Assembly (NCBI GenBank): GCA_041751425.1
Contig: JBGSXL010000013.1
Location: 78,586 to 142,585, forward strand
Direction: 5' to 3'
DNA length: 64,000 nucleotides
DNA from: Pseudohongiellaceae bacterium
GTDB lineage: Bacteria > Pseudomonadota > Gammaproteobacteria > Pseudomonadales > Pseudohongiellaceae
Shown: positions 1 through 64,000 of the stretch, piece by piece
Layout: each line of letters starts with the position of its first letter
Position numbering within the stretch: position 1 is the first letter of the stretch
Program-made: the position numbers and the translations under genes
The notes under the pieces: model-generated
What the model was told of the DNA's origin: nothing
Seen by the model: the letters and a program-made list of their open reading frames with translations, nothing else
Databases searched by the model: none

Positions 1-126
1 TCAACAGGCGCTTCGCAACTAGCCTTTCTCAACCGACTTGGATCAATCTGAAACCCGACATTAGTCCTGCGGGTCTATGTTGGCATATAATCCACAGCAG
101 TAAATGGTAATCAGGAAAGCACGACT

Positions 127-978
127 TTGACTTTCAACGTGGATAATGAAGCACTGCGGCAGATCTATCTGCAGAAGATGGGAATCCAACCCTGGTTCCC
201 ACGTTATTCCCTGCCGCATGCTGCGCAGCAGCGGACATATCCGGCAGGGGTAATGTTGCCGCAAACTACTGTTGCACCTGACGTTTCCGTGGACGACACC
301 AAAGCAGATTCTGCCATACTGCAATCGACGCTTAAGGAAATCGTCGCGCCCGCAGCGGCACCTCGTGTCAAGCAGACAACTGTTTTGGATACAGCGCCGC
401 AGGCCAGCGAGGCGATGGGCTCACATGATGCGCAACCGCATTTTGCATTCTCGTACCTCACAGTGAGCAGCCATCTGGCGGTCATCTGTGAAATTCCTTA
501 TCAAAGCCGTGGTCGCTTGCAGGCACCTGTGCGCGAAATACTGGCTAAAATCCTGGAGGCGCTAGGCATAGCTGTGCAGCCCGGCGCTACACCTGTTATT
601 CATTTTCAATGGCCATTGCAGGAAACGAATGAACAGGAGCAGGGCCTGGAAAATGCGCGACAGACTATTCATGGTTTCCTGGCTCGGCAGTTGCGCGACA
701 GGCCTGTTCCGCTGCTTTTGGTGTTCAGCGAACAGTGGCCGGACTGGTTGTTCCCTGCCAACTATCTGGCAGAGAACGAGCAGCAACTGCAGGGTCTGCT
801 GCAACATCCACACTTTGCTACTCGTGTTTTGGTGACACGCGGCCTGCATGCCATGCTGGCTGACGAAGCACTGAAAAAACCAGCCTGGATACAAATGAAG
901 TCGTTGAAGGTGGAGCTGGATGCACTGGCAAAGTCGGCAGCGGGAACGCAACAGCATGCGGAAGGACAGTACGATTGA
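127..978 (+). CDS. holD: DNA polymerase III psi subunit-like protein (extended)
   Basis: The N-terminus (LRQIYLQKMGIQPWFPR) resembles the psi N-terminal motif (E. coli QLQQLGITQWSLRR). It lies directly upstream of and overlaps rimI, as holD-rimI does in E. coli. The start is uncertain (TTG 127, GTG 139 or ATG 178). Confidence 0.5.
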   Translation: MTFNVDNEALRQIYLQKMGIQPWFPRYSLPHAAQQRTYPAGVMLPQTTVAPDVSVDDTKADSAILQSTLKEIVAPAAAPRVKQTTVLDTAPQASEAMGSHDAQPHFAFSYLTVSSHLAVICEIPYQSRGRLQAPVREILAKILEALGIAVQPGATPVIHFQWPLQETNEQEQGLENARQTIHGFLARQLRDRPVPLLLVFSEQWPDWLFPANYLAENEQQLQGLLQHPHFATRVLVTRGLHAMLADEALKKPAWIQMKSLKVELDALAKSAAGTQQHAEGQYD

Positions 979-1466
979 TGTTAGCGTCAGCGGAAGAAAA
1001 GTTATCGGTAATCTGTCGGCCCATGCGCGCCAGCGACCTGGATCACGTTGTGCACAATGAAAATGTTTCCTACCAGAACCCGTGGTCAAAACGCATTTTT
1101 CTGGATTGCCTGCGCGCAGGTTATGAATGTTGGGTATTGGCAACTCGCGACAGAATTGTTTGCCACGGCGTTTTATCAGCGGACGTCGGTGAAAGCCATG
1201 TTCTCACTTTATGTGTGCATCCTGACTTTCGCGGCTCTGGATATGGCCGCAGAATGTTGCGACATTTGTTGTTGCAGGCTCATAAGAAAGGCGCCAGTGT
1301 CTGTTTTCTGGAAGTGCGTCCCTCCAACAGGGAAGCCAGGCAGCTTTATATTTCGATGGGATTTGTCCAGGTGGGTGAGCGTAAAAACTATTATCCTATA
1401 GACCCGGCTACCACCAGCCGTGAAGATGCTTTGATACTATCCCGCACTTTACCGTTTCAGTCCTGA
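978..1466 (+). CDS. rimI: ribosomal-protein-alanine N-acetyltransferase (GNAT)
   Basis: GNAT acetyl-CoA motif (RGSGYGRRML). The ATG overlaps the upstream TGA (TGATG). Context is holD-rimI. Confidence 0.8.
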   Translation: MLASAEEKLSVICRPMRASDLDHVVHNENVSYQNPWSKRIFLDCLRAGYECWVLATRDRIVCHGVLSADVGESHVLTLCVHPDFRGSGYGRRMLRHLLLQAHKKGASVCFLEVRPSNREARQLYISMGFVQVGERKNYYPIDPATTSREDALILSRTLPFQS

Positions 1467-1687
1467 TTATTTTGATCAGCGTCCGACGACCGCAGTTTTC
1501 GGATAAGCTTCAACGCAAACTTGATGACAAAAACAACGGCAATCGCCGCCAGCGACATCGCCAGCACTAAAATGAAACTGCCCAGCAGATAACCCAACAA
1601 TGTCATGCGAGGAATATCGTAGGACACTGACAGTGCATAGATCGACCCAATGGCGATAGCAATGCCACCTGCGACGGCGCGAGTCAT
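1457..1687 (-). CDS. small membrane protein (2 predicted TM)
   Basis: From the internal ATG (M33 of the 108-aa ORF) there are two hydrophobic helices and a charged tail. The upstream part of the ORF overlaps the neighbouring gene. Confidence 0.4.
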   Translation of the reverse strand: MTRAVAGGIAIAIGSIYALSVSYDIPRMTLLGYLLGSFILVLAMSLAAIAVVFVIKFALKLIRKLRSSDADQNNQD

Positions 1688-1725
1688 CTTGCGAATTTTC
1701 AATCGAGGAATTTTCAAAACAAACC

Positions 1726-2229
1726 TTAAGCGTCTGCCCCATAGTCGGGCTTTTCGTCGACATTGCGATAAGTCTGTCGACAATCAGGAAATTGCGTACA
1801 TCCCCAGAATTCACCAGTCTTACTCTTGCGCTTCTTGAGAAGGTGGCCACACAACCTGCAACGGAATGCTGCAGCAGGTTTCCCTTCATCGTCGGGTAAT
1901 GTCACTTTGCAGCCGCGATTGTACCCTGTGCAATACCAATAATCGCCCTTGGCATTATTCGCCTTGATCATGCTGCGTGTGCAAACCGGGCAACGATAGC
2001 GCTCATCAGCTTCTTCGGACGGTTTTCCGTCTTTGTCAAACAAGCTGGTGGTGCAATCCGGGAAACCAGTGCAACCCCAGAAAGGTCCTTTTTTGCCCTC
2101 GATGCGGCGCATCGGCTTGCGGCAGCTCGGACAAAAATATTGCCTCCCGCCAGTTTCAGCTTCTGGCGCTTCAGGTTTGTTCAACGAATCAAACAGATCA
2201 GCACACATCTGCAACCCCTGCAGTGGCAT
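1726..2229 (-). CDS. topoisomerase-type C4 zinc-ribbon repeat protein (YrdD-like)
   Basis: Three repeats of CPxC..(F/Y)WGCTG(F/Y)P.C, typical of the zf-C4 topoisomerase domain. The start is uncertain (TTG 2277, ATG 2229 or ATG 2208). Confidence 0.7.
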   Translation of the reverse strand: MPLQGLQMCADLFDSLNKPEAPEAETGGRQYFCPSCRKPMRRIEGKKGPFWGCTGFPDCTTSLFDKDGKPSEEADERYRCPVCTRSMIKANNAKGDYWYCTGYNRGCKVTLPDDEGKPAAAFRCRLCGHLLKKRKSKTGEFWGCTQFPDCRQTYRNVDEKPDYGADA

Positions 2230-2279
2230 CAAACTTTGCGTATATTGCCGCCAGCAAAACGACAAGCGATTAAACAACT

Positions 2280-3392
2280 CTAATCTTCAGAGCGTAGAGA
2301 CTCAGCCAGTTTCAAAAGCAACTGCGAGTTCTCTGCCGGGGTACCCACCGTGATGCGCAGTTTGTTCCGCAGTCTGGGTTGGTCGAAATAGCGCACCAGA
2401 ATGCCTTTGTCTTTTAACTGTTGATAGAGATTTCTGGCGCGTTGTTCAGCATCAGTGTTCTGGCCGGCAGGTACCTCTACCAGAATAAAATTACTTTGAG
2501 TTGGCGCACAAGTCAGTCCCAATTCCGGCAATGCAGCCAACAAGCGGGCTCGCTCCTCACGTACTTTCTGCCAGGTATTGGCAGCGGCAGCTCGATCGGT
2601 AAGTGCGGCGGTTGCTAAGGCCTGGGAGATAAAATCAGTATTGTAGCTATCCTTGGTTTTGTAAAGCATAGGCGCCAGCAGCGAACTCGCTGCAATACCG
2701 TAGGCGAAACGCAGACCAGCTAAAGAGTAACCTTTGCTCATGGTCCGCAGTATCAGCACATTGTCGAATTTGTGTACCAGCGCCACGGCGTCATACGCTT
2801 TATCCGGATCGATGAAATCTACGTAAGCCTCATCGATCACAAGTATGCCTTTGAATTCGCGTGCGATTGCCTCAAGGTCAGCAACCGGACTCAGGCGACC
2901 GGAGGGCGCATGGGGGTTGACCACGAAGACAATCTTTGCCTTTAGCGTGTTCAACTGGGCGGCGAAGTCGCGGGGCATTGACCAATCTTCCAGCAAGGGA
3001 ACGCGGGCAATGTTACAGCCTTGAATATCGGCCAGCACGGGATATAACGAATAACTCGGTTCGGCAATGGCCAGCGTGTCGCCAGCATCGGCAAATGTGG
3101 TAATGACCAGGCGTAATAGTTCGTCACCACCATTGGTGGGGATAATATTGTCGATTTCCAGCTGGTGATAATCCGCTGCAATGCGCCGAAATTTATTGGC
3201 CAGCGGTTGTGGATAACGCCGCAGATCGGCCACTTGGCAGTCGCGCAAAGCCTGCGCAACTGCGGCGCTGGCAGGGTAAGGATTCTCGTTGGTATTGAGT
3301 TTAATGACATCAGTCTGCGCAGGCTGCTCGCCCGAACTATAACCGGTCATTTTCTGGATATTGGGTCTTTCATAACTCATTGAGATCAGCAC
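2280..3392 (-). CDS. hisC: histidinol-phosphate aminotransferase
   Basis: Class-II aminotransferase features: LNTNENPYP near the N-terminus and PLP-lysine context (RTMSKGYSLAGLRFAYG). Confidence 0.85.
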   Translation of the reverse strand: MLISMSYERPNIQKMTGYSSGEQPAQTDVIKLNTNENPYPASAAVAQALRDCQVADLRRYPQPLANKFRRIAADYHQLEIDNIIPTNGGDELLRLVITTFADAGDTLAIAEPSYSLYPVLADIQGCNIARVPLLEDWSMPRDFAAQLNTLKAKIVFVVNPHAPSGRLSPVADLEAIAREFKGILVIDEAYVDFIDPDKAYDAVALVHKFDNVLILRTMSKGYSLAGLRFAYGIAASSLLAPMLYKTKDSYNTDFISQALATAALTDRAAAANTWQKVREERARLLAALPELGLTCAPTQSNFILVEVPAGQNTDAEQRARNLYQQLKDKGILVRYFDQPRLRNKLRITVGTPAENSQLLLKLAESLRSED

Positions 3393-3517
3393 TTTTCGGG
3401 GGTGAATATAGGAAAAGTGCCAAGGTTACTCGCTAATACTGCGGGTATCAAATAGTTGCGGTAAGAGCACGTGCGAAGAGGTTTAGGTGACCTCGCACGT
3501 TGTCATGTCGGGCTGCT

Positions 3518-4402
3518 TCAGGGATATCGCACATTGCTGTAAGTTTCTGCTCTTCGTTCCCAACCCAGGGTCCAGCGGTTCTCGTTACGCTCTGGAGCTG
3601 AGTTCGCGACCCGTCTTGCCAAAACTGCTTTTGCAGCATGGGTGAATTGGTGCAGTAGAGACTGGTGGTTAGGCTGTTGTTGCGAATCACGCAGCATCTG
3701 CTCCAGCACCTGCAATAATCCCCAACCCTCACCCTGATAACGCTCGCCGCTGGCTGTTCCTTCTCCCTTGAAGTTCACGTAATCAATCAGGGCATACATG
3801 CCTAAAGGTGGGTGACTGTTGGCAATCTGATAGAAAAGAGCCTCCACGGCATCAGAGTTATCGCTTGCCTGACGTAAAGCGGGTACTGATGCATAAAGTC
3901 TGTTTATGATGAATTCTACTTGCACAGGCTTGGTGTCATAGAGGAACTGGCGCAATTCAGTCAATTCAGGACCATCGATGGCGGCATGAAACTCAGCGCT
4001 GTCAGTCCAGGGGGAGTGCATGCCGGGAAGCGTGTCCAACCAGGCCGGAACCGCTACACCGCGCGTCTTGTAGTGCCTGATAAGGGCAGGAAAACTCTCC
4101 AGAAAGGGGTCGCTTTGATTTTCCCGGTACCAGATGAAATGGCCGATACCCAGGGATGGAAAATCTTCCCCTGCGTTCCAACTGGTTAAGCAAGGTATTT
4201 TCAGGTTACACTCATTCGCAAAAATGCGTTCCCCAATCCAGCCAGCCTGTTCCTGGGTAAGCTGGGGGGTCTGTTCGATAACGGTTTGCGCAGCGGCACC
4301 TGGCAGAATCAGCGCTAAAAGCAGGCCGATCAGCACAGTGACAGAAGCTATAAAACGGGCTGATTGATTCTGCGGTTGCACGGTCATCTCGAATGAATGC
4401 AC
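3518..4402 (-). CDS. secreted hypothetical protein
   Basis: Signal-peptide-like N-terminus (LIGLLLALILPGAAAQT) and a long uninterrupted ORF. I do not recognise the family. Confidence 0.6.
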   Translation of the reverse strand: MHSFEMTVQPQNQSARFIASVTVLIGLLLALILPGAAAQTVIEQTPQLTQEQAGWIGERIFANECNLKIPCLTSWNAGEDFPSLGIGHFIWYRENQSDPFLESFPALIRHYKTRGVAVPAWLDTLPGMHSPWTDSAEFHAAIDGPELTELRQFLYDTKPVQVEFIINRLYASVPALRQASDNSDAVEALFYQIANSHPPLGMYALIDYVNFKGEGTASGERYQGEGWGLLQVLEQMLRDSQQQPNHQSLLHQFTHAAKAVLARRVANSAPERNENRWTLGWERRAETYSNVRYP

Positions 4403-4460
4403 AGCGATTTATCCTGAATGTTGTTGACGCCAACTTTATAAGAGTCAGAGTAACAGATAA

Positions 4461-6749
4461 ATGTCTGAAGCTGCAGCGGTAGAAATCCAGGAATCCAAAG
4501 AAGCGCAGGATGAGTTTGCGCGCGGTTTGACGCTCATCTACCAACGCCTGAAAAAAAGCAAACATCTGAAGAAAGCCATGAAAGAAGTGGAGAACCCGCT
4601 TCTGGAATTGCTTGACGTCCGGCTTTTCACCATTTACCAAAGTGTCCACAACGGCAAGGAAATTCTTGCCAGCTTTAAAGGTGGCGATCCAGATGACAAT
4701 TCCGCCAATGAAATTCGTGTACCTTTCAGCCCGACTTCTCTGGCCGGTTATGTTGCACTGAGCCAAAGACCTTTGATGGTCAGAAATGTTCTGAATACGC
4801 AGGAGTTGCTGGACATTCACCCGCGCCTGCAATTTGACAAGCGTTTTACTGAAGCCAAAGGCTGGGCGGTGCGATCAATGATCGTGGTGCCTATCAAAGA
4901 TGAAATTCTGCTGGGCGTATTGCAGCTTATCAATTTCGAAGGCGATAGAGAGTTTACCAAAGCAGATATGCGCCATGCCTTGATGATGGCGCAGATGCTG
5001 GCCAAGCAATTCCGTGCAGAGTTGCAGAGCACCCAGGGTCCATATGACTACCTGGTGCAGATCAACAAGATCTCCAGTAAAGATCTGGATGAAATACAAA
5101 GCAAAGCAGCACTTTATGGCGGCACTGTTTCAAAAGTGTTGATGGAAGACTACGGCATAGAAGCAGATCTGATCGGCAAGTCGTTGGAATATTACTACCG
5201 TGTTCCTTATATGAAGTACCAGCCTTCACATACCCTGCCATTTGAACTGGTGGAAAATATTGGCGCCAGCTATCTGCGTAATAATCTCTGGTTGCCGGTC
5301 GCCGGCACCAAAGAGGAAGCCGTTATCCTGATAGACGACCCAAGCGATTATCAGCGCATCATGGAAATTCAGGGCGTGCTCAATGCCCGCAATTATGTCT
5401 TCCGGGTAGGTTTGCCTGAACATATTCTGCAGTATTTGCGCGAAGAAGGGGGTGACGAGACCGAGGCCGGTTTTGATGATGTGTTTTCACGTTTGGAGGA
5501 ACAGGGTGGTATCGAGCTGGATTCCGAAGAGGAAACAGAAGAAGAGAATCTCGCAGCGACCTCAGCCATCATTCAATTGGTCAATCGAATCATTACGGAA
5601 TCCGACAGACTTGGCGCATCGGATATTCATGTGGAACCTGGCAAGGATAATTCACCGGGTATAGTGCGTATTCGAGTCGATGGTATCTGCCGTGAGTTAC
5701 TCAAGGTTCCGCGCGAACATACGTCAGCATTGATTGCGCGAATCAAAGTAATTTCGCGTCTCAATATCGCAGAGCGACGTTTGCCGCAGGATGGTAAATG
5801 CAAACTGAAAGTGCGTGGTAAGAAACTTGAGTTGCGGGTTGCCACTGTGCCAACAGTGAATGGTGAAAGTGCTGTGCTGCGGTTGTTGGCGGCCGGAAGT
5901 GCCATGCCCTTGGAAAAGCTCAATCTCTCTGAGCCTAATTTTGAAAAAATTGTTGAACTGTGCGGGCATCCCCATGGCCTGCTTCTCGTAGTTGGTCCAA
6001 CAGGATCTGGTAAAACAACAACGCTGCACGGAGTCCTGGGTTATATCAATACTCCCGACCGAAAAATCTGGACCGCTGAAGATCCGGTGGAAATCACTCA
6101 ACCCGGCTTGCAACAGGTGCAGGTGTTGCCCAAGATAAATTTCACGTTCGCGACGGCTATGCGCGCTTTCCTGCGGGCCGATCCTGATGTCATTCTGATT
6201 GGTGAGATGCGGGATGAGGAAACAGCCAATATTGGCGTAGAAGCATCGTTGACGGGACACTTGGTACTTTCGACATTGCATACCAACTCGGCGCCGGAAA
6301 CCATTACCCGCCTGTTGGATCTTGGCCTCGATCCGGTCAATTTCTCAGATGCGTTGCTGGGTGTTCTCGCGCAGCGACTGATGCGCACACTCTGCAGTGA
6401 CTGCAAAGAAAGCTACAAGCCGAAACCGGAGGACCTGGATCATCTGGTCAACAGTTATGGCAGAGAACAATTTGTTGATTTAGGTATTGATCTGGAGACG
6501 GTGCAGTTGAACCGTCCCGTAGGTTGCGCTGAGTGTGGCGAGACTGGTTATAAAGGTCGCACAGGCATCCATGAGCTGTTGGTGGGCACCCATGAGCTGC
6601 GCAGCCTCATCTACAATAAAGCGGATCTGGGTGCATTGCGTACGCAGGCTCTGAAAGATGGCATGCGTACTTTGAAGCAGGACGGTATCCTGAAAATTTT
6701 TATGGGACTGAGCGACTATAAGCAGTTATTGCGCGTAGTTGCAGAATAA
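4461..6749 (+). CDS. GspE/PulE-family secretion ATPase with N-terminal GAF domain
   Basis: Walker A (GPTGSGKTTT), Asp box / Walker B (DPDVILIGEMRD), His box (GHLVLSTLHTN) and a C-terminal tetracysteine (CSDC..CAECG). Residues ~30-190 show a GAF-like pattern. Confidence 0.9.
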   Translation: MSEAAAVEIQESKEAQDEFARGLTLIYQRLKKSKHLKKAMKEVENPLLELLDVRLFTIYQSVHNGKEILASFKGGDPDDNSANEIRVPFSPTSLAGYVALSQRPLMVRNVLNTQELLDIHPRLQFDKRFTEAKGWAVRSMIVVPIKDEILLGVLQLINFEGDREFTKADMRHALMMAQMLAKQFRAELQSTQGPYDYLVQINKISSKDLDEIQSKAALYGGTVSKVLMEDYGIEADLIGKSLEYYYRVPYMKYQPSHTLPFELVENIGASYLRNNLWLPVAGTKEEAVILIDDPSDYQRIMEIQGVLNARNYVFRVGLPEHILQYLREEGGDETEAGFDDVFSRLEEQGGIELDSEEETEEENLAATSAIIQLVNRIITESDRLGASDIHVEPGKDNSPGIVRIRVDGICRELLKVPREHTSALIARIKVISRLNIAERRLPQDGKCKLKVRGKKLELRVATVPTVNGESAVLRLLAAGSAMPLEKLNLSEPNFEKIVELCGHPHGLLLVVGPTGSGKTTTLHGVLGYINTPDRKIWTAEDPVEITQPGLQQVQVLPKINFTFATAMRAFLRADPDVILIGEMRDEETANIGVEASLTGHLVLSTLHTNSAPETITRLLDLGLDPVNFSDALLGVLAQRLMRTLCSDCKESYKPKPEDLDHLVNSYGREQFVDLGIDLETVQLNRPVGCAECGETGYKGRTGIHELLVGTHELRSLIYNKADLGALRTQALKDGMRTLKQDGILKIFMGLSDYKQLLRVVAE

Positions 6750-6773
6750 GTTGCAGAATAAGTTGCAGAATAA
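6738..6773. repeat. perfect 3 x 12-nt tandem repeat GTTGCAGAATAA
   Basis: Read directly: copies at 6738-6749, 6750-6761 and 6762-6773. The first copy contains the last codons and the TAA of the GspE-like gene. Confidence 0.95.
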
Positions 6774-6802
6774 GCTGCGGGTGGTTTCGGCAACTTCCTG
6801 TC

Positions 6803-7276
6803 TCAGAAACGCATCAGACTACTGAATATTTGAAAGTTGGCTAGCTGCCATTCCCCTTCATGATGCAATTCAGCTTCAATTCTGGCGATATGATTATTGA
6901 AGCTGGCGTGCAATGTATATTTTGCCATTGGTGTAGCAGTAAAATTCAAAACCGACGGCACATAGAGTTCTCCCCGTGCCTCATCAATCCTTATTAACCG
7001 ACCATGCCGCGCAAAAACATCGTACATATGGATCATGCTGATTTCTTCCGGCGAACCAGGCAACGGCGGATTAATCATGCGGACCGTGATAATGTCAGGA
7101 TTCCAACTGAAGCCCAGCGACCGGATCAGTTGCAGCACCAATTCACTGCTGTTTTTTTCCAGGCGAACCTGCTTTTGCCGGTCGATCTCAATAACCGCGA
7201 TAGTTGCCGCCACTATGAAGAGAATGAGGAAAAAACTGTTGAAAATATGTGATCTTTTCATGGGATCCGCTGGCAT
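6803..7276 (-). CDS. membrane-anchored hypothetical protein
   Basis: Single N-terminal TM (IFNSFFLILFIVAATIAVI) and no recognisable family. An alternative start is ATG 7261. Confidence 0.5.
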   Translation of the reverse strand: MPADPMKRSHIFNSFFLILFIVAATIAVIEIDRQKQVRLEKNSSELVLQLIRSLGFSWNPDIITVRMINPPLPGSPEEISMIHMYDVFARHGRLIRIDEARGELYVPSVLNFTATPMAKYTLHASFNNHIARIEAELHHEGEWQLANFQIFSSLMRF

Positions 7277-7425
7277 TGTTGTGTCAAATTGACGTGATGA
7301 TGCGCGTCTGAATTATTACATGTTTCCTGATCTACTTTGGCACGAAAATTATAGTGTAAAAAAGTCCAATAAAAACAGCGCTAAATTGCTTTCATTTAAT
7401 CGAAAAGGTGATTTGTTAGCGTGTT

Positions 7426-7434
7426 TTATGCACA
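7426..7434 (+). promoter_or_regulatory. DnaA-box match TTATGCACA (9/9 to TTATNCACA)
   Basis: Exact consensus match read in the AT-rich intergenic region. Confidence 0.4.
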
Positions 7435-7615
7435 AAAATGTCACGGTTGTCACTTTTAATGCAGAAAAACAGGGGTTTTTCTAAAAAAGTAGTGGTTAAA
7501 ATACGTAAGTTAATGATATTTAACGATTATTACGTTTGGATAAAAAACAACCAAACTGAGTCAAAGTGCCTTAATTTCAGTGTTTGCAGTACTTTTTTAA
7601 GAGTTATCAACTGAG

Positions 7616-7638
7616 TTATCCACAGATTCTGTGGAAAA
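7616..7638. promoter_or_regulatory. convergent DnaA-box pair: TTATCCACA (7616-7624, + strand) and TTTTCCACA (reverse complement of 7630-7638)
   Basis: A perfect R-box and an 8/9 box arranged as the inverted repeat CCACAGATTCTGTGG (7620-7634). Confidence 0.4.
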
Positions 7639-7871
7639 GATTGGCATTATTTTGCTCCATAGTTCCCCCCTGCCGTCAATCAATGAATTTTAAAAGATCG
7701 CGACTAAGCGTGCAGCGCATGTTCGAAGTCTGGGGAGAGACGAAACATTCAGGGAATTTTTTGTTACTGGTAGTGTCTATGAAGGCAATTTTTAGCAGAT
7801 TATAGTTTTGTCTTAATTCGGCATTGATGCTATTGTAAGATCGTTCGTAAACAGCTGGCCAGAGCGAGGAA

Positions 7872-8513
7872 ATGGTGGAACTAACAGGTGATATTCCTTT
7901 CTTGTGGAGATTAAGTCCTGAGTCCAGCGAAGGACTCTGTGTTGTCTCCATGGTGGTACCATTCGAATCCGAAGCAGAAGAAGAACGCAAGGATCTGACC
8001 ATCGAGACCAGCGTTGTCAGTTTACCCTCCGATAGCTCTCGTTCCGAGAATGAAGAGATGCTGGAATGGAATCAGGATGACATCAGCCTGTTTCTGAAAC
8101 TGGTGACTCATGAACAGCAAACCCAGCACGTTGCTGTTACCGACACCGTTCGCATAGATCTTACAGATCCCGCCATTATTGAAATCATACATGTCGTAGC
8201 TGCAGCCGGTTTCGGCATGGCCTTCACCTCATTTGGCATCCTCCGCCGTTCGGCAGAAAGTTACCCGGCACACTTGTGCGAGATTGGCAGTTTTGCATCA
8301 TTGGATACAGTGGATGGATTCAAAAGAGTGGTCGTTGTCGATATCGACGATGACGATATCGTTTGTGTCCTGCTGGATGAAATCGATGTGGCGTCGGTTG
8401 GAGAGTATGATCAGTTAAGCCGTCACGATCTTTTGATGGTTAAACGTCAGGATCTGTTACATCCGGATTTTGCCACGACGGCATCAAGACCGCATTCGGC
8501 GACGCTTCACTAA
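7872..8513 (+). CDS. acidic hypothetical protein (orphan)
   Basis: It is the only long ORF in either strand here and its codon usage looks like neighbouring genes. There is no recognisable domain and no signal peptide. Confidence 0.35.
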   Translation: MVELTGDIPFLWRLSPESSEGLCVVSMVVPFESEAEEERKDLTIETSVVSLPSDSSRSENEEMLEWNQDDISLFLKLVTHEQQTQHVAVTDTVRIDLTDPAIIEIIHVVAAAGFGMAFTSFGILRRSAESYPAHLCEIGSFASLDTVDGFKRVVVVDIDDDDIVCVLLDEIDVASVGEYDQLSRHDLLMVKRQDLLHPDFATTASRPHSATLH

Positions 8514-8546
8514 CATTACCAACTTCTGTTGCTACCCATATAACTT

Positions 8547-9506
8547 TCAGGGCCTGGCCAGTAACCACCATTTCAGCGTGGAGCTGACCAGCTCTGGCGC
8601 ATCCTGTTGCACAAAGTGCCCTGCACCCGGCACAGCAACAATCGTTGTGTCCGCGTCTATCCAGTCCCAGGTGTTATTCAAACCGTCTGAGTGTAACGCG
8701 GTGTCTTCCAGACCATGGAATATCAACACGGGCATTTGCAATTGTGGTGTGGCAGGGGCAGCAGCGGGGGCAGGCTCTCCTGCGGCAGGCAGGCGCGGAT
8801 AGTTGCGTTTGTAATAGGCCAGCATGGCATCGAAGTCAGAGTTCTGGAAAGCCTCCACATAGTGTGGTCGCGCATTGGCATCGCTGACCCAAAGCGACAG
8901 GGTTTGCGGAGTCATCGGTCCGCCGAAAAGTATATCTGGATCAGATGGTGAGCCTTCCTGAAAGCGTTGCGCGTAGCCGCTGTTGGCACGTTGCTCAGGA
9001 TTGTTAGCTAATTCTCGTCCCATCCCATTCGGATGAGGCAGATTCAGGATGACCAGTTTGTCCACCATTTGCGGATAGTTGAACGCAAACTGCCAGGACA
9101 CCACGCCACCCCAATCATGGCCAACGATCGTGGCGCTCTCTTCGCCAAAATGTCTTACCACTGCGGCGACATCCGCCAACAGAAAACGCATGTCATAGTT
9201 TTCATCACCAGCGGGCTTGTCGCTGAGGTTATAACCTCGTTGATCGATGGCCACAACCTTGAAATTTTTCTGCAGTGCAGCCATCTGGTGTCGCCAGCTA
9301 TACCAGAAATCCGGAAAACCATGAATCATGACGATCAGGGGACCGTCTCCAATGGTGGCGTAATGTATTTTCACACCAGCGCTATCCACATAGCCGTGCT
9401 CAACATCATTCCAGATATCAGTTTGTGCATACAGGGAGCCGCTGCAGCTGAGCAGACCAGCCAGGACAGCAAGCATGACTGAGCGCGTTACAAGAGTTAT
9501 TTTCAT
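8547..9506 (-). CDS. secreted alpha/beta hydrolase (epoxide hydrolase / haloalkane dehalogenase-like)
   Basis: Signal peptide, [13 protein letters not shown] motif, nucleophile elbow context (GHDWGG) and a C-terminal GHF. Confidence 0.85.
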
Positions 9507-10006
9507 GGAGGATTACCTTGGAGCAACCGATAGTCGGGCACCATAATATGAATGGAATCATCAACCGGAATGACGGTGGTGGGAACAACCGCATCAGGAC
9601 CAAATGAGAAACAGAAGAAGCCGAACACCATGATGTTGTCCTGATTCACGGCGGCCCACTCAGCGGTGTAATAGGTAGCGGGTGGCAGGTCCGGAATATT
9701 CTGTATAAACACGCGATTGACATCGGGGTTATAACTGAAGCCCACATCAATCGTATCCTTGTCCTCGGCCTTCAAAGTCAGCTTGACGAGGCGCACGTAT
9801 TCTCCAAAACGCAATATCAGATTGTCTGGCGCATCCGGAAGCACTTCATCATGTTGCGGCACTGTGTCATGGGGTATCTCGATAGTGTTGCGCCGACCAT
9901 GCGAATGCTGGGCATACGCACTTTCACACAGCAACAGCAATATGACGGCTGCACGAACAACAGGGGAGGAATGCAAAACTCTCATAAGATATCTCATCAA
10001 ATGCAT
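9503..10006 (-). CDS. CopC-like periplasmic copper-binding domain protein
   Basis: Signal peptide followed by AQHSH. The pattern P..L.LRF.E.V.L..L.L...[14 protein letters not shown] fits the CopC/YobA fold. Its stop overlaps the hydrolase start by 4 nt. The start is taken at internal ATG 10006. Confidence 0.6.
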
Positions 10007-10324
10007 TGAATCTGGATTACGCTGTTCATAATACGATTCATGGAAGGGTTGTAAAGCGCATTTTTGTGTCTTGGTGTAGCGAAGTGGCCAACTGAGCAAA
10101 TCCGAACGTATTTTTTGGATATTCGGTAAAAATTTCGAAATAACGAACACTTATGAGCAGTGCAATGGTCCATTTACAGAATTCGTCAGCAATATTTTTG
10201 ACTTTTAGCAGACTTGCGCTTATGAACGTGTTCAAATTCACAGGGTTAAATGATTCGCTCATGCCTGCATTAACTCGGCGGTCTGGGAGTCTTTGAGTCG
10301 AAAACAACTATCAGGAGGTGTCCC

Positions 10325-11803
10325 GTGAGGATACTACAAAAATCAAGCTTTTCTATTACTAGTGCCACATGGCTGCAGACAACTGGCAGGGCATCCCTGT
10401 TGGCCGTTTTCATGCTACCTGGTTTCGTTAGTGCTCAGTCTGCAACTCCCAGTGATGTCACTTTCCATAAGGACATCGAGCCAATTATGCAACGCAGTTG
10501 CCAGAGCTGTCACAGACCCGAGGGCGTGGCCCCGATGTCTCTGGTCACTTATGAAGAGACAGCGCCCTATGCTGGCTTGATTGAATACAAAACTGCTCTG
10601 CGCGACCGCGCTGGTGCGATGCCACCATGGTATGTAGAGAAAGACATTGGCATTCAGGATTTCAAATACGACACATCACTATCTGATGCAGAGCTGGCGG
10701 CCATCTCCACTTGGGCTCGCGGTGGTGTTCCTCGCGGCAACCCCGCTGATGCTCCAGCGCCACTCGAGTTCAGTGAGGGTGGTTTCTGGGCTGCAGGTGA
10801 GCCAGATCTGATCATTCGTACAGAAGACATTACAGTACTGGGCGGAGCGCCGGACTGGTGGGGTGATATTCCTCACGTACCAACCGGTATGACCGAAGAT
10901 CGCTATGTAAGGTCTGTTGAAATTCGTGAGATCAATGATGTCGATACCAGCTCCGGTGCCGGCACCGTTGGTGGCCGCAATATTGTTCACCATATGATCT
11001 GGAGTACACAGGTTTTCAATGAGGATGGTACTTCCGATGGTCAGCAGGTTTCCTGGCCGGTGCATGAAATTGCCCGTAACCCGGATATCTTCGATGAAGA
11101 CGGTGGCCGTCTGCTGCGCGCTAACTCGTATCTGGTTTCCAACTCCGTGCACCTACACTCAACCGGTGTAGATACAACGGGTCATCTGGAAATTGGTTTC
11201 CGTTTCCACCCGGTCGGCTATGAGCCCAAGTATCGTCCTGCTCTGATCGGTCTTGGCAATGGCGTTGATATCAGCATCACAGGTCAGAAAGATGGTCAGG
11301 AACTGCATGCTTATGCTGTGCTAGAGCAACACACCAAGATCGTAACCTTCGAGCCACACCTGCACGCCCCCGGTGAGCGTATGTGTCTGGAAGCCATCTG
11401 GGGTTACACCATCGAAACCCTGTCCTGCGTGGGCTACGACCACAACTGGGTGCGTGGCTATACCTATGGTGAAAACTCTGCGCCATTGCTGCCCAAAGGT
11501 ACCGTGTTGCACATTGTTGGTTATTTCAACAACACCAGCACCAACCCCAATGTACCTGACCCTAGAAACTGGCAGGGTTCTGGCAACCGCTCAGTAACCA
11601 ATATGTTCATTGATCTGGGTATGCGTGTCTCATTGAGCGAAGAGCAGTTCCTGGAAGAAATGGAGAATAGACGACAGGTTCTGGGTCTTGGCCCTAACGA
11701 TCACGTCATCGGTTGCCCGCTGTGTCTGGCACCGTTAGTAGCTCCTATTTATCCCGATGAATCTACTACAGAAGTGGCTGTAAGCCAGGCGGAGACGAAT
11801 TAA
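10325..11803 (+). CDS. secreted protein with an N-terminal CxxCH heme-c motif and His-rich copper-monooxygenase-like motifs
   Basis: AGGAGG lies 6 nt upstream of the GTG start, and a signal peptide is present. It has a CQSCH motif (FHKDIEPIMQRSCQSCHRPEG, like the planctomycete cytochrome c domain). The HHM, HLH and HLH..M motifs are reminiscent of Cu type II monooxygenases. Confidence 0.7.
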   Translation: MRILQKSSFSITSATWLQTTGRASLLAVFMLPGFVSAQSATPSDVTFHKDIEPIMQRSCQSCHRPEGVAPMSLVTYEETAPYAGLIEYKTALRDRAGAMPPWYVEKDIGIQDFKYDTSLSDAELAAISTWARGGVPRGNPADAPAPLEFSEGGFWAAGEPDLIIRTEDITVLGGAPDWWGDIPHVPTGMTEDRYVRSVEIREINDVDTSSGAGTVGGRNIVHHMIWSTQVFNEDGTSDGQQVSWPVHEIARNPDIFDEDGGRLLRANSYLVSNSVHLHSTGVDTTGHLEIGFRFHPVGYEPKYRPALIGLGNGVDISITGQKDGQELHAYAVLEQHTKIVTFEPHLHAPGERMCLEAIWGYTIETLSCVGYDHNWVRGYTYGENSAPLLPKGTVLHIVGYFNNTSTNPNVPDPRNWQGSGNRSVTNMFIDLGMRVSLSEEQFLEEMENRRQVLGLGPNDHVIGCPLCLAPLVAPIYPDESTTEVAVSQAETN

Positions 11804-12774
11804 TGTTTGGATTGATCAGCAAGCAGTACAGCGGTGCTGCAGTGATGAAATTGTTGCTAGGTGCGGGCGCTCTGCTGCTGATGACGCAGCAGACGTTTGC
11901 ACAAACGACTTACAGTAAAGGTCAGCACATTGAGCCGGCCTACGAAGGTTGGCAGCAAAATGAAGACGGCACTTATAACTTCCTGTTTGGTTACCACAAT
12001 GAAAATTGGGAAGAGAAACTGGATATCCCGGTGGGCGAGAATAATTTCTTTGCTCCGGGTCTGGAAGATCGTGGTCAGCCTACACATTTTCTGCCGCGTC
12101 GTAACCGTTTCACCTTTAAGGTGCAGGTACCTGCAGACTGGGGTGACAAAGAGCTGGTATGGGAGATCACCTCTAATGGGGTAACCCGTAAAGCTTATGC
12201 CACTCTCGCCAAGGACTATGTCGTCGACAATGTGGTAATTGCCTCTGAGACAGGTTCTCTGGGTGCGGGTACCAGTACGCCTGAGTCACGTGCCAACACT
12301 CCGCCAGTGGTTACTGTGCAGGGCGATCGCGTTGGTGGTGAGGTTGTTCGCAATGTACGTGTTGGTGAAACTCTCACTTTGCATGCACATGTAGCAGACG
12401 ATGGCTTGCCCAAGTCAGGCAATCTCTTTAATTCTAACTTCGTACAAACCCCAGAAACACAGAAGCTGCGCATGCTCCGTCCTCCGTTCAGGATTACCGT
12501 TGGCAAGACCAATGGGCTGTTCCTGTCCTGGAACGTCTATCGCGGCGCAGGTGATGTAACGTTTGATCCACCCCAGGTTAAGCCATGGGAAGATACCCGT
12601 GCGTCAGCCAATTCACCTTGGGGTGCCTTGTGGGTTCCTCCACCGGTACCAGAGGATGGCATGTATGCTGTCAACGTCAGCTTTGACGAGCCGGGAACTT
12701 ATATTCTCTGGGCGCGTGCCGACGATGGTGGCTTGTATCACGATCAGTACGTTACGGTAAATGTAACTCCCTGA
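11803..12774 (+). CDS. secreted hypothetical protein, translationally coupled to the upstream gene
   Basis: The TAATG overlap with the upstream stop and a signal peptide (LLGAGALLLMTQQTFAQ). Confidence 0.7.
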   Translation: MFGLISKQYSGAAVMKLLLGAGALLLMTQQTFAQTTYSKGQHIEPAYEGWQQNEDGTYNFLFGYHNENWEEKLDIPVGENNFFAPGLEDRGQPTHFLPRRNRFTFKVQVPADWGDKELVWEITSNGVTRKAYATLAKDYVVDNVVIASETGSLGAGTSTPESRANTPPVVTVQGDRVGGEVVRNVRVGETLTLHAHVADDGLPKSGNLFNSNFVQTPETQKLRMLRPPFRITVGKTNGLFLSWNVYRGAGDVTFDPPQVKPWEDTRASANSPWGALWVPPPVPEDGMYAVNVSFDEPGTYILWARADDGGLYHDQYVTVNVTP

Positions 12775-12799
12775 TTTTCGGATCAGCATGTGAAATCAA

Positions 12800-12838
12800 A
12801 ACGGAGCCATTGGTTTGTTACCTTGGCTCCGTTTTTTC
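12800..12838 (+). terminator. rho-independent terminator
   Basis: A 10-bp perfect stem (AACGGAGCCA / TGGCTCCGTT) followed by a T-run, 26 nt after the stop at 12774. Confidence 0.8.
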
Positions 12839-12992
12839 GTTTTAGACTCAACATTTAAATGCTGACACTTGCTTCCAGTAGCCTTAAAGTCAATGACTGT
12901 AACGATGGGTAGGCTTGCAATGCGGCAGAATGTACTTTATCGTTTCGATCGGAAATCTCCTCAGACTCATTGAATAAGGCACGCACCTTTCT

Positions 12993-14048
12993 ATGCTTTG
13001 GTTTCATTACGCGAGCAGTTTTCTGGCTATATCGCAGCTGCTCTTTTTGGGTCTGTTTTACCTGCTTTACCATCACAAGCAATTGCTTGGCAGTTTGCTC
13101 GCGCTTTTCAATTTCTGCCTGATCGCTTACATCGTTTCCCGCATGCCGGAAGTCAATGACGATCTCGCCACATTGCGTTTCGTATTGGCCGTGCTGGCAA
13201 TCATGGCACCTTCCGTTTTGTGGGTAATAACTCGTTATCTGTTCGAGGACAACCCACGGGTGCCAGGGATCGTTTGGGTCATCATGGTTAGCTATATTGT
13301 GTTGCGCTCAATTGGCATGATGATCTATCGCACCGATACAGAATTTGACACTATCTGGTACGCCCTGTTTTTCTATATACCGCAACTGATCATGCTTGGT
13401 CTCGCCTTCCATGTGGTTTATATGGCGTGCAAGGGTTTAGGCAGCGATTTGGTAGAACCGCGCAGGCGCCTTCGTGTCCCATTTGCCATTGGCATGGGTT
13501 CTATCGTGGGAGTTATTGTTGGCTCTGGATTTCTGTTGTTGTCCAACCCCGTGCTCGATGGCATCTATTTTTTCATAATCTTCGTATTCACCATGGCAAT
13601 CAACCTGACAACTTTCCGGTTGCACAAGGATTCGCCACAATTGTTGATTGATCTGAACCAGCCGGTTGCAGGAGCGCCAGCGCGCGTTAGTGGGCGGGAT
13701 CCTGATAAGCCATTGGTAGATCGCATTCACAACGCCATGGAAAATGAACGACTGTATGCACAGCCCGGATTAACAATTGGAGACCTGGCAAGCAAGGTTT
13801 CCATGCAGGAATACCGCTTGCGGCGCTTGATCAATCAGAAACTGCACTATCGAAACTTCAATCAGTATCTGAACAAGTATCGAATTGCGGAAGCGGCTCG
13901 TCGACTGCAGGATCCTGCAGAAAGCGGGATGCCCATTTCCAGCATAGCCCTTGATGTAGGCTATGCATCATTGTCTTCGTTCAACAAGGCATTCAAGGAA
14001 TTGCATGGCGTGACACCGACGACATTCCGACAACGCTCACAGTCCTGA
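12993..14048 (+). CDS. AraC-family transcriptional regulator with an N-terminal polytopic membrane domain
   Basis: The C-terminal AraC HTH (IALDVGYASLSSFNKAFKELHGVTPTTFR) is preceded by about 7 hydrophobic helices. Confidence 0.85.
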   Translation: MLWFHYASSFLAISQLLFLGLFYLLYHHKQLLGSLLALFNFCLIAYIVSRMPEVNDDLATLRFVLAVLAIMAPSVLWVITRYLFEDNPRVPGIVWVIMVSYIVLRSIGMMIYRTDTEFDTIWYALFFYIPQLIMLGLAFHVVYMACKGLGSDLVEPRRRLRVPFAIGMGSIVGVIVGSGFLLLSNPVLDGIYFFIIFVFTMAINLTTFRLHKDSPQLLIDLNQPVAGAPARVSGRDPDKPLVDRIHNAMENERLYAQPGLTIGDLASKVSMQEYRLRRLINQKLHYRNFNQYLNKYRIAEAARRLQDPAESGMPISSIALDVGYASLSSFNKAFKELHGVTPTTFRQRSQS

Positions 14049-14105
14049 AGTTAGTAATAAATTCCAGGTTCACCTTTTTGCAACAAGACCACATTGAGAT
14101 TGAAG

Positions 14106-15086
14106 ATGAATGATAGCCCTGCACTCGCCCGTTTCCGTCGCATAGCCTGGATAACCATAGCTGCCGTATATTTTCTGATTCTGGTTGGTGCCAGCGTCAG
14201 GGCCAGTGGTGCAGGGATGGGGTGTCCGGACTGGCCAACCTGCTTCGGAAGGTGGATTCCACCAACCAGCGAGTCGCAATTGCCAGCCAACTATCAGGAA
14301 ATTTATGCTGACAGAGGATATGCAGAAACCCGTTTCAATCCTGTGAAAACATGGATTGAATACACAAATCGATTGGTGGGGGTAACCATCGGTTTTCTGA
14401 TACTGCTGACAGCTATCGCTTCTTGGTCATGTCGTAGACATGACCCCTTGATATTCAGAGCGTCTGTAGCCGCGTTTCTGATGGTGGGGTTTCAGGGTTG
14501 GCTCGGTGCACGAGTAGTAGCATCAAACCTGCAGCCAGGCGTTATCACTGTACATATGCTGATGGCATTGGCAATTGTAGGTGTGTTGTTGTTTGCGCTG
14601 GCAAGAGCTCGGCGTACCCTGGTTTCTGCACGTCGAGTGGACGGCATTGATCCGCGTTTCGAAAAGTGGCTTTATATTGTGCTTGGTTTTACCGTGTTAC
14701 AAGTGGCTATGGGGACTCAGGTAAGGGAGATGATTGATTATCTCAATCACGTGCAGGGAGAAGTGCGCTCGGGTTGGGTTGATGCTTTGCCTTGGTTTTT
14801 CTATATACATCGCAGTTTCTCTGCGGTGGTTCTATTTGCAAACCTATGGTTGCTTTGGCTGGTAGTCGGCACGCTCGGTTGGCAGCACACTCTTAGTCGT
14901 TTCACCGCGGCCATGAATATAGTGATTGTTTTCGCAGTAATTTCCGGTGCCACGTTGGGGCATCTGGGCATGCCGGCTTTTGTTCAACCGACGCACCTGC
15001 TCTCGGCTTCGTTACTGTTTGGCTTGCAATTTCTAATCTGGATGGATTATCGGCATGCTGCCGGACCAACAACAGCCGGCAACTGA
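14106..15086 (+). CDS. ctaA: heme A synthase (COX15/CtaA)
   Basis: GAGMGCPDWPTCFG motif and a polytopic membrane protein with conserved His residues. The ORF track starts at TTG 14094; ATG 14106 is preferred. Confidence 0.8.
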   Translation: MNDSPALARFRRIAWITIAAVYFLILVGASVRASGAGMGCPDWPTCFGRWIPPTSESQLPANYQEIYADRGYAETRFNPVKTWIEYTNRLVGVTIGFLILLTAIASWSCRRHDPLIFRASVAAFLMVGFQGWLGARVVASNLQPGVITVHMLMALAIVGVLLFALARARRTLVSARRVDGIDPRFEKWLYIVLGFTVLQVAMGTQVREMIDYLNHVQGEVRSGWVDALPWFFYIHRSFSAVVLFANLWLLWLVVGTLGWQHTLSRFTAAMNIVIVFAVISGATLGHLGMPAFVQPTHLLSASLLFGLQFLIWMDYRHAAGPTTAGN

Positions 15087-15156
15087 ATCTGACTGTTTTA
15101 CTGCAGATACCGCACTGTGGTCTAGCTGGCGCCTTGCTAAGAATCAGATGTGATTC

Positions 15157-16341
15157 TTAGAAATTGTGTGCCACTAATGGGCTGATTTCCGCGTCGTAAT
15201 CCACCCCGTCCACACCGAAACCAAACAGTTTCAGGAACTCAGCGTTGTAAGATTTGAAATCTGTCAGTTCCAGCAGATTCTCTGTTGTCACCTGAGGCCA
15301 GATTTCCTCGACGGCAGCTTGAATGTCCGGGTCAAGCTCTTTGTCATCCACGCGATAGCGTCCATCACTGTCCAGTCTTGCGCTGGAGCTGCACAGGCAC
15401 TCTACAAACAGCCGATGCAATTGTTCTATGCACCCTTCGTGAACGTCCGCCTCTTTCATGACCTTGAACAGGATAGACAAATAAAGCGGCATCACAGGTA
15501 TGGCCGAACTGGCTTGCGTCACAACTGCTTTCAAAACCGAGACGCGTGCCTGACCTTTAATATCCTGCAATTTTGCGTTGATGGCTTTCGCTGCACGATC
15601 AAGATCTTCTTTCGCCTTCCCGATGGTGGCATGACCGTAAATTGGCCAGGTCAATTTATCGCCCAAATAAGTGTACGCCAGAGTCTGACATTCCGGAGCA
15701 AGCAGATCTGCGTCCTGCAAGGCCTTCATCCAGAGCTCCCAATCTCCACCACCCATAACCTTTACCGTGTTTGCGATTTCTTCATCGCTTGCCGGTTCTA
15801 CGCTGATGTCACTGACCTTCAGCGTATCCGTATTCAGGTTCTTGGCGGTGTATGCCGCACCAATGGGTTTCAACACAGAAGAATAAACCTCACTGGTATC
15901 CGGGTCGGTGCGCCGGGGTGACGCCAGGCTGTAAACCACTAGGTCTACCTTACCCATATTTTTTTTGAGCTCTTCGATAACCTGTTGTTTGCAGGCGTTG
16001 GAAAACGCATCGGCATTTATCGTGTGTGCATACAATTTCGCGTCCTCCGCTGCAGCGTGAAACGCAGCGGTATTGTAATAACCAGCCGATCCTGTTTTGG
16101 TTTCCGTAGGTGGTTTCTCAAAGCAGACCCCCAGCGTTTTCGCTCCGCTGCCAAACGCGGCAGTGATACGGGTCGCGAGGCCATACCCTGTGGAGCACCC
16201 GATTACGAGTACGCTTTTGGGGCCGGCAACCAGTGGGAATTTGGCGCGAGTGTAATTGATCTGTTCTCGCACGTTCACTGCGCAGCCCTGCGGATGAGCG
16301 TTCGTACAAATAAAGCCGCGCACTTTTGCTTTGATAATCAT
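15157..16341 (-). CDS. fabV: enoyl-[acyl-carrier-protein] reductase FabV (trans-2-enoyl-CoA reductase family)
   Basis: Characteristic N-terminus (MIIKAKVRGFICTNAHPQGC), the GCSTGYGLA nucleotide-binding motif and a length of ~394 aa. Confidence 0.9.
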   Translation of the reverse strand: MIIKAKVRGFICTNAHPQGCAVNVREQINYTRAKFPLVAGPKSVLVIGCSTGYGLATRITAAFGSGAKTLGVCFEKPPTETKTGSAGYYNTAAFHAAAEDAKLYAHTINADAFSNACKQQVIEELKKNMGKVDLVVYSLASPRRTDPDTSEVYSSVLKPIGAAYTAKNLNTDTLKVSDISVEPASDEEIANTVKVMGGGDWELWMKALQDADLLAPECQTLAYTYLGDKLTWPIYGHATIGKAKEDLDRAAKAINAKLQDIKGQARVSVLKAVVTQASSAIPVMPLYLSILFKVMKEADVHEGCIEQLHRLFVECLCSSSARLDSDGRYRVDDKELDPDIQAAVEEIWPQVTTENLLELTDFKSYNAEFLKLFGFGVDGVDYDAEISPLVAHNF

Positions 16342-16595
16342 GTACCGTCCTGTGTTGCCTGTTGTTAGTGTTACCGTGGTATTGATACGGTAAAAAAATT
16401 TTTCGATGTCATGCCCGCTGGTCTGCGAGCATACACCATAGTGGGAGTTGTGAGGGCTTCATTATAGTGCGCGTGCAGAGGGCAAGCAAAACCCAACAGA
16501 CCAAATCAGGTATTTTCCATAAAGTTCCGCAACCTGATTGTCCTGAGAACGGGCATGGCTCGAAAACTGGAATGTCCTGATAACCATCCTTGTTA

Positions 16596-18782
16596 TTAAA
16601 AAGTCCCGCGGATCTTTAATGCCAGTTTTACCCCGGTATTGCTGCAGGAATCCTCGATTTCAGCCAGCGTGCCGTTGGCAATAGTGCCTCCGGTGTAGCG
16701 GGAGCGAGTCCGGCAACGCTCCCCCTCCAGCATGTTCATGGCCTCAAAGCGGTACGTAAATCCGGCAAAACCGACTTTTTCGACGAAAACAGACAGGTTG
16801 TCGCCCTGTGCATAGTCCTCGATCTTGTCGATATCATAGAGTTTGCGATTGCCCTGCAGGCTGTGACCAAAGTTGAAGCCATAGTTAAGACTAAGATTGG
16901 GTATGTCATGACGCATACCGACGCGATAGCTGCCACGTCCGGCCTGACGCAGGCGGCGATCTATGCCAAGGAAAGGATCTGTCACACTGGAATCTTCCAG
17001 TTGCAGGCCTAAAGTGACCAGCACCTCTGGCAGATTAATGAAACCCATGCGCAGGCTGGCATCCAGTGCCAGCCCATAACGTTCGCCATCGCCGATATTG
17101 CCATTGGCGGATTGGATTGAAGTGCCTGTAGATACATCCACGCGATCGATCACATCTTCCAGATCGTGATAATAAATGCGTGAGTTCAGTACACCGGCAT
17201 CCTGTGGCAGGCGCAACTCCAGGTTAGCCTCGTAACGCCAGGACTGTTCCTGACGCAGATCGGGGTTACCGGCCATCGCATTCTGATCGTCATCGCCTGC
17301 GCTGGAGCTGGCGGTGAAATCCGCAAAACTCAGTTGTGAAACATCCTTCTCGATGACTGCTCGAAACTGCAGGGCAGGGGTGATATTGAAACGGTAATCC
17401 AGTTTCGGGCGCACAAAATCGAAGTCGCGTTTATTGCTGACATCACCGCTTTGCTCGATGGTGGATTGCTCGAATAAAAGCGTGCTTTCCAATGTCATGC
17501 GTGGATTGATTTGCCAGTTATGCACGGCGAAGGCTTCATAGCGAATCTCTTCAACAGTGGCATTTGTATTGGTGATCGGCGTTAAACCACCGAACTGATT
17601 GGAAGTCGGGCCAGCGGCCGTCAGCACCCCTAATTTCAATTGAGCGTCGAGAATGGTTTGGGCGCGCTCGATACCAATTTCCATGTCCTGACTGTCTGCC
17701 AGACTGAAATTATAGGAAGTTCTGGCAATGCGTTCGCGGTTGCGCGAAGTATTGTCCAGAAACAATTGTTTCGTGCGCGCTCCGCCAGCGACACCAAAGG
17801 CTTCCCGCGTAGAGGCGTTGTCTGCTTGGTTAACAATAAGCAGGAACTTATACATGCTGCCGTTGAGGAAGATGTGTTCATAGTCGCCGCCAATTTCCCA
17901 GTTCTCGCTGCTGCCTGGAATTTCATCGTATTCAACGCTGACTACTGCCGGTGTGGTGTTCAGGTTGGTAATGATGCGATCAGCAGTGCCATCCGGGTCC
18001 TGCGTAGAATAAAGCGCGTTGAATTGAATGCGATCACTGGGCGTAAGGTTGTAACCCAGATTCGTGTTCAGAGTGTTGGCAGCCTGCTCACGGTATTCCT
18101 GGCGAACTACAGTATCATTGGGCGAAAAATCACCATTGATACTGGTTTCGAAACCGTCGCGGAATTCATAACGAGGCTCGGACTGAGCACTGAACAGATA
18201 ATTGAAATCACCTGATTGTCCGCTATAGGAAATTGCTCCTCCTGGCTGCACAGTCCCGTCGTGATAACGGTCAGTATTGACCTCCACTGAGGTGGTCGAG
18301 CGTGACTGCGAATCCAGTAGAACGATATTGATTATCTGCCCACCACCTCGTACAGCAAGGTCCCCGGAAGTGCCGCGAATGATTTCGATATACTGTACCT
18401 GATTGGCAGGAATACGACTAAGCTGGCTACTGCCCTCATTTTCCTTCCCTGCCATGCGGCGGCCATTGATCAGAATCTGATCGCCACCCGAACCCAGACC
18501 ACGCCTTTCATTGTTGTTGCCACCGCCACCGCCACCACTTCCGCCTCCGCCTCCGCCACCACCACTATTGAGAGCCAGCGAGATACCAGGTATGCGGTTG
18601 AGCATGTCATTGACTGAAAAAGGTTCGTACTGAGCAAAGAACTCTGCTGGGTAAGTGACAGTGGATTGATCATCTACAGCAGGCTGTGCGAAAACTGGTA
18701 TGGCGAGCAGAGCAAAGGTGGCAGCTACTCCGCAGTCCCTCATTGACTGGCGCAAAGCCGCAGATTTCTTGCGATAAAACAT
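16596..18782 (-). CDS. TonB-dependent outer-membrane receptor
   Basis: Signal peptide from ATG 18782 (MFYRKKSAALRQ..AIPVFAQ), a plug region, and a beta-barrel ending in a terminal aromatic residue (ALKIRGTF). The 98-aa N-terminal extension in the ORF track is read-through of a GC-rich leader. Confidence 0.9.
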   Translation of the reverse strand: MFYRKKSAALRQSMRDCGVAATFALLAIPVFAQPAVDDQSTVTYPAEFFAQYEPFSVNDMLNRIPGISLALNSGGGGGGGGSGGGGGGNNNERRGLGSGGDQILINGRRMAGKENEGSSQLSRIPANQVQYIEIIRGTSGDLAVRGGGQIINIVLLDSQSRSTTSVEVNTDRYHDGTVQPGGAISYSGQSGDFNYLFSAQSEPRYEFRDGFETSINGDFSPNDTVVRQEYREQAANTLNTNLGYNLTPSDRIQFNALYSTQDPDGTADRIITNLNTTPAVVSVEYDEIPGSSENWEIGGDYEHIFLNGSMYKFLLIVNQADNASTREAFGVAGGARTKQLFLDNTSRNRERIARTSYNFSLADSQDMEIGIERAQTILDAQLKLGVLTAAGPTSNQFGGLTPITNTNATVEEIRYEAFAVHNWQINPRMTLESTLLFEQSTIEQSGDVSNKRDFDFVRPKLDYRFNITPALQFRAVIEKDVSQLSFADFTASSSAGDDDQNAMAGNPDLRQEQSWRYEANLELRLPQDAGVLNSRIYYHDLEDVIDRVDVSTGTSIQSANGNIGDGERYGLALDASLRMGFINLPEVLVTLGLQLEDSSVTDPFLGIDRRLRQAGRGSYRVGMRHDIPNLSLNYGFNFGHSLQGNRKLYDIDKIEDYAQGDNLSVFVEKVGFAGFTYRFEAMNMLEGERCRTRSRYTGGTIANGTLAEIEDSCSNTGVKLALKIRGTF

Positions 18783-18949
18783 ACATTCTCTCCCGGGTCC
18801 TGTTGTGTCCAGTTGGCTCTGTCCATGGTCTGGCAGTCGCAGATATTGTTGTTTGTGGCGTTCCTTCAGCCAGAAACCTGGCCGCGAGTATGCACAGAAT
18901 CGCGTTTCAGCTGAATCGAATTTTGGCGGCAGAATGTAATTTTTTGTGA

Positions 18950-19100
18950 TTGCACGCTGCGTTGTACTCCGTAGTTCGAGCGGCGCTGTGGGTGGCCGCG
19001 CGCAGGACACGCCGTGAACCCATCCATGGGGGCTCGTCTCGCGCCGTCCAGGCGCTCCACGGTCCTGCGGGGGCATTACCTCACCACCGCTCTGGCTTCT
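18950..19100 (-). promoter_or_regulatory. GC-rich structured 5' leader upstream of the TonB-dependent receptor (possible riboswitch, class unassigned)
   Basis: Nested complementary segments were read by eye: CGCAGGAC/GUCCUGCG, CCGUG/CACGG, GCGCC/GGCGC and CCACC..GC/GC..GGUGG. Partial resemblance to a cobalamin-riboswitch core (GAAGCC..GGUG..CCCCCGC). Not verified. Confidence 0.3.
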
Positions 19101-19143
19101 GTGCGTAATTCTGCGGGTGGGTTTTGTGCTGAGCTGCGTCCGG

Positions 19144-19201
19144 AATAAATGGGGTCAGAGTAAAAATACAGTACTGTATTTTTACTCTGACCCCATTTAT
19201 T
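19144..19201. terminator. 58-nt perfect palindrome; likely bidirectional terminator at the slmA stop
   Basis: AATAAATGGGGTCAGAGTAAAAATACAGT|ACTGTATTTTTACTCTGACCCCATTTATT has perfect dyad symmetry and T-rich tails on both strands. It overlaps the slmA TAA (19200-19202). Confidence 0.7.
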
Positions 19202-19805
19202 AAGCTTCGTTGAACGGGATGAACATGTTCGATTCCAAATATTGCCACTGCTCATCCCAGAACTCAGTGGGCAGCCGCTTGAACTCGCTGCGCACAAACT
19301 GCATCAGGCGCCCCTCGGCTGTCGCCAATAACAGGTCAGCCATTACAGCTGCGGAGATTGTAGTTTTCAGGTTCTCGCGGATCTGCGCCTCACGCAGAAT
19401 CTGTTTCAGTTGCGCCTCAATTCTATCGAACATCTGCATAATGCGGATTCGCAATCTCTCCGTTTCACCGGTTAATGCATCGCCCGTCATCAAGCGCGTC
19501 ATGCCCGGATTTTTTTCCGCGAATGTCAGCAGCAGAGTCAGAATTTTTTCACAACGTTTAGTTGCAGTGCTTTCTTCTACCAGAATACGGTTAATGCGGA
19601 TGAACAAAGTATCTTCGATAAACTTGATCAGGCCCTCGAACATTTTTGCCTTGCTTGGAAAGTGACGATAGAGCGCCGCCTCAGATACACCAACTTCGCG
19701 CGCCAGTGCTGCAGTGGTAATGCGACCTCCCGGGCCGGTTTCCAGCATGCGAGCCAAGGCTTGCAAAATGTTTTCCTTGCGGGAAATTTTCAGTTCGGTT
19801 GCCAT
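19200..19805 (-). CDS. slmA: nucleoid occlusion factor SlmA (TetR family)
   Basis: [40 protein letters not shown] closely matches the E. coli SlmA HTH region. Confidence 0.85.
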
Positions 19806-19854
19806 GGGTGATTTTCAGCCTCTGCTATCTATCTATTAACGATGCTACGTAATT

Positions 19855-20793
<939 letters not shown>

Positions 20794-20876
20794 TCAATTC
20801 ATTGGGTGTAAAGCAGTTGGTTTGTTTGCGCAGAGTATACAGAACACAGCAATTATTTCATCAGTCGGGGCACTCT

Positions 20877-22265
20877 TCAGAAGCCTATGTCCAGTTGATT
20901 ATCAACTTTTCGCAGTAATTCCCGGAACAACTGTTGGATTGCATGGAGTGATTGTTCACTATTGGCTTCAAAGCGCAACAGCAATGCTGGCGTGGTATTG
21001 GAAGCCCGAATCAGCCCCCAGCCATCCTTGAAATCGGCACGCACACCGTCCAGCAGATTCACGGTACCATTCGGGAACTTCGCAACCCTGGCTATACGCT
21101 CCATCAGATCGAATTTTCGGTCATCACTAACGGCAATTCGCAACTCAGGTGTCACGATGCTTGCCGGCAGGCTTTGCAGCATGGTTTCGGCATCGTCAGA
21201 CCCTGCAGCCAGCAATTCCAGAAAGCGCGCCGCTACGTACATTCCGTCATCAAAGCCATACCATCGGTCCTTGATGAATACATGAGCGGAGAACTCGGCA
21301 CCAACTACCGCGCCAGTTTCCAGCATGGTTTGCTTCATGAATGAATGACCGCTGCGGTTGATCACTGGTTTACCATTCAACGCCTGGATCATGGGCACCA
21401 GCAGATTGCTGCATTTAACGTCGAACACGACGCTGGGCTTCTCCTCCCCCGGGTTCTGGTATTTCGGCAGTATTGCACGGATGAACAGCATTAACAGGCG
21501 ATCTGTGTCGATTACGGTGCCGGAATTGGTCACCATGATCACCCGGTCGCCATCCCCATCGAATGCTATGCCCAGATCGGCCTGCTCCTGCCGAACACTG
21601 GCAATCAACTCGACCAGGTTTTCCGCGCAGGTTGGGTCGGGATGATGGTTAGGGAAGTGACCATCCACTTCGCAGAAGAGCTTGGTCACATGGCACCCCA
21701 GGGCTTCGAACAAATCCGGGGCGATCAGGCAGGGCACAGCGTTCCCGCAGTCAACTACCAGGCGCAGGGGGCGTTTCAGTTCAATATCACTGGTTACGCG
21801 CTGTATGTAGGCATCTTTGATATCGAGCGAAGTCAGCGCTCCCTTACCGGTGGTGAACCCACCAAGCTCAATACGCTGTCGCAGTAATTGTATTTGTTCG
21901 GGATTCAGGCAGGTGCGCCGATTAACCATCTTGATCCCGTTATATTCGGCCGGATTATGGCTGGCAGTCAGCATTATCCCAGAGGAAAAAGCGGTTTCGT
22001 GTGTGGCGAAATACAGCAGGGGTGTGGGAATAATACCCAGATGAACCAGGTTACAACCTGTGGATAGGATACCCTTTTGCAATGCAACGGAGAGACTGGG
22101 GCTGGAAAGTCGACCATCAGCACCGGACAGAAGCGTATTCTGACCACTTTCCAGCGCCAGGCTGCCGATGGCTTTACCAATGCGTTCGATGTTCTTTGCG
22201 GTCAGCTCAGTATCAGCAATGCCCCGAATATCGTAGGCTCTGAAAATGTTCGCTGGAACCGTCAT
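20877..22265 (-). CDS. algC: phosphomannomutase/phosphoglucomutase
   Basis: FRAYDIRG near the N-terminus, active-site TASHNP and the metal loop (DGDGDR). The start is taken at ATG 22265; the ORF track uses GTG 22280. Confidence 0.85.
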   Translation of the reverse strand: MTVPANIFRAYDIRGIADTELTAKNIERIGKAIGSLALESGQNTLLSGADGRLSSPSLSVALQKGILSTGCNLVHLGIIPTPLLYFATHETAFSSGIMLTASHNPAEYNGIKMVNRRTCLNPEQIQLLRQRIELGGFTTGKGALTSLDIKDAYIQRVTSDIELKRPLRLVVDCGNAVPCLIAPDLFEALGCHVTKLFCEVDGHFPNHHPDPTCAENLVELIASVRQEQADLGIAFDGDGDRVIMVTNSGTVIDTDRLLMLFIRAILPKYQNPGEEKPSVVFDVKCSNLLVPMIQALNGKPVINRSGHSFMKQTMLETGAVVGAEFSAHVFIKDRWYGFDDGMYVAARFLELLAAGSDDAETMLQSLPASIVTPELRIAVSDDRKFDLMERIARVAKFPNGTVNLLDGVRADFKDGWGLIRASNTTPALLLRFEANSEQSLHAIQQLFRELLRKVDNQLDIGF

Positions 22266-22321
22266 AGATGGAGCTTCCACTGAGTTTAGTGCAGACGCTG
22301 TTTTACAACTCTGTGCTGCAA

Positions 22322-23533
22322 TTAAACCTTTATATCTCCCTTAAGTAAAATATCAAACCGCTGGCGAATCAAGCGCAGCATCTGTAGAGCCACAGCACCC
22401 TTGCTGGCCGGGCCTAGTGACTGCTCACCGTCATGCCACAATGCGGTGGCTGCAATGGAGTCGCTGTTGAAGGTTGCCCCCGCGTCGTTGGCGAATAACA
22501 TATCGAGATTCTTGCGTGTCAACTTCTCGCGCCCATGCACCAGCAGGTCATGCGTTTCGGCGGCAAACCCGACCATGAAGGGGCGCCCGGCCAATGCCGC
22601 TACAGTACTGATGATATCCGGGTTGCGCACCAGTTCCAGGGTCAGCTTATCGGCGGATTTCTTGATCTTCTCCTGGGTTACTGCAGCGGGACGATAGTCG
22701 GCTACTGCAGCAACGCCAATAAAGATATCGCAGTCTGTGCAATGTGCCAGCGTGGCGGCCAGCATATCCTCGGCGCTGATTACGTCTATCCTGTTGACAC
22801 GATCAGGCGTCGCCAGATTCACCGGCCCACTGATCAGGCTGACATGCGCGCCCGCCTGCGCTGCCTGTGCGGCCAATGCGTAGGCCATTTTTCCGGAACT
22901 GTGATTGCTGATGAAACGAACGGGGTCTATGGCTTCACGCGTGGGGCCTGCTGTGATGCATAACTTCAAACCAGCCAGCAATCCTTCTTCAAACACGGCG
23001 GCGCTGGCCTGTAGCAATTGTTCGGGTTCCAGCATTCTGCCGAGACCAACATCGCCACAGGCTTGCTCGCCTTCGCCGGGGCCGAAGATAAGGTAGCCAC
23101 GCTTTCGCAGTGTTTGCAGATTCTCCTTGGTAGAAGTATTGGCCCACATACCCTGATTCATTGCAGGCGCCACCGCGACCGGAGCTTTGGTGGCCAGCAG
23201 CAAGGTGCTCAGTATGTCGCTGGCATGGCCGCTGGCTATGCGCGCCATGAAATCAGCACTGGCAGGAGCGACTAAAACAAGATCCGGCCACCGGGCCAGC
23301 TCGATATGTCCCATGCCTGCCTCGGCATCAGCATCGAGCAATTCAAGATGTACGCGATTGCCGGACAGGGCTTGCATGGTCAGGGGTGTAATGAACTCGG
23401 TGGCTGCATGCGTCATGACCACGCGCACGTCTGCGCCGGCCTTCACAAAAAGGCGGCAGAGTTCAGCAGTTTTGTAAGCCGCTATGCCACCGGTTATGCC
23501 CAACAGAATGCGTTTATTGGCGAGTCGTTTCAT
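22322..23533 (-). CDS. coaBC: bifunctional phosphopantothenoylcysteine decarboxylase / phosphopantothenate-cysteine ligase
   Basis: Flavoprotein N-terminus ([13 protein letters not shown]), a C-terminal DFP domain ([14 protein letters not shown]) and ~400 aa. Confidence 0.9.
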
Positions 23534-23660
23534 GCGCGAAGACTAGCACAATTTGAGCTAACGCCGCTAACGAGCAGATTCCCCGGGCTCTGCTATTCTC
23601 CATAGGGGTGCGTTGCAATGAGTTGCATAAAAGGAGCGCGACTTGACCAGGAGGGTTGTT

Positions 23661-24335
23661 ATGAAAATCAAGGATTGGCCATTGGCTGAGCGGCCACGGG
23701 AAAAATTACTGAGTAGCGGGCCCGCGGGTTTATCGGACGCCGAGTTGCTGGCCATTTTCCTGCGCACGGGTATGCGCGGCAGAACAGCCATAGATGTGGC
23801 GCGCGATCTGCTGAAGAAATTTGGTTCTTTGACCGGCATACTCGGCGTCAGCGCTGCTGAATTCTGCACTGAACCGGGACTGGGGCCAGGCAAGTTTGTG
23901 CAGCTGCAGGCGGCGCTGGAGTTGTCACAAAGGCATTTACGCGAAAAGCTCGCCTGCAGTGACGCGCTGACTAATTCCGATCTCACTCGAGACTACCTGC
24001 GCGCCCGGCTGCGCAGCTATCAGCGCGAGGTCTTCGCTTGTCTGTATCTGGACAACCAACACCGCGTGCTGGCTATGGAGGAGTTGTTTCTGGGGACCAT
24101 CGATGGGGCTGCTGTGTATCCCCGCGAAGTGGTCAAGCGCTGCCTGCACAACAATGCAGCAGCGGTGATCTTTGCTCACAACCACCCTTCCGGAGTGGCA
24201 GAACCCAGTCAGGCGGATATCAGTGTCACCAACCGCCTCAAAAGCGCACTGAACACCATCGACGTGCGCGTGCTCGATCATGTGGTGGTGGGTAACATGG
24301 ACGTCGTTTCCTTTGCCGAGCGCGGCTTGCTGTAG
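23661..24335 (+). CDS. radC: RadC-family JAMM-motif protein
   Basis: ERPREKLL near the N-terminus, the HNHPSG JAMM motif and GGAGGG 5 nt upstream of ATG 23661. Confidence 0.85.
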
Positions 24336-24421
24336 AACGGCAGCATTTATTGTGCGACTTCCCGCCGATAGCGATAACTCGGTACAATGCGGCTTTTGCT
24401 TAATTGCACGAAATACAAAGG

Positions 24422-27400
24422 ATGACAGCCATTACACGCATAGATGCCACTCCACTGGTTTCCATTATCTGCCGCACTATGAACCGTAATAGTCTGCAAG
24501 ATACTTTGCAGTCGGTGTTCAATCAGACCTGGCCAGCGCTGGAACTGGTGTTGGTAGATGCCGCCAATGTTGGCGCAGCTGTACTCTCTGATATTGCGAA
24601 AAACATAACGGAGACGACCCACGTCTCGCTGAACATCGTTAGCACCGGCGAACCTTTGAACCGCCCCCAGGCAGCCAATGTCGGTCTGGTCGCTGCGGCA
24701 GGCAGCTTTCTTATGTTTCTGGATGATGATGATTGGATCGCAGCGGAGCATATCAGTCGTCTGGTAGCAACTGCGAAAAGTCATCCGGACTTTCAGGTTA
24801 TTTACAGTGCCACGCAGAAAACTGATGCAGAGGCGACGCTACTTGAAGAAATCATCGCTGTGCCATTTGATCAAACCGTGCTTCGCCGCGACAATTTCAT
24901 TCCCATCCACGCTGCACTGTTTTCTGCAACATTGCGCGATAAAGGTTGTCGGTTCGATGAAGCGCTGGACGTTTACGAAGACTGGGATTTCTGGTTGCAG
25001 TGCGCGGAACATACGGATTTTTTCCTTGATAACACTGTGGGCGCCTTCTATCGCATGGGTGGGAGTTCGGAAACCATGCTCACCGATCACCGGGCGCGTT
25101 ATCAACCGGGGCATCCAATGGCTGAGGCGCGCGCGAAATTGCTCGACAAATGGAAATCGCGCTGGACCGGCGCACAATGGAATGCTTTGCTTGGGCTGGT
25201 AGATCAGACAACTCTGGTGCATGCGCTACACAAAGAATTGGGACATACTCATCGACAATTGCATGAAGAACAAAAAAATCTGGCAAAACTGAGCAATGAT
25301 CTGCGACTCATGGCAGAGCTGAACAGGAATTTAAGACAGGCACATCAACAGTTACATCAGCATTTACATGAAAAACAACAACAGCTGGAACAGCTGAACA
25401 CGGATCTGGAACAGTTGAACGAGGATCTGGGGCAGGCCGATCAACAGCTACATGAAAAACAACTAAATCTAGCTCAGCTGCGAAAAGAATACGAAGCGTT
25501 ACAGGTCGCTCAATCTGAACTCAATCTTGCCCATCTGGCGTTAGATAAGGGCGTTCGGGAAATTCTGACTTCATTCTCCTGGCGTGTAACGGCGCCCTAT
25601 CGCTGGACCCGGCGCAGAATCAGCGATGTTCTGACCCCCGCACTACTCTGGCGCCGGAGAACGCCTACAGAAAAGCCATTGACCATTAGCAACCCCAGCG
25701 CAGCCAACCCCTTACTCTGCGGGATCGTCAACCCGACCACCGACCACCAGTTTTTCAGCACAACCATCACCATACAGGCCTGGGCCTGGTCTCCCACTCC
25801 GCTGCAAGCTATTGACTTGTTGATTGACGGTAAATACCAGCAGAGCATCGAACCACTGCCATATCATGAGGCCTTGGAAGAGGCAAAACGCATCGGTTTT
25901 GCTCGGACCATCGACGCGGACAGTCTTAGCCCAGGTGAGCATGTCATAACGCTGGTTTGCACAGATAAAGATGACCATCGAATGGAATGCCAACGTCGCT
26001 TCGTCTACAAGCAATCGCAGGCTTTGTATTCTCGCTGGCGACTTGCACAGATAACCACACCAAAGATAACCGAGCAGCCTAAAAAGAATTTCCATGTGCT
26101 GCTTCGCGTAACCGCCCCTGACATGCAAAACACTGATGCATTGCTGGCGACATTAAGCAGCTTGGCTGTGCAGGATTTAACGGAATTCCCGCAGGTGCGA
26201 TGGCATTGCAGCATCCTCAGCGCGGCCGCAAATCACGCCATATTACAGCAGTTGTTGTCTACCCATACTACTTGGAGCCAGATCCAGTTCATCACAGATC
26301 AAACCGGGTTCAGCCCCCCTTCAGACAGCGTAGTGGCACTGATGCAGGCGGGCGATGTGCTGCATCCGAGCTGCTTGAGTAATGTTGCCGTGGCTTGGCA
26401 ACCGTCTACACAGATGCTGTACACCGACCATGATCGCATGGACAAAGATGGTAATTTCAAGGATCCGTGGTTCACCTTTGCCTGGAGCCCAGAGCTGTTG
26501 TTGAGTCAGAACTATATTGGCGGTGTCTACTTTATCGAGGCAGACATCTTACCGACACTGGCGTTGGATTCTCTTGCCTGGCGCTACGACTGCCTGCTGC
26601 AATTGCGCGAACAGCTTAAATTTGAGCAGGTGACACGCATTCCTCGCGTGCTCTGGAGCGAGCCCGACGCCATTGCAGAAATCGACACGAAAGCAACTCA
26701 ACAAGCCGAGATTGATGCGCTTCGTGCACGCATGGCAGTGCAAGGTTGTCATATCGAAACTCCCTGGCCGGAAGAGATAGATATCCGGCGAACAATTAGT
26801 CCATTGCCATCGCAAATTCCCAGAGTGTCAATCATTATCCCGACAACAGGGAATATGCACTTTCTCAAGCCCTGCCTTGATACGCTGGGTACAACCGACT
26901 ATCCGGATTTTGAAATCATCATTCTGGACAACAGTAGGGGAAAGCACTCGCAGGGTATTGATTATGCCCGTGAAGCAGGTGCCGTGATCGTCGATTGTGA
27001 TGAAGCCTTCAATTGGTCACGTCTGAACAACAAGGGCGCGGACAAAAGTTCGGGTGAAATCCTTTTATTCCTGAACGATGATATTGAAATAGTGCAGTCC
27101 GACTGGTTACAGGAGCTGGTGCGGCAAGTATTGCAGGATAACGTTGGTACTGTAGGGTGCCTCCTGCTTTACCCCAACGGGGCAATTCAGCATGGCGGTG
27201 TTTTTCTGGTTGACCATGGCGGTGGTGCGCGCCATTTCTTTCACAAACAATTGCCCGGAGCTGGCATTTATCAACGATTGGACAAATGTGTGCGGGAAGT
27301 ATCAGCAAGCACTGGTGCATGCCTGATGATTCGAAGAGATTTCTTTGAAAAGCTGGGGCGTTTTGACGAGGAATTATCCATTGTCGGCAACGATATCGAC

Positions 27401-28786
27401 TTATGCCTGCGCAGCCTGCAGGCCGGAATGCGCAATATTTGGACGCCCCACAGCGTACTTATCCATCATGAAAGCGTTAGTCGCCAGAGCAAACCTATTG
27501 GCAAGGACGAAAAAACCATGTGGCAGAGGTGGGGTCAAAGCTTCAAAAAAGGAGACCCGTATTACAACCCTTCGCTGAGTATGTCCCGGGAAGACTGCGC
27601 TTTGGCAACCCAGGCAACAATGTCTGGTCTACCGTCAACTTCGACCCAAGGCGAGTATGGAGTCAATCTTATCGCATACATCCGGGCCAGCATGGGTGTT
27701 GGTGAGGCGGCGCGCGGCAATGCCGCTGCCTTGCTAGCCTCTGGCTGTACTTTTGGCATAGTCAATTATGAGCGCGGCAATCCCTCTCGCATGGACAATC
27801 TGCGTTGGCACCACAAGGAAATAGCCAGACCACACTTCCAGATCAATCTGTGGCATATCAACGCCGATCACCTGCCGAAGGTCATGAGCGATGTAGGACC
27901 TGCTTGGTTCAGCGGGCGCTACAATATCGGCTTCTGGGCCTGGGAGATGCCGGAGTTCCCCGATCGATGGCTAAGCAGTTTCGATTTGCTGGACGAAATA
28001 TGGGTGCCGTCAAATTATGTGAATCAAGCCGTTGCTGCCAAGTCACCAGTACCTGTGGTCACCATACCGCACGTTATCGATATTGATGCAGCGGGTGCAC
28101 AGCTATATTCCCGAGATTATTTTGGTATCAATAGCCAGGCGTTCGTTTTTATCAGCATGTTTGATACACATAGCATTGCCCAGCGCAAAAATCCGCTTGG
28201 ATCGATACTGGCCTTCCAGCAAGCGTTTGCTGCAGACGAGACGGCGGTTCAACTCGTCATCAAAGTGAACAACCCCGATGCTGCCAGCACAGCGATGCTC
28301 AGCGATTGTATTGGCGACTATAAGAACATATTGGTCCTTGACAAGCATCTCGACCGCCAACAGATCGACTCCCTGATCAATTGCAGTAATTGTTACGTAT
28401 CACTGCATCATGCTGAAGGGTTCGGCCTTGGCCCTGCCGAAGCGATGGCATTGGGGAAGGTTGCGCTGTTGACTGACTGGTCGGGCAATACCGAATACAT
28501 GACTGCCGATAACTGTGTCCCAATCAGGTACAGCCTGGAAACGCTTGGGAAAGATTTCGGCCCCTACGAAGCTCATCAGCACTGGGCTGTGGCTGACATA
28601 CAGCATGCAGCGAGCGAGATGAAAGATCTGGCCAGTAACCCGGCAAGAGTCGCAGCCATCGGCAGACAAGCCAAAATGACGATCGAACAGTCTTTCTCCG
28701 CTCAGGCCATAGGTGAGCGTATGCGCAGACGCCTGCAGAGTTTCGAACGATTACTAACAGCCAGGCGGGCGGCTAACGTAAAATAA
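24422..28786 (+). CDS. giant multidomain glycosyltransferase (GT2 / coiled coil / GT2 / GT4)
   Basis: The first GT2 has VSIICRT...FLDDDDW. A heptad-like coiled coil has repeated QLHEKQ.L..L. The second GT2 has VSIIIPTTG...FLNDDIE. The C-terminal GT4 has the EX7E motif (HAEGFGLGPAEAMALG). The start is TTG 24404 or ATG 24422. Confidence 0.85.
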   Translation: MTAITRIDATPLVSIICRTMNRNSLQDTLQSVFNQTWPALELVLVDAANVGAAVLSDIAKNITETTHVSLNIVSTGEPLNRPQAANVGLVAAAGSFLMFLDDDDWIAAEHISRLVATAKSHPDFQVIYSATQKTDAEATLLEEIIAVPFDQTVLRRDNFIPIHAALFSATLRDKGCRFDEALDVYEDWDFWLQCAEHTDFFLDNTVGAFYRMGGSSETMLTDHRARYQPGHPMAEARAKLLDKWKSRWTGAQWNALLGLVDQTTLVHALHKELGHTHRQLHEEQKNLAKLSNDLRLMAELNRNLRQAHQQLHQHLHEKQQQLEQLNTDLEQLNEDLGQADQQLHEKQLNLAQLRKEYEALQVAQSELNLAHLALDKGVREILTSFSWRVTAPYRWTRRRISDVLTPALLWRRRTPTEKPLTISNPSAANPLLCGIVNPTTDHQFFSTTITIQAWAWSPTPLQAIDLLIDGKYQQSIEPLPYHEALEEAKRIGFARTIDADSLSPGEHVITLVCTDKDDHRMECQRRFVYKQSQALYSRWRLAQITTPKITEQPKKNFHVLLRVTAPDMQNTDALLATLSSLAVQDLTEFPQVRWHCSILSAAANHAILQQLLSTHTTWSQIQFITDQTGFSPPSDSVVALMQAGDVLHPSCLSNVAVAWQPSTQMLYTDHDRMDKDGNFKDPWFTFAWSPELLLSQNYIGGVYFIEADILPTLALDSLAWRYDCLLQLREQLKFEQVTRIPRVLWSEPDAIAEIDTKATQQAEIDALRARMAVQGCHIETPWPEEIDIRRTISPLPSQIPRVSIIIPTTGNMHFLKPCLDTLGTTDYPDFEIIILDNSRGKHSQGIDYAREAGAVIVDCDEAFNWSRLNNKGADKSSGEILLFLNDDIEIVQSDWLQELVRQVLQDNVGTVGCLLLYPNGAIQHGGVFLVDHGGGARHFFHKQLPGAGIYQRLDKCVREVSASTGACLMIRRDFFEKLGRFDEELSIVGNDIDLCLRSLQAGMRNIWTPHSVLIHHESVSRQSKPIGKDEKTMWQRWGQSFKKGDPYYNPSLSMSREDCALATQATMSGLPSTSTQGEYGVNLIAYIRASMGVGEAARGNAAALLASGCTFGIVNYERGNPSRMDNLRWHHKEIARPHFQINLWHINADHLPKVMSDVGPAWFSGRYNIGFWAWEMPEFPDRWLSSFDLLDEIWVPSNYVNQAVAAKSPVPVVTIPHVIDIDAAGAQLYSRDYFGINSQAFVFISMFDTHSIAQRKNPLGSILAFQQAFAADETAVQLVIKVNNPDAASTAMLSDCIGDYKNILVLDKHLDRQQIDSLINCSNCYVSLHHAEGFGLGPAEAMALGKVALLTDWSGNTEYMTADNCVPIRYSLETLGKDFGPYEAHQHWAVADIQHAASEMKDLASNPARVAAIGRQAKMTIEQSFSAQAIGERMRRRLQSFERLLTARRAANVK

Positions 28787-28797
28787 ATATCCAACTC

Positions 28798-28826
28798 TTG
28801 CTATTAATGAGCCGTTTTGGTATAAA
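28798..28826 (+). promoter_or_regulatory. candidate sigma-70 promoter of rpmB-rpmG
   Basis: TTGCTA, a 17-nt spacer, then TATAAA, about 65 nt upstream of the rpmB ATG. Confidence 0.4.
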
Positions 28827-28892
28827 ACGCAGCTCTTTTTTGGGTCGGCAGGGCATACGCCCCCACCCTGGTTTAAGTAACGAGGCAAGGCA

Positions 28893-29129
28893 ATGGCTAA
28901 CGTATGTATCGTAACTGGGAAGCGTCCCGTTACTGGCAACAATGTTTCACACGCGAACAACAAGACCAGACGTCGGTTTTCGCCAAATACGCAGACGCAC
29001 CGTTTCTGGGTTGAATCAGAGAAGCGTTTTGTGAAGTTGAGAGTCTCCACCAAGGGTATGCGTACTATCGACAAGAAGGGCATAGACGCCGTTCTGACTG
29101 ATATTCGTGCCAGCGGCGTGAAAGTCTAA
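28893..29129 (+). CDS. rpmB: 50S ribosomal protein L28
   Basis: [29 protein letters not shown] is canonical L28. Confidence 0.95.
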
Positions 29130-29169
29130 AAATCTAATTTATTTATCCTGATTCAGGTGGGATGCAGCG

Positions 29170-29325
29170 ATGCGCGATAAGATCAAAATGGTTTCTTCTG
29201 AGAATACCGGTCATTACTACACAACTGACAAGAATAAGCGTACTACTCCAGATAAGCTGGAAAAGAAAATGTACGACCCGGTTGTGCGCAAACACGTTAT
29301 GTACAAGGAAGCCAAGATCAAGTAA
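29170..29325 (+). CDS. rpmG: 50S ribosomal protein L33
   Basis: Hand-translated 51-aa ORF ([51 protein letters not shown]). It is below the ORF-track cutoff and sits in the canonical position after rpmB. Confidence 0.9.
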
Positions 29326-29380
29326 ATATTGATCGTGCTTTCTGGTTGAACAGAAGATCGCAGTTGTATGAAACGATTAT

Positions 29381-29417
29381 AAAAAAAGGGTCACGCCTGC
29401 AGGTGTGACCCTTTTTT
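29381..29417. terminator. bidirectional rho-independent terminator
   Basis: A7, then the stem GGGTCACGCC / GGTGTGACCC (one mismatch, loop TGCA), then T6. It lies between convergent rpmG and the Y1-transposase-like gene. Confidence 0.8.
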
Positions 29418-29430
29418 GATGCCCTCGGAA

Positions 29431-30402
29431 TTACTTCTTCTGCTTGCTCAAGTCTTTGATCAGCTTATTGGTTGCTGTCAGGACCTTCGGATTCTCAACA
29501 AACTCTTTCTTCAATTTGCCAACCGTTGTTGAGACAGTGCCATAGCGCTTGAGCTTGAACAGCTTGGCGATGGACTGCAGCGTAACCGCTGATAACTCCT
29601 GACACAGATACATCGCAACCCAGCGTGGCACGTTCTTCGAACCGGGGCCACGCGCTGCCATGTAAATGCTTTCCTCTTTCACTTTAAACTGCTTGGCTAC
29701 AGCCTTGACTATCTCAGCGCAGGACGGACGCCACTTCGCATTTGCTCCGCGAGAGACGCCGCGCGTCTTGGTGGCAGAGCGCTTGGTTTTGGCAGACTTC
29801 TTGAACTTCTCATCACCCATTACGGACGACAGGTTTTTCTTGCCATAGAAGTGCGCCAACTCTTCATCAACGCCTTGCTTCACGTAAGCAGCATAGCCGC
29901 TGTAGCGTTTCGCGCCAGTTGCCCCCAGTTGTGCCAGAGCCTCATCGCGCACCAGCCATCCCGGAACTTTAGCCTTGTTGATATAAGCCTGGTAGCTTGA
30001 CCACTTCCAGCTGTCCAGATCTGCTTTGCGCACACCCGAATGAATGTAACGGGACAGAGGCAGCAGGTACTTTTCTGGTTGTACCAACACCGCCTTGTAA
30101 CGACCTCGGAACAGCGAACCTTCGGATTTTTTTAGTTTCTGATAATGCTGGGTATACAGGCCATCAATCTGGCGCATGAAGCGGCTGAGATTACCCTCAG
30201 GCGTTTTGATCAGCAGATGGTATTGATCCTTCAGCAGACAATACGCGTGTACCTGTACATTAAGGCGAAAACAGGTTTCTTCCAGCGAGGCGAGGAACGC
30301 CTCGAAATACTTATCGGAAGGGAATACGCGCTGATTGTCCAGCGCGAAATTGGAGACGTGGTAATAAGCGTCTGGATATTCAATTCGTAATGGTCTGGCC
30401 AT
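29431..30402 (-). CDS. IS200/Y1-transposase-like (RAYT-like) domain protein with a DnaA-C-terminal-like HTH tail
   Basis: The N-terminus (PLRIEYPDAYYHVSNF...VHAYCLLKDQYHLLIKTPEGNLSRFMRQIDGLYTQ) fits the Y1_Tnp HUH fold pattern. The C-terminus (PRWVAMYLCQELSAVTLQSIAKLFKLKRYGTVSTTV) resembles DnaA domain IV. Confidence 0.7.
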   Translation of the reverse strand: MARPLRIEYPDAYYHVSNFALDNQRVFPSDKYFEAFLASLEETCFRLNVQVHAYCLLKDQYHLLIKTPEGNLSRFMRQIDGLYTQHYQKLKKSEGSLFRGRYKAVLVQPEKYLLPLSRYIHSGVRKADLDSWKWSSYQAYINKAKVPGWLVRDEALAQLGATGAKRYSGYAAYVKQGVDEELAHFYGKKNLSSVMGDEKFKKSAKTKRSATKTRGVSRGANAKWRPSCAEIVKAVAKQFKVKEESIYMAARGPGSKNVPRWVAMYLCQELSAVTLQSIAKLFKLKRYGTVSTTVGKLKKEFVENPKVLTATNKLIKDLSKQKK

Positions 30403-30657
30403 TGGTAAGATTCCCGGTGATTATTAATTATTATGGTGCAGGTTTATTTAATTAGAGCTGACCCTATTCCCGAGCCTCAAGATCAGTTCCGGTATAACAA
30501 TACGTCAAGATGCTGCGGATTTCAAAAGGATTTTGTCAAAGGCTTTCAGTATCCTTACAAGAGGGAGCTTAGGCGCTACCAATAGTAACGCTTGTGAGAA
30601 CTAACGTATGCAATACCTTATGAACTGCTTATTCCAGACAACAGGGTGCCATGTGCT

Positions 30658-31683
30658 TCAAGCAAGGCGCGCTATGAATACTGCACGGCGGGGCGCAGGC
30701 AGCCCTTCTATGGTTAGAGAACTATCGTCCGGGTCCAGTCCGTCCTGCAATGACTGAAACGGCATCCATGCAGTTGCGCGCTGTTCTTCCACAGATGTGG
30801 TGCTTAAGTCGACAAGACGTATATCGCTGAAACCGCAACGCCGCAACCAGGATTCAGTGGTCGCACACGAAGAAAGAAACCAGACGTTTGACATACGGCA
30901 ATAGCGTTCCTCCGGCAGCAACGCATAGCCGTCCGGGCCGTCCACAACCAGCGTTTCCAGTATCAGTTCGCCACCTTTGCGTAACATCGACTTCAGTTCC
31001 AGTAAGTGATCCAGCGGTGAGCGACGATGATAGAGAACCCCCATGGAGAATACGGTATCAAACGCACCCAGCGCGGGAGGCATGCGCTCCATGGTAATCG
31101 GCAGCACGAACACGGGTGTTGCAGGTACAAAGCGTTTTACCATTGCGAACTGCATAACATAAGGTAGATGTGGCTCGATACCAATCACTAACCGTGCCTG
31201 CTCGCCCAGCATACGCAAACAGTGATAACCGCTGCCACAACCTACATCAAGTACTGTGCGGCCAGCCAGCGGGCTGATATGTGCCTGCAGGCGTTGCCAT
31301 TTCATGTCGGAGCACCACTCGGTATCAATATCAATATCGAACAGGTTGAAAGGGCCTTTGCGCCAGGGGATAAGCGCCTGTAAATTTTTCAGTAGTTGGG
31401 CGCGTTCTTCCGCGGTAGCGTCACAGCTCTTGCCAATTCGCACTTGCGATTGGAGGTCTACAATACTGGCTTGTAAGCGCGGAGTGGACTCCAGCAATTG
31501 CAGCCACTCATTCAGTTTGCCGTGCCTGAGGCTGCGTAGAAAGTCAGTGCTGGCAAACTCCTGCAGGCCTGCCAATGGGGTATCAGCCACCAGTGAGTTG
31601 AATTGCTGACTGGCCAGCGGGTCCAGTGTGTCGGGTAAATTCATGACAATTTTCTTCGGCAGAGAGTGAGCATTTTTATGCAC
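30658..31683 (-). CDS. cmoB: tRNA U34 carboxymethyltransferase
   Basis: LIPWRKGPF..IDTEW.SD.KW and VLDVGCGSGYH motifs, downstream of cmoA. An alternative start is ATG 31644. Confidence 0.9.
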   Translation of the reverse strand: MHKNAHSLPKKIVMNLPDTLDPLASQQFNSLVADTPLAGLQEFASTDFLRSLRHGKLNEWLQLLESTPRLQASIVDLQSQVRIGKSCDATAEERAQLLKNLQALIPWRKGPFNLFDIDIDTEWCSDMKWQRLQAHISPLAGRTVLDVGCGSGYHCLRMLGEQARLVIGIEPHLPYVMQFAMVKRFVPATPVFVLPITMERMPPALGAFDTVFSMGVLYHRRSPLDHLLELKSMLRKGGELILETLVVDGPDGYALLPEERYCRMSNVWFLSSCATTESWLRRCGFSDIRLVDLSTTSVEEQRATAWMPFQSLQDGLDPDDSSLTIEGLPAPRRAVFIARLA

Positions 31684-32437
31684 TGATTTTTTTCACCGCA
31701 ACCAGCGATGCAAAATTGAAACACTGAAACCATACATCGCAGGATTCGAAACCCGCCTTCAGTAGCCGACGCTTGTGCGCATCGATTGTCTCCGGCAGCA
31801 ATACTTTTTCCAGCGCCGCGCGCTTCTGGCTGATCTCCAATTGCGAGTATCCCTGAACTTGTTTGAACTGATGATACATGTCGATGAACAGGTCATTCAG
31901 TTCCGCCTGTGGGAACAGGATTTTCTCCGACAGCACGAGAATGCCGCCAGGGTTCAAGCTGCTGCAGATTTTCTCCAGCAGCGCATCGCGTTGTTCAGGT
32001 GCGATGAACTGGAGCGTAAAATTCAGCACCACCACGGAGGCATTCTGCATTGGCATGGTGATGATATCGTCACACAAAATATGAAGGCGTTCGTTCGTCG
32101 CAGCGGGAAGCGGGGGGGGCACTGCGTTCAGTGCGGCGTTGAACTGGCTGATCATGGCAGGTGAGTTGTCTATGGCGTACAGCGTGAAATCCTGATCCTC
32201 CAGATGCTGCGCCATTGCCAGTGTGGCAGCTCCTAAGGAGCAGCCGAGGTCGTAGATATTGGAGCCTGCGGTGCAGTAGCGTTGTGCGAGCATGCCAATC
32301 ATCGAAATGATGGTGGCATAACCAGGAACTGACCGGTTGATCATATCGGTGAAAACGGCCGCGACTTTTTCATCGAATACGAAATCCGAGATAGTCTGCG
32401 TGTTGGCGTAGATCTTATCTTTGCGAGTTTCACGCAT
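31676..32437 (-). CDS. cmoA: carboxy-S-adenosyl-L-methionine synthase
   Basis: FDEKVAAVFTDMINRSVPGY, the SAM motif (IYDLGCSLGAAT) and pairing with cmoB. Confidence 0.9.
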   Translation of the reverse strand: MRETRKDKIYANTQTISDFVFDEKVAAVFTDMINRSVPGYATIISMIGMLAQRYCTAGSNIYDLGCSLGAATLAMAQHLEDQDFTLYAIDNSPAMISQFNAALNAVPPPLPAATNERLHILCDDIITMPMQNASVVVLNFTLQFIAPEQRDALLEKICSSLNPGGILVLSEKILFPQAELNDLFIDMYHQFKQVQGYSQLEISQKRAALEKVLLPETIDAHKRRLLKAGFESCDVWFQCFNFASLVAVKKISA

Positions 32438-32470
32438 CGGATACGCTCTTGCTGAATAGACCTCGAATTA

Positions 32471-32905
32471 TCACTGCGTTTGCACTACTTCGGTTGCGGC
32501 GCTGTAACCTGCCGCTGCCAGCGCTGTACGAATCCTGTTTGCGGTTTGCAACTGTACGGCGTCATCGCGCTCCCGGGCAAGAGAGAAATCCAGATCGGTC
32601 AGCGCATTGATAGGAAAAAGATGCATGTGTGCGTGGCGCACTTCCAGTCCGGCGATCATCATGCCAATCTTCGCGCAGGGGAAAAGGCTCCGCAGTGTGC
32701 GAGAGATATTCTGTGCCACGATGAACATATGAGCACTCACAGCTTCCGGTATGTCATCCCAGAAATCGATTTCAGCGTGCGGTATCAACAGAACATGCCC
32801 CTCGCGAATCGGCTTCAGTGTAAGAATGCAATAGCAGTGCTCATCCTGCCAGAGCACATGCCCAGGCAAGCTGCCTTTGACGATTTGGGTGAAGATGCTG
32901 CTCAT
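32471..32905 (-). CDS. HIT-family (histidine triad) protein
   Basis: Histidine triad (HAHMHLFP). The start is at internal ATG 32905. Confidence 0.8.
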   Translation of the reverse strand: MSSIFTQIVKGSLPGHVLWQDEHCYCILTLKPIREGHVLLIPHAEIDFWDDIPEAVSAHMFIVAQNISRTLRSLFPCAKIGMMIAGLEVRHAHMHLFPINALTDLDFSLARERDDAVQLQTANRIRTALAAAGYSAATEVVQTQ

Positions 32906-33099
32906 GTGTGATCTGCCTGAAATACCTGTCTTAAAAATAGTCTGTGGGAGCAATGCGCTGTATTATGCGCTTATTCACACTACTTTTGAATTGACCTCAG
33001 GGATGAATAAATCCGGGGGGTGAATTAATCCAAAGACCCGGGGCAGCACAACATCCCGAGACAGAACTATCCAGAGACTGCGCTATCCAGAGACACACT

Positions 33100-33819
33100 A
33101 TGCCAGGCAGTACGCCACAATTGCTGGAACGAAGTACCGCACTGCCCTTCGCGTACCGTGTAGTGCGGGCTGCGCGGAAAACGCTGGCTGTATATGTGCA
33201 TGATGCACGGGTGGAGGTTCGTGCGCCAAAACACACCAGCGATGCGGAGATAAGCGAGTTTATCCACAAGCATCTGCGCTGGATCAACCGTAAGCTGGCT
33301 TACAAGGCAGACCAGGCGCAGCAAATGCTGACAGTGGAGCATGGGGGGCTGATTTTCTACAAAGCGAAAAACCTGCGCATAGTGTTTGTGGAAGCCGGTA
33401 ATGATGACGTGGTAGTGACGCCAACTGAATTTATCATTCAGGGTCGCAAGCTGGATGCAAAGCGCGCCAGAAAAATAATGGAGAGCTGGTTGCTGCAACA
33501 GGCAAAGTCCTGGTTGCCGGGCCGCACGCACGCACTGGCTGAACACATGCGCGTGGGTCACAAACTGAAAGAAGTAGTTTTTCGCAAGACCAAAACCAAA
33601 TGGGGGCATTGCACAGCGTCAGGTCGCATTCAGTATAACTGGCTCATCATGTTGGCACCTGATGCCATCATCGATTATATGGTCTGCCATGAAACCTGCC
33701 ATTTGCAGCAGATGAACCATTCGAAAAAATACTGGCAATTAGTAGCTACGGTATGTCCGGAATATCGTTTTTACATCAAATGGCTGAAGCAACACGAACA
33801 TCGATTCTGGCCCGAGTAA
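33100..33819 (+). CDS. YgjP-like M48/DUF45 metal-dependent hydrolase
   Basis: KTKWGHC and the HExxH motif (VCHETCHL). Confidence 0.8.
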   Translation: MPGSTPQLLERSTALPFAYRVVRAARKTLAVYVHDARVEVRAPKHTSDAEISEFIHKHLRWINRKLAYKADQAQQMLTVEHGGLIFYKAKNLRIVFVEAGNDDVVVTPTEFIIQGRKLDAKRARKIMESWLLQQAKSWLPGRTHALAEHMRVGHKLKEVVFRKTKTKWGHCTASGRIQYNWLIMLAPDAIIDYMVCHETCHLQQMNHSKKYWQLVATVCPEYRFYIKWLKQHEHRFWPE

Positions 33820-33828
33820 GAACAGCAC

Positions 33829-33861
33829 ACGACCAGAAGACGACCAGAAGACGACCAGAGG
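33829..33861. repeat. 3 x 11-nt tandem repeat ACGACCAGAAG (third copy has A->G at position 10)
   Basis: Read directly in the 59-nt gap between the convergent ygjP-like and TRAP permease genes. A partial fourth copy (ACG) follows. Confidence 0.9.
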
Positions 33862-33878
33862 ACGCTGCCAGCGCTGAA

Positions 33879-35885
33879 TCAGGCAGCTGCCACCGAGCGA
33901 CGCTTTAACACCGTAGCCGCCAGACCAATCACGAGAAACACCAGGCTACCGCCAATCAATGCAAATTGATTGAAGTCGTATATTCCCCCGGAAGGAACAG
34001 CCAGCAATAAACCAGCAATACATACTGCTGTGCGCGCCAACAACCCTGCCTTACCATCACCCAGACGCCCGAAACCCAGCAAATATCCCTGCAATGCCGC
34101 CGACACCAGTGCTACACCGAGCAAAGCAGTTGCAATCACTTCGATAATTTCAAGCGGCGACCCCTGCAACAACATGGCCGGGTTGAACACAAAGAAAAAT
34201 GGAATGAAATAAATAATAGCGCCAAGTCGCATAGCTTCCCAGCCGGCGCGCATGGCTGACACCTGCGCAACCGATGCAGCTGCAAAAGCCGCTAACGCAA
34301 CAGGCGGCGTGATGAAGCTGAGCATGCCCCAGTACATGATGAACATGTGCGAAGCCAACGGATCAAGGCCGGCATTAACCAACGCAGGTGCCAGCACAAT
34401 TGCCAGGAAAATGTAGGCAGCGGTCACGGTCATGCCAATGCCCAACACGAAACTGGTTGCCGCACCCATGATCAACAATACCAGCACATTATCACCAGCC
34501 AGATACACCAGATCATTCGCCAGCGTGCCAGCCATGCCGGTGACAGCCAGCGCACCGATGATTAGACCAATGGCTGCCAGAATGCCCGCCAGCTCCGCCA
34601 TCAGGCGTCCGGTAGCCGCAACCAGCAGCATGAATTTCTCCAGTGACAGTTTGTGCGACGTGAATTGATTGATGACCAACAATAACCCGGTTGCAAAGAA
34701 TGGTGCTGTCGCTTCACGCTGCATATAGACCAATAGCCAGATGAGCGTCACGAATACTGCAATGAAATACCAGCCTTCGCGAAACACTTTGCCAAGTCGC
34801 GGCAGCTCTTCTTTCGGCAGACCCTTCAGATTGTTACGCGCGGAGTATGCATCGATCTGAATAAACAGTCCGAAGAAATACAGCAGAGATGGCACGATGG
34901 CAGCAATCGCAATGGTGACATAACTCACATTCAGGAAGCTGGCCATCACGAAGGCTGTAGCACCCATAATGGGCGGCATCATCACGCCGCCGGTAGAGGC
35001 GCAGGCTTCAACGCCTGCGGCATAACCCCGCGCGAAACCGACCCGGCGCATTGCCGGGATAGTCAGTGGTCCGGTAGTCAGCACATTCGTCACGGGACCA
35101 CCACTCATGGAGCCCATCAGGCCGCTGGAGAAAATTGCCACCTTGGCAGGACCACCGCGCATATGACCGAGAAGCGCAAACGCCAGATTGATGAAAAACG
35201 GACCGCCACCGGTGTATTGCAAGGAAACACCGAACAGCAGAAATCCGAACACGAGCATGGCGAAGGACTGCATCGGAATACCGAACAAACTTTCTTCGCC
35301 CAGAATGTGGAATATCGCCACGTCCTGGATGGGCATGCCGATACCGGCTACTACATCGGGCATTCTGTCGGCGTAAATGGGATACAGAGAAATAGTCAGC
35401 ACGATAAAGAAAATGGGCCAGCCACCGGCGCGACGACCTGCTTCCAGGATGATGCCCCAGGTAATCATGGCCAGCCACACACCTATGGGTGGTGCTGCGT
35501 ATTCCCATGCTTCCAGAACAATACGCTCTGCGAACCACGCGTAATAAATAAAGATCACCGCGATCACGGCCATGATGACCTTGTCGTACCAAGGGATGTA
35601 TTCCAGGTTGTTGCGGTTGGACGGGAACGTGATAAATACCATGGTCAACATGAAGCCGGTTATCAAGTACAGATAGCGGCTGTCCAGCATCACGATGTCC
35701 ATCATGAAGCCGAGGTTGAAGATCTGGTTAATAGCCAGGAAAGTTGAGACAGCCGTCAGCGTTGCCATCACTGCACGCCAGCGCATGCTCAGTACACGGT
35801 AGCGGCCGATCAGCGGAAGATCGTCATCGCCATCCAGGGGTGTTTTAAGTGGAATTTCTACTGAGGGCTGGTTGCTGTTGCTCAT
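33879..35885 (-). CDS. TRAP transporter fused 4TM/12TM permease (TAXI-type)
   Basis: A 668-aa polytopic membrane protein immediately downstream of a TAXI-type binding protein. Confidence 0.85.
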   Translation of the reverse strand: MSNSNQPSVEIPLKTPLDGDDDLPLIGRYRVLSMRWRAVMATLTAVSTFLAINQIFNLGFMMDIVMLDSRYLYLITGFMLTMVFITFPSNRNNLEYIPWYDKVIMAVIAVIFIYYAWFAERIVLEAWEYAAPPIGVWLAMITWGIILEAGRRAGGWPIFFIVLTISLYPIYADRMPDVVAGIGMPIQDVAIFHILGEESLFGIPMQSFAMLVFGFLLFGVSLQYTGGGPFFINLAFALLGHMRGGPAKVAIFSSGLMGSMSGGPVTNVLTTGPLTIPAMRRVGFARGYAAGVEACASTGGVMMPPIMGATAFVMASFLNVSYVTIAIAAIVPSLLYFFGLFIQIDAYSARNNLKGLPKEELPRLGKVFREGWYFIAVFVTLIWLLVYMQREATAPFFATGLLLVINQFTSHKLSLEKFMLLVAATGRLMAELAGILAAIGLIIGALAVTGMAGTLANDLVYLAGDNVLVLLIMGAATSFVLGIGMTVTAAYIFLAIVLAPALVNAGLDPLASHMFIMYWGMLSFITPPVALAAFAAASVAQVSAMRAGWEAMRLGAIIYFIPFFFVFNPAMLLQGSPLEIIEVIATALLGVALVSAALQGYLLGFGRLGDGKAGLLARTAVCIAGLLLAVPSGGIYDFNQFALIGGSLVFLVIGLAATVLKRRSVAAA

Positions 35886-35953
35886 AGGTTTGGTCTTGAA
35901 ATAATGAAATTCTTGTTATGGTTGTTTTTAGTTCCAACTGGAGTACTTGTGCC

Positions 35954-37159
35954 TTACTGTGAATCTGCCAGCGTGATAAGGCCTGCTGCATCCAGCACTT
36001 CTTCACGATAAGCAAGCCAGCCGCTTTCAAAAGCCTGGAAATCTTCCGGTCCGGTTGGCTCGTATTCAGCCCAGGCTGCAGCGAGCACCCGCTGCCGATT
36101 GAGATTGGCCTGCTGCGTTGCTTCTGCGGCATCAGTCCAGACGCCGATCTCGCGAAAATAACGCACCGCGGCATCGTGATAGGGAATGAAAGCATTTTCC
36201 AGTTGCTGCAGATCCATGCGCCAACCCATCGCACCGGGGGCATTGTCCCTGTACTCGTCGTAATGCTCATGCATCACTTTAATCAGGTTATAGACGGTAG
36301 CGTCCTCCGCATCGTCCATGGCGACCAGCAACGGATAGGCCGACGTGAATACCTGAATGCCTTCTGGTGGAATAGTTGGGCCTTCGGTGGCGATATGTGG
36401 CACATACCATGGCAGGCGCGAGCGTACCCGGGCAACCGCTTCGGTGTCTTCAGGCGGAAAGCTGACAAACTTCAAGCCGCGCGGTGAGGCTTCAAGGCGT
36501 AACCATGGCGGCGAGTTGCAGGCACCACCAGCCGCGTCAGCACGATCATTGACCACAGCTTCGATAGAGGCGTTGTAGCCACCCACTTCTACAATGGTCA
36601 CATCATCCCAGCCGAGATTGGCGTAGGACATCAGCGCCGTGCTGGCGTTGTTTAAAGAAGGAGCGCCTTGTACCCAGGTGACGCGTTTGCCGCGCAGATC
36701 ATCGATGCTATTGATATTGGCATCTGCTGCAGTGGCGAACGTAAAGGAGCAGCTTTCGGAGTAGTTGGAGAGCAGGGCGCGGATGGGTTGCGGGCCCCAG
36801 ATTTTCGCGGCGAAGTTCAGAATGCCTTCCTGAGCATAGACCGCCTCAGAACCACCGGCAGAAAAGTTGACCCGACCTGCACGCAGAGTTGCGAGACGTG
36901 ATACATCATTACGGCCGGGTACCACACGCAGGTTGACCTGATAGTCACGCTGCAGAATGCTGCCTATGGCAACAGCCTGGCTATAGCCACCCGTGCCGGT
37001 AGGGTAGGCGGACCAGGCGATGGTGCGTGGCAGGTCAATAACGGCTGAACGGGCAGAAGCATCATCGCGACCACACCCCGACAGCGTCAGAAAACCAGCC
37101 AGAATTAGCAGGGATTTGCCGGGCAAAAAAAAGCGGGTGGAATTGATACGGGTGAACAT
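35954..37159 (-). CDS. TAXI-family TRAP transporter solute-binding protein
   Basis: Lipoprotein-like signal (LTLSGCG) and overall TAXI-like pattern (NFSAGGSEAVYAQEG); paired with the fused permease. Confidence 0.8.
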   Translation of the reverse strand: MFTRINSTRFFLPGKSLLILAGFLTLSGCGRDDASARSAVIDLPRTIAWSAYPTGTGGYSQAVAIGSILQRDYQVNLRVVPGRNDVSRLATLRAGRVNFSAGGSEAVYAQEGILNFAAKIWGPQPIRALLSNYSESCSFTFATAADANINSIDDLRGKRVTWVQGAPSLNNASTALMSYANLGWDDVTIVEVGGYNASIEAVVNDRADAAGGACNSPPWLRLEASPRGLKFVSFPPEDTEAVARVRSRLPWYVPHIATEGPTIPPEGIQVFTSAYPLLVAMDDAEDATVYNLIKVMHEHYDEYRDNAPGAMGWRMDLQQLENAFIPYHDAAVRYFREIGVWTDAAEATQQANLNRQRVLAAAWAEYEPTGPEDFQAFESGWLAYREEVLDAAGLITLADSQ

Positions 37160-37359
37160 CGCTATCGGGTCTCCGCAATGACGTGCTTTTCTTGTTATGT
37201 CTGAGTGAGGCTAACAGATGCTGCCAGCTCGTGACCGAAGCATACCGCAGCTATTCGGCTAATGCCATTGAGGGCCATGTAAGGTTAACGCAAGAGGATT
37301 GTAGTTTAACGAATTGGAAGCTGGAGGATTCCCGGTGGTCGTAAAGTGACAGATGAAGT

Positions 37360-38094
37360 TCAGGGTTTGCGGAATTGCAAATCCCACACCGCGTGCCCAA
37401 GTCGCTGACCACGCTTCTCGAATTTGGTGGATTGGCGTCTGCTGCTGTCGCTATATTGCTGCGGGCCTGCTGCATTGACCAGGCGGGGGGTGTCGTTTGC
37501 AGCCGCAGATTTTTCCTGATCGCTGAGTGTCAGCATCATATGCTCTGCGTACGGCTGCCAGTCTGTTGCCAGGTGTAACAAGCCACCGGGTTTGAGACGA
37601 TTAATCAGCAACTCTAGGAATTCCGTCTGGATGAGCCTGCGTTTGTGATGACGCTTTTTATGCCAGGGGTCCGGAAAGAAAATCTGCACCACATCCAGAG
37701 AGTTCTCCGCAAAGCAATCCCGCAGGATTTCTTTGGCATCGTGGCAATACAGGCGCAGATTACTAATCTGGTTTTTCTCGATGTCATCCAGCAGTTTGCC
37801 GACACCTGGTCGGTGCACTTCAATGCCGATAAAATCCTGCTGCGGGTTCTCCATGGCCATCGCGGCCAGTGAGCTGCCCATGCCGAAACCGATCTCCAAA
37901 ACCAATGGCGCGGTTCTGCCAAACACTGCAAATGCATCGAACGGTTCATTGACAATATCAATGCCATACTTTGGCCAATAATTTTCCAGCGCATGCTGCT
38001 GTGAAGGCGTCAGGCGCCCGCCTCGAATCACATAGCTGCGAATAGTGCGCATGAATTGAGCGGCAGGTGCGGAGTCGTTCTCGGGGGTTGTCAT
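37360..38094 (-). CDS. trmB: tRNA (guanine46-N7)-methyltransferase
   Basis: LEIGFGMG and FPDPWHKKRHHKRR motifs; thiG-trmB context. Confidence 0.9.
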   Translation of the reverse strand: MTTPENDSAPAAQFMRTIRSYVIRGGRLTPSQQHALENYWPKYGIDIVNEPFDAFAVFGRTAPLVLEIGFGMGSSLAAMAMENPQQDFIGIEVHRPGVGKLLDDIEKNQISNLRLYCHDAKEILRDCFAENSLDVVQIFFPDPWHKKRHHKRRLIQTEFLELLINRLKPGGLLHLATDWQPYAEHMMLTLSDQEKSAAANDTPRLVNAAGPQQYSDSSRRQSTKFEKRGQRLGHAVWDLQFRKP

Positions 38095-38096
38095 GC

Positions 38097-38885
38097 TCAG
38101 AAAAAAGTTCCATCGATGGGGGAGGATGCGCTGGCGTAAAGTTTTCGTGGCATTCGACCGGCAAGAAACGCCTGGCGTCCGGCAATAACCGCGTGCTTCA
38201 TCGCTTGTGCCATCAACACTGGATTCTGCGCCTCGGCAATGGCGGTGTTCATCAGCACACCCTCACAGCCCAGCTCCATTGCAACTGTGGCATCTGACGC
38301 TGTTCCTACACCGGCATCGACAATGATAGGCACTCTGGCGCTCTCAAGAATCATGCGAAGATTATAAGGATTGCGAATACCCAGACCCGAACCAATAGGC
38401 GCGCCGAGCGGCATCACTGCAACGCAACCCAGTTCCTCCAGGCGCTTCGCGATCAGTGGATCATCGCTGGTGTATACCATGACATCGAAACCGTCCTTCA
38501 CCAGCTCTTCTGCGGCAATTAAAGTCTCTGTGACATTGGGGTACAGTGTCTTTTGATCGCCAAGCACTTCCAGTTTCACCAGTTTGTGACCATCCAGAAG
38601 TTCCCGCGCCATTCTGCAGGTACGCACGGCATCAGCTGCCGTATAACAACCTGCCGTATTCGGCAGGATGGTGTACTCGCGAGGTGAAATGACTTCAAGC
38701 AGATTTGGCTCATCGGGATTCTGCCCGAGATTCACACGACGAATCGCGACCGTAATCATCTCAGCTCCGCTGGCTTGCAACGCTGTCAGATTCTGTTCGA
38801 AATCACGATACTTGCCACTGCCAACAATCAGGCGGGACTGATAGGTTTTACCTGCAATGGTTAATGGTGAATCGATCTTAGTCAT
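38097..38885 (-). CDS. thiG: thiazole synthase
   Basis: GSGKY, LPNTAGC and [13 protein letters not shown] motifs. Confidence 0.95.
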
Positions 38886-38959
38886 CAGTTTTTCCGGAAG
38901 TGTCTAGTAAGCAGAGTATGTTCAAAAGATTAAGGTGTACCTTTGGCGCGGAATACAAA

Positions 38960-39160
38960 CTAACCGCCACCAATGGCATGCACGATTTCCAATGCATCAC
39001 CATGGCTCAGAGGATAATCATGATGTTTACTGCGGGGCAGAATCTCGCGATTCAACTCAACAGCCACTTTGACATTCGCCAAACCCAGTTGCGTCAGTAA
39101 CTCCGACAAGGTAGTTCCCGCGGGAAGCTGCATACTATCGCCATTGACGCTCAGATGCAT
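38960..39160 (-). CDS. thiS: sulfur carrier protein ThiS
   Basis: A 66-aa protein ending in GG (IVHAIGGG), immediately upstream of thiG. The start is at internal ATG 39160. Confidence 0.85.
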   Translation of the reverse strand: MHLSVNGDSMQLPAGTTLSELLTQLGLANVKVAVELNREILPRSKHHDYPLSHGDALEIVHAIGGG

Positions 39161-39161
39161 T

Positions 39162-39542
39162 TCAAAATGTCCGTGCTGCATACATGGACCAGGCAAGCAA
39201 CGCCCAGCCAGCAAGGAACATTACCCCGCCGATTGGGGTTATCGCACCAAGCCAGCGAATGCCGCTCAGGCTAAGCGCGTACAAACTGCCGGAGAAAAAC
39301 AAAATGCCTAACAGGAATAGATAACCGCTGATGCGGAGCAGGTTGTTGCCTGGGAAATGCAGCGCCAGCAAGCCAACACCAAACAACGCTAATGCGTGGT
39401 ACATATGATATTGCACGCCGGTCTGAAAAGTATTGAGCAGTTCCGGAGTGAGTGAGTTTTTTAAACTGTGAGCGGCAAAGGCGCCAAGTGTGACAGCAAT
39501 AAATCCATTCAAAGCAGCCAGTATGACAAAGGGAGTGTTCAT
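39162..39542 (-). CDS. DUF423 (YgdD-like) membrane protein
   Basis: Four hydrophobic helices and GAFAAH / HALAL patterns. The start is at ATG 39542. Confidence 0.7.
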   Translation of the reverse strand: MNTPFVILAALNGFIAVTLGAFAAHSLKNSLTPELLNTFQTGVQYHMYHALALFGVGLLALHFPGNNLLRISGYLFLLGILFFSGSLYALSLSGIRWLGAITPIGGVMFLAGWALLAWSMYAARTF

Positions 39543-39604
39543 GATTATCAGTTCCTTTTTTGTTGTGGCCAGTTTCATGTTCGAGAAGAAACAGTGCCAC
39601 CAAT

Positions 39605-39638
39605 AAAAAAGCCGCTGGATTGACCCTCGCGGCTTTTT
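39605..39638 (-). terminator. rho-independent terminator of rpoH
   Basis: A GCCGC...GCGGC stem flanked by A6/T5 runs, about 30 nt after the rpoH stop. Confidence 0.75.
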
Positions 39639-39669
39639 ATCATGACAGCGTTTGAATGTCCGTCAATTG

Positions 39670-40530
39670 TCAGGCCAGAATCATGCCTTTCACTTTGTTC
39701 ATGGCATTCTTTTCCAGTTGACGAATACGCTCGGCAGACACCTGATACTTGGCGGCCAGATCGTGCAGCGTTGCTTTCTCATCGCTCAACCAGCGGCTGG
39801 TGATGATATCTTTGCTGCGCTCGTCCAGTTGATCCATGGCCACATACAGGTCATTGGTCTTCTCTTCTTCCCACTCGGTTTCTTCAATATCGTGGGCCAG
39901 ATTGGACTGATTGTCTTCCAGATAATTAGCCGGCGCTTTGTACGCTTCATCGTCATCACTGTCCGCATCGGCGTCGAAGGACATGTCGTAGGAACTCATG
40001 CGACCTTCCATCTGGCGGACTACTTTGGCGTCAACACCCAGATCGTCGGCGACGGCCTGTGCTTCATCATTGCTCAGCCAGCCCAGGGTTTTCTTGGCGC
40101 TGCGCAGGTTGAAGAACAGTTTGCGCTGTGATTTGGTGGTCGCAATCTTGACGATACGCCAGTTGCGCAGGATAAATTCGTGCATTTCTGCCTTGATCCA
40201 ATGCACCGCGAAAGATACCAGGCGTACGCCCACTTCCGGGTTGAAGCGCTTGACCGCCTTCATCAGTCCAACGTTACCTTCCTGAATCAGGTCAGCTTGC
40301 GACAGGCCGTAGCCTGAGTAACTTTTTGCCATGTGCACAACGAAGCGCAGATGCGCCAGAACCAGCTGTCGCGCGGCATCCACATCGTCTTCATAGTAAT
40401 ACTGATTGGCTAATTCCCTTTCCTGTTCCGGCGTCAGCACAGCAATACTGTTCACTGACGCGATATAAGCCGTCAAATCACGACCCGGAACTATCGGGCC
40501 AATAACTTGTAAACTTCTTCCAGTACTCAT
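39670..40530 (-). CDS. rpoH: RNA polymerase sigma-32 factor
   Basis: [23 protein letters not shown], the RpoH box (QRKLFFNLR) and the region 4 HTH. Confidence 0.95.
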
Positions 40531-40889
40531 AATTCGCCTTTACTGCCTTTGTTCGTTAACTCTTTGTACGTTAATTGGTTGTCTATTAACAGGATAATGA
40601 TGAATAAAACCCCTGTCGTCGGCCGTGCATCATAGCGCCGGAAAAGACCGTGTTCAAGTCCCGTTTTTAGCAAAAAGCCTGTGTAGCAGCGCTACAACAA
40701 ACTCTGGCTAACCCTGGTGCTGATGCCATTTGCCTTATCTTGGGTGCGAAAATTAATATTTCAAGGGCTGGCAAATAGCGATTAGTATATGCCCTGGGCT
40801 CGCTTTCGGCTGCTGACAACAAGTTACCGAATAGATACCGACAGTATACGCCTTTCATTTCCATTAAAACGCTTTCTCCCGGAGTAAAA

Positions 40890-42983
40890 ATGAAACAATT
40901 TAAAATTCGCAGAACCGTATGCGGACTGGCCTGCATCGCCGCACTCGCCGCCTGCTCGCAGCAGGAAGATCAGCAGACTGCCACGGACACCATGGACAGT
41001 GAAGCTTCGACCACCGCGAGCACCCTGCAAGCCAGCAATTTGGGAGTAGAACTGAGCAATATGGACCGCACAGTGCGCCCGCAGGACGATTTCTTCCATT
41101 TCGTCAACGGCGGCTGGCAGGCAGCCAATGAGATACCCGCAGACCGCTCGCGCTGGAGCAGTTTTGATGAACTGAGAGAGGCAGCAGAGCAGCATGTACT
41201 GACCATTGTGCAGGAAACTGCAGCCATGACGAATCTGGTTGCGGGCACGGATGAGCAGAAAGTCGCAGACCTGTATCGTTCTTATATGGACGAGGCAACC
41301 ATCGAAGCTGCCGGTACGGCCCCGTTGGTCGCCGACTTTGCCGCCATCAACGGACTGACCACGCATGAGGATCTGGCCTCATACTGGGCGGATACCGAAC
41401 TGTTACCAACTGCGCCATTTGGTTTGTTTGTTGGTCAGGATCAACGCCAGTCTGATCAATATGTGACGTCCATGAGCCAGTCTGGTCTGGGTTTGCCGGA
41501 CCGCGACTATTATCTGAACGATGATCCGCGCTCTCAGGAGTTGCGCGACTTATATAAGGCACATATCAGCAGACTGTTTGAGCTGGCTGCACTGCCTGAT
41601 GGAGAGGGCGCAGCAGAGCGCATACTTGCCCTCGAAACCCGTATCGCCCAGTCACACTGGACAAGGGTGCAGAATCGCGACCGCAACGCCACCTACAACC
41701 GCATGAGCCCAGCCGAGCTAAACGCTGCGGCGCCCGGTTTCGACTGGCCGCGCTTCATCGAGGAGAGCGGTTTAGGTGCAATTGACGCCATTATTATCCG
41801 GCAGCCAGACTACTTCGCAGAGTTTGCGGAGTTCCAGCGTGAGATACCCGTCAGCGATTGGCAGGATTATCAGCGCTTCCATTTGCTGCGTGGAGCTTCA
41901 CCTTTCTTGTCTTCAGCATTCGTGGATGCAGATTTCGACTTCTACAGCCGCACACTGAGCGGTCAACCGGAGATGCGCAGCCGTGAATTACGTGGCGTGA
42001 GTACAGTTGAGCAGGTTCTGGGGTTCATGGTCGGCCAGATGTATGTAGACAGACATTTCCAGCCGGAAGCGAAAGAGCGGATGGACGCGCTGGTAAGCAA
42101 TCTGAAAGTGGCCTTCCGTGAGGCGATAGATGAGCTGGAATGGATGAGCGCAGATACCAAGGCCGAAGCTCAGGACAAACTGTCCAAATTCAACACCAAG
42201 ATTGGCTACCCCGATGTATGGCGAGATTACGATTGTGTAGAAATCAGCGCTAACGATCTGCTAGGCAATATGCGCCGCGGTAACCTGTGTGAATACCAGC
42301 GCATGATTGGGCGTCTCGGTTCACCCGTCGACCGTGAAGAATGGGGCATGACGCCGCAGACAGTGAACGCTTACTACAACGCTACCATGAATGAAATCGT
42401 ATTTCCCGCCGGAATTTTGCAGCCACCCTTCTTCAATGTGGAAGCGGATGACGCTGTTAATTACGGTGCGATTGGCGGTGTGATTGGCCATGAAATTACG
42501 CACGGGTTTGACGACTAGGGGCGTCATTCAGATGGTGACGGCAACCTGCGTGGCTGGTGGACAGATGCTGATGGCGCGCAGTTCAGCGAGCGAGCACAAC
42601 GCATGATCGACCAGTATTCAGGTTACGAGCCTATAGAAGGGATGCGCATTCAGGGCGCGTTGGCTCTGGGTGAAAACATTGCCGATCTTGGCGGGTTGAC
42701 AGTTTCCTACCGCGCTTACCAGCATTCTCTGCAGGGGCAGGAAGCGCCTGTCATTGAAGGCTTTACGGGCGCACAGCGCTTCTTCATGGGTTGGGGGCAG
42801 GTGTGGCGCGTCAAGTTCCGTGACGAAGCCCTGCGCCGCCAACTGATCACTGGCCCGCATTCTCCGGGCATGTACCGTGTGCTGGGCGTGCTCTCCAATA
42901 TGCCGGAGTTCTACGAGGCTTTCGGCGTTGAGCAAAGTGACGGTATGTATCGACCAGAGAATGTTCGGGTGAAGATCTGGTAG
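40890..42983 (+). pseudogene. M13-family zinc metallopeptidase (PepO / neprilysin-like) interrupted by one in-frame TAG
   Basis: Lipoprotein signal (LAALAAC). HEITHGFDD is followed by TAG at 42516-42518, where the family has Q. The same frame continues GRHSDGDGNLRGWWT...GENIADLGG to 42983. 42603-40890 is a multiple of 3. Confidence 0.8.
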
Positions 42984-42990
42984 CAGGTTA

Positions 42991-43896
42991 TCAAAAACCG
43001 CTCCAACTCAAGCCCAGACGAACACTCCAGAAATCACCATTGCGAGATTCTCGCAATGGTGGACGTTTGACCTGCAAGGGGGTATAGGAGAAGGCGGCAC
43101 TCCAGTGCCAGTTGGCTGAGGAGTAAAAGGCAGTCCCCAGAGACGCGGTGAGCAAAGTGCCATCTGCGGTTAACGTTGACTCGTCGAACACAGCAAACAC
43201 TCTCGCTTGCACACGCGCTTCCGGATGGATACGTGTCCATGCCAAAGCGACGTAGGGTTGCCAGCGTTCATTGGAAAGTAAATGCGAAAACATAATCTCG
43301 ATACCCTCATGATCCAGAGAGCTTCTGTCATCAGAACGCTCCCTGCAACCAAACGGATTGCCAGCTGAGCCCGGAGGTTCGGCAACAACATCTTTGCTGC
43401 AGGCAATGTCTCCGCGCGCATGGCCACGCAACATGAAAACGCGGCCACCCAAGTGCCAGCGATCGAAATGTAGGAGTGGTCGCTGAATCGCCAGACCGAA
43501 GAGGTCAACAGGTTTGACGCCATTGATTTTCAAGGGCGGTGTCCAGGATAACTCTACAGTGAAGTCAGAAGGCAGGCCCAGTTGGAGGCGTCCTCTGCCG
43601 AAAACTGGAGACTTGTTCATGTCTTCGAACTTGAAACCACCGAAACCTACGCGCTGTTCTTCGGTGCTCAATCTGGGTATCGAACCCAGCTCTGCAGATA
43701 CATTGATTTTCCAGGGCTCTAACCTAGCAGGAGGTAATGCGCCCAGATTCAGTGTGGCCGCAATGGTGTGAGCCATTGCCCACCCCTCAGGACTGTCTAA
43801 GGCAACCTTTTCCCGTTCCTGAGCTTGCAAAGCCACAGGAACGGAAATTATGAAAGGCAAAAGTATACCGATTGCATATCTGCTTGAGTTTTTCAT
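42991..43896 (-). CDS. outer-membrane beta-barrel-like hypothetical protein
   Basis: Signal peptide (ISVPVALQAQ), alternating beta-strand pattern and a terminal Phe (LSWSGF). The start is at ATG 43896. Confidence 0.55.
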   Translation of the reverse strand: MKNSSRYAIGILLPFIISVPVALQAQEREKVALDSPEGWAMAHTIAATLNLGALPPARLEPWKINVSAELGSIPRLSTEEQRVGFGGFKFEDMNKSPVFGRGRLQLGLPSDFTVELSWTPPLKINGVKPVDLFGLAIQRPLLHFDRWHLGGRVFMLRGHARGDIACSKDVVAEPPGSAGNPFGCRERSDDRSSLDHEGIEIMFSHLLSNERWQPYVALAWTRIHPEARVQARVFAVFDESTLTADGTLLTASLGTAFYSSANWHWSAAFSYTPLQVKRPPLRESRNGDFWSVRLGLSWSGF

Positions 43897-43910
43897 GTTA
43901 ATAGTTCTCT

Positions 43911-45017
43911 TCAATCTCGATTGAAGCCATTGCGTATAAAGTTGGTTACATCTGTCGCGCATTTTGAATTCGCGTTGTCGGCACAAGATGCTGGGTTGCC
44001 AAACGGCATACTGTTGTTGTTATACAGGCGCAAAGTCTCAAAGGGCATGGTTACCGAGTGCAGCAGGCTGGGACCAAGCACGGTGCCACCCCCGGTTGAA
44101 CCGTGGCAGGAAGCGCAGAACTGCGCATAGCTCATCTGGCCCGCAGCGATACTCTCAGCCAGTGGATTGGCGGGTGGGCCAGGATCAACTGGCGCGGTCG
44201 GAATGTCGATGACGCTGACAACGGAAAGATCACCAAAGCGCACAGGGCTTTCGCTGATAAGGCTCATATTAAGTTCATAGCGCTCACTACCCACATTGAC
44301 GCCTGGAATATAAAGTAAGCCATTATTCTGGAAGCGCGCTGCTCCGTCTCCTGCAAAAATTCCAGCGCCATAGACATAGGCCTCGCTGAGCGTAAACTCG
44401 AATGGATTCTCCCGGGTCAGTTGCAAAGAGACGTTTACGGCGCCCATGCCAGGGACATCTACCACGGGCAGGTTTACTACCGCCGTGTCAGCATGAAAAG
44501 TAGCAATAACGGCTACAGAAAGAGTCGCTGTTTGACTGGCAAAATTTCTTGGGTTAGCCGCTGCAACAGACCCGTCCGCACGCAATGCCTGCGCACCATT
44601 CCTCGGTAGTTGTTCGCGCTGATAACTGAAGGAGTGAGCCCCAATCAACTCCACGATTCCACCCTCCGTGCGGATAAATCCAGTTGGCAGGGGATAATCG
44701 ACCGCTAGCCCACTTGCTGCAACAAACGCTGTGGTTCCGAGCAGGACCGACCGATTGGCTGTCTGGCCAGTGAGATTTGTAGCGAATGTATAGGTCTCAC
44801 CAGGATTGCCATTGGCGTCCAGAGTTCGGATCACACGACCCGACAGATTTTGTTGGTTCTCAGTGCTGGTTGAAAGTTTGATGTATTGCACCGTTCCATC
44901 CGCACTGGAGAATATTTCATCGATGCGCCAAGCATCAAACGCGTAGATCGGATTTGCCAGTAAGCAGGAAACAGCCAGTACAGCCAGACTGTCCCGCATT
45001 GATAGACGTCCACTCAT
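43911..45017 (-). CDS. secreted protein with a lamin-tail-like N-domain and a C-terminal c-type cytochrome domain
   Basis: Signal peptide (LLANPIYA), WRIDEIFSSADGTVQYIKL (LTD-like) and a C-terminal CASCHG heme-binding motif. The start is at ATG 45017. Confidence 0.65.
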   Translation of the reverse strand: MSGRLSMRDSLAVLAVSCLLANPIYAFDAWRIDEIFSSADGTVQYIKLSTSTENQQNLSGRVIRTLDANGNPGETYTFATNLTGQTANRSVLLGTTAFVAASGLAVDYPLPTGFIRTEGGIVELIGAHSFSYQREQLPRNGAQALRADGSVAAANPRNFASQTATLSVAVIATFHADTAVVNLPVVDVPGMGAVNVSLQLTRENPFEFTLSEAYVYGAGIFAGDGAARFQNNGLLYIPGVNVGSERYELNMSLISESPVRFGDLSVVSVIDIPTAPVDPGPPANPLAESIAAGQMSYAQFCASCHGSTGGGTVLGPSLLHSVTMPFETLRLYNNNSMPFGNPASCADNANSKCATDVTNFIRNGFNRD

Positions 45018-45105
45018 GTTCCTCTCCTTTGAGTCAGTATAGCCTGGCAAAGAATAGCGTTTTTTTTATATATTGTGGGATTTTGTCTAATACAAATTCG
45101 GAGAC

Positions 45106-46050
45106 TCAACGCGGTTCAATAGCTGCCAGGTGTTGCAGCACAGATAGCAAGGCTCCTAGCCAGCCGAGCAAAGCGCCGCCACCTGGCAGCACCAGGACAG
45201 AGAGCAGCCCTGGTCCCTGCAGAACCATGTCACTGCCATACAACGCCAACAAATCCATAATGGGGCCGCGAAAAAACAACAGCAACAACAGCAAACTCAG
45301 CCAGGCAAACAATCCGCCCAGCAGTCCGTACCAAAACCCGGTGTACAGGAAGGGTCGCGCGACAAAACTGTTACTGCCGCCGACCAGCTTGACTACCAGA
45401 ATTTCCGCACGCCGACTTTCGATTGCCATGCGAATGGTATTGCCCACCACAAACAGAACGGCCACGGCCAGAATCAGAACCAAAGCATTCACAGCCCGCT
45501 CGATGATGCTGACCAAACTCTGCAGCCGTTGCAGCCACAACAGATCCAATTGTGCGAACTCTACTTCGGGCAGCGCCTGCAACTCGGAAAGTAATTGTTC
45601 TACCTGACCCGCATCCATACTGACCGGATAGACTACCAACACCGCCGGCAGAGGATTATTGCCCAGCGCATCGATGGCATCCGCGAAACCTGATTGTTCA
45701 CGAAACTCTGCTAATGCTTGCTCCGCAGAAATATAATTCAGACCGCGCACAGCAGGGTTAGCTTGCAGCTCCGCACCAATTTCTGTGGCTCTTGGTTCAG
45801 GCACTTCCTGATGCAGGTAAAGTGAAATCTGATTGATGTCGTTGATACCGCTGCCCTGCCCGGTGACGTTATTCATGATCACGGACAGTACAGCGGGCAG
45901 AAGTAATGCAATACCAATTACCGTAACTGTCATCAGACTGGCCAGTGGCGCACGCCACAATCTCCGCAAACTGTCGACGGCCATTTCGCGATGATGTTGC
46001 ACACGTGAACGCAGTTGACCACTTGCGGACTTGGGTGCAGATCGTTTCAC
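45106..46050 (-). CDS. ftsX: cell division ABC transporter permease FtsX
   Basis: Follows ftsE with a 4-nt overlap. It has four TM helices and a large periplasmic loop. Confidence 0.9.
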   Translation of the reverse strand: MKRSAPKSASGQLRSRVQHHREMAVDSLRRLWRAPLASLMTVTVIGIALLLPAVLSVIMNNVTGQGSGINDINQISLYLHQEVPEPRATEIGAELQANPAVRGLNYISAEQALAEFREQSGFADAIDALGNNPLPAVLVVYPVSMDAGQVEQLLSELQALPEVEFAQLDLLWLQRLQSLVSIIERAVNALVLILAVAVLFVVGNTIRMAIESRRAEILVVKLVGGSNSFVARPFLYTGFWYGLLGGLFAWLSLLLLLLFFRGPIMDLLALYGSDMVLQGPGLLSVLVLPGGGALLGWLGALLSVLQHLAAIEPR

Positions 46051-46736
46051 GATGGGCGACCTCCACTGGCAATGTGTGTGGTGTCCGAAACAAGCACGCC
46101 GTTATCCAATGTCAACATGCGGTGCTGCAGGCGGGTAATCAGGGAAAGATCGTGACTGGCAATCAACATGCTGACACCAATCTGATTGAACTGTTCGAAT
46201 AGCAGCATAATTTCCGCGGCAAGCTCCGGATCCAGGTTGCCGGTCGGTTCATCGGCCAACAGAATCTGCGGACGATTCACCACTGCGCGGGCAATACCCA
46301 CACGCTGTTGTTCGCCACCCGAAAGAACGATGGGATTCAGTTTTTCTTTTTTCAACAACCCGACCTTATCCAGAGCAGCGCGCACACGACGAGCGGCTTC
46401 ATGCTTGTCATAGCCTTCTATCTGCAACGGCAACGCAATATTGTCGTACACGCTACGATCAAACAATAACTGGTGATCCTGAAAGACAACCCCTATACGG
46501 CGTCGATACGTGGGTATCTGATGGCGCGGCATGCGATTAAGATTTTTGCCATTGACGAGTATCTGACCCTGGCTGGCAATCTCCATCAGCATTATCAGTT
46601 TCAGCAGGGTACTTTTGCCAGCTCCGGAACGGCCGGTAAGAAATGCCATCTCGCCATTGTTTAATTCGAAGCTGACTTGTCGCAGTGCATCGTGGCCGCC
46701 GGGGTAGCGTTTGCTGACATCGTCAAACGTAATCAT
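46047..46736 (-). CDS. ftsE: cell division ATP-binding protein FtsE
   Basis: Walker A (GRSGAGKST), signature (LSGGEQQR) and Walker B (LLADEPTG). Confidence 0.95.
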   Translation of the reverse strand: MITFDDVSKRYPGGHDALRQVSFELNNGEMAFLTGRSGAGKSTLLKLIMLMEIASQGQILVNGKNLNRMPRHQIPTYRRRIGVVFQDHQLLFDRSVYDNIALPLQIEGYDKHEAARRVRAALDKVGLLKKEKLNPIVLSGGEQQRVGIARAVVNRPQILLADEPTGNLDPELAAEIMLLFEQFNQIGVSMLIASHDLSLITRLQHRMLTLDNGVLVSDTTHIASGGRPS

Positions 46737-46754
46737 GTCGGTTAGCTATTCCTG

Positions 46755-47849
46755 TCAGGATTTCACAGACTGCTCGGATACACCGTTTTTAGGAAAAAGT
46801 GCCGCGACGAACTCTTCCGCAATGAATGGACGCAAATCATCGACCTGCTCACCGATACCGATGAACCGGATGGGCAGCTGCAACTCTTTGGCGATAGCGA
46901 ATACCATACCACCCTTGGCGGTACCATCGAGTTTGGTCAAGGTAATACCCGTCAACCTGACAGCTTTGTGAAAACTCTGCGCCTGACTCAGCGCATTCTG
47001 CCCGGTCGTCGCATCCAGCACCAGCATCACTTCATGAGGAAGCTCTGGGTCCAGCTTTCTGAGCACGCGCACAATTTTCTCCAGCTCCTGCATCAGATTG
47101 TCTTTGTTGTGCAGGCGGCCGGCAGTATCCGCAATCAGCACATCAACACCACGTGCTTTAGCCGATTGGTAGGCATCAAAAATCACCGAGGCACTGTCGG
47201 AACCCGTCGGCTGCGCAATCACTGGTACCTGATTGCGTTCGCCCCAGACCTGTAATTGCTCAACAGCGGCTGCGCGGAAAGTATCGCCGGCAGCCAGCAT
47301 CAATTTTTTGCCTCCCCCCTGCAGACGTTTGGCCAGTTTGCCAATAGTGGTTGTCTTGCCCACGCCATTGACGCCGACAACCAGGATCACATACGGTTTT
47401 GCAGAGTCGGGGATGTTCAGGGGCACGTTGCATGGAGCCAGTAGAGCTGTCAGTTCCGCCTGCAGCGAGGCCATCAATGCGTCGGCATCTGCCAGCTGTT
47501 TGCGGTTAACCCGGCTGGTTAACGCCTGAATAATATGATCAGTGGCGGCAATACCCATGTCGGCGGACAGCAGCTGGGATTCGATATCCTCCAGCAATGC
47601 CACATCAATCTCCTTCTTGCCCAGCATCAAGGCGCCGATGCCTTCGCTAAGATTATTGCGAGTGCGGCTTAGGCCCTGCTTCAAACGGCCGAACAGTCCT
47701 TCTTCACTTTTTTCAGATGCAACCGCAGCTGCGGAAGTCGTGTCATTCGGGATGACAGGTGCTGCGTCCGGGATAGCGGAAGACGCAGCAGACTTGTCCT
47801 TGTCTGCTGCAGATTCCTGATCTTTGGGCTTCTTGAGAAAACTGAACAT
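46755..47849 (-). CDS. ftsY: signal recognition particle receptor FtsY
   Basis: Acidic N-domain and the SRP GTPase motifs GVNGVGKTTT, DTAGR and TKLDG. Confidence 0.95.
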   Translation of the reverse strand: MFSFLKKPKDQESAADKDKSAASSAIPDAAPVIPNDTTSAAAVASEKSEEGLFGRLKQGLSRTRNNLSEGIGALMLGKKEIDVALLEDIESQLLSADMGIAATDHIIQALTSRVNRKQLADADALMASLQAELTALLAPCNVPLNIPDSAKPYVILVVGVNGVGKTTTIGKLAKRLQGGGKKLMLAAGDTFRAAAVEQLQVWGERNQVPVIAQPTGSDSASVIFDAYQSAKARGVDVLIADTAGRLHNKDNLMQELEKIVRVLRKLDPELPHEVMLVLDATTGQNALSQAQSFHKAVRLTGITLTKLDGTAKGGMVFAIAKELQLPIRFIGIGEQVDDLRPFIAEEFVAALFPKNGVSEQSVKS

Positions 47850-48070
47850 ATACTGGGTTCCGAGCTATCTGGCTCAATGCAGCGGTATTGGCTTGCGCCG
47901 AGGCCGGATTCTAGCATTTCTCTCTGTGCTTGGACACGCGGGAAAACCCGTAGCCTGTCGACGGGGACATTACTGGTAGTGACGGAGGGGCGCACTGAGT
48001 GCGAGAATAGCGCTTGCATCCAAAGCGCGTTGGCCAACGGGGTTACATGTCAGGGTGAAAACAGCTTAGG

Positions 48071-48709
48071 GTGAAACAACAGTGTGAAGAAATCAATGTG
48101 AAGAAAACCAGTAACAACCTTCGGGTTATCGCAGGCAAATGGCGGAGCCGCAAACTTACATTCCCTGATGTTGAGGGGCTGCGCCCCACGTCTGACAGAG
48201 TGCGAGAGACTCTTTTCAACTGGTTGCAAAATCATATTGTGCAGGAAGACTGTCTCGACCTTTTTGCCGGCAGTGGCGCCTGTGGCATTGAAGCCCTCTC
48301 GCGTGATGCGCGCCATGTCACTTTTATTGATACCTCGGCCTCTGCACTTGCCGCTATTCGCGACAATCTTACTCTGCTCGGTGCAGAGAATCATGATCTG
48401 CAACAACAGGACTCGCTGCGCTGGTTACAGGATAATTCAGCAATGCCCGAAAAATTTGCAAGTGAGCAAACCAGACACAAGGACTTGCGGCAATACGGGG
48501 TGGTTTTTGTAGACCCTCCATTCGCTGCAGGCTTGCTGGAGCGTGTGTGTCTGGCGTTGGAAAGCAGTTGCCTATTGAAAACGCACGCGCTTGTCTACCT
48601 CGAGTCCGGTAGTTCATTTGCCCAAATAAGATTGCCGAAAAACTGGCAGGTGCTGAAAACCAAACAAGCCGGTGCAGTCTTCTTTTGTTTGTGTCAACGT
48701 GTCAGGTAA
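48071..48709 (+). CDS. rsmD: 16S rRNA (guanine966-N2)-methyltransferase
   Basis: LRVIAGKWRSRKL, RPTSDRVRETLFNWL, LDLFAGSGA and DPPF motifs. The start is uncertain (GTG 48071 or GTG 48098). Confidence 0.85.
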   Translation: MKQQCEEINVKKTSNNLRVIAGKWRSRKLTFPDVEGLRPTSDRVRETLFNWLQNHIVQEDCLDLFAGSGACGIEALSRDARHVTFIDTSASALAAIRDNLTLLGAENHDLQQQDSLRWLQDNSAMPEKFASEQTRHKDLRQYGVVFVDPPFAAGLLERVCLALESSCLLKTHALVYLESGSSFAQIRLPKNWQVLKTKQAGAVFFCLCQRVR

Positions 48710-48839
48710 TCTCTACAATCTGATCACCCTGTCGGAGTTTGATAAAACAACAACTATTGGGTTTCATTGAGCAACTGCAACCGATTAGCTAGAATGCGGA
48801 ACCTCAAGTCCAGATGTCTGACGAACAAGCGAGAAAATA

Positions 48840-49328
48840 ATGAGAATAGCTGTGTATCCGGGCACATTTAACCCCATCACCAACGGGCACACTGATCTGG
48901 TGGAAAGAGCATCCGGTCTGTTTGACCATATCATTGTGGCGATAGGAATCAACAAGCAGAAAACTACGTCTTTGGCTGCTGCTAACCGCGTGGATCTTGC
49001 GTCGCAGGTTTTAAGCCATCTGCAAAATGTAGAGGTTTGCGCTTTCGATACGCTGCTGACCGAGTTCGTTAAGCAGCGAGGAGCACGCATAATACTGCGC
49101 GGTTTGCGCACGGTGGCAGACTTTGAGTACGAGTTTCAACTGGTGGGCATGAATCGTGTGCTGGAACCGGACATTGAAACCGTGTTTCTGGCGCCGGCTG
49201 AACATCTGTCTTATATATCATCCACTCTGGTGCGTGAAATTGCCTCTTATGGTGGTGATATTTCCAAGTTCGTGCATCCGGTAGTTGCGAAGGCGATGCG
49301 CGAAGAATACGAGCAACTGCAAAAATAA
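48840..49328 (+). CDS. coaD: phosphopantetheine adenylyltransferase
   Basis: [17 protein letters not shown] and ISSTLVREI motifs. Confidence 0.95.
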
Positions 49329-49345
49329 CCGTCTATCAACTCCTT

Positions 49346-50161
49346 TCAAATTTGACATTGCGGGCAGTACACGGTGCTGCGCTGTCCGATGCGAATTTCT
49401 CGCAATGCGCTGTGGCAACTAAAGCATGGCAGCCCTTTGCGGCCGTATACCTGTAACGATTGTTTGAAATAACCGGGTTGCCCCGTGCCGCCGACAAAAT
49501 CCCGCAATGTTGTTCCACCCATAGCGATAGCGCCTGCCAGAACATGTTTGATATTGCCAACCAACTGCGTGTAGCGCGGCGCTGCGATGCGCCCGGCTGC
49601 TCTGCGCGGATCAATACCGCTCATGAACAGGGCTTCATTGGCGTAAATATTCCCCACGCCAACCACGACATTGCTGTCCATGATGAAAGCCTTGACAGGC
49701 ATCTTGCGACCTTTCGCACGTTCCCGCAGGTAGGCCAGGTTGAAATCATCGGTCAGGGGTTCAGGCCCCAGGTGTTTGAGCAGGGGGTGTTGGCCAGGAT
49801 CTGACGCACACCAAAGGATGCAGCCGAAGCGGCGTGGATCAGTATAGCGCAACGTCTTGTTATGATTAAAAACGATGTCAACATGATCATGTTTTCCCGC
49901 AAGCGTGCCGGTCGTCACAATCCGCATACTTCCTGACATGCCCAGATGAACGATAAAGCACGCTTTGCCGGTATTGATTATCAGGTACTTGCCGCGTCTT
50001 GCGACAGACAGAATCGAATGTCCCGGCAATTCGGTGGCGAGCTCGGGGCTGACGGGCCAACGTAATTGCGACTGGCGAATGATGACCTCTAAAACGGTTT
50101 GCTTCACTACATGCGGTGCGATGCCGCGACGGGTGGTTTCTACTTCGGGTAATTCGGGCAT
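49346..50161 (-). CDS. mutM: formamidopyrimidine-DNA glycosylase
   Basis: N-terminus MPELPEVET and a C-terminal zinc finger (CFSC..CPQCQ). Confidence 0.95.
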
Positions 50162-50325
50162 AGCAGGGTTACCTAATGTGTTACATGCATCGTGGAATAG
50201 GGTCTTTCACTGCACAATTGAGTGGTATTTCGGTTGCTACTTTGATCGCTGCATTATAGATTTACCGTACGGACATTAGCACTCTGCACAGATTAATTAA
50301 TTGTCAAGATTGTCAGGGTTTTATC

Positions 50326-51894
50326 GTGAATATTCTAACTACCAATGAGACGCTTCAAAGTGTCGGCATACCCTTCTCCGGAGTATTGCTGGTTCTTGCT
50401 CTGCAAGCTGCAGTTTTTACCCCGGTTTACGCTCAACAGGTAACTGCGCAGCTGGCAAACACACAGCGGTCGGGTGATTCACAAACAGCCAGCTCGGCCC
50501 AGGCTGCCACTGAGCGCGCAGCCGACGCGACAGATATTGACCAAACAAACGTACAATCTGTAGAGCAGGCTATAGTGCCAATCTCTGCCGTAGGTATAGG
50601 CAGACCTATACCTCTGAGTGAGTTTATGGAACCGCTTCTGTTACCCAGTCTTTTTTCGGAGGCGCTGGATGACGAGGATGCGATGTTGTCCGCAGCTGTT
50701 GCAGCGGAGCAGGCTCAGAGCCTGCCGGATCTGCAGTCCTTGAGCGAAGATGAGGCGTTCATGCAGCGCCAGCTGGATATCACCAGTTACGAGGAATTGC
50801 TGGAAAACATGGAGTTGCAGGGCGGCGCCTGGGACCAGACCTTGTCCGAGGAGTTGATGTCGCTGGGTGATTTACTGCAACAGCAGGGCGATTTTAATAG
50901 GGCGTTAGATGTTTACACACGTGCCGCTCACATCAACAGAATCAACCATGGCTTGATCAGTGTGCAGCAGGTCGAACCCATAGAACGAATTGTTGACACC
51001 CATATCGCCATGAATCAGTGGCAGGAGGCGGACCGCCAGCAACGCTATGCGTTTTATGTTCAGTCACGTGCCTATGATCGTGCTGATCCGCGCCTGATTC
51101 CGGCATTAGACAAACTGGCCAACTGGAACCTGGCTACTTCCAGGCAGGGTCTGGAAGGCGAGCCGATCATCAGAATTCTGGAGGCATACCGACTCTATAA
51201 TGCAGCAGCTGCGTTGGTGACAATTCATTTCGGCAGAAGCGACCCCCGTTATGTCAGTTACCTGAAAAACATGACACAGGCGGCGTACCGCCTGGCGGCA
51301 ATTGGTTCCCAGAATGAAATTGACCGCGCTCTGGTGCGTAATGTGAGCGATACCATCAATGTAAGTTCTGTAACAGGTACGCCGGCAAGTCGTCTGAATG
51401 GTTTCGTGGAGGGCGAACAGGCGTTACGCAATATATACGAATTGTATTCTTCAGAGCGCATGAGTAGTCTAGAGGACATTCCCCAACGACGGGCGCATGC
51501 GATGGCGGAGCTGGGGGACTGGTATCTGCTGTTCAATCGCCGTCAAACCGCATTCCGATCTTACAGAGAGGCTTATGACATATTAGCGGAAGAAGGTCCA
51601 GAACAACCAGCGTTGCTGTTTGACCAGCTCGTGTCTTTGCCGGGTTTTATCGACACCAATCAGGCCCAGCTCTATGAAGGGTTTCAGCAGGGTTATGTCG
51701 ATGTGATCATGGACATAAACCAGTACGGCAGAACCAGTAGTATTGATGTGCTTGCGGTCTATCCGGAAGTTGAGTCGCGCGCGAGCTCTGATGTGGTTCG
51801 CCGGGCACGTATGATGACATTCCGGCCGCGGCTCGATGAAAGTGGTCCAGTCATGACCCGCGGTGTCCGTATGCGGTTTCCGTATTGGTATTGA
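50326..51894 (+). CDS. secreted TPR-like protein with a TonB_C-like C-terminal domain
   Basis: Signal peptide (VFTPVYAQQ), helical repeat region, and a C-terminus (GYVDVIMDINQYGRTSSIDVL...VVRRARMMTFRP) fitting the TonB C-terminal pattern. Confidence 0.6.
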   Translation: MNILTTNETLQSVGIPFSGVLLVLALQAAVFTPVYAQQVTAQLANTQRSGDSQTASSAQAATERAADATDIDQTNVQSVEQAIVPISAVGIGRPIPLSEFMEPLLLPSLFSEALDDEDAMLSAAVAAEQAQSLPDLQSLSEDEAFMQRQLDITSYEELLENMELQGGAWDQTLSEELMSLGDLLQQQGDFNRALDVYTRAAHINRINHGLISVQQVEPIERIVDTHIAMNQWQEADRQQRYAFYVQSRAYDRADPRLIPALDKLANWNLATSRQGLEGEPIIRILEAYRLYNAAAALVTIHFGRSDPRYVSYLKNMTQAAYRLAAIGSQNEIDRALVRNVSDTINVSSVTGTPASRLNGFVEGEQALRNIYELYSSERMSSLEDIPQRRAHAMAELGDWYLLFNRRQTAFRSYREAYDILAEEGPEQPALLFDQLVSLPGFIDTNQAQLYEGFQQGYVDVIMDINQYGRTSSIDVLAVYPEVESRASSDVVRRARMMTFRPRLDESGPVMTRGVRMRFPYWY

Positions 51895-51983
51895 GTGCCA
51901 TAAAACCGCCGAAATTCCGGTCTAGCACGTGACTATCTTTGCAACTGGCTATGCAATTGGGCCAAGGCTATTGGGAGCTTGAA

Positions 51984-53132
51984 ATGAAAACCGTTATCGT
52001 AAAACAGCTGATCAGCATGAGTGCCATGGCATTGTTGCTTGCCGCCTGTGAGTCCTCACAGCAACAACAGTCCAGCCAGTCAAGTATGCCGAGTATGCCA
52101 AGCTCATCGTCGTCTTCGTCTTCGTCGTCATCGCCATCCATGCCAAGCAGTTCGAGCAGCAGTCCAAGCAGCTCGTCATCGATGCCGTCCATGCCATCTT
52201 CGTCGCAATCTTCCTCACAATCCAGTTCGCCAAGCATGCCAAGCTCATCGTCGCAGGGCTCCCGTTCATCGCCCTCCATGCCGTCCAGCAGTAGTTCAAG
52301 CAGTAGTTCAAGCAGCTCGTCTTCTGCAAGTAATCCCGGACAGACCTCGGCCAATGCCGGAAGCACCAGCAGCACGAGCGGAGGCAGCACAGCAGCTGCA
52401 AGCAGCTCTGCAGGAGAGCGAGGAGGTCAGCCTGGCTCTCAAGGTAGTGATATGCCGACATCTGACCGAGGGGAATTTGGTCGAGGTGGCACCTATACGC
52501 TGGATAATCTACCCGGAAGCAATGCATCGGGGCAGGGCACTGATACCGCTGCAGGACCTGCTGGCTCAGGCGGTACTGGAACTGATCCAGCAGGGGCAGG
52601 GTCTACAGCAGCTGCGACCGGGTCAGCACAGGGTTCTGTCAGAGCCGGTGCTGCGGGTGGCGCAGCTCCCGGAGGGGTCATGACTGGCGCGGAACGCGTT
52701 GCTGTTCTGGATGGCGCCCTGAACGGTGCCTTTGGTGATTTTGATGGCTTTATTCTTGCCGAACGAGCGCGTGCGCAAGCGCAAAGTGCCGCAGTTGGCG
52801 ATGATCCTGCCGGATTGAATCAGGAAACAGGAGCGGGAGGCGCTGGTGGTCAACAACCGATAATTCTTGCGGGTGGGGGTGGTGGGTCTGGACAAGGTGT
52901 CGGATCTAACACTATGCCCGGGACTGGTCAGGGTGCCGGTGGTGCTGGTTCACGAGTAGCCACAGGTGGCGACTCTGTTGAAACGTTCCCACCGCCCGAA
53001 GACATTCCCAGTGGTCGTGATGACGATGTGGTTGCCAGACAGTTGCGAGAAGCCGCTATGCGTGAACCTGATCCGGAGTTACGCGAAAAGTTGTGGGATG
53101 AATATCGTGTGTACACAGGCCTGTCGCGCTAG
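51984..53132 (+). CDS. Ser-rich / Gly-Ala-rich low-complexity lipoprotein with a conserved acidic C-terminal helix
   Basis: Lipobox (LLAAC). About 100 aa of S(n)MPS repeats are followed by a G/A/S/T-rich region and then PPPEDIPSGRDDDVVARQLREAAMREPDPELREKLWDEY. Confidence 0.65.
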   Translation: MKTVIVKQLISMSAMALLLAACESSQQQQSSQSSMPSMPSSSSSSSSSSSPSMPSSSSSSPSSSSSMPSMPSSSQSSSQSSSPSMPSSSSQGSRSSPSMPSSSSSSSSSSSSSSASNPGQTSANAGSTSSTSGGSTAAASSSAGERGGQPGSQGSDMPTSDRGEFGRGGTYTLDNLPGSNASGQGTDTAAGPAGSGGTGTDPAGAGSTAAATGSAQGSVRAGAAGGAAPGGVMTGAERVAVLDGALNGAFGDFDGFILAERARAQAQSAAVGDDPAGLNQETGAGGAGGQQPIILAGGGGGSGQGVGSNTMPGTGQGAGGAGSRVATGGDSVETFPPPEDIPSGRDDDVVARQLREAAMREPDPELREKLWDEYRVYTGLSR

Positions 53133-53181
53133 ATCGCGCTTTTTAAGTTGACGGGCAGCAATAAACAAGCAGGTGGTTACA

Positions 53182-54372
53182 ATGATGGTCATACAACGAA
53201 TATATTCAAAACTGTTTCTTACTGCGGCATGTATGCTGTTTATAAGTGCGTGCTCTACCACTTCAGTTCGTAGCACCGAGTTTGTGCGTGTTGTGCAGGA
53301 TGCGACACCAATGAACGAGGACCTGCTGCTTGATATCGGCATTACAGTTTTTGATCCGGGTATTGATGAGATTGCACGTCGCGACGTGGACCGCACCAAT
53401 CTGGAAATTCGGCGTGCCGAATCCCGCTATGCACCTTATCTACTGGTTGAAACGCTGGAGCGCTCAGGCAACTGGGGTGTGGTGCGGTTGATGCCAAACA
53501 AGTTCAGCAATTTCGATGTGATATTGGATGGGCAGATCCTGCTTTCCAACGGCGAATCAATGATTCTGAAAATTACTGCCAGCGATTCTACAGGCAGAGT
53601 CTGGTACACCAAGGAGTATGAGGAAGAGATCAGTCAGTTCAGTTATGACCAGACTCAGCGTCAGGCCAATGACCCTTTCCAGGTGATCTATAACAATATT
53701 GCGAATGACCTGCTGGAATACCGTAAACGCAATTTTAACGAGGCAGCGTTGCGAAATATTCGTTCAGTGACCGAGCTGCAGTTTGCCAAAAGTTTTGCGC
53801 CCGATATTTTTTCTGAGTATCTGACAACTGACAACCGTGGTATTACATCCGTAGTACGCTTAACTGCAGAAAATGATCCTTACATGGAGCGTATGCGGGA
53901 AATTCGTCAGCGCGATAATCTGTTTGTGGATACCGTGCAGGATTACTACGCAACCTACGCGCGCGAAATGCGCGGGCCTTACGATGCCTGGCGCGAACAA
54001 AGTTATCATGAGACGCTGACTCTGGAGGAGGTGGAGCGCTCAGCGCGGCGTCGCTTCATATTAGGTACGGCAGCGCTGGTAGGTGGTATTGCTGCGGCAG
54101 GCAGCAACAACGCAGCGGTTCGTACTGGCGCAATTGTTGGCGTGGGTGCTGGTGCTTATATGGTTAAAAGTGGTTTTGACAGAACCGCTGAAGCCAGAAT
54201 ACATATTGAAGCCCTGCGCGAGTTGGGTGAATCGCTGGAAACTGCGATTGCACCAAAAGTTATCGAATTGGAAGATCGCACCATCATGCTGAACGGAAAC
54301 GTTGAGGAGCAATATGCACAGTGGCGAGAAATTCTGGTAGAGATTTATCGGACTGAGATTGGTGAGATCTAA
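53182..54372 (+). CDS. lipoprotein with a C-terminal glycine-zipper hydrophobic segment
   Basis: Lipobox (LFISAC) and GTAALVGGIAAAGSNNAAVRTGAIVGVGAGAYM near the C-terminus. No family recognised. Confidence 0.6.
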   Translation: MMVIQRIYSKLFLTAACMLFISACSTTSVRSTEFVRVVQDATPMNEDLLLDIGITVFDPGIDEIARRDVDRTNLEIRRAESRYAPYLLVETLERSGNWGVVRLMPNKFSNFDVILDGQILLSNGESMILKITASDSTGRVWYTKEYEEEISQFSYDQTQRQANDPFQVIYNNIANDLLEYRKRNFNEAALRNIRSVTELQFAKSFAPDIFSEYLTTDNRGITSVVRLTAENDPYMERMREIRQRDNLFVDTVQDYYATYAREMRGPYDAWREQSYHETLTLEEVERSARRRFILGTAALVGGIAAAGSNNAAVRTGAIVGVGAGAYMVKSGFDRTAEARIHIEALRELGESLETAIAPKVIELEDRTIMLNGNVEEQYAQWREILVEIYRTEIGEI

Positions 54373-54374
54373 GC

Positions 54375-55862
54375 ATGACCGAACCAGAAAAAGGTTTCAC
54401 AGCGACGCCCATCGCAACGGAAAAATTACCGGCATGGATATGGGTAGCACTTGGCGCTCTAGTGGTAGTTGCGTTGGCGGTAATATTTGTATTGCCGCGT
54501 ATTGTCACAGAGTATGAACTGCCACTAACGCGCCGCCCGGCCGGTAGTGAAGTACCCATAGCGGTGCAAACGAATCCCACGCCCATTACCGCAATTTCCC
54601 CGTTTGATGAAGCGCAACGCGCAAGAGAGCGCGCCGAGGCACAGGATGCGTTAGCCAGTTTGTTAACGCAGCAGCTTGCTCTGGATGAAACAGGCGCTGA
54701 CGATTGGGCGCAGACGGAATATGCCGAAGCAGTTGAATTTGCGCGTCTGGGTGATGAGGCGTATCGAACGCAGCAGTTCGAACTGGCGAGACAGAATTAT
54801 CAACAGGCTGACGATATATTTCGTGATTTGATTGAATCCATGCCGGCAGTTATTGCGGAAGCGGTAACGAAAGGCAATCAGGCGTTGGAGCAGGGCGATT
54901 CCGCGGAAGCGGAACGGCAGTTCACGCTGGCATTGCAGTTGGAGCCGGGCGCCCCCGAGCATGAAACAGGTTTGCAAAGAGCGCGAACTCTGGATGAAGT
55001 GCTGGGTCTGTTGCGTGAAGGCAGACGTCTGCAGGCAGCCGGTCAATTGCAGGATGCGCGCACCCAGTTGCAGCAGGCTGTCACGCTGGACAGCTTCCAT
55101 CAACCAAGCCGGGAAGCGTTGGAGCAAATCAGAGTTGCGATAGCAAATCAGGATTTCGCTGGTGTCATGTCAGAGGGTTTTGCCGCTCTGCAGAATAATC
55201 AGCCAGAGCAGGCTATCACGATTTTCCAGCGTGCACTGAGCATGCGGCCCAATTCACAGCAGGCGCAGGAAGCACTGACCCAGACCCGTGACCAGATTGC
55301 GATTCGCAAAATTACACAGCATCAGAACGCTGCAAATAATTTTGCAGCGTCCGAGCAGTGGCAACAGGCGGTGGCTGAATATGATGCTGCTCTGGCGGTA
55401 GACAGTAATCTCGTGTTTGCCAGCGAAGGCAAAGATTATGCGCAGAAACGTGCGCAATTGGAACTGTTGTTAGAAGACGCCATCGCTAGACCATTGCGGC
55501 TTGCTGAACCAGCGGTGTATGAACAAACGGTTGGCGTTTACTACGCCGGGCGGGATCTGGAATCTCCGGGCCCCCGTTTACAGGGACAACTGGATACTCT
55601 GGAGGTCATTCTGCGCGAAGCGCAAATTCCCGTAGAAGTGCAGTTGGTTTCAGACAATGCCACGGAAGTTATGCTGTATCAGGTTGGTAGCTTGGGGCAA
55701 TTCACCTCCCAGGTATTAAGCCTGCCACCCGGGCAGTATGTTGCAGTGGGAACGCGCCCCGGCTATCGCGATGTGCGTAAAGAATTTGTGGTCGGATTCG
55801 GAAACGAGCCACAGCCCATTACGATTCAATGTAATGAACTCGTGGCAGTAAACAGGCGTTGA
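54375..55862 (+). CDS. membrane-anchored TPR-repeat protein
   Basis: Starts 3 nt after the upstream stop. It has an N-terminal TM (WIWVALGALVVVALAVIFVL) and several TPR-like A..Y..AL..P repeats. Confidence 0.7.
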   Translation: MTEPEKGFTATPIATEKLPAWIWVALGALVVVALAVIFVLPRIVTEYELPLTRRPAGSEVPIAVQTNPTPITAISPFDEAQRARERAEAQDALASLLTQQLALDETGADDWAQTEYAEAVEFARLGDEAYRTQQFELARQNYQQADDIFRDLIESMPAVIAEAVTKGNQALEQGDSAEAERQFTLALQLEPGAPEHETGLQRARTLDEVLGLLREGRRLQAAGQLQDARTQLQQAVTLDSFHQPSREALEQIRVAIANQDFAGVMSEGFAALQNNQPEQAITIFQRALSMRPNSQQAQEALTQTRDQIAIRKITQHQNAANNFAASEQWQQAVAEYDAALAVDSNLVFASEGKDYAQKRAQLELLLEDAIARPLRLAEPAVYEQTVGVYYAGRDLESPGPRLQGQLDTLEVILREAQIPVEVQLVSDNATEVMLYQVGSLGQFTSQVLSLPPGQYVAVGTRPGYRDVRKEFVVGFGNEPQPITIQCNELVAVNRR

Positions 55863-55866
55863 ATCG

Positions 55867-57999
55867 ATGCAGGACAACCGTAAAGAAAATTCGCTGGACG
55901 ACGATGCACTGGAACCAGCTGCTTTTGAACCCATAATCCCCATTGATTTCAGCCCACCCGCTGAAAGTAAAACCGGATTCAAGTTTCGCTTCAACGTCAT
56001 GCATGCGGTCATCGTATCCTTTCTGGCAGTGGCGGGCACTGCTGCCTGGTTTGTGCTGACGGCCAGCTCCGTTTACGTGCAGGCTGATCCCCTCACGGCA
56101 AGCGTTGAATTCAGTTCCGGATTTAATGTAAAAGTCGGACAACGCTATTTAATGCGACCGGGCACTTATGGCGTTGTTCTGCGCAATGAGGGATATCACG
56201 ATTCGGTGGTGGATATCGAAATAACCGATCAGGCTGCACAAATTCATTCCATTGCCATGCAACCGCTGCCGGGTTTGATCCAGTTTTCCGTAACCGCAAG
56301 AAATGGCAGATCAGACGCCGATTTTCCCGCTACAGGCGCCAGAGTCATGATTGACAATGTTGATCTTGGCAGCACGCCACTGGCGCAATTGGAGATTGAG
56401 CCGGGCGACTACGAAATGGTCGTCACACTTGATCGTTATCTACCTTATCGACAAAGCATCAGTATTGCTGGTCGCTCGCAGGAACAGACGTTCAGCGCGG
56501 AGTTGGCACCTGCATGGGCTGATGTCAGCTTCAATACAGAACCTCCCGGCGCCGATGTGATCGTGGGAGGGGAGTTGATGGGAGTGACGCCCATCCGTGC
56601 CGAGGTGTTACAGGGAGCTCATGAAGTTACACTGAAACTTGCGGGACACAAAGCCTGGCAGGACGATTTGCGTGTGGAGGCAGGAGAGGAAAGAACTGTA
56701 CCACTGGTGACTCTGGAGCGCGCCGACGGTCTGGTGTTCATTCGCTCTGAGCCTGGCAATGCTAATGTCACCATCAATGGCGACTTTAAAGGACAGACAC
56801 CTTTGGAAGTTGCGCTGGCTCCGGGGCAACAGCATCAGATAACGTTGTTCCGCAGTGGTTTCAACACAGCCACCCGAACCGTGCGCACCAATCCGGATGA
56901 AGAAAGTGATATCACGATTGCGCTGGTGCCAATTACAGCATCGGTGGATATCAGGGCTGAGCCAGCCGATGCAGAATTATATATCGATGGTGAGCTTCGT
57001 GGCACCGCCAATCAAACGGTGCAGTTGCTGGCCGCCAGCCAGCGCGTGGAAATTCGTAAGCAGGGCTTCGTTCCTTATGCAACAACATTTATTTCACGAC
57101 CTGGTCTTGAACAGGAAATCAGAGTCAGGTTGAAGTCGCTGGAGCAGGCCCGCATTGAAGCTATCCAGCCGGTCATTACCACTGCTGCCGGACAAACACT
57201 GAAACTGTTTTACCCGAAAGAATTCACGATGGGAGCTTCGCGTCGGGAGCCTGGTCGTCGCGCCAATGAAACATTGCGCGATGTCATTCTGGAGAAGCCG
57301 TTCTACCTGTCCCTGCACGAAGTGACGAACGCCCAGTTCAAACGCTTTCGCCCTGATCATAGCTCTGGAACTTTGCAGGGAAGATCGCTTGACCTGGACA
57401 CGCAACCGGCGGTGCAGGTCACCTGGTTGGACGCCGCTTTGTACACCAACTGGCTAAGCCAGCAGGAATCATTGCAGCCGTTTTATCAAGTGGTTGATGA
57501 CGAAGTGGTTGGCGTCAATGCCAACTCTAATGGTTATCGTTTACCTACGGAAGCGGAGTGGGAATGGGCAGCTCGCACAGATGCAGACGGTAACGGAAGT
57601 TTGCGCTTTCCCTGGGGTGAACAACTGCCACCACCGGAGAAGTCAGGCAATTTCGCCGACCGCTCAGCCAGTACTTTCCTGGGCCAGTACATGACGGATT
57701 ACGATGACGGTTTCCTGAGCAGCGCTGCCGTAGGCTCCTTCAATCCCAATGCGAAAGGACTGTATGACCTCGCAGGCAATGTGTCAGAGTGGGTGCATGA
57801 TATTTACGGCGCTGTGGGCACCCTGAGCTCGGTGAAAGAGGTAGACCCTCTGGGTCCGGATGAAGGACGCTTTCGTACCATCAAAGGTTCAAGCTGGGCG
57901 CACAGTGCGATTACCGAGTTGCGACTTTCTTATCGCGATTTTGGAGAGGAAGCGCGCAATGATTTGGGCTTCCGTATAGCGCGTTATCTAGGGGAGTAA
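55867..57999 (+). CDS. membrane-anchored PEGA-repeat protein with a C-terminal FGE-sulfatase (SUMF1/GldJ/GldK-like) domain
   Basis: One TM, then about 4 PEGA-like modules (V.IDG...G.TP). The C-terminus has FTMGAS..., GYRLPTEAEWEWAAR, GLYDLAGNVSEWV, IKGSSW and LGFRIAR, typical of the FGE-sulfatase fold. Confidence 0.8.
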   Translation: MQDNRKENSLDDDALEPAAFEPIIPIDFSPPAESKTGFKFRFNVMHAVIVSFLAVAGTAAWFVLTASSVYVQADPLTASVEFSSGFNVKVGQRYLMRPGTYGVVLRNEGYHDSVVDIEITDQAAQIHSIAMQPLPGLIQFSVTARNGRSDADFPATGARVMIDNVDLGSTPLAQLEIEPGDYEMVVTLDRYLPYRQSISIAGRSQEQTFSAELAPAWADVSFNTEPPGADVIVGGELMGVTPIRAEVLQGAHEVTLKLAGHKAWQDDLRVEAGEERTVPLVTLERADGLVFIRSEPGNANVTINGDFKGQTPLEVALAPGQQHQITLFRSGFNTATRTVRTNPDEESDITIALVPITASVDIRAEPADAELYIDGELRGTANQTVQLLAASQRVEIRKQGFVPYATTFISRPGLEQEIRVRLKSLEQARIEAIQPVITTAAGQTLKLFYPKEFTMGASRREPGRRANETLRDVILEKPFYLSLHEVTNAQFKRFRPDHSSGTLQGRSLDLDTQPAVQVTWLDAALYTNWLSQQESLQPFYQVVDDEVVGVNANSNGYRLPTEAEWEWAARTDADGNGSLRFPWGEQLPPPEKSGNFADRSASTFLGQYMTDYDDGFLSSAAVGSFNPNAKGLYDLAGNVSEWVHDIYGAVGTLSSVKEVDPLGPDEGRFRTIKGSSWAHSAITELRLSYRDFGEEARNDLGFRIARYLGE

Positions 58000-58005
58000 A
58001 TACAA

Positions 58006-58308
58006 ATGCTCAAAAAAAGAAATTGTCTGGTAGCAACATTATTACTATTGCTGACGATTGCATTCTTTGGCGCGCAAAGTGTTTTGACAACAGCTATGGC
58101 GCAAACCCAGGACCAACAAATTCAAACTGACGCCCAGGCTGAAGCGCAGGCAGAATCGGAACCAGAAGCTCAAGCAGATGCGGATAATCCGCTTGAGCTG
58201 GCTGAAGAATTAGATGGTGTTCTGGATTCACAACAGGTAAGCGGCCGCTTCATACCCACCGAAGAAATATCACAGGATCTTGGCGTCTCGTTTCCAGTAG
58301 ACATTTAA
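58006..58308 (+). CDS. small secreted acidic protein
   Basis: Signal peptide (LLLLTIAFFGAQSVLTTAMAQ) and an AQAEAQAESEPEAQADAD acidic stretch. It is tightly packed in the operon. Confidence 0.5.
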   Translation: MLKKRNCLVATLLLLLTIAFFGAQSVLTTAMAQTQDQQIQTDAQAEAQAESEPEAQADADNPLELAEELDGVLDSQQVSGRFIPTEEISQDLGVSFPVDI

Positions 58309-58336
58309 CCAGCAAATAAAGAAGGCAAAGAGTGGC

Positions 58337-59227
58337 ATGAAACAGAATTATCTCTCGGAAGTGATTTATCAGATCTTTGCGCTGATCATTGTCGTGATTG
58401 TGGTGCACGCAGTTTATGTCGCGGTCATTCGGCCCAATGCCGATTTCGTCCAGGAACAGCAGACACTGATGACAGAGGCCGATGAGAATTACGTGCCAGA
58501 ACGCTCCCTTTACATTGTGCTGCGTGATTTCGAACAAGAGACCTGTATCATTCTGATGTTCTGGGCTCTCGCAATCATCGGCATGAAAACTCAGCGCACT
58601 ATAAGAGAGCGTCGATTGCTGGATCGTATGCTGCTGCAGGTGTCGGAAGGTACGAGTATTTTGCCGGAAGATGCACGCCAATATGCGCGGCCGGTGCAGG
58701 CCTTACCGGAGAAGGAGCGCAGATACCTATTACCGCGTGCCATACTCAGCGGATTGCATCGCTTCGGCACCACACGCAGTATTCAGGATGCAGCAGCAAC
58801 CATCAAGGACATGTGTGACAACGAGTCAGAGCGGTTGGAAAGTGAACTGGCCATCGTCCGTTATATTGCATGGGCAATTCCCTCCATCGGCTTCCTTGGC
58901 ACAGTGCGTGGTATCGGTACAGCGCTGGGTCAGGCCCATCAGGCAGTCAGCGGCGACATTTTGGGCGTAACAGTCAGTCTGGGTGTTGCTTTCAATTCTA
59001 CATTCGTTGCACTGGTAACCAGTATTCTGCTGATGTTTCTTTTGCATCAACTGCTGTTGGTACAGGATCGTCTAGTGCTGGACACGCAAGGTTATTGTGA
59101 CGAGCATTTGATTCGTTATCTGCAGGTGCCAGAGCGCGACAGTTTTGATCGCGGCGCGGCTCCTGCCGTCGCTACCACCACTACCGGCACCTCAGCGCCC
59201 TTAATCAATCCAGGTGCTCCCGCATGA
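58337..59227 (+). CDS. MotA/TolQ/ExbB-family proton-channel protein
   Basis: IAWAIPSIGFLGTVRGIGTALG and LGVAFNSTFVALVTSILL match the conserved ExbB/TolQ TM2-TM3 signature (APFIGLFGTVWGI ... IAEALIATAIGL). Confidence 0.8.
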   Translation: MKQNYLSEVIYQIFALIIVVIVVHAVYVAVIRPNADFVQEQQTLMTEADENYVPERSLYIVLRDFEQETCIILMFWALAIIGMKTQRTIRERRLLDRMLLQVSEGTSILPEDARQYARPVQALPEKERRYLLPRAILSGLHRFGTTRSIQDAAATIKDMCDNESERLESELAIVRYIAWAIPSIGFLGTVRGIGTALGQAHQAVSGDILGVTVSLGVAFNSTFVALVTSILLMFLLHQLLLVQDRLVLDTQGYCDEHLIRYLQVPERDSFDRGAAPAVATTTTGTSAPLINPGAPA

Positions 59228-60486
59228 CAATGAAAGTGCTGGAACTCAATGACCATGGCATCAGCATCGGTGACGAAGCTGGAGTACTTGCGACAAGTCC
59301 CGGTTACGCTGTTGCTATAGGCAAAGAGCTTGAGTTCGGCAATATTGCGGCCAGCAAAAGCAAATTGCACCCGGTAACCAGCTCCAATGAATTCTGGCAC
59401 AGGCTGGGCATGGAACCGCTGGCCCGACCAATAGCGCATTATCGTCACTATGCTGATATCGCCTACTCGCACCTGATGCATCTGGCAGAGGAAGTTGCGC
59501 TGGCTGGAGACGTAATCATTGCCGTGCCAGGCAGTTTCTCACGTCAGCAGTTGGCGATACTTCTGGGATTGATCAAACAGAGTCCTTTTCGCGCAGCAGG
59601 CTTGATCGATACTTCGGTGGCGGCGACGGTAGATACTTTCCATGCACAGTCCACCAGTGATGTCGTGGTGTATGCGGACATGCAATTGCATCAGGTAATT
59701 CTGACGCAGTTGCGTTTGCGTGATAACGAATTGGTGCGTGAGTCGGTGACGCAGGTGCCAGGTGTTGGTTGGTCGAATCTTGCCGACAGTCTGGTGCAAT
59801 TGATAACGGATGCCTTCATACAGCAAAGCCGTTTCAACCCTCAACACAACGCGCGTTGGGAACAGCACATGTATGACAGTCTGCCCGGCTGGCTGGCGCA
59901 GGGTTCAGATACTGATAATAATTTGTTGTTGCAGATTCAAACGGATACTGCCTTGCATCAGGCCAAACTGACGCGCTCCAGTATTGTGGCGCGATTGCAG
60001 CCTTTCTATCGCAAGATCAGTCAGCATCTGCATGAACTGCCAGGTAAAAGTGGGCAGATACTGATGGCAGAACGCTTTGCTGTTTTGCCGGGCTTGCGCA
60101 GCGCTTTGGAAGGTGGAGGAGAGCTGGTGCAGGAATTCGTGTCCAGTCACGCCGTGATTTCATCGTGCCTGCGTTACCAAGATCAGCTAATTGGCAATGG
60201 CGAGAACGTGAACTTCACAACGCGGCTGCGTCCAGAACTGCAATCGGTACAACATGATAAACATTCGCACAGGCAAGTCGGTGCTACTCATTCGCAGAAT
60301 AGAAAAAGCCTGGCGCAATTGGGCCAGCACGAAGGACAACTGATTCTGCATAACAGCGAGCCGGGCTGGCTGGTCAATGGCAAGCCTGTCGCAGCAGGTC
60401 ACATACTGCAACCAGGGGATATGTTGCATTTCGCTGACATCCGGCAAGCGTTGCAATTAGTGCAGGTGCAAGATGGCCAGCAATAA
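59224..60486 (+). CDS. degenerate Hsp70/actin-fold-like cytoplasmic protein with an FHA-like C-terminus
   Basis: IIAVPGSFSRQQLAILLGLIKQSPFRAAGLIDTSVAA parallels Hsp70 (AVITVPAYF..QR.A...A..IAGL....I.EP.AAA). The phosphate-1/2 motifs are not conserved. The C-terminus is WLVNGKPV..GHILQPGDMLHF. The ATGA overlaps the upstream gene. Confidence 0.55.
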   Translation: MTMKVLELNDHGISIGDEAGVLATSPGYAVAIGKELEFGNIAASKSKLHPVTSSNEFWHRLGMEPLARPIAHYRHYADIAYSHLMHLAEEVALAGDVIIAVPGSFSRQQLAILLGLIKQSPFRAAGLIDTSVAATVDTFHAQSTSDVVVYADMQLHQVILTQLRLRDNELVRESVTQVPGVGWSNLADSLVQLITDAFIQQSRFNPQHNARWEQHMYDSLPGWLAQGSDTDNNLLLQIQTDTALHQAKLTRSSIVARLQPFYRKISQHLHELPGKSGQILMAERFAVLPGLRSALEGGGELVQEFVSSHAVISSCLRYQDQLIGNGENVNFTTRLRPELQSVQHDKHSHRQVGATHSQNRKSLAQLGQHEGQLILHNSEPGWLVNGKPVAAGHILQPGDMLHFADIRQALQLVQVQDGQQ

Positions 60487-61576
60487 GAGAAAGCGACGTG
60501 GCACATTCGACCCACTGACGCTGGCGTTTCTGGACGTAATGTCCTGTGGCTTTGGCGCCGTGGTGCTGATATTTCTGATTCTGGATCATACGTCCACGGA
60601 ACGCCAAAATGAGAGTGACCCCGTTCTTTCTGCTGAAGTGTCTTTGCTGGAAGAAGAAATCCTGCAAGGTGAAGAACAGTTGGTAAGAATTCGCAATGCC
60701 CTGAACGACGTCAGTCTTGAAGTTGTAACCGCCCAGGGGCTAGCCAGCCGCATGCAAACAGAAATAGAAGATTTCCTGCAGCAACTGGCCGAACTGGAGG
60801 GGATCAGTCTGGGCAGTGAAGAAAGTCTGGAGCAGTTGCGTGCCGATGTGCGATCGCTGGAGGAAGACATACTGCGTCTGCAGACCACGGCGGTAGTAGA
60901 AACAGGTGATGACGCCCGCGAGTTTATAGGTGAAGGTGACAGGCAATATCTGACCGGCCTGTTTCTGGGTGGGAATCGTATTCTGATATTGCTGGATATG
61001 TCAGCCAGCATGATGGACGAGACGTTGGTCAACATCATCCGCACGCGCAATATGCCGGATGCCTCCAAAAAAGTAGCGCGTAAATGGCAACGCGCTGTGA
61101 AAACAGTGGATTGGATCACCAGTCAGTTGCCGTTGGGCAGTCAATACCAGATTGTCGCCTTCAACAACCAGATAAAGCCGGTTGTACCAGGCACAGAAGG
61201 AGTCTGGTTGGAAGTGGCAGACAGGGATGGACTTAATGCCGCCATGCGCCATGTGCAGGATCTGGTGCCGGCTGAGGGTACCAATTTACAGCAGGCTTTT
61301 CAGGCTGTATCGGATCTTAGTCCGCGACCTGACAATATATATTTGATAACCGATGGTCTGCCAACCTTGTCCAACCGGGCATCGTCCAGTAGGCTGATAA
61401 CACCGGAGGACAGACTGAAGTTGTTCGAGGATGCCGCTGAGTTCCTGCCCCGCAATATCCCCGTCAATATCATTCTGTTTCCACTTGAGGGTGACCCCAG
61501 TGCTGCAGCAGCCTATTGGGTGCTTGCGCAAAGCACAAGAGGGTCTTTTATGAGTCCATCACGGGACTGGCCATAA
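60473..61576 (+). CDS. ExbD/TolR-like TM helix + coiled coil + vWA domain protein (paralog 1)
   Basis: Basic N-terminus, then LAFLDVMSCGFGAVVLIFLIL with Asp at 60533-60535. A heptad-rich region follows, then vWA MIDAS elements (DMSAS, GTN, TDG). Confidence 0.7.
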   Translation: MASNKRKRRGTFDPLTLAFLDVMSCGFGAVVLIFLILDHTSTERQNESDPVLSAEVSLLEEEILQGEEQLVRIRNALNDVSLEVVTAQGLASRMQTEIEDFLQQLAELEGISLGSEESLEQLRADVRSLEEDILRLQTTAVVETGDDAREFIGEGDRQYLTGLFLGGNRILILLDMSASMMDETLVNIIRTRNMPDASKKVARKWQRAVKTVDWITSQLPLGSQYQIVAFNNQIKPVVPGTEGVWLEVADRDGLNAAMRHVQDLVPAEGTNLQQAFQAVSDLSPRPDNIYLITDGLPTLSNRASSSRLITPEDRLKLFEDAAEFLPRNIPVNIILFPLEGDPSAAAAYWVLAQSTRGSFMSPSRDWP

Positions 61577-62571
61577 TGCGTAGAAAACGTCAGGCAGAAG
61601 GAGCAGGCATCGCATTTCTCGACGTCATATCCTGCGGGTTTGGCGCCATCATCCTGTTGCTGATGATTACTGAAAGCTCTGCCCCTGTCACACTTGAGGT
61701 GACTACGGACGCCGAACGGCCCGTGGCGGAGCTACAGCAGGAATTATTCGCTATACGCGGCGAAACTGCCATTGTGAACCGTGATCTCAATGCCAAGCGT
61801 GAGCAGCTGTCCGCTTTTCAGCAGAGACTGGCCATCCTGCAACGTGAACGCAATATGGTCCAGGCCCGCTATCGTGCCTCAGTGGATATGTCCGACGAAG
61901 TCGTTGACGAAGAAACCCGTCTGGCTATCGCCAAACAATCGCTGACCGCAGAGATGCAGCGCCTGTTGGGGGAAGATTTTACCCGCAGCAACGATCTTGT
62001 AGGAGGTATCCCTGTAGATAGTGAATACATTATCTTTGTGATTGATACTTCCGGTAGTATGTATCAGGCCGCCTGGAGAAAGATGCTCGATATCGTGGTG
62101 GAGACTCTGGATATTTATCCGGAAGTCAAAGGCATACAGGTGATGAATGACATGGGTGAGTACATGTTCAATTCATACCGCAACCAGTGGATCCCGGATA
62201 CTCCCGGACGGCGCAACGCCATTATCAGCACTTTGCGCAACTGGAGTCCGTTCAGTAACAGCAGCCCGGTGGAAGGGGTGACGCGAGCCATCAGTTCGTT
62301 CTACGCGCCGGACAGGAAAATAAGCATTTATGTGCTGGGCGATGACTTCCAGCCGGGTGGTTCGATTTCACAGGTGATTCAAACCATCGATAGAATCAAT
62401 CAGGCGGACGCCGATGGTAATCGCATGGTAAGAATTCATGCCATCGGCTTTCCAGTAATTTTTTCACTGCAGCCGCGCTTCCATCAGAGCGCTTATCGCT
62501 TTGCCAATCTGATGCGAGAGTTGACACATAGAAACGGTGGCACTTTTGTAGGATTGAATACTTTCGAATAG
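61576..62571 (+). CDS. ExbD/TolR-like TM helix + coiled coil + vWA domain protein (paralog 2)
   Basis: MRRKRQ...IAFLDVISCGFGAIILLLMI with Asp at 61621-61623, then a coiled coil and vWA elements (IFVIDTSGSM ... VLGDD). The TAATG overlaps paralog 1. Confidence 0.7.
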   Translation: MRRKRQAEGAGIAFLDVISCGFGAIILLLMITESSAPVTLEVTTDAERPVAELQQELFAIRGETAIVNRDLNAKREQLSAFQQRLAILQRERNMVQARYRASVDMSDEVVDEETRLAIAKQSLTAEMQRLLGEDFTRSNDLVGGIPVDSEYIIFVIDTSGSMYQAAWRKMLDIVVETLDIYPEVKGIQVMNDMGEYMFNSYRNQWIPDTPGRRNAIISTLRNWSPFSNSSPVEGVTRAISSFYAPDRKISIYVLGDDFQPGGSISQVIQTIDRINQADADGNRMVRIHAIGFPVIFSLQPRFHQSAYRFANLMRELTHRNGGTFVGLNTFE

Positions 62572-62594
62572 TCATTCATTACAGGGCTTCGCCA

Positions 62595-63251
62595 ATGAGT
62601 TTGATAGCGATTGGAAACACAGCAAGTAAATGCACACTCAATCTGCTGCCGCAGTTTCGCCGGATTTTGCTGCTGCTTGCAGTGTTGAGCATGAGTGCTT
62701 GCGGTGTCAGCTCCGTCACTGTGTCCGGTAGTTATCCCACTCCCAACATTGACAGAATTCCACTTAGCCTGGGCGTCTATTATGACGATACCTTGCGTGA
62801 GCATGCCTATATTGAATACACGGAAAACGGCAATGAAGAGTATCGGGTAGCCAGTGGCGATTCGCATATCGATTTGTTCGCCTCCATTCTGCCGGCCATG
62901 TTTGATCGCGTGGTGTTGCTGAATGACCCGGAGGGCGGCAGCGCGGCCGGTGTTGATCTGGTATTCGCTCCGGCCATAGAAGAGTTTCAACTGGCGCTAC
63001 CACAGAAAACCAGGCTCGACGCCTACGAGGTGTGGGTGAAATACAATATGCGGCTTTCGGCACCTGATGGTGGGTATATTGCTGACTGGGTGTTAACCGC
63101 TTACGGCAAAACATCACAGGAAGGGTTCAGCTCCGTAGAAGCCGGGATAAACAATGCGGCGGTCTCAGCGTTGCGAGATCTGGGATCCAATTTCGCACTG
63201 ACTTTTACCAGTGTGCCTGACGTCAGGGATTGGCTGAATTCCCGTTTGTGA
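62595..63251 (+). CDS. lipoprotein, hypothetical
   Basis: Lipobox (LSMSAC), operon position, no recognised family. Confidence 0.6.
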   Translation: MSLIAIGNTASKCTLNLLPQFRRILLLLAVLSMSACGVSSVTVSGSYPTPNIDRIPLSLGVYYDDTLREHAYIEYTENGNEEYRVASGDSHIDLFASILPAMFDRVVLLNDPEGGSAAGVDLVFAPAIEEFQLALPQKTRLDAYEVWVKYNMRLSAPDGGYIADWVLTAYGKTSQEGFSSVEAGINNAAVSALRDLGSNFALTFTSVPDVRDWLNSRL

Positions 63252-63261
63252 GGAGTAAGTT

Positions 63262-63921
63262 ATGAAAGCGGTATTCATGAAGATCAGTGCGCTGATATTA
63301 CTTGCGCTGATGAGTGCCTGCACTACAACCACGATTGATGAGTTCCGGCAGGGTGAAACCGGTATCGAAAGCCACGAGTCAATTGTTCTGCTGGGTCGCA
63401 GACAAGGCAGCAACTACGAGACGCGTGCAGAGTTTGTGGAATGTGTAGGCGATAGAGTAAAACGTGGCACGGGTGGCATCAATGTCATCCCGGAGCAGGA
63501 GTTCGTTGATGCCATGTTCCCTTGGTTTGAACCGCGTACAGCACCGATGCGCAGCACTGACATGCAGGTGTTGATGGAACAACCACAGGTAGCTCAGAAA
63601 ATCTCAGATTATGGTATTCGATATATTGTCTGGCTGGATGGTCAGACTGAGACCAGCAACCGGGTGGGCTCCATTTCCTGCACGGTGGGTCCGGGTGGTG
63701 GCGGTTGTTTCGGTTTTGGTTCCTGGGAAGATGATTCCAATTTCGATGCGCGAATCTGGGATGTGAATTCCTTCGTCAATGTTGGCGTAATCAGTGCTGA
63801 CGCGACTGGTCAGTCTTACCTGCCGGCTATTGTGGTGCCCATTCCCCTGATAGCGAGGGTTGAAGCCAACGCCTGCAACAGTCTTGCCGAGCAGCTTAAA
63901 CAATTTGTGTACGGTAATTGA
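63262..63921 (+). CDS. lipoprotein, hypothetical
   Basis: Lipobox (LMSAC), operon position, no recognised family. Confidence 0.6.
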   Translation: MKAVFMKISALILLALMSACTTTTIDEFRQGETGIESHESIVLLGRRQGSNYETRAEFVECVGDRVKRGTGGINVIPEQEFVDAMFPWFEPRTAPMRSTDMQVLMEQPQVAQKISDYGIRYIVWLDGQTETSNRVGSISCTVGPGGGGCFGFGSWEDDSNFDARIWDVNSFVNVGVISADATGQSYLPAIVVPIPLIARVEANACNSLAEQLKQFVYGN

Positions 63922-63940
63922 GAAGAAGCGGGGTGACACC

Positions 63941-64000
63941 ATGTTCCGACTCACAGTAGTTTTTTGTTGCGCCAGCTTGTTACTGGGATTGAACTCCTGT
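63941..64000 (+). CDS. lipoprotein, hypothetical (5' fragment, runs off the window)
   Basis: MFRLTVVFCCASLLLGLNSC is a signal peptide plus lipobox, 19 nt after the previous stop. Confidence 0.4.
   Translation, partial: MFRLTVVFCCASLLLGLNSC

Follow-up and report, generated by a model that had tools for sequence, protein, structure and literature searches.

A conserved 13-gene cluster joining a TolQ-like channel to paired vWA proteins: a candidate envelope-spanning machine in a Pseudohongiellaceae bacterium

Towards the end of a 64,000-nucleotide stretch of DNA from a Pseudohongiellaceae bacterium (GCA_041751425.1 JBGSXL010000013.1:78586-142585; the window), genes for a MotA/TolQ/ExbB-type channel, two membrane-tethered vWA proteins and an Hsp70-like protein stand together with genes for TPR proteins, a PEGA-FGE protein and several lipoproteins. 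What might such a set of genes build, and is it a variant of a known energy-transducing system? An earlier note on this DNA regarded it as a candidate machine driven by the proton motive force (PMF). Here, the gene products, their conservation in other genomes and the competing readings are considered in turn.

Gene layout and conservation

From position 50326 to approximately 1.4 kb beyond the window end, 13 genes lie tightly packed or overlapping on one strand (+), as follows.

G1, 50326..51894, +, secreted TPR protein of 522 aa whose C-terminus may be TonB_C-like; opens the conserved unit
G2, 51984..53132, +, Ser/Gly/Ala-rich low-complexity lipoprotein, lipobox LLAAC (sequence)
G3, 53182..54372, +, lipoprotein of ~396 aa, lipobox FISAC (sequence, conservation)
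G4, 54375..55862, +, periplasmic TPR protein with one N-terminal TM (inner-membrane anchor) and a C-terminal beta domain (Pfam)
G5, 55867..57999, +, TM-anchored protein with four PEGA domains and one FGE-sulfatase-fold domain (Pfam)
G6, 58006..58308, +, secreted acidic disordered protein of 100 aa, ending RFIPTEEISQDLGVSFPVDI-COOH
G7, 58337..59227, +, MotA/TolQ/ExbB-family proton-channel subunit (PF01618)
G8, 59224..60486, +, cytoplasmic Hsp70-NBD-fold protein with an FHA-derived C-terminal beta domain (AF2, Foldseek)
G9, 60473..61576, +, TM helix with Asp21, helical stalk and vWA domain (VWA_2, AF2 model)
G10, 61576..62571, +, G9 paralog of the same architecture, TM Asp16 (HMM, motif conservation)
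G11, 62595..63251, +, lipoprotein of ~200 aa, lipobox SMSAC (no family match)
G12, 63262..63921, +, lipoprotein of ~215 aa with four conserved Cys and FPWFEPRTAP (conservation)
G13, 63941..64000 (first 20 codons), continuing to the equivalent of 65401, +, M48 metalloprotease lipoprotein of 486 aa (contig L001)

The ORF coordinates and junctions described in the earlier note were confirmed, as were the two TM Asp codons at 60533 (G9 D21) and 61621 (G10 D16). G3 and G4 are separated by a 2-nt gap (54372/54375), followed by gaps of 4 nt (G4/G5), 6 nt (G5/G6) and 28 nt (G6/G7); G7 and G8 share an ATGA overlap at 59224, G8 and G9 overlap by 14 nt at 60473, and G9 and G10 meet in TAATG, placing the G10 ATG at 61576. 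These overlaps are conserved, with median gaps in related loci of -4 (G7/G8), -8 (G8/G9) and -1 (G9/G10). The operon had been expected to continue past the window end, and this was borne out by a Logan contig (L001) that is identical to the window over 62704-64000 (1297 nt, 0 mismatches) and extends beyond 64000 with a 13th gene starting at 63941. On this contig an unrelated 2-hydroxyacid dehydrogenase gene comes next after G13. The upstream neighbour of G1 is the divergent mutM (49346-50161), which adjoins the cluster in approximately 20 fetched loci, and the GC content of the cluster is that of its flanks.

Relatives of G8 were found in 209 GTDB species representatives, and synteny was sampled in 49 fetched loci from other species, each of at least 20 kb. 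All 49 were colinear and on one strand, and 47 of them carried every gene except the low-complexity G2. The clustering of these genes is far beyond chance, and the cluster is a real, strongly conserved operon. Its conservation as a unit is further upheld by the recurrence in other phyla of a core, made up of the TolQ-like gene, the two vWA genes, TPR genes and, in most cases, a PEGA-FGE gene, in Gammaproteobacteria, Desulfobacterota and Verrucomicrobiota; the parts list was found again in two distinct gene orders and three phyla. The Hsp70-like gene usually accompanies this core, although some lineages lack it. Judging by the names OM182, TMED and SAR86-labelled MAGs, planktonic marine lineages are among the hosts.

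The predicted proteins

The channel subunit G7 matched MotA_ExbB (PF01618) with an E of 9.9e-13 (48.4 bits, cut-off 22.9), and its profile matched TolQ structures in the PDB (E 2.6e-4). Its GFLGTVRGI and AFNST segments align with the T145 and T178 regions of TolQ, both pore threonines (T189 and T222) are invariant, and identity across related loci is 67-88%. These matches bear out its earlier assignment to the MotA/ExbB channels; G7 is presumably a pentameric stator.

G9 consists, in order, of a short basic N-terminal tail, a TM helix (FLDVMSCGFGA), a helical stalk of ~90 residues, a linker and a vWA domain whose DxSxS motif is formed by D175, S177 and S179; the corresponding motifs in G10 are FLDVISCGFGA in the TM helix and DTSGS. 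G9 matched VWA_2 (E 2.7e-10) and G10 gave a weak direct match to VWA. In the AF2 model of G9, residues 15-45, 50-110 and 116-137 are helical and the vWA domain has pLDDT >90; a Foldseek search with this model returned the vWA domains of ITIH1, BatB, CLCA1 and integrin (E 1e-7), in agreement with the stalk and vWA head previously proposed for the pair. The TM motif FLDVxxCGFGA is invariant in G9/G10, and its Asp is retained in 83 of 84 (G9) and 77 of 79 (G10) distant relatives. The DxSxS motif (MIDAS), present in only 58 of the 84 G9-type proteins, is far less constrained, and since it is degenerate in ~30% of them, metal-mediated gripping is not universal.

The G9 family comprises 1299 50%-identity clusters. 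With the G10 HMM, G9 orthologs score E 1e-25 to 1e-40, and G10 orthologs proper, found in distant phyla, score E 1e-52 to 1e-107. Separate orthologs of both proteins across phyla indicate that the duplication is old and that both copies were retained, which fits an obligate heterodimer. In the loci examined, G9 and G10 always come after the channel gene with the overlaps conserved, and none of the >100 loci contained an ExbD/TolR/MotB gene. The TM motif of ExbD is PFIDVM. Neither G9 nor G10 matched Pfam ExbD, and hhalign against ExbD/TolR gave E 0.4-0.7 with the TM unaligned, so that homology of the helix is not statistically detectable; of the ExbD/TolR-style Asp helix claimed earlier, the conserved Asp stands, and the likeness to ExbD/TolR is drawn from motif and context.

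G8, which is translationally coupled to G7 and G9, gave no Pfam match and no PDB sequence match. The top Foldseek matches of its AF2 model (pLDDT 85.2) were all Hsp70/Hsp110/Ssz1 NBDs (E ~1e-16, 12% identity), its nucleotide loops are degenerate, and its orthologs in loci L086 and L087 carry FHA (E 7e-12) or Yop-YscD_cpl; the earlier description of an Hsp70/actin fold with an FHA-like tail is supported by this fold match and by the bona fide FHA of the orthologs. G8 is the least conserved gene (35-47% identity in related loci) and is absent in L169, L152, L153 and L168, and the MotA-vWA-vWA set is intact in lineages without it. G8 is not a universal part of the system.

G1 is present and colinear in related loci. 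Its TPR match, sub-threshold in the window copy, was found in 19 of 20 orthologs, and TonB_C (PF03544) in 3 of 20 (best E 7e-4); the TPR half of the TonB_C/TPR assignment thus stands, and the TonB_C half is weak. The second TPR protein, G4, matched TPR_2 (E 1.6e-15), its matches to TraC and FlcA being generic TPR. Searches with its HMM recovered orthologs from distant loci, Verrucomicrobial ones included (E 1e-52 to 1e-76), and G4 belongs to the cross-phylum core; in L086, a locus that adds kinases, the G4 homolog is fused to a Ser/Thr kinase.

Both domains attributed to G5 were matched by Pfam, PEGA with E 1.5e-48 in four stretches and FGE-sulfatase with E 4.5e-40, and its orthologs extend to distant type A loci. 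Its best NCBIfam match is GldK/PorK (E 5e-29), at 101.9 bits against a cut-off of 350. The C-terminal KGSSWAHSAITELRLSYRD has no Cys at the positions of SUMF1 C336/C341, the reference catalytic motif; the FGE-fold GldJ/GldK/PorK are likewise not known to carry cysteine at these positions, nor to be catalytic. The last 20 residues of G6 are nearly invariant in 74 orthologs. Among the 11,437 ORFs of 85 distant loci, 34 end in [FLIVM]P.D[ILVM], of which 31 are small ORFs placed directly after the PEGA-FGE gene. The C-terminal FPxDI motif of this small secreted protein extends across phyla, and its gene is linked to that of the FGE-fold protein.

Five lipobox proteins (G2, G3, G11, G12 and G13) were counted, rather than the "at least 6" claimed previously. 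G2 and G3 had no match in Pfam or NCBIfam, and family searches with G11 and G12 gave none. The C-terminal ~50 aa of G2 are conserved, and despite its low complexity it was detected in 30 of the 49 long loci and in distant type A loci. G3 is 56-74% identical across related loci and also occurs in distant type A loci; its lipobox Cys is conserved, and residues ~295-335 form a Gly/Ala-rich hydrophobic segment that is glycine zipper-like by eye. G11 (53-68% identical in related loci) is found, among type A loci, in the gammaproteobacterial ones only, while G12 is highly conserved, with 61-81% identity across related loci and 67 columns invariant among 20 sequences.

G13 matched Peptidase_M48 (E 1.4e-39), has a conserved HEIGH and is the cluster's sole enzyme. 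It is present in related loci wherever the contig reaches and, in Verrucomicrobial-type loci, is found close to the core. Some loci (L088 and L169) lack M48, and proteolysis is therefore not a universal output. The earlier statement that no effector is evident thus fails for an enzyme, encoded just beyond the window, and holds in that the cluster encodes neither an outer-membrane barrel nor a peptidoglycan-binding domain nor any obvious substrate.

A proposed motor and its alternatives

We favour, with moderate confidence, the reading that the cluster encodes an envelope-spanning machine built on a PMF motor of the 5:2 MotAB/ExbBD/TolQR type, with G9 and G10 as its central helices. We infer a 5:2 arrangement in which the presumably pentameric G7 channel would enclose two N-terminal trans-pore helices with the invariant Asp, one each from G9 and G10, in place of ExbD/TolR. 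This heterodimer would form a central "axle", which proton flow via the Thr/Asp site may turn or pull. The stalks and flexible linkers would bring the two vWA heads into the periplasm, where they may grip a partner (G4, G5 with the linked G6, or the lipoproteins being candidates) and perform mechanical work near the outer membrane. G8 would most likely act as a regulator or clamp docked at the cytoplasmic face, phospho-regulated in lineages adding kinases and dispensable in those without it. As output, our best guess is that force would assist the remodelling or the quality control of proteins in the outer membrane or periplasm.

An alternative is that the complex is a static envelope scaffold or signalling device, for example in stress or aerotolerance sensing, with G7 ion-conducting or regulatory only and G9/G10 acting like BatA/BatB without force transduction. 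The G9 vWA is structurally like BatB (3ibs, E 5e-7), TPR proteins lie alongside, a trait shared with Bat operons (with only a marginal match to the BatC TPR model, E 0.014), and the FHA domains and kinases of relatives suggest signalling. However, the Bat operon partners MoxR ATPase and DUF58 were not found, the MIDAS is conserved less than the Asp, and the almost invariant helix Asp with the conserved pore threonines is the signature of working 5:2 motors, which makes a static role improbable.

It is also unlikely that the cluster is a surface-adhesion or gliding apparatus, in which the motor would move the vWA heads along an FGE-fold track for surface movement or adhesin trafficking, on the model of Myxococcus Agl-Glt with CglB or of Bacteroidetes GldLM/PorLM with FGE-fold GldJ/GldK/PorK. 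Gliding has been raised for related vWA transducers (PMC12204202), and CglB of Agl-Glt is reported to be a vWA lipoprotein adhesin (PMC9946355). TolQ-like motor, vWA and TPR proteins thus occur together in both cases, and G5 resembles GldK/PorK in its best NCBIfam match and its missing cysteines, but that score is far under the cut-off (102 vs 350) and no homologs of GldL/M/N, SprA or Glt were detected with Pfam or NCBIfam. Moreover, the vWA domains here are tethered to the inner membrane rather than surface exposed, and neither an outer-membrane channel nor a secreted adhesin is encoded. The hosts, going by their names, include planktonic marine lineages of the OM182, TMED and SAR86 type, in which we know of no gliding.

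A PilM-PilN-PilO-like assembly platform, in which G8 would bind the G9/G10 tails, with a lipoprotein link and the other secretion or fibre parts elsewhere, is very improbable. In pilMNOP an actin-fold gene is followed by two bitopic coiled-coil paralogs and a lipoprotein gene, an order mirrored by G8 (of actin-superfamily fold by Foldseek), G9/G10 and the lipoproteins. Nevertheless, genes for a secretin, pilin, T2SSE ATPase or platform protein are lacking within and beside the cluster in every locus, the T2SSE gene of the window lies 45 kb off, G8 is missing in some lineages where MotA-vWA-vWA stays whole, and the MotA gene and TM Asp would be left unexplained. A Zorya-like anti-phage defence with a MotAB-type motor as envelope sensor is disfavoured and hardly credible: Zorya uses a MotA/MotB-like 5:2 complex as well, and TIR- and SLATT-domain genes lie ~8 kb away in the distant locus L085, but PADLOC gave no match for G7 or G8 and only coiled-coil matches for G9/G10 (LmuB/Ppl, E ~2e-3), no nuclease or other effector is present, no plasmid, phage or defence-system signal and no homologs on plasmids or phages were found, and the spread over 209 species representatives, the adjacent mutM and the flank-like GC content point the same way.

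Comparison with known systems

The proposed motor shares with ExbB-ExbD-TonB and TolQ-TolR-TolA the channel family with its conserved pore threonines, a partner with a single TM helix, an essential-type Asp and local F-[IL]-D-V-M, and translationally coupled genes for periplasm-spanning partners. In contrast, G9/G10 lack the ExbD/TolR periplasmic domain, the Asp subunit itself bears the stalk and vWA (a single polypeptide being both axle and transducer), a pair of different paralogs takes the place of a homodimer, and the cluster has a cytoplasmic Hsp70-fold subunit and no TonB-dependent receptor or TolB/Pal.

GldLM/PorLM resemble the proposed motor in being of 5:2 type, in sitting in the inner membrane and in having a central dimer from which a long arm reaches through the periplasm toward FGE-fold proteins; however, G7, G9 and G10 have no sequence relation to GldL/GldM, G5 is inner-membrane anchored with PEGA domains whereas GldK/PorK is an outer-membrane lipoprotein, and PorN, Sov/SprA and T9SS cargo signals are lacking. 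The Agl-Glt motor has two different TolR-like subunits, AglQ and AglS, and resembles the proposed system in being of TolQR type, in the large number of TPR proteins and lipoproteins around it and in having a vWA as the force-bearing end. It differs in its Glt proteins, of which Pfam and NCBIfam detected no homologs here, and in that its vWA protein CglB (PMC9946355) is a separate outer-membrane lipoprotein, whereas here vWA is fused to the Asp helix.

With PilMNO/GspLM the cluster shares a cytoplasmic actin-superfamily gene just before two bitopic stalked paralogs and then lipoproteins, but homology is not shown, the periplasmic heads are vWA rather than ferredoxin-like, a proton channel gene comes first, the helices carry Asp, and pilus and secretin genes are lacking. 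The protease domain of G13 is nearest BepA (E 7e-37) and LoiP, with an intact HExxH and a lipoprotein signal as in BepA/LoiP/YcaL; it differs in its score, far under equivalog cut-offs (127 bits vs 570 for BepA), in its C-terminal half (230 residues), which is not a BepA-type TPR domain, and in being encoded by the last gene of a motor operon.

The closest counterpart is a class predicted in PMC12204202 (Mol Biol Evol 2025), in which TolQ-like pentamers are combined with paired "trans-pore helix" vWA proteins and AF3 modelling places the paired Asp helices inside the pentamer beside the Thr ring. The study reports no function or phenotype for the class, its text and the supplements searched contain none of Hsp70, FHA domain, PEGA, sulfatase or M48, and lipoproteins are not mentioned for its second family (tolQ-like with paired vWA). 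Four of its features were re-found independently in our analysis: tight linkage of a tolQ-like gene with genes for TM-tethered vWA proteins, without tolR/exbD, vWA genes in heterologous pairs, a helix with a conserved Asp beside the Thr ring, and a range spanning Proteobacteria and Verrucomicrobia. Its exemplar is Idiomarina loihiensis, to which the present locus is likened by description. The central motor idea is therefore not new, and the earlier view that no known system has this composition holds for experimentally characterised systems but not for the core; the cluster is an uncharacterised member of this recently predicted motor class and merits experiments. To that class it adds a fixed 13-gene context, and thus a full conserved parts list, together with the G6 small secreted protein and its FPxDI tail.

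Organisation and conservation of the cluster

From position 50326 to the end of the window, twelve complete genes on the + strand are followed by a thirteenth of which the window holds only 20 codons, and these genes are referred to here as G1 to G13.

G1, from 50326, + strand: secreted TPR protein
G2, + strand: low-complexity lipoprotein
G3, + strand: lipoprotein, 2 nt upstream of G4
G4, + strand: TM-anchored TPR protein, 4 nt upstream of G5
G5, + strand: PEGA-FGE protein, 6 nt upstream of G6
G6, 58006-58308, + strand: 100-aa secreted acidic protein, 28 nt upstream of G7
G7, + strand: putative MotA/TolQ-like channel, overlapping G8 by ATGA at 59224
G8, + strand: protein with a predicted Hsp70-type fold, overlapping G9 by 14 nt at 60473
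G9, + strand: first vWA protein (vWA1), Asp codon (D21) at 60533
G10, from 61576, + strand: second vWA protein (vWA2), Asp codon (D16) at 61621
G11 and G12, + strand: lipoproteins
G13, from 63941, + strand: M48 peptidase lipoprotein, continuing past the window

The start of G10 follows from the TAATG that it shares with G9, and the two Asp codons named in the earlier note are correct in the sequence. That note had also proposed that the operon continues past 64000, and it does: a Logan contig identical to 62704-64000 (1297 nt, 0 mismatches) gives the sequence beyond, in which the last gene is completed as a 486-aa protein. A 2-hydroxyacid dehydrogenase gene lies 3' of G13, a position that it does not occupy in the related loci, and a divergent mutM gene lies upstream of the cluster. 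The G + C content of the cluster resembles that of its flanks, and scans for Rfam families, tRNAs, promoters and terminators revealed no RNA genes and no above-chance terminators inside it, with counts at the level of shuffled sequence.

Relatives of G8, the least conserved protein of the set, were found in 209 GTDB species representatives, labelled mainly as Pseudohongiellaceae, OM182 and other Pseudomonadales or unclassified gammaproteobacterial MAGs. When tblastn and ORF extraction were applied to the 80 best of these loci, the genes were colinear on one strand in each of the 49 that were 20 kb or longer; 47 of the 49 carried all of the genes other than G2, which was itself present in 30. 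The overlaps are also conserved, with median gaps across loci of -4 nt (G7/G8), -8 nt (G8/G9) and -1 nt (G9/G10), and the closest species-representative locus shows 54-88% protein identity to the window's cluster, the window's organism being a Pseudohongiellaceae relative. As the flanking genes vary by lineage, the unit extends from G1 to the M48 gene. The cluster is conserved as a unit, and its core also occurs in other phyla. The observation of the earlier note is confirmed, and its interpretation as a candidate PMF-driven envelope machine is supported.

Other genes of the window are also of note. A split M13 peptidase lipoprotein gene occupies 40890-42983, where the ORF 40890-42518 ends directly after HEITHGFDD and the remaining catalytic domain lies in another frame (42603-42983); either a frameshift has made it a pseudogene or the assembly is wrong here. 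A T2SSE/MshEN-type secretion ATPase (4461-6749), a TonB-dependent receptor with a Plug domain (16596-19076) and a 1460-aa multi-domain glycosyltransferase (24404-28786) are also encoded, and these genes of the window show no linkage to the cluster in other genomes. At the locus L002, a T2SSE/MshEN gene and glycosyltransferases are located just downstream of the M48 gene.

The proposed motor core and its distribution

G7 matches PF01618 at 48.4 bits (cut-off 22.9; E 9.9e-13), and a profile of 16 G7 orthologs matches TolQ structures (E 2.6e-4). The segments GLFGTVWGI and LIATAIG of TolQ align with GFLGTVRGI and AFNST of G7, and these are the segments of the pore threonines of the last two TM helices (T145 and T178 in TolQ, T148 and T181 in ExbB). 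T189 and T222 of G7 are invariant across the 16 sequences, including those from other phyla. On these matches, G7 is a member of the MotA/TolQ/ExbB proton-channel family.

G9 and G10 share a layout of a short basic tail, a TM helix, a helical stalk and a vWA domain. An invariant FLDVxxCGFGA in the TM helix contains D21 of G9 and D16 of G10, and this Asp is retained in 83 of 84 G9-type and 77 of 79 G10-type distant relatives. In the related and distant loci, genes of both types always adjoin the MotA-like gene or G8, and each protein has a single N-terminal TM helix with the conserved Asp and is encoded beside a channel gene. G9 matches VWA_2 at 41.2 bits (cut-off 27), and profile searches support both the MotA/ExbB and the vWA assignments of the earlier note. 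In its AF2 model, helices at 15-45, 50-110 and 116-137 precede a vWA domain with pLDDT >90, and Foldseek matches the model to the vWA domains of ITIH1, BatB and CLCA1 and to integrin I domains (E 1e-7 to 1e-5). G10 qualifies as a vWA protein by its paralogy with G9. Each paralog has separate orthologs in all groups, including the distant phyla, indicating that the duplication is ancient and that both copies have been kept.

Within the window's lineage, both proteins have an invariant DxSxS of the MIDAS motif (the remaining Thr and Asp positions of DxSxS...T...D were judged by eye). Among the 84 distant G9-type proteins (L085-L168) it is present in 58 and degenerate in 25, or ~30% (RxSxS, ExSxG, QxTxA). 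With the TM Asp nearly invariant, the motor helix appears to be under stronger selection than ligand binding through a metal.

The Asp of this TM helix had been described earlier as ExbD/TolR-style. The Asp is conserved, but sequence homology to ExbD/TolR was not detected: G9 and G10 have no PF02472 (ExbD/TolR) match at E up to 0.1, and hhalign of the G9 family against the E. coli TolR and ExbD sequences gives E 0.39 and 0.71, respectively, with the TM helix unaligned. As the helix is too short for statistics, the two proteins are not assigned to the ExbD family, and homology is not claimed. Their periplasmic part, stalk and vWA domain, is neither an ExbD/TolR periplasmic domain nor an OmpA-like peptidoglycan-binding domain. 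Searches of PDB chains with the single G7, G8 and G9 sequences returned no match, and the G9 profile matched only coiled-coil proteins among PDB sequences.

The G9 family comprises 1299 clusters at 50% identity (E up to 1e-3), or 321 at E up to 1e-30. Named members occur in Halioglobus, Steroidobacteraceae and Desulfofustis, and in the Opitutaceae genera Oleiharenicola, Lacunisphaera, Actomonas and Synoicihabitans. When HMMs of all 13 proteins were compared with 85 distant loci, the order MotA-(G8)-G9-G10 was invariant and two architectures were distinguished.

Type A: G2-G3-G4-G5-G6-G7-G8-G9-G10, with G11-G12-G13 after G10 in some loci
Type B (Opitutaceae-like): small divergent genes, three in number and one of them for a Gly-zipper lipoprotein, then G7-G8-G9-G10, two conserved genes, a TPR protein resembling G4, M48 and, in some loci, a true TonB_C protein

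In L085, a Verrucomicrobial locus, SLATT and TIR genes (18907-21065) are found ~8 kb downstream of the motor genes and are probably an unrelated defence island.

Subunits surrounding the core

The earlier note had presented G8 as an Hsp70-like protein with an FHA-like tail. Membership of the Hsp70 family (PF00012) was rejected, as G8 has no Pfam or NCBIfam match and hhalign of its family against the DnaK NBD covers 27 columns at E 0.097; a 29-sequence profile also found no PDB sequence. Fold comparison succeeded where these sequence searches did not. The AF2 model (pLDDT 85.2, pTM 0.75) has as its top 50 Foldseek matches exclusively the NBDs of Hsp70, Hsp110 and Ssz1 (E 1e-16 to 1e-14, 12% identity), with a target-normalised TM of 0.41-0.72, and of 0.64-0.72 against isolated NBDs. 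As modelled, G8 has an Hsp70/actin-type nucleotide-binding-domain fold. The glycine-rich phosphate-2 and adenosine motifs of Hsp70 are DLGGGTFD and GGxxRxP; by register and by eye, the G8 family has ADxQLHQV and SxRxxxLPG in their place, and ATPase activity is therefore doubtful.

G8 has no substrate-binding domain and ends in an FHA-like beta domain. Orthologs in L086 and L087 match FHA (E 7e-12) and Yop-YscD_cpl (at the cut-off), respectively, but the window copy has no such match; judging from these orthologs, the domain is probably FHA-derived. The window copy is short of ~45 residues common to most orthologs at the start of this domain (60240-60300, residues ~340-360), where the remaining linker has pLDDT <50, and the phospho-peptide-binding half was probably lost. 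In four loci, L169 (9186-12133, Desulfofustis-like), L152, L153 and L168, G8 is missing and the MotA-like gene is followed by vWA1-vWA2, with vWA1 either directly adjoining MotA or overlapping it. G8 is thus an accessory subunit, though a widespread one, and not part of the minimal motor. The L086 locus (1834-4410, 8466-10004, 13023-16964) encodes a Ser/Thr kinase fused to a G4-like TPR protein, another kinase that carries Laminin_G and FGE-sulfatase domains, and a G8 homolog with a canonical FHA domain, which suggests that the motor is phospho-regulated in that lineage.

The PEGA and FGE-sulfatase-fold assignment of G5 held: the protein combines four PEGA domains with a TM anchor and with an FGE-sulfatase fold that matches PF03781 at E 4.5e-40 over 244 of 255 profile positions. 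By eye, and against the SUMF1 motif, whose catalytic cysteine pair is C336/C341 in the human protein, the C-terminal segment of G5 has no Cys at the catalytic positions.

The last 20 residues of G6 are almost invariant, and their consensus, F-x-P-[ST]-E-x-[IV]-x-x-D-x-x-[VI]-x-F-P-x-D-I-COOH, extends across phyla. An ending of [FLIVM]P.D[ILVM] was found in 34 of 11,437 ORFs of the distant loci, and 31 of the 34 were a small ORF directly 3' of the PEGA-FGE gene. Examples of these G6-like ORFs are as follows.

L087, 4183-4488: G6-like ORF
L088, 7561-7854: G6-like ORF
L169, 8894-9172: G6-like ORF
L086, 6874-7632: G6-like ORF

Type B loci contain neither G5 nor G6, and the tail motif is absent where PEGA-FGE is absent. 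In L087, the G6-like ORF adjoins G5 even though two genes separate it from MotA, and the linkage is therefore between G5 and G6. Sulfatases are recognised through the core C-[TS]-P-[SA]-R, which the tail core F-x-P-[ST]-E resembles. One hypothesis is that the FGE-fold domain of G5 binds the G6 tail in its groove; alternatively, it may be captured by a TPR carboxylate clamp or by the MIDAS.

For G1, the TPR part of the earlier assignment stood, whereas TonB_C (PF03544) was weak, matching three of 20 G1 orthologs (best E 6.7e-4) and not the window copy; a true TonB_C protein (E 3e-23) adjoins the M48 gene in L085. G4 and G5 were also considered as carriers of a TonB/TolA-like SHLS-type helix, which was rejected because the single His of the G5 helix is not conserved. 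One G1 ortholog, in the RIFCSPLOWO2_02_FULL_57_10 MAG (L003, 1326-2744), is interrupted by a stop codon and split into two gene calls, while it is intact in a near-identical ENA contig (L004, 1302-2744); the stop is probably an assembly error. Lipoboxes with a conserved Cys are found in G2, G3, G11, G12 and G13, and G12 is very highly conserved. G13 matches Peptidase M48 (PF01435) at E 1.4e-39, with HEIGH conserved in 63 orthologs, and is BepA/LoiP-like but not a BepA equivalog (127 bits against a cut-off of 570).

Proposed mechanism and relation to known systems

The observed families, folds, invariant residues, synteny and spread are best accommodated by a 5:2-type PMF motor, for which we infer stoichiometry, rotation, contacts and output. 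G7 would form the channel ring, and a G9/G10 heterodimer would provide both pore Asp helices together with the periplasmic stalks and vWA heads, and thus axle and force transducer would be one polypeptide. G8 would act as a regulator on the cytoplasmic side, while G4, G5/G6 and the lipoproteins would make up a partner assembly in the periplasm and near the outer membrane. As the M48 protease is the sole enzyme and is present in both architectures, we lean tentatively towards an output in which envelope proteins are remodelled or quality-controlled with the help of force. The full scenario, which we consider possible but unlikely, is an unstudied trans-envelope machine in which the heterodimeric vWA axle of a 5:2 proton motor works with its heads on an assembly of G5 (without catalytic cysteines), G6, TPR proteins and outer-membrane lipoproteins, powering the extraction or remodelling of outer-membrane or periplasmic proteins that are passed to the BepA-like M48 protease, and in which the gate is a cytoplasmic Hsp70-fold pseudo-ATPase with a phospho-threonine reader.

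Our literature search on this combination of parts, and on Pseudohongiella, found only one relevant report (PMC12204202). It describes TM-tethered vWA genes that co-occur tightly with tolQ homologs without tolR/exbD, and that mostly encode heterologous pairs with a TolR/ExbD-like trans-pore helix (TPH); its AF3 models of this class set the conserved Asp beside the Thr ring, and the class was found in Proteobacteria and Verrucomicrobia, with Idiomarina loihiensis as the exemplar. In the present cluster, too, a tolQ-like gene lies in tight linkage with genes for TM-tethered vWA proteins, no tolR/exbD is nearby, and the vWA pair is heterologous, with the Asp in both G9 and G10. Having all of the defining features, it can be placed in this class, although identity with the Idiomarina exemplar family is suggested by shared features only, since no Idiomarina was present among the G9-family cluster names looked up. 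Novelty is reduced accordingly, as the motor core had already been predicted in print. The 13-gene parts list, the Hsp70-fold/FHA subunit, the M48 protease and the conserved tail motif go beyond that report, in whose text and supplements a search for Hsp70, FHA domain, PEGA, sulfatase and M48 gave no match.

Among other known systems, T9SS is approached through G5, but its scores against GldK/PorK (101.9 bits, cut-off 350) and GldJ (47.8, cut-off 458) are below equivalog level, and Pfam and NCBIfam searches found no GldL/M/N-like genes in the cluster. Defence-island and mobile-element readings were rejected: with PADLOC (ZorA/ZorB and any other defence model), G7 and G8 had no match and G9/G10 had only coiled-coil matches at E ~2e-3, and G9 had no tblastn match in collections of plasmids and phages. 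The cluster does not belong to any of the Ton, Tol, Gld/Por, Agl-Glt, Bat, PilMNO and Zorya systems.

The 13-gene list, the minimal cross-phylum core and the two Asp codons to mutate offer starting points for further work, with M48 as the candidate enzymatic output and the Hsp70-fold/FHA protein as the candidate regulator; the sharply defined peptide motif FxP[ST]E...FPxDI-COOH is usable for interaction tests, and Pseudohongiella acticola, in which PHACT_08540 is the ortholog of G9, and Oleiharenicola lentus are culturable hosts. Flagella, TonB-dependent uptake, Tol-Pal envelope maintenance, gliding/T9SS and Zorya defence all run on ion-driven 5:2 motors, and each newly found output has so far been a significant discovery. 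The class to which this cluster belongs is known only as a prediction; in it, a long stalk and a vWA head are joined in direct fusion to the axle that carries the Asp. If the machine works mechanically on outer-membrane proteins, this would be relevant to the way in which diderm bacteria supply the outer membrane with energy, and under the full scenario Ton/Tol/Mot-type motors would have a fourth physiological use, one that is present in at least three phyla.

Follow-up and report, generated by a model that had tools for sequence, protein, structure and literature searches.

A vWA-headed candidate ion-driven motor encoded in an 11-gene operon of a Pseudohongiellaceae bacterium

Two adjacent genes in a 64-kb window of a Pseudohongiellaceae genome (the whole stretch analysed, 64,000 nucleotides) raise the question of what an Asp-bearing membrane helix, of the kind found in ion-driven motors, does on a protein that ends in a vWA domain with a metal-binding MIDAS site. 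The pair occupies 60473–62571 on the + strand, as do all genes described here, and carries every feature ascribed to it in a first-pass annotation made from the letters alone. vWA1 (60473..61576, 367 aa) consists of a basic cytoplasmic tail (aa 1–14, beginning MASNKRKRRG), a TM or “trans-pore” helix (aa 15–37, nt 60515–60583) with Asp21 (nt 60533–60535) and Cys25, a helical stalk (about aa 45–145, nt 60605–60907), and a vWA domain (aa 165–367, nt 60965–61573) with the MIDAS residues D175-M-S177-A-S179, T270, and D294; its C-terminal W366-P367 is invariant. vWA2 (61576..62571, 331 aa) is built likewise, with a tail (aa 1–9, beginning MRRKRQ), a helix (aa 10–31, nt 61603–61668) containing Asp16 (nt 61621–61623) and Cys20, a stalk (about aa 38–140), and a divergent vWA domain (aa 147–331; D157-T-S159-G-S161, S229/S230, D256). 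Both tails and both helices, LTLAFLDVMSCGFGAVVLIFLIL in vWA1 and AGIAFLDVISCGFGAIILLLMI in vWA2, read as the annotation had quoted them. We place the start of vWA2 at the ATG at 61576 and not at the upstream TTG at 61516, in line with a 331-aa database entry of 100% identity; this start overlaps the TAA stop of vWA1 by 1 nt. The N-termini share 43% identity over 37 aa (BLASTP, E 6e-8), and profile-profile comparison (probability 99.8%, E 8.8e-30, 315 columns) confirms the proposed tandem paralogy, which extends across the whole length of the two proteins.

The helices of both proteins follow the motif F-L-D-x3-C-G-F-G-A. Asp21 of vWA1 is present in all 104 diverse relatives that cover the position (32–60% identity), in which F19, L20, C25, G26, and G28 are nearly invariant, and Asp16 of vWA2, along with the entire FLD...CGFGA motif, is found in 77/77 orthologs. 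Loss of the Asp among homologues, which the annotation had named as a finding that would count against it, was seen in neither paralog, and the residue is retained in Verrucomicrobia relatives as well. By these alignments the conservation of the helix is far above chance, and an Asp that is invariant within a near-invariant helix at 30–60% overall identity disfavours a plain membrane anchor. The flanking charges (+4/+3 on the N side, −3/−4 on the C side) indicate cytoplasmic N-termini and periplasmic vWA domains, in agreement with the topology first argued from the positive-inside rule and against the cytoplasmic placement of the vWA domains that would have refuted it. Read directly, the sequences contain no His in the hydrophobic span and no SHLS (Ser-His-Leu-Ser) motif, and vWA1 and vWA2 are the sole operon proteins with an Asp in a TM helix.

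The annotation had described this helix as being of ExbD/TolR type. The layout is there (a basic cytoplasmic tail, a single helix, and an Asp a short way into the membrane from the cytoplasm), but the likeness is one of motif only, and homology could not be demonstrated by sequence comparison. The comparison with PF02472 that the annotation had recommended returned no match at E<=10, either for whole proteins or for 30 N-terminal segments, and PDB chains of ExbD, TolR, and MotB gave no match to the helices at the same threshold. In hhalign the Asp falls in register with ExbD D25 and TolR D23, at a probability of <1% against single ExbD/TolR sequences and of 40% against a three-sequence profile (pairwise P 3e-4, the alignment opening a gap of 5 residues at CGFG). 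Beyond the membrane, the ExbD-fold periplasmic domain is absent from both proteins; unlike ExbD and TolR, they carry a coiled-coil-like stalk and a vWA head in its place, and their helix has an extra invariant C-G-x-G.

The heads are vWA domains with conserved metal sites. vWA1 scores above the Pfam VWA_2 cut-off (41.2 vs 27 bits), and its fold is confirmed at the level of an AF2 model (pLDDT 80–90 over residues 165–365) whose Foldseek neighbours include ITIH1, anthrax-toxin receptors, BatB, CLCA1, and integrin I domains. vWA2 falls under the cut-off of the Pfam vWA profile (17.8 bits) and is assigned through its profile-profile match to vWA1, at 99.8% over the whole domain. In 116 vWA1 sequences the MIDAS residues are kept at D175 (109/116, Glu in 6), S177 (116/116), S179 (111/116), T270 (100/116), and D294 (116/116), and D157, S159, S161, and D256 are each present in 77/77 vWA2 sequences, with Ser229/Ser230 where vWA1 has its MIDAS Thr. 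The alignments thus put the MIDAS residues nearly on a par with the TM Asp, and the conservation check suggested earlier came out positive for both heads. The intervening stalk is helical over about 100 residues in both proteins (helices 50–109 and 117–142 in the vWA1 AF2 monomer, at low confidence). As to the heptad-rich character claimed for it, a 3.5-residue hydrophobic periodicity was significant in vWA1 (p about 0.001) and not in vWA2 (p 0.17), and this is a weak test, since a vWA-domain control also scored high.

A candidate channel is encoded in the same transcriptional neighbourhood. The 296-aa product of 58337..59227 belongs to the MotA/TolQ/ExbB family (PF01618, 48.4 bits vs a cut-off of 22.9) without being a TolQ or ExbB equivalog (24.6 vs 221 bits and 20.2 vs 135 bits, respectively), and is presumed to be the pentameric partner of the vWA pair. 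Its pore residues T189 (GTVRG, nt 58898–58912) and T222 (NSTF, nt 58994–59005) are invariant in 76 orthologs, align with TolQ T145/T178 (alignment to TolQ 105–212), and belong to a motif retained in distant loci too. The gene lies two genes upstream and is translationally coupled to the vWA genes through a 420-aa gene, overlaps of 4 nt (MotA-like/420-aa), 14 nt (420-aa/vWA1), and 1 nt (vWA1/vWA2) chaining the four together. Both vWA paralogs are found in 82/82 loci of the first comparison and in four distant loci, and the MotA-like, vWA1, and vWA2 trio is what remains in all loci compared, one of them reduced to just these three genes. A phmmer search of the ORFs in all six frames, with the E. 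coli proteins ExbD and TolR as queries, found no exbD or tolR in the 64-kb window or in 82 related loci, bar one stray match at a locus edge; in 80 other genomes none lies within 10 kb of the cluster. The system resembles ExbB-ExbD and TolQ-TolR in its PF01618 channel with two pore threonines, and differs from them in having no TonB/TolA-type third component and an axle that would be a heterodimer of paralogs.

These gene-context data bear on a rival reading, in which vWA1 and vWA2 are ordinary membrane-anchored periplasmic proteins of the BatA/BatB type, the helix serves to anchor them and nothing more, and the MotA-like protein has its B subunit gene at another place in the genome or has no B subunit at all. 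Foldseek lists BatB as a structural neighbour of the vWA1 head, the helices lack a significant ExbD match, and the arrangement of an N-terminal TM helix, a periplasmic MIDAS vWA domain, and a TPR protein in the operon is that of Bat systems, in which TPR proteins likewise accompany vWA proteins (the match here is a weak BatC-type one). Anchors drift, however, whereas 8 of about 12 consecutive helix positions, the buried Asp included, are invariant here in two paralogs across phyla. Moreover, the three genes stay together and are coupled in translation, no exbD or tolR gene that could supply a B subunit lies near, and Pfam searches of the cluster found no gene for the MoxR ATPase typical of Bat operons. 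Those operons, in turn, have no MotA-type channel, and their anchors have neither a conserved Asp motif nor a coiled-coil stalk. We regard this reading as unlikely.

The first-pass annotation took the architecture to be undescribed, and on this point it had been anticipated. A class of TPH-vWA pairs encoded beside tolQ-like genes was predicted in 2025 with AlphaFold 3 models (Mol Biol Evol 2025, msaf138; PMC12204202, Fig. 4c,d), and in the models of a relative, which are predictions, two Asp residues sit inside the pentamer, ringed by Thr. That paper gives Idiomarina loihiensis as an exemplar and reports the class from Proteobacteria and Verrucomicrobia. The present locus shares each descriptor given there: a single N-terminal Asp-bearing TM helix that tethers a C-terminal vWA domain, a heterologous vWA pair next to a tolQ-like gene with no tolR, exbD, or motB near, a helix free of the SHLS motif, and a Thr ring in the channel, the Idiomarina exemplar being compared by its description. 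Its relatives, in Gammaproteobacteria, Betaproteobacteria, and Opitutae/Puniceicoccaceae, also fit the range described there. The design of an Asp-bearing helix joined to a vWA head is real and widely conserved, and had already been predicted computationally. Hsp70 is not mentioned in the main text or text supplements of PMC12204202, nor do its vWA passages mention an FHA partner, a PEGA/FGE protein, lipoproteins, or the invariant Cys-Gly-x-Gly; relative to that published text, the Hsp70-NBD-like/FHA protein, the PEGA/FGE protein, the TPR protein, several lipoproteins, and the 11-gene operon described below extend the picture.

The same source also describes a separate vWA family with TonB-like SHLS helices, predicted to bind the outside of the pentamer (PMC12204202), and the present proteins could in principle be such TonB/TolA-like force transducers and not a central axle. 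Their overall shape (TM helix, long linker, globular head) does recall TolA. The helices, however, carry an Asp in place of the His-containing SHLS motif, the linker is helical and heptad-like, not Pro-rich, and TonB/TolA-type systems always have an ExbD/TolR gene, of which none was found here. This leaves a peripheral role quite unlikely.

Instead, we consider it likely that the MotA-like protein, vWA1, and vWA2 form an ion-driven, 5:2-type inner-membrane motor with a vWA1/vWA2 heterodimer as its axle. The MotA/TolQ/ExbB-family protein would form a pentameric channel, and the Asp helices of one vWA1 and one vWA2 would stand side by side in its central pore, in the position of ExbD, TolR, or MotB; that the helices enter the pentamer is probable from gene context and the published AF3 models of a relative. 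Protonation and deprotonation of Asp21/Asp16 against the Thr189/Thr222 ring would make the flow of protons turn the pentamer relative to the heterodimer. The stalks of about 100 residues may pair as a heterodimeric coiled coil, about 15 nm long, that carries a pair of MIDAS-competent vWA heads out into the outer periplasm. There a metal ion would link the heads to an acidic residue of a partner, most likely one of the co-conserved envelope proteins, such as the PEGA/FGE-like protein, a lipoprotein, or the TPR protein, and the heads would either pass force to this partner or use it to hold the axle in place. We infer the 5:2 assembly, the heterodimer, and the rotation, and likewise what the heads bind, what the Hsp70-like protein does, and what the system does in the cell. 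The motor reading is favoured by the invariant Asp helix in both paralogs, by a bona fide PF01618 partner in which both TolQ-equivalent pore threonines are invariant, by the chain of gene overlaps and the persistent trio, by the lack of a nearby exbD/tolR gene and of any other Asp-bearing TM helix in the operon, by the N-in/C-out charges together with the vWA fold and the MIDAS conserved in both heads, and by the published AF3 models of a relative with two Asp within a Thr ring (PMC12204202). It is weakened by the lack of statistically secure helix homology to ExbD, TolR, or MotB and by the extra Cys-Gly-x-Gly, as well as by the weak coiled-coil signal of vWA2 and the low AF2 confidence of the stalk.

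Between the channel and axle genes lies the gene for a cytoplasmic protein of 420 aa without a TM segment (59224..60486). It has no sequence match in Pfam or the PDB, and its AF2 model (pLDDT 88) assigns residues 1–335 to the Hsp70 nucleotide-binding-domain fold, with Hsp70, Hsp110, and DnaK NBDs as Foldseek matches (E about 1e-15, TM 0.6–0.7). A small C-terminal beta domain (aa about 360–416) is, by profile comparison, degenerate and FHA-homologous, since the positional equivalent in locus L084 (hhalign probability 99.7%, E 3e-26) ends in a Pfam FHA domain (E 7e-12). ATPase activity appears doubtful from the sequence, because the Gly-rich phosphate-2 loop (DLGGGT in Hsp70) is replaced by ADMQLHQV, of which L155-H156-Q157 is invariant. 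The protein may dock from the cytoplasm, either to the domain that the pentamer has there or to the basic N-terminal tails, and may gate or localise the motor. Where a lineage has Ser/Thr kinases encoded nearby, phospho-threonine recognition might be the means.

Its presence invites a variant of the motor reading, in which the assembly is the same, its vWA heterodimer is fixed by the MIDAS heads to a periplasmic or outer-membrane structure, and the output is rotation of the pentamer, acting on the Hsp70-like/FHA protein or on neighbouring inner-membrane proteins. The coupling of a cytoplasmic protein between channel and axle genes in 77/82 loci suits such an arrangement, and in MotAB it is the B dimer that is the anchored element, MotB being clamped to peptidoglycan. 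The minimal locus L086 has no Hsp70-like gene, however, which marks that gene as accessory, and the PEGA/FGE and TPR proteins each have a single TM helix that is not conserved and contains no SHLS-like motif. We give the fixed heterodimer a small but appreciable chance, the computations being compatible with fixed-axle and moving-axle modes alike.

The cluster as a whole is an 11-gene operon whose core recurs in Verrucomicrobia. Zorya, an anti-phage defence system, is likewise built on a 5:2 complex of MotAB-like proteins that bears unusual appendages, and a Zorya-like function could be read into the present genes on that resemblance. PADLOC, however, gave no meaningful match (coiled-coil noise at E about 2e-3 only), the locus adjoins the housekeeping genes ftsY, rsmD, coaD, and fpg, the same 10-gene order is kept across several gammaproteobacterial families, unlike a mobile defence island, and the accessory proteins are all envelope proteins, so we hold the chance of a defence role to be next to negligible.

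Among these accessory proteins, an inner-membrane-anchored PEGA/FGE protein (55867..57999, 710 aa) has an N-terminal TM helix, four PEGA domains (Pfam E 1.5e-48), and a C-terminal FGE-sulfatase-like domain (4.5e-40) without the catalytic Cys pair, the segment KGSSWAHSAITELRLSYRD having no Cys; its gene is kept in 70/82 loci and in Verrucomicrobia. GldL-GldM (PorL-PorM) is a 5:2 motor that serves type 9 secretion and gliding together with the GldK/PorK-GldN/PorN ring; its dimeric subunit sends a long arm through the periplasm toward an envelope complex with an FGE-sulfatase-fold protein. An FGE-fold protein is co-conserved with the motor here as well, but the present motor has no sequence relationship to GldL or GldM, and no T9SS genes were seen in the cluster. 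We rejected the PEGA/FGE protein as a GldK/PorK equivalog (TIGR03525, 101.9 bits vs a cut-off of 350): unlike GldK, it has PEGA domains and a TM anchor in place of a lipid one, with no lipobox, and the likeness suggested by its sequence is at domain level only. In Myxococcus, the AglR-AglQ-AglS gliding motor combines a TolQ-type channel with two different TolR-like B-type subunits, and CglB, a MIDAS vWA adhesin, is reportedly the force-bearing element of the same machinery, as a separate outer-membrane lipoprotein. Two different B-type subunits and a MIDAS vWA domain recur here, with the vWA domain fused to the B-type helix.

The remaining genes encode an inner-membrane-anchored TPR protein with a conserved C-terminal beta domain (54375..55862, 495 aa), a small exported acidic protein (58006..58308, 100 aa) with a C-terminal segment kept in roughly one locus in three, and four predicted lipoproteins. 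Directly downstream of vWA2 lies lipoprotein A (62595..63251, 218 aa; co-conserved in 73/82 loci), followed by lipoprotein B (63262..63921, 219 aa; 67/82 loci), which has four conserved Cys and a GGGGCFGFG motif. Upstream, a 399-aa lipoprotein (53173..54372), co-conserved with the cluster, has a Gly-rich hydrophobic segment near aa 297–335, and a 397-aa lipoprotein (51939..53132), whose gene is probably among the first of the operon, combines a long low-complexity linker of Ser, Pro, and Met with an acidic C-terminal segment that is conserved.

A tight run of genes on the forward strand occupies approximately 51.9–63.9 kb of the window, with gaps of 3–40 nt between genes. In order, it encodes a predicted Ser-rich lipoprotein (51939–53132), a 399-aa lipoprotein (53173–54372), a TM-anchored TPR protein (54375–55862), a TM-anchored protein with four PEGA domains and an FGE-sulfatase-like domain (PEGA/FGE, 710 aa, 55867–57999), a small acidic exported protein (58006–58308), a 296-aa MotA/TolQ/ExbB-family protein (MotA-like, 58337–59227), a 420-aa cytoplasmic protein (59224–60486), two vWA-domain proteins, vWA1 (367 aa, 60473–61576) and vWA2 (331 aa, 61576–62571), and the lipoproteins lipoA (62595–63251) and lipoB (63262–63921). 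The four central genes (MotA-like, 420-aa, vWA1 and vWA2) overlap by 4, 14 and 1 nt and are therefore considered translationally coupled. The start of vWA2 is the ATG at 61576 and not a TTG further upstream, and a 331-aa database protein is 100% identical to it. A promoter and terminator scan of the operon found no signal above shuffled expectation. Upstream (46755–51894) lie genes for an ftsY-like SRP receptor, an rsmD-like methyltransferase, a coaD-like cytidylyltransferase and fpg/mutM, followed on the same strand by a 522-aa TPR protein (50326–51894) that may be the first gene of the operon. Since the cluster adjoins these housekeeping genes (ftsY, rsmD, coaD, fpg) and a PADLOC search of it returned coiled-coil noise with no defence signature, it is no mobile defence island, and we rejected an anti-phage reading.

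The first-pass annotation described vWA1 and vWA2 as tandem paralogs, each with a basic tail, a near-identical Asp-bearing TM helix, a heptad-rich stalk and a vWA head carrying a metal site (MIDAS), and every feature that it listed was found in both sequences. The proteins align over their full length (profile–profile probability 99.8%, E 8.8e-30, 315 columns), with the metal-site residues (DxSxS, Thr/Ser and Asp) in shared columns, and their N-termini share 43% identity across 37 residues (E 6e-8). Among 116 full-length representatives of 50%-identity clusters (32–60% identical to vWA1), Asp21 is present in 104/104 relatives that cover the position, F19, L20, C25, G26 and G28 are nearly invariant, and the MIDAS residues are strongly retained (D175 109/116, S177 116/116, S179 111/116, T270 100/116 and D294 116/116). 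Likewise, Asp16, the FLD...CGFGA motif, D157, S159, S161 and D256 of vWA2 are invariant in 77 orthologs drawn from genome loci, and [FL]S[LM]SF[LM]DCICCGFGA is kept in both paralogs of distant Verrucomicrobia and metagenome relatives. The C-terminal domain of vWA1 scores above the Pfam VWA_2 cut-off and has a predicted fold with pLDDT 80–90, and the structural neighbours of the head model include ITIH1, anthrax-toxin receptors, BatB, CLCA1 and integrin I domains.

Between the TM helix and the head of vWA1, AF2 places helices at residues 50–109 and 117–142 with low confidence. The proposed heptad repeat fared unevenly: Fourier periodicity was detected in vWA1 (p ~0.001) but not in vWA2 (p 0.17), and because a globular control likewise scored high, we count the test as weak support for a coiled coil. 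Searched against the PDB, the vWA2 profile draws coiled-coil proteins (IFT74, keratin, Lpp and myosin). Charges of +4/+3 before the helix and −3/−4 after it put the tails on the cytoplasmic side and the vWA domains on the periplasmic side, the orientation first suggested for them. Each protein also has a sole, invariant cysteine (Cys25 of vWA1, 60545–60547; Cys20 of vWA2, 61633–61635) one helical turn past the Asp (D-x3-C-G-x-G), for which ExbD, TolR and MotB have no counterpart; Verrucomicrobia and metagenome relatives carry two or three cysteines at that helix site (DCICCGFGA).

The helix had further been assigned to the ExbD/TolR type, and here the layout is present, but the proteins are not members of PF02472. 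Aligned by hhalign to E. coli ExbD and TolR, D21 falls in register with D25 and D23, at a non-significant probability of <1%. A 170-sequence profile aligned to a three-sequence ExbD/TolR N-terminal profile reached a probability of 40% (pairwise P 3e-4), which required a 5-residue gap that coincides with the invariant S-C-G-F-G segment. When 30 N-termini of the two paralogs were combined into a profile, it retrieved no ExbD, TolR or MotB chain from the PDB at E<=10, its only match being a TM segment of mitochondrial NDUFB4 (E 0.28), and the same 30 segments matched no Pfam family at E<=10, PF02472 included. At the level of sequence, then, the helix resembles those of ExbD, TolR and MotB, with homology not demonstrable. 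As the profile searches gave no significant match, the argument that it works like ExbD draws on context and conservation instead of homology.

That context is provided by the adjacent channel gene. The MotA-like protein matches PF01618 with 48.4 bits against a cut-off of 22.9, and scores far under the TolQ and ExbB equivalog cut-offs. In an alignment to residues 105–212 of E. coli TolQ, its Thr189 (GTVRG) and Thr222 (NST) correspond to Thr145 and Thr178; both are invariant in 76 orthologs, and the motifs are kept in distant loci. A phmmer search with E. coli ExbD and TolR against all six-frame ORFs of >=90 aa from the window and 82 related loci gave one match only, at the far edge of one Microbulbifer locus, and no Asp was seen in any other TM helix of the operon. 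The PEGA/FGE and TPR helices were considered as TonB/TolA-like riders on the pentamer via an SHLS motif; we rejected this because the His of the PEGA/FGE helix is unconserved and neither single TM helix is conserved.

Ion-driven 5:2 motors (MotAB, ExbBD, TolQR, GldLM, ZorAB) currently draw much attention in bacterial cell biology, and to our knowledge the dimeric subunit of all of them ends in a peptidoglycan-binding or system-specific domain. We think it probable that the core of the present system is a 5:2 proton motor with the composition MotA-like5:vWA1:vWA2, while confidence in any specific output of this motor is low. The two Asp helices would form the central axle, resembling the heteromeric AglQ/AglS subunits of the Myxococcus motor, and the paired stalks would raise two MIDAS heads ~15 nm into the periplasm. 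There the heads could bind a co-conserved envelope protein through one of its acidic residues, and thereby pull on that protein or anchor the axle. An axle with two integrin-like, metal-dependent adhesion heads would couple proton flow to reversible periplasmic protein binding, which would be a new output for this class of motors.

The first-pass annotation had not seen the architecture described, but the class is already in print, in a passage on vWA proteins in a 2025 paper (Mol Biol Evol 2025, msaf138; PMC12204202). That passage describes TPH-vWA proteins that lack the SHLS motif, carry a TolR/ExbD-like trans-pore helix with a conserved Asp and occur "predominantly in heterologous pairs" in Proteobacteria and Verrucomicrobia; AlphaFold 3 models for Idiomarina loihiensis put both Asp inside a conserved Thr ring, and the function is given as unknown (PMC12204202). 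The present locus agrees with every tested descriptor given there, and is placed in the class by those descriptors and not by an exemplar sequence; no Idiomarina names occurred among cluster look-ups of 20 representatives. The finding is real, accurately described and mechanistically well reasoned, and it adds one more member to a class that was predicted in 2025. Only the motor trio (MotA-like, vWA1 and vWA2) is noted in those passages: Hsp70 is not mentioned in the main text of PMC12204202, an FHA partner, the PEGA/FGE protein and the lipoproteins are absent from its vWA passages, and in the supplementary text searched vWA, Idiomarina and TPH occur in a figure legend only. Beyond that paper, a literature search found no functional study or other account of this gene combination and no experiment on the vWA1/vWA2 family, and recent work on MotAB diversity and on Ton/Tol motors does not mention vWA partners. 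The basic idea is in print as a prediction; what remains of value is the measured conservation and the set of conserved partners, with the 420-aa protein first among them, and these turn an AlphaFold-based suggestion into concrete experiments.

The 420-aa protein has no sequence match in Pfam, NCBIfam or the PDB. Its predicted fold (alignment of 55 homologs, pLDDT 88) matches the nucleotide-binding domains of Hsp70, Hsp110 and DnaK (E ~1e-15, TM 0.6–0.7). It keeps the phosphate-1 Asp (N9-D10-x-G12) and D152, which opens phosphate-2; in place of the Gly-rich phosphate-2 loop it has M-Q-L-H-Q, in which L155, H156 and Q157 are invariant, so canonical ATPase activity is doubtful. By hhalign, the whole protein aligns with its equivalent on the metagenome contig L084 (probability 99.7%, E 3e-26, 435 columns), and its C-terminal beta domain (~360–416) aligns with the C-terminus of that equivalent, where an intact Pfam FHA domain is found (residues 432–498, E 7e-12). 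By the structural matches and this alignment to the FHA region, the protein is an Hsp70-NBD-like domain joined to a degenerate FHA domain; on the cytoplasmic face of the motor it could serve as a gate or localiser. A 499-aa protein in the equivalent position of a Verrucomicrobia locus (L083) could not be linked to it by homology (hhalign probability 0.2%, no Pfam match). The L084 cluster is flanked by Ser/Thr protein kinases (L084:1834–4410 and L084:13023–16964), one of them fused to Laminin_G, FGE-sulfatase and C-type lectin domains, which suggests phospho-threonine control in some lineages.

The vWA1 family is large: of the representatives of 50%-identity clusters, 1299 match at E<=1e-3 and 321 still do so at E<=1e-30. 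Its carriers include cultivated marine bacteria, for example Microbulbifer, Congregibacter and Pseudohongiella. A genome scan with one genome per species gave 593 confirmed stretches, and the 80 that were kept are almost all from Gammaproteobacteria (Pseudohongiellaceae, Halieaceae, Cellvibrionaceae/Microbulbifer, Porticoccus, Woeseiaceae and Lysobacterales); in the more distant clusters, named members belong to Steroidobacteraceae, Betaproteobacteria, Opitutae and Puniceicoccaceae. Where contigs are long enough, the order is lipoprotein–TPR–PEGA/FGE–(small)–MotA-like–420-aa–vWA1–vWA2–lipoA–lipoB, and across the 82 loci the MotA-like and 420-aa genes are each present in 77, lipoA in 73, PEGA/FGE in 70, lipoB in 67 and TPR in 66. 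A Puniceicoccaceae contig encodes PEGA/FGE, MotA-like, a 499-aa protein, two vWA genes and a 229-aa gene, and L084 a kinase, PEGA/FGE, MotA-like, a 512-aa FHA protein, two vWA genes and a kinase/FGE fusion. The distant contig L085 lacks PEGA/FGE, and the distant locus L086 (9131–12024, beside pheST/rplT) is a minimal version with MotA-like and two vWA genes, with no Hsp70-like and no PEGA/FGE gene; the trio thus makes up the invariant core, to which the other genes are common accessories. In L086 the MotA-like gene call is 212 aa long and may be cut short after the third TM. A D-x-[ST]-x-[ST] pattern search found no match in the first vWA paralog of L086 (10001–11035) and a sole match in that of L085 (7060–8130), DETVT at residue 217, well downstream of the usual MIDAS position; the second paralog of both retains D-[ST]-S-G-S. 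Judged from these patterns, some lineages may have one vWA head that no longer binds metal.

Co-conservation of the PEGA/FGE protein with the motor extends to Verrucomicrobia. It scores 101.9 bits against the GldK model (cut-off 350), so that it is GldK/PorK-like, and recalls GldK/PorK beside the GldLM motor, at the domain level only. Its FGE-sulfatase-like domain also lacks the catalytic Cys pair. Taken jointly, it is possible, though on balance doubtful, that the 11-gene operon (~51.9–63.9 kb) forms an uncharacterised trans-envelope machine common to marine Gammaproteobacteria and Verrucomicrobia. Its drive would be the 5:2 proton motor with the vWA1/vWA2 heterodimer axle, the pseudo-Hsp70/FHA protein would exert control from the cytoplasm by reading threonine phosphorylation, and periplasmic work would be done on the GldK/PorK-like PEGA/FGE scaffold and outer-membrane lipoproteins. 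Such an operon would be a proteobacterial counterpart of the GldLM–GldKN or Agl–Glt machines, in logic and not in ancestry, and it might serve for surface movement, secretion or outer-membrane tethering. The conserved partners (Hsp70-like/FHA, PEGA/FGE, TPR and lipoproteins) are concrete ligand and regulator candidates that make the question directly testable.

Several smaller features were observed in the envelope proteins. The lipoprotein at 51939–53132 has a ~120-residue low-complexity linker made nearly entirely of Ser, Pro and Met (SSMPSMPSSSSSSSS...) and a conserved acidic C-terminal segment, 70–90% identical in several other genera. The small exported protein (58006–58308), a candidate MIDAS ligand, has a very acidic middle (QTDAQAEAQAESEPEAQADADNPLE) and a C-terminal segment that is 70–95% identical in about one third of related loci. 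LipoB (63262–63921) has no family match, and contains four conserved cysteines, a GGGGCFGFG motif and a conserved FPWFEPRTAP segment. Finally, vWA1 ends in ...SPSRDWP-COOH (61565–61573), with W366-P367 invariant and D365 invariant in closer homologs, and this terminus might act as a docking motif or be bound by the MIDAS of the partner head.
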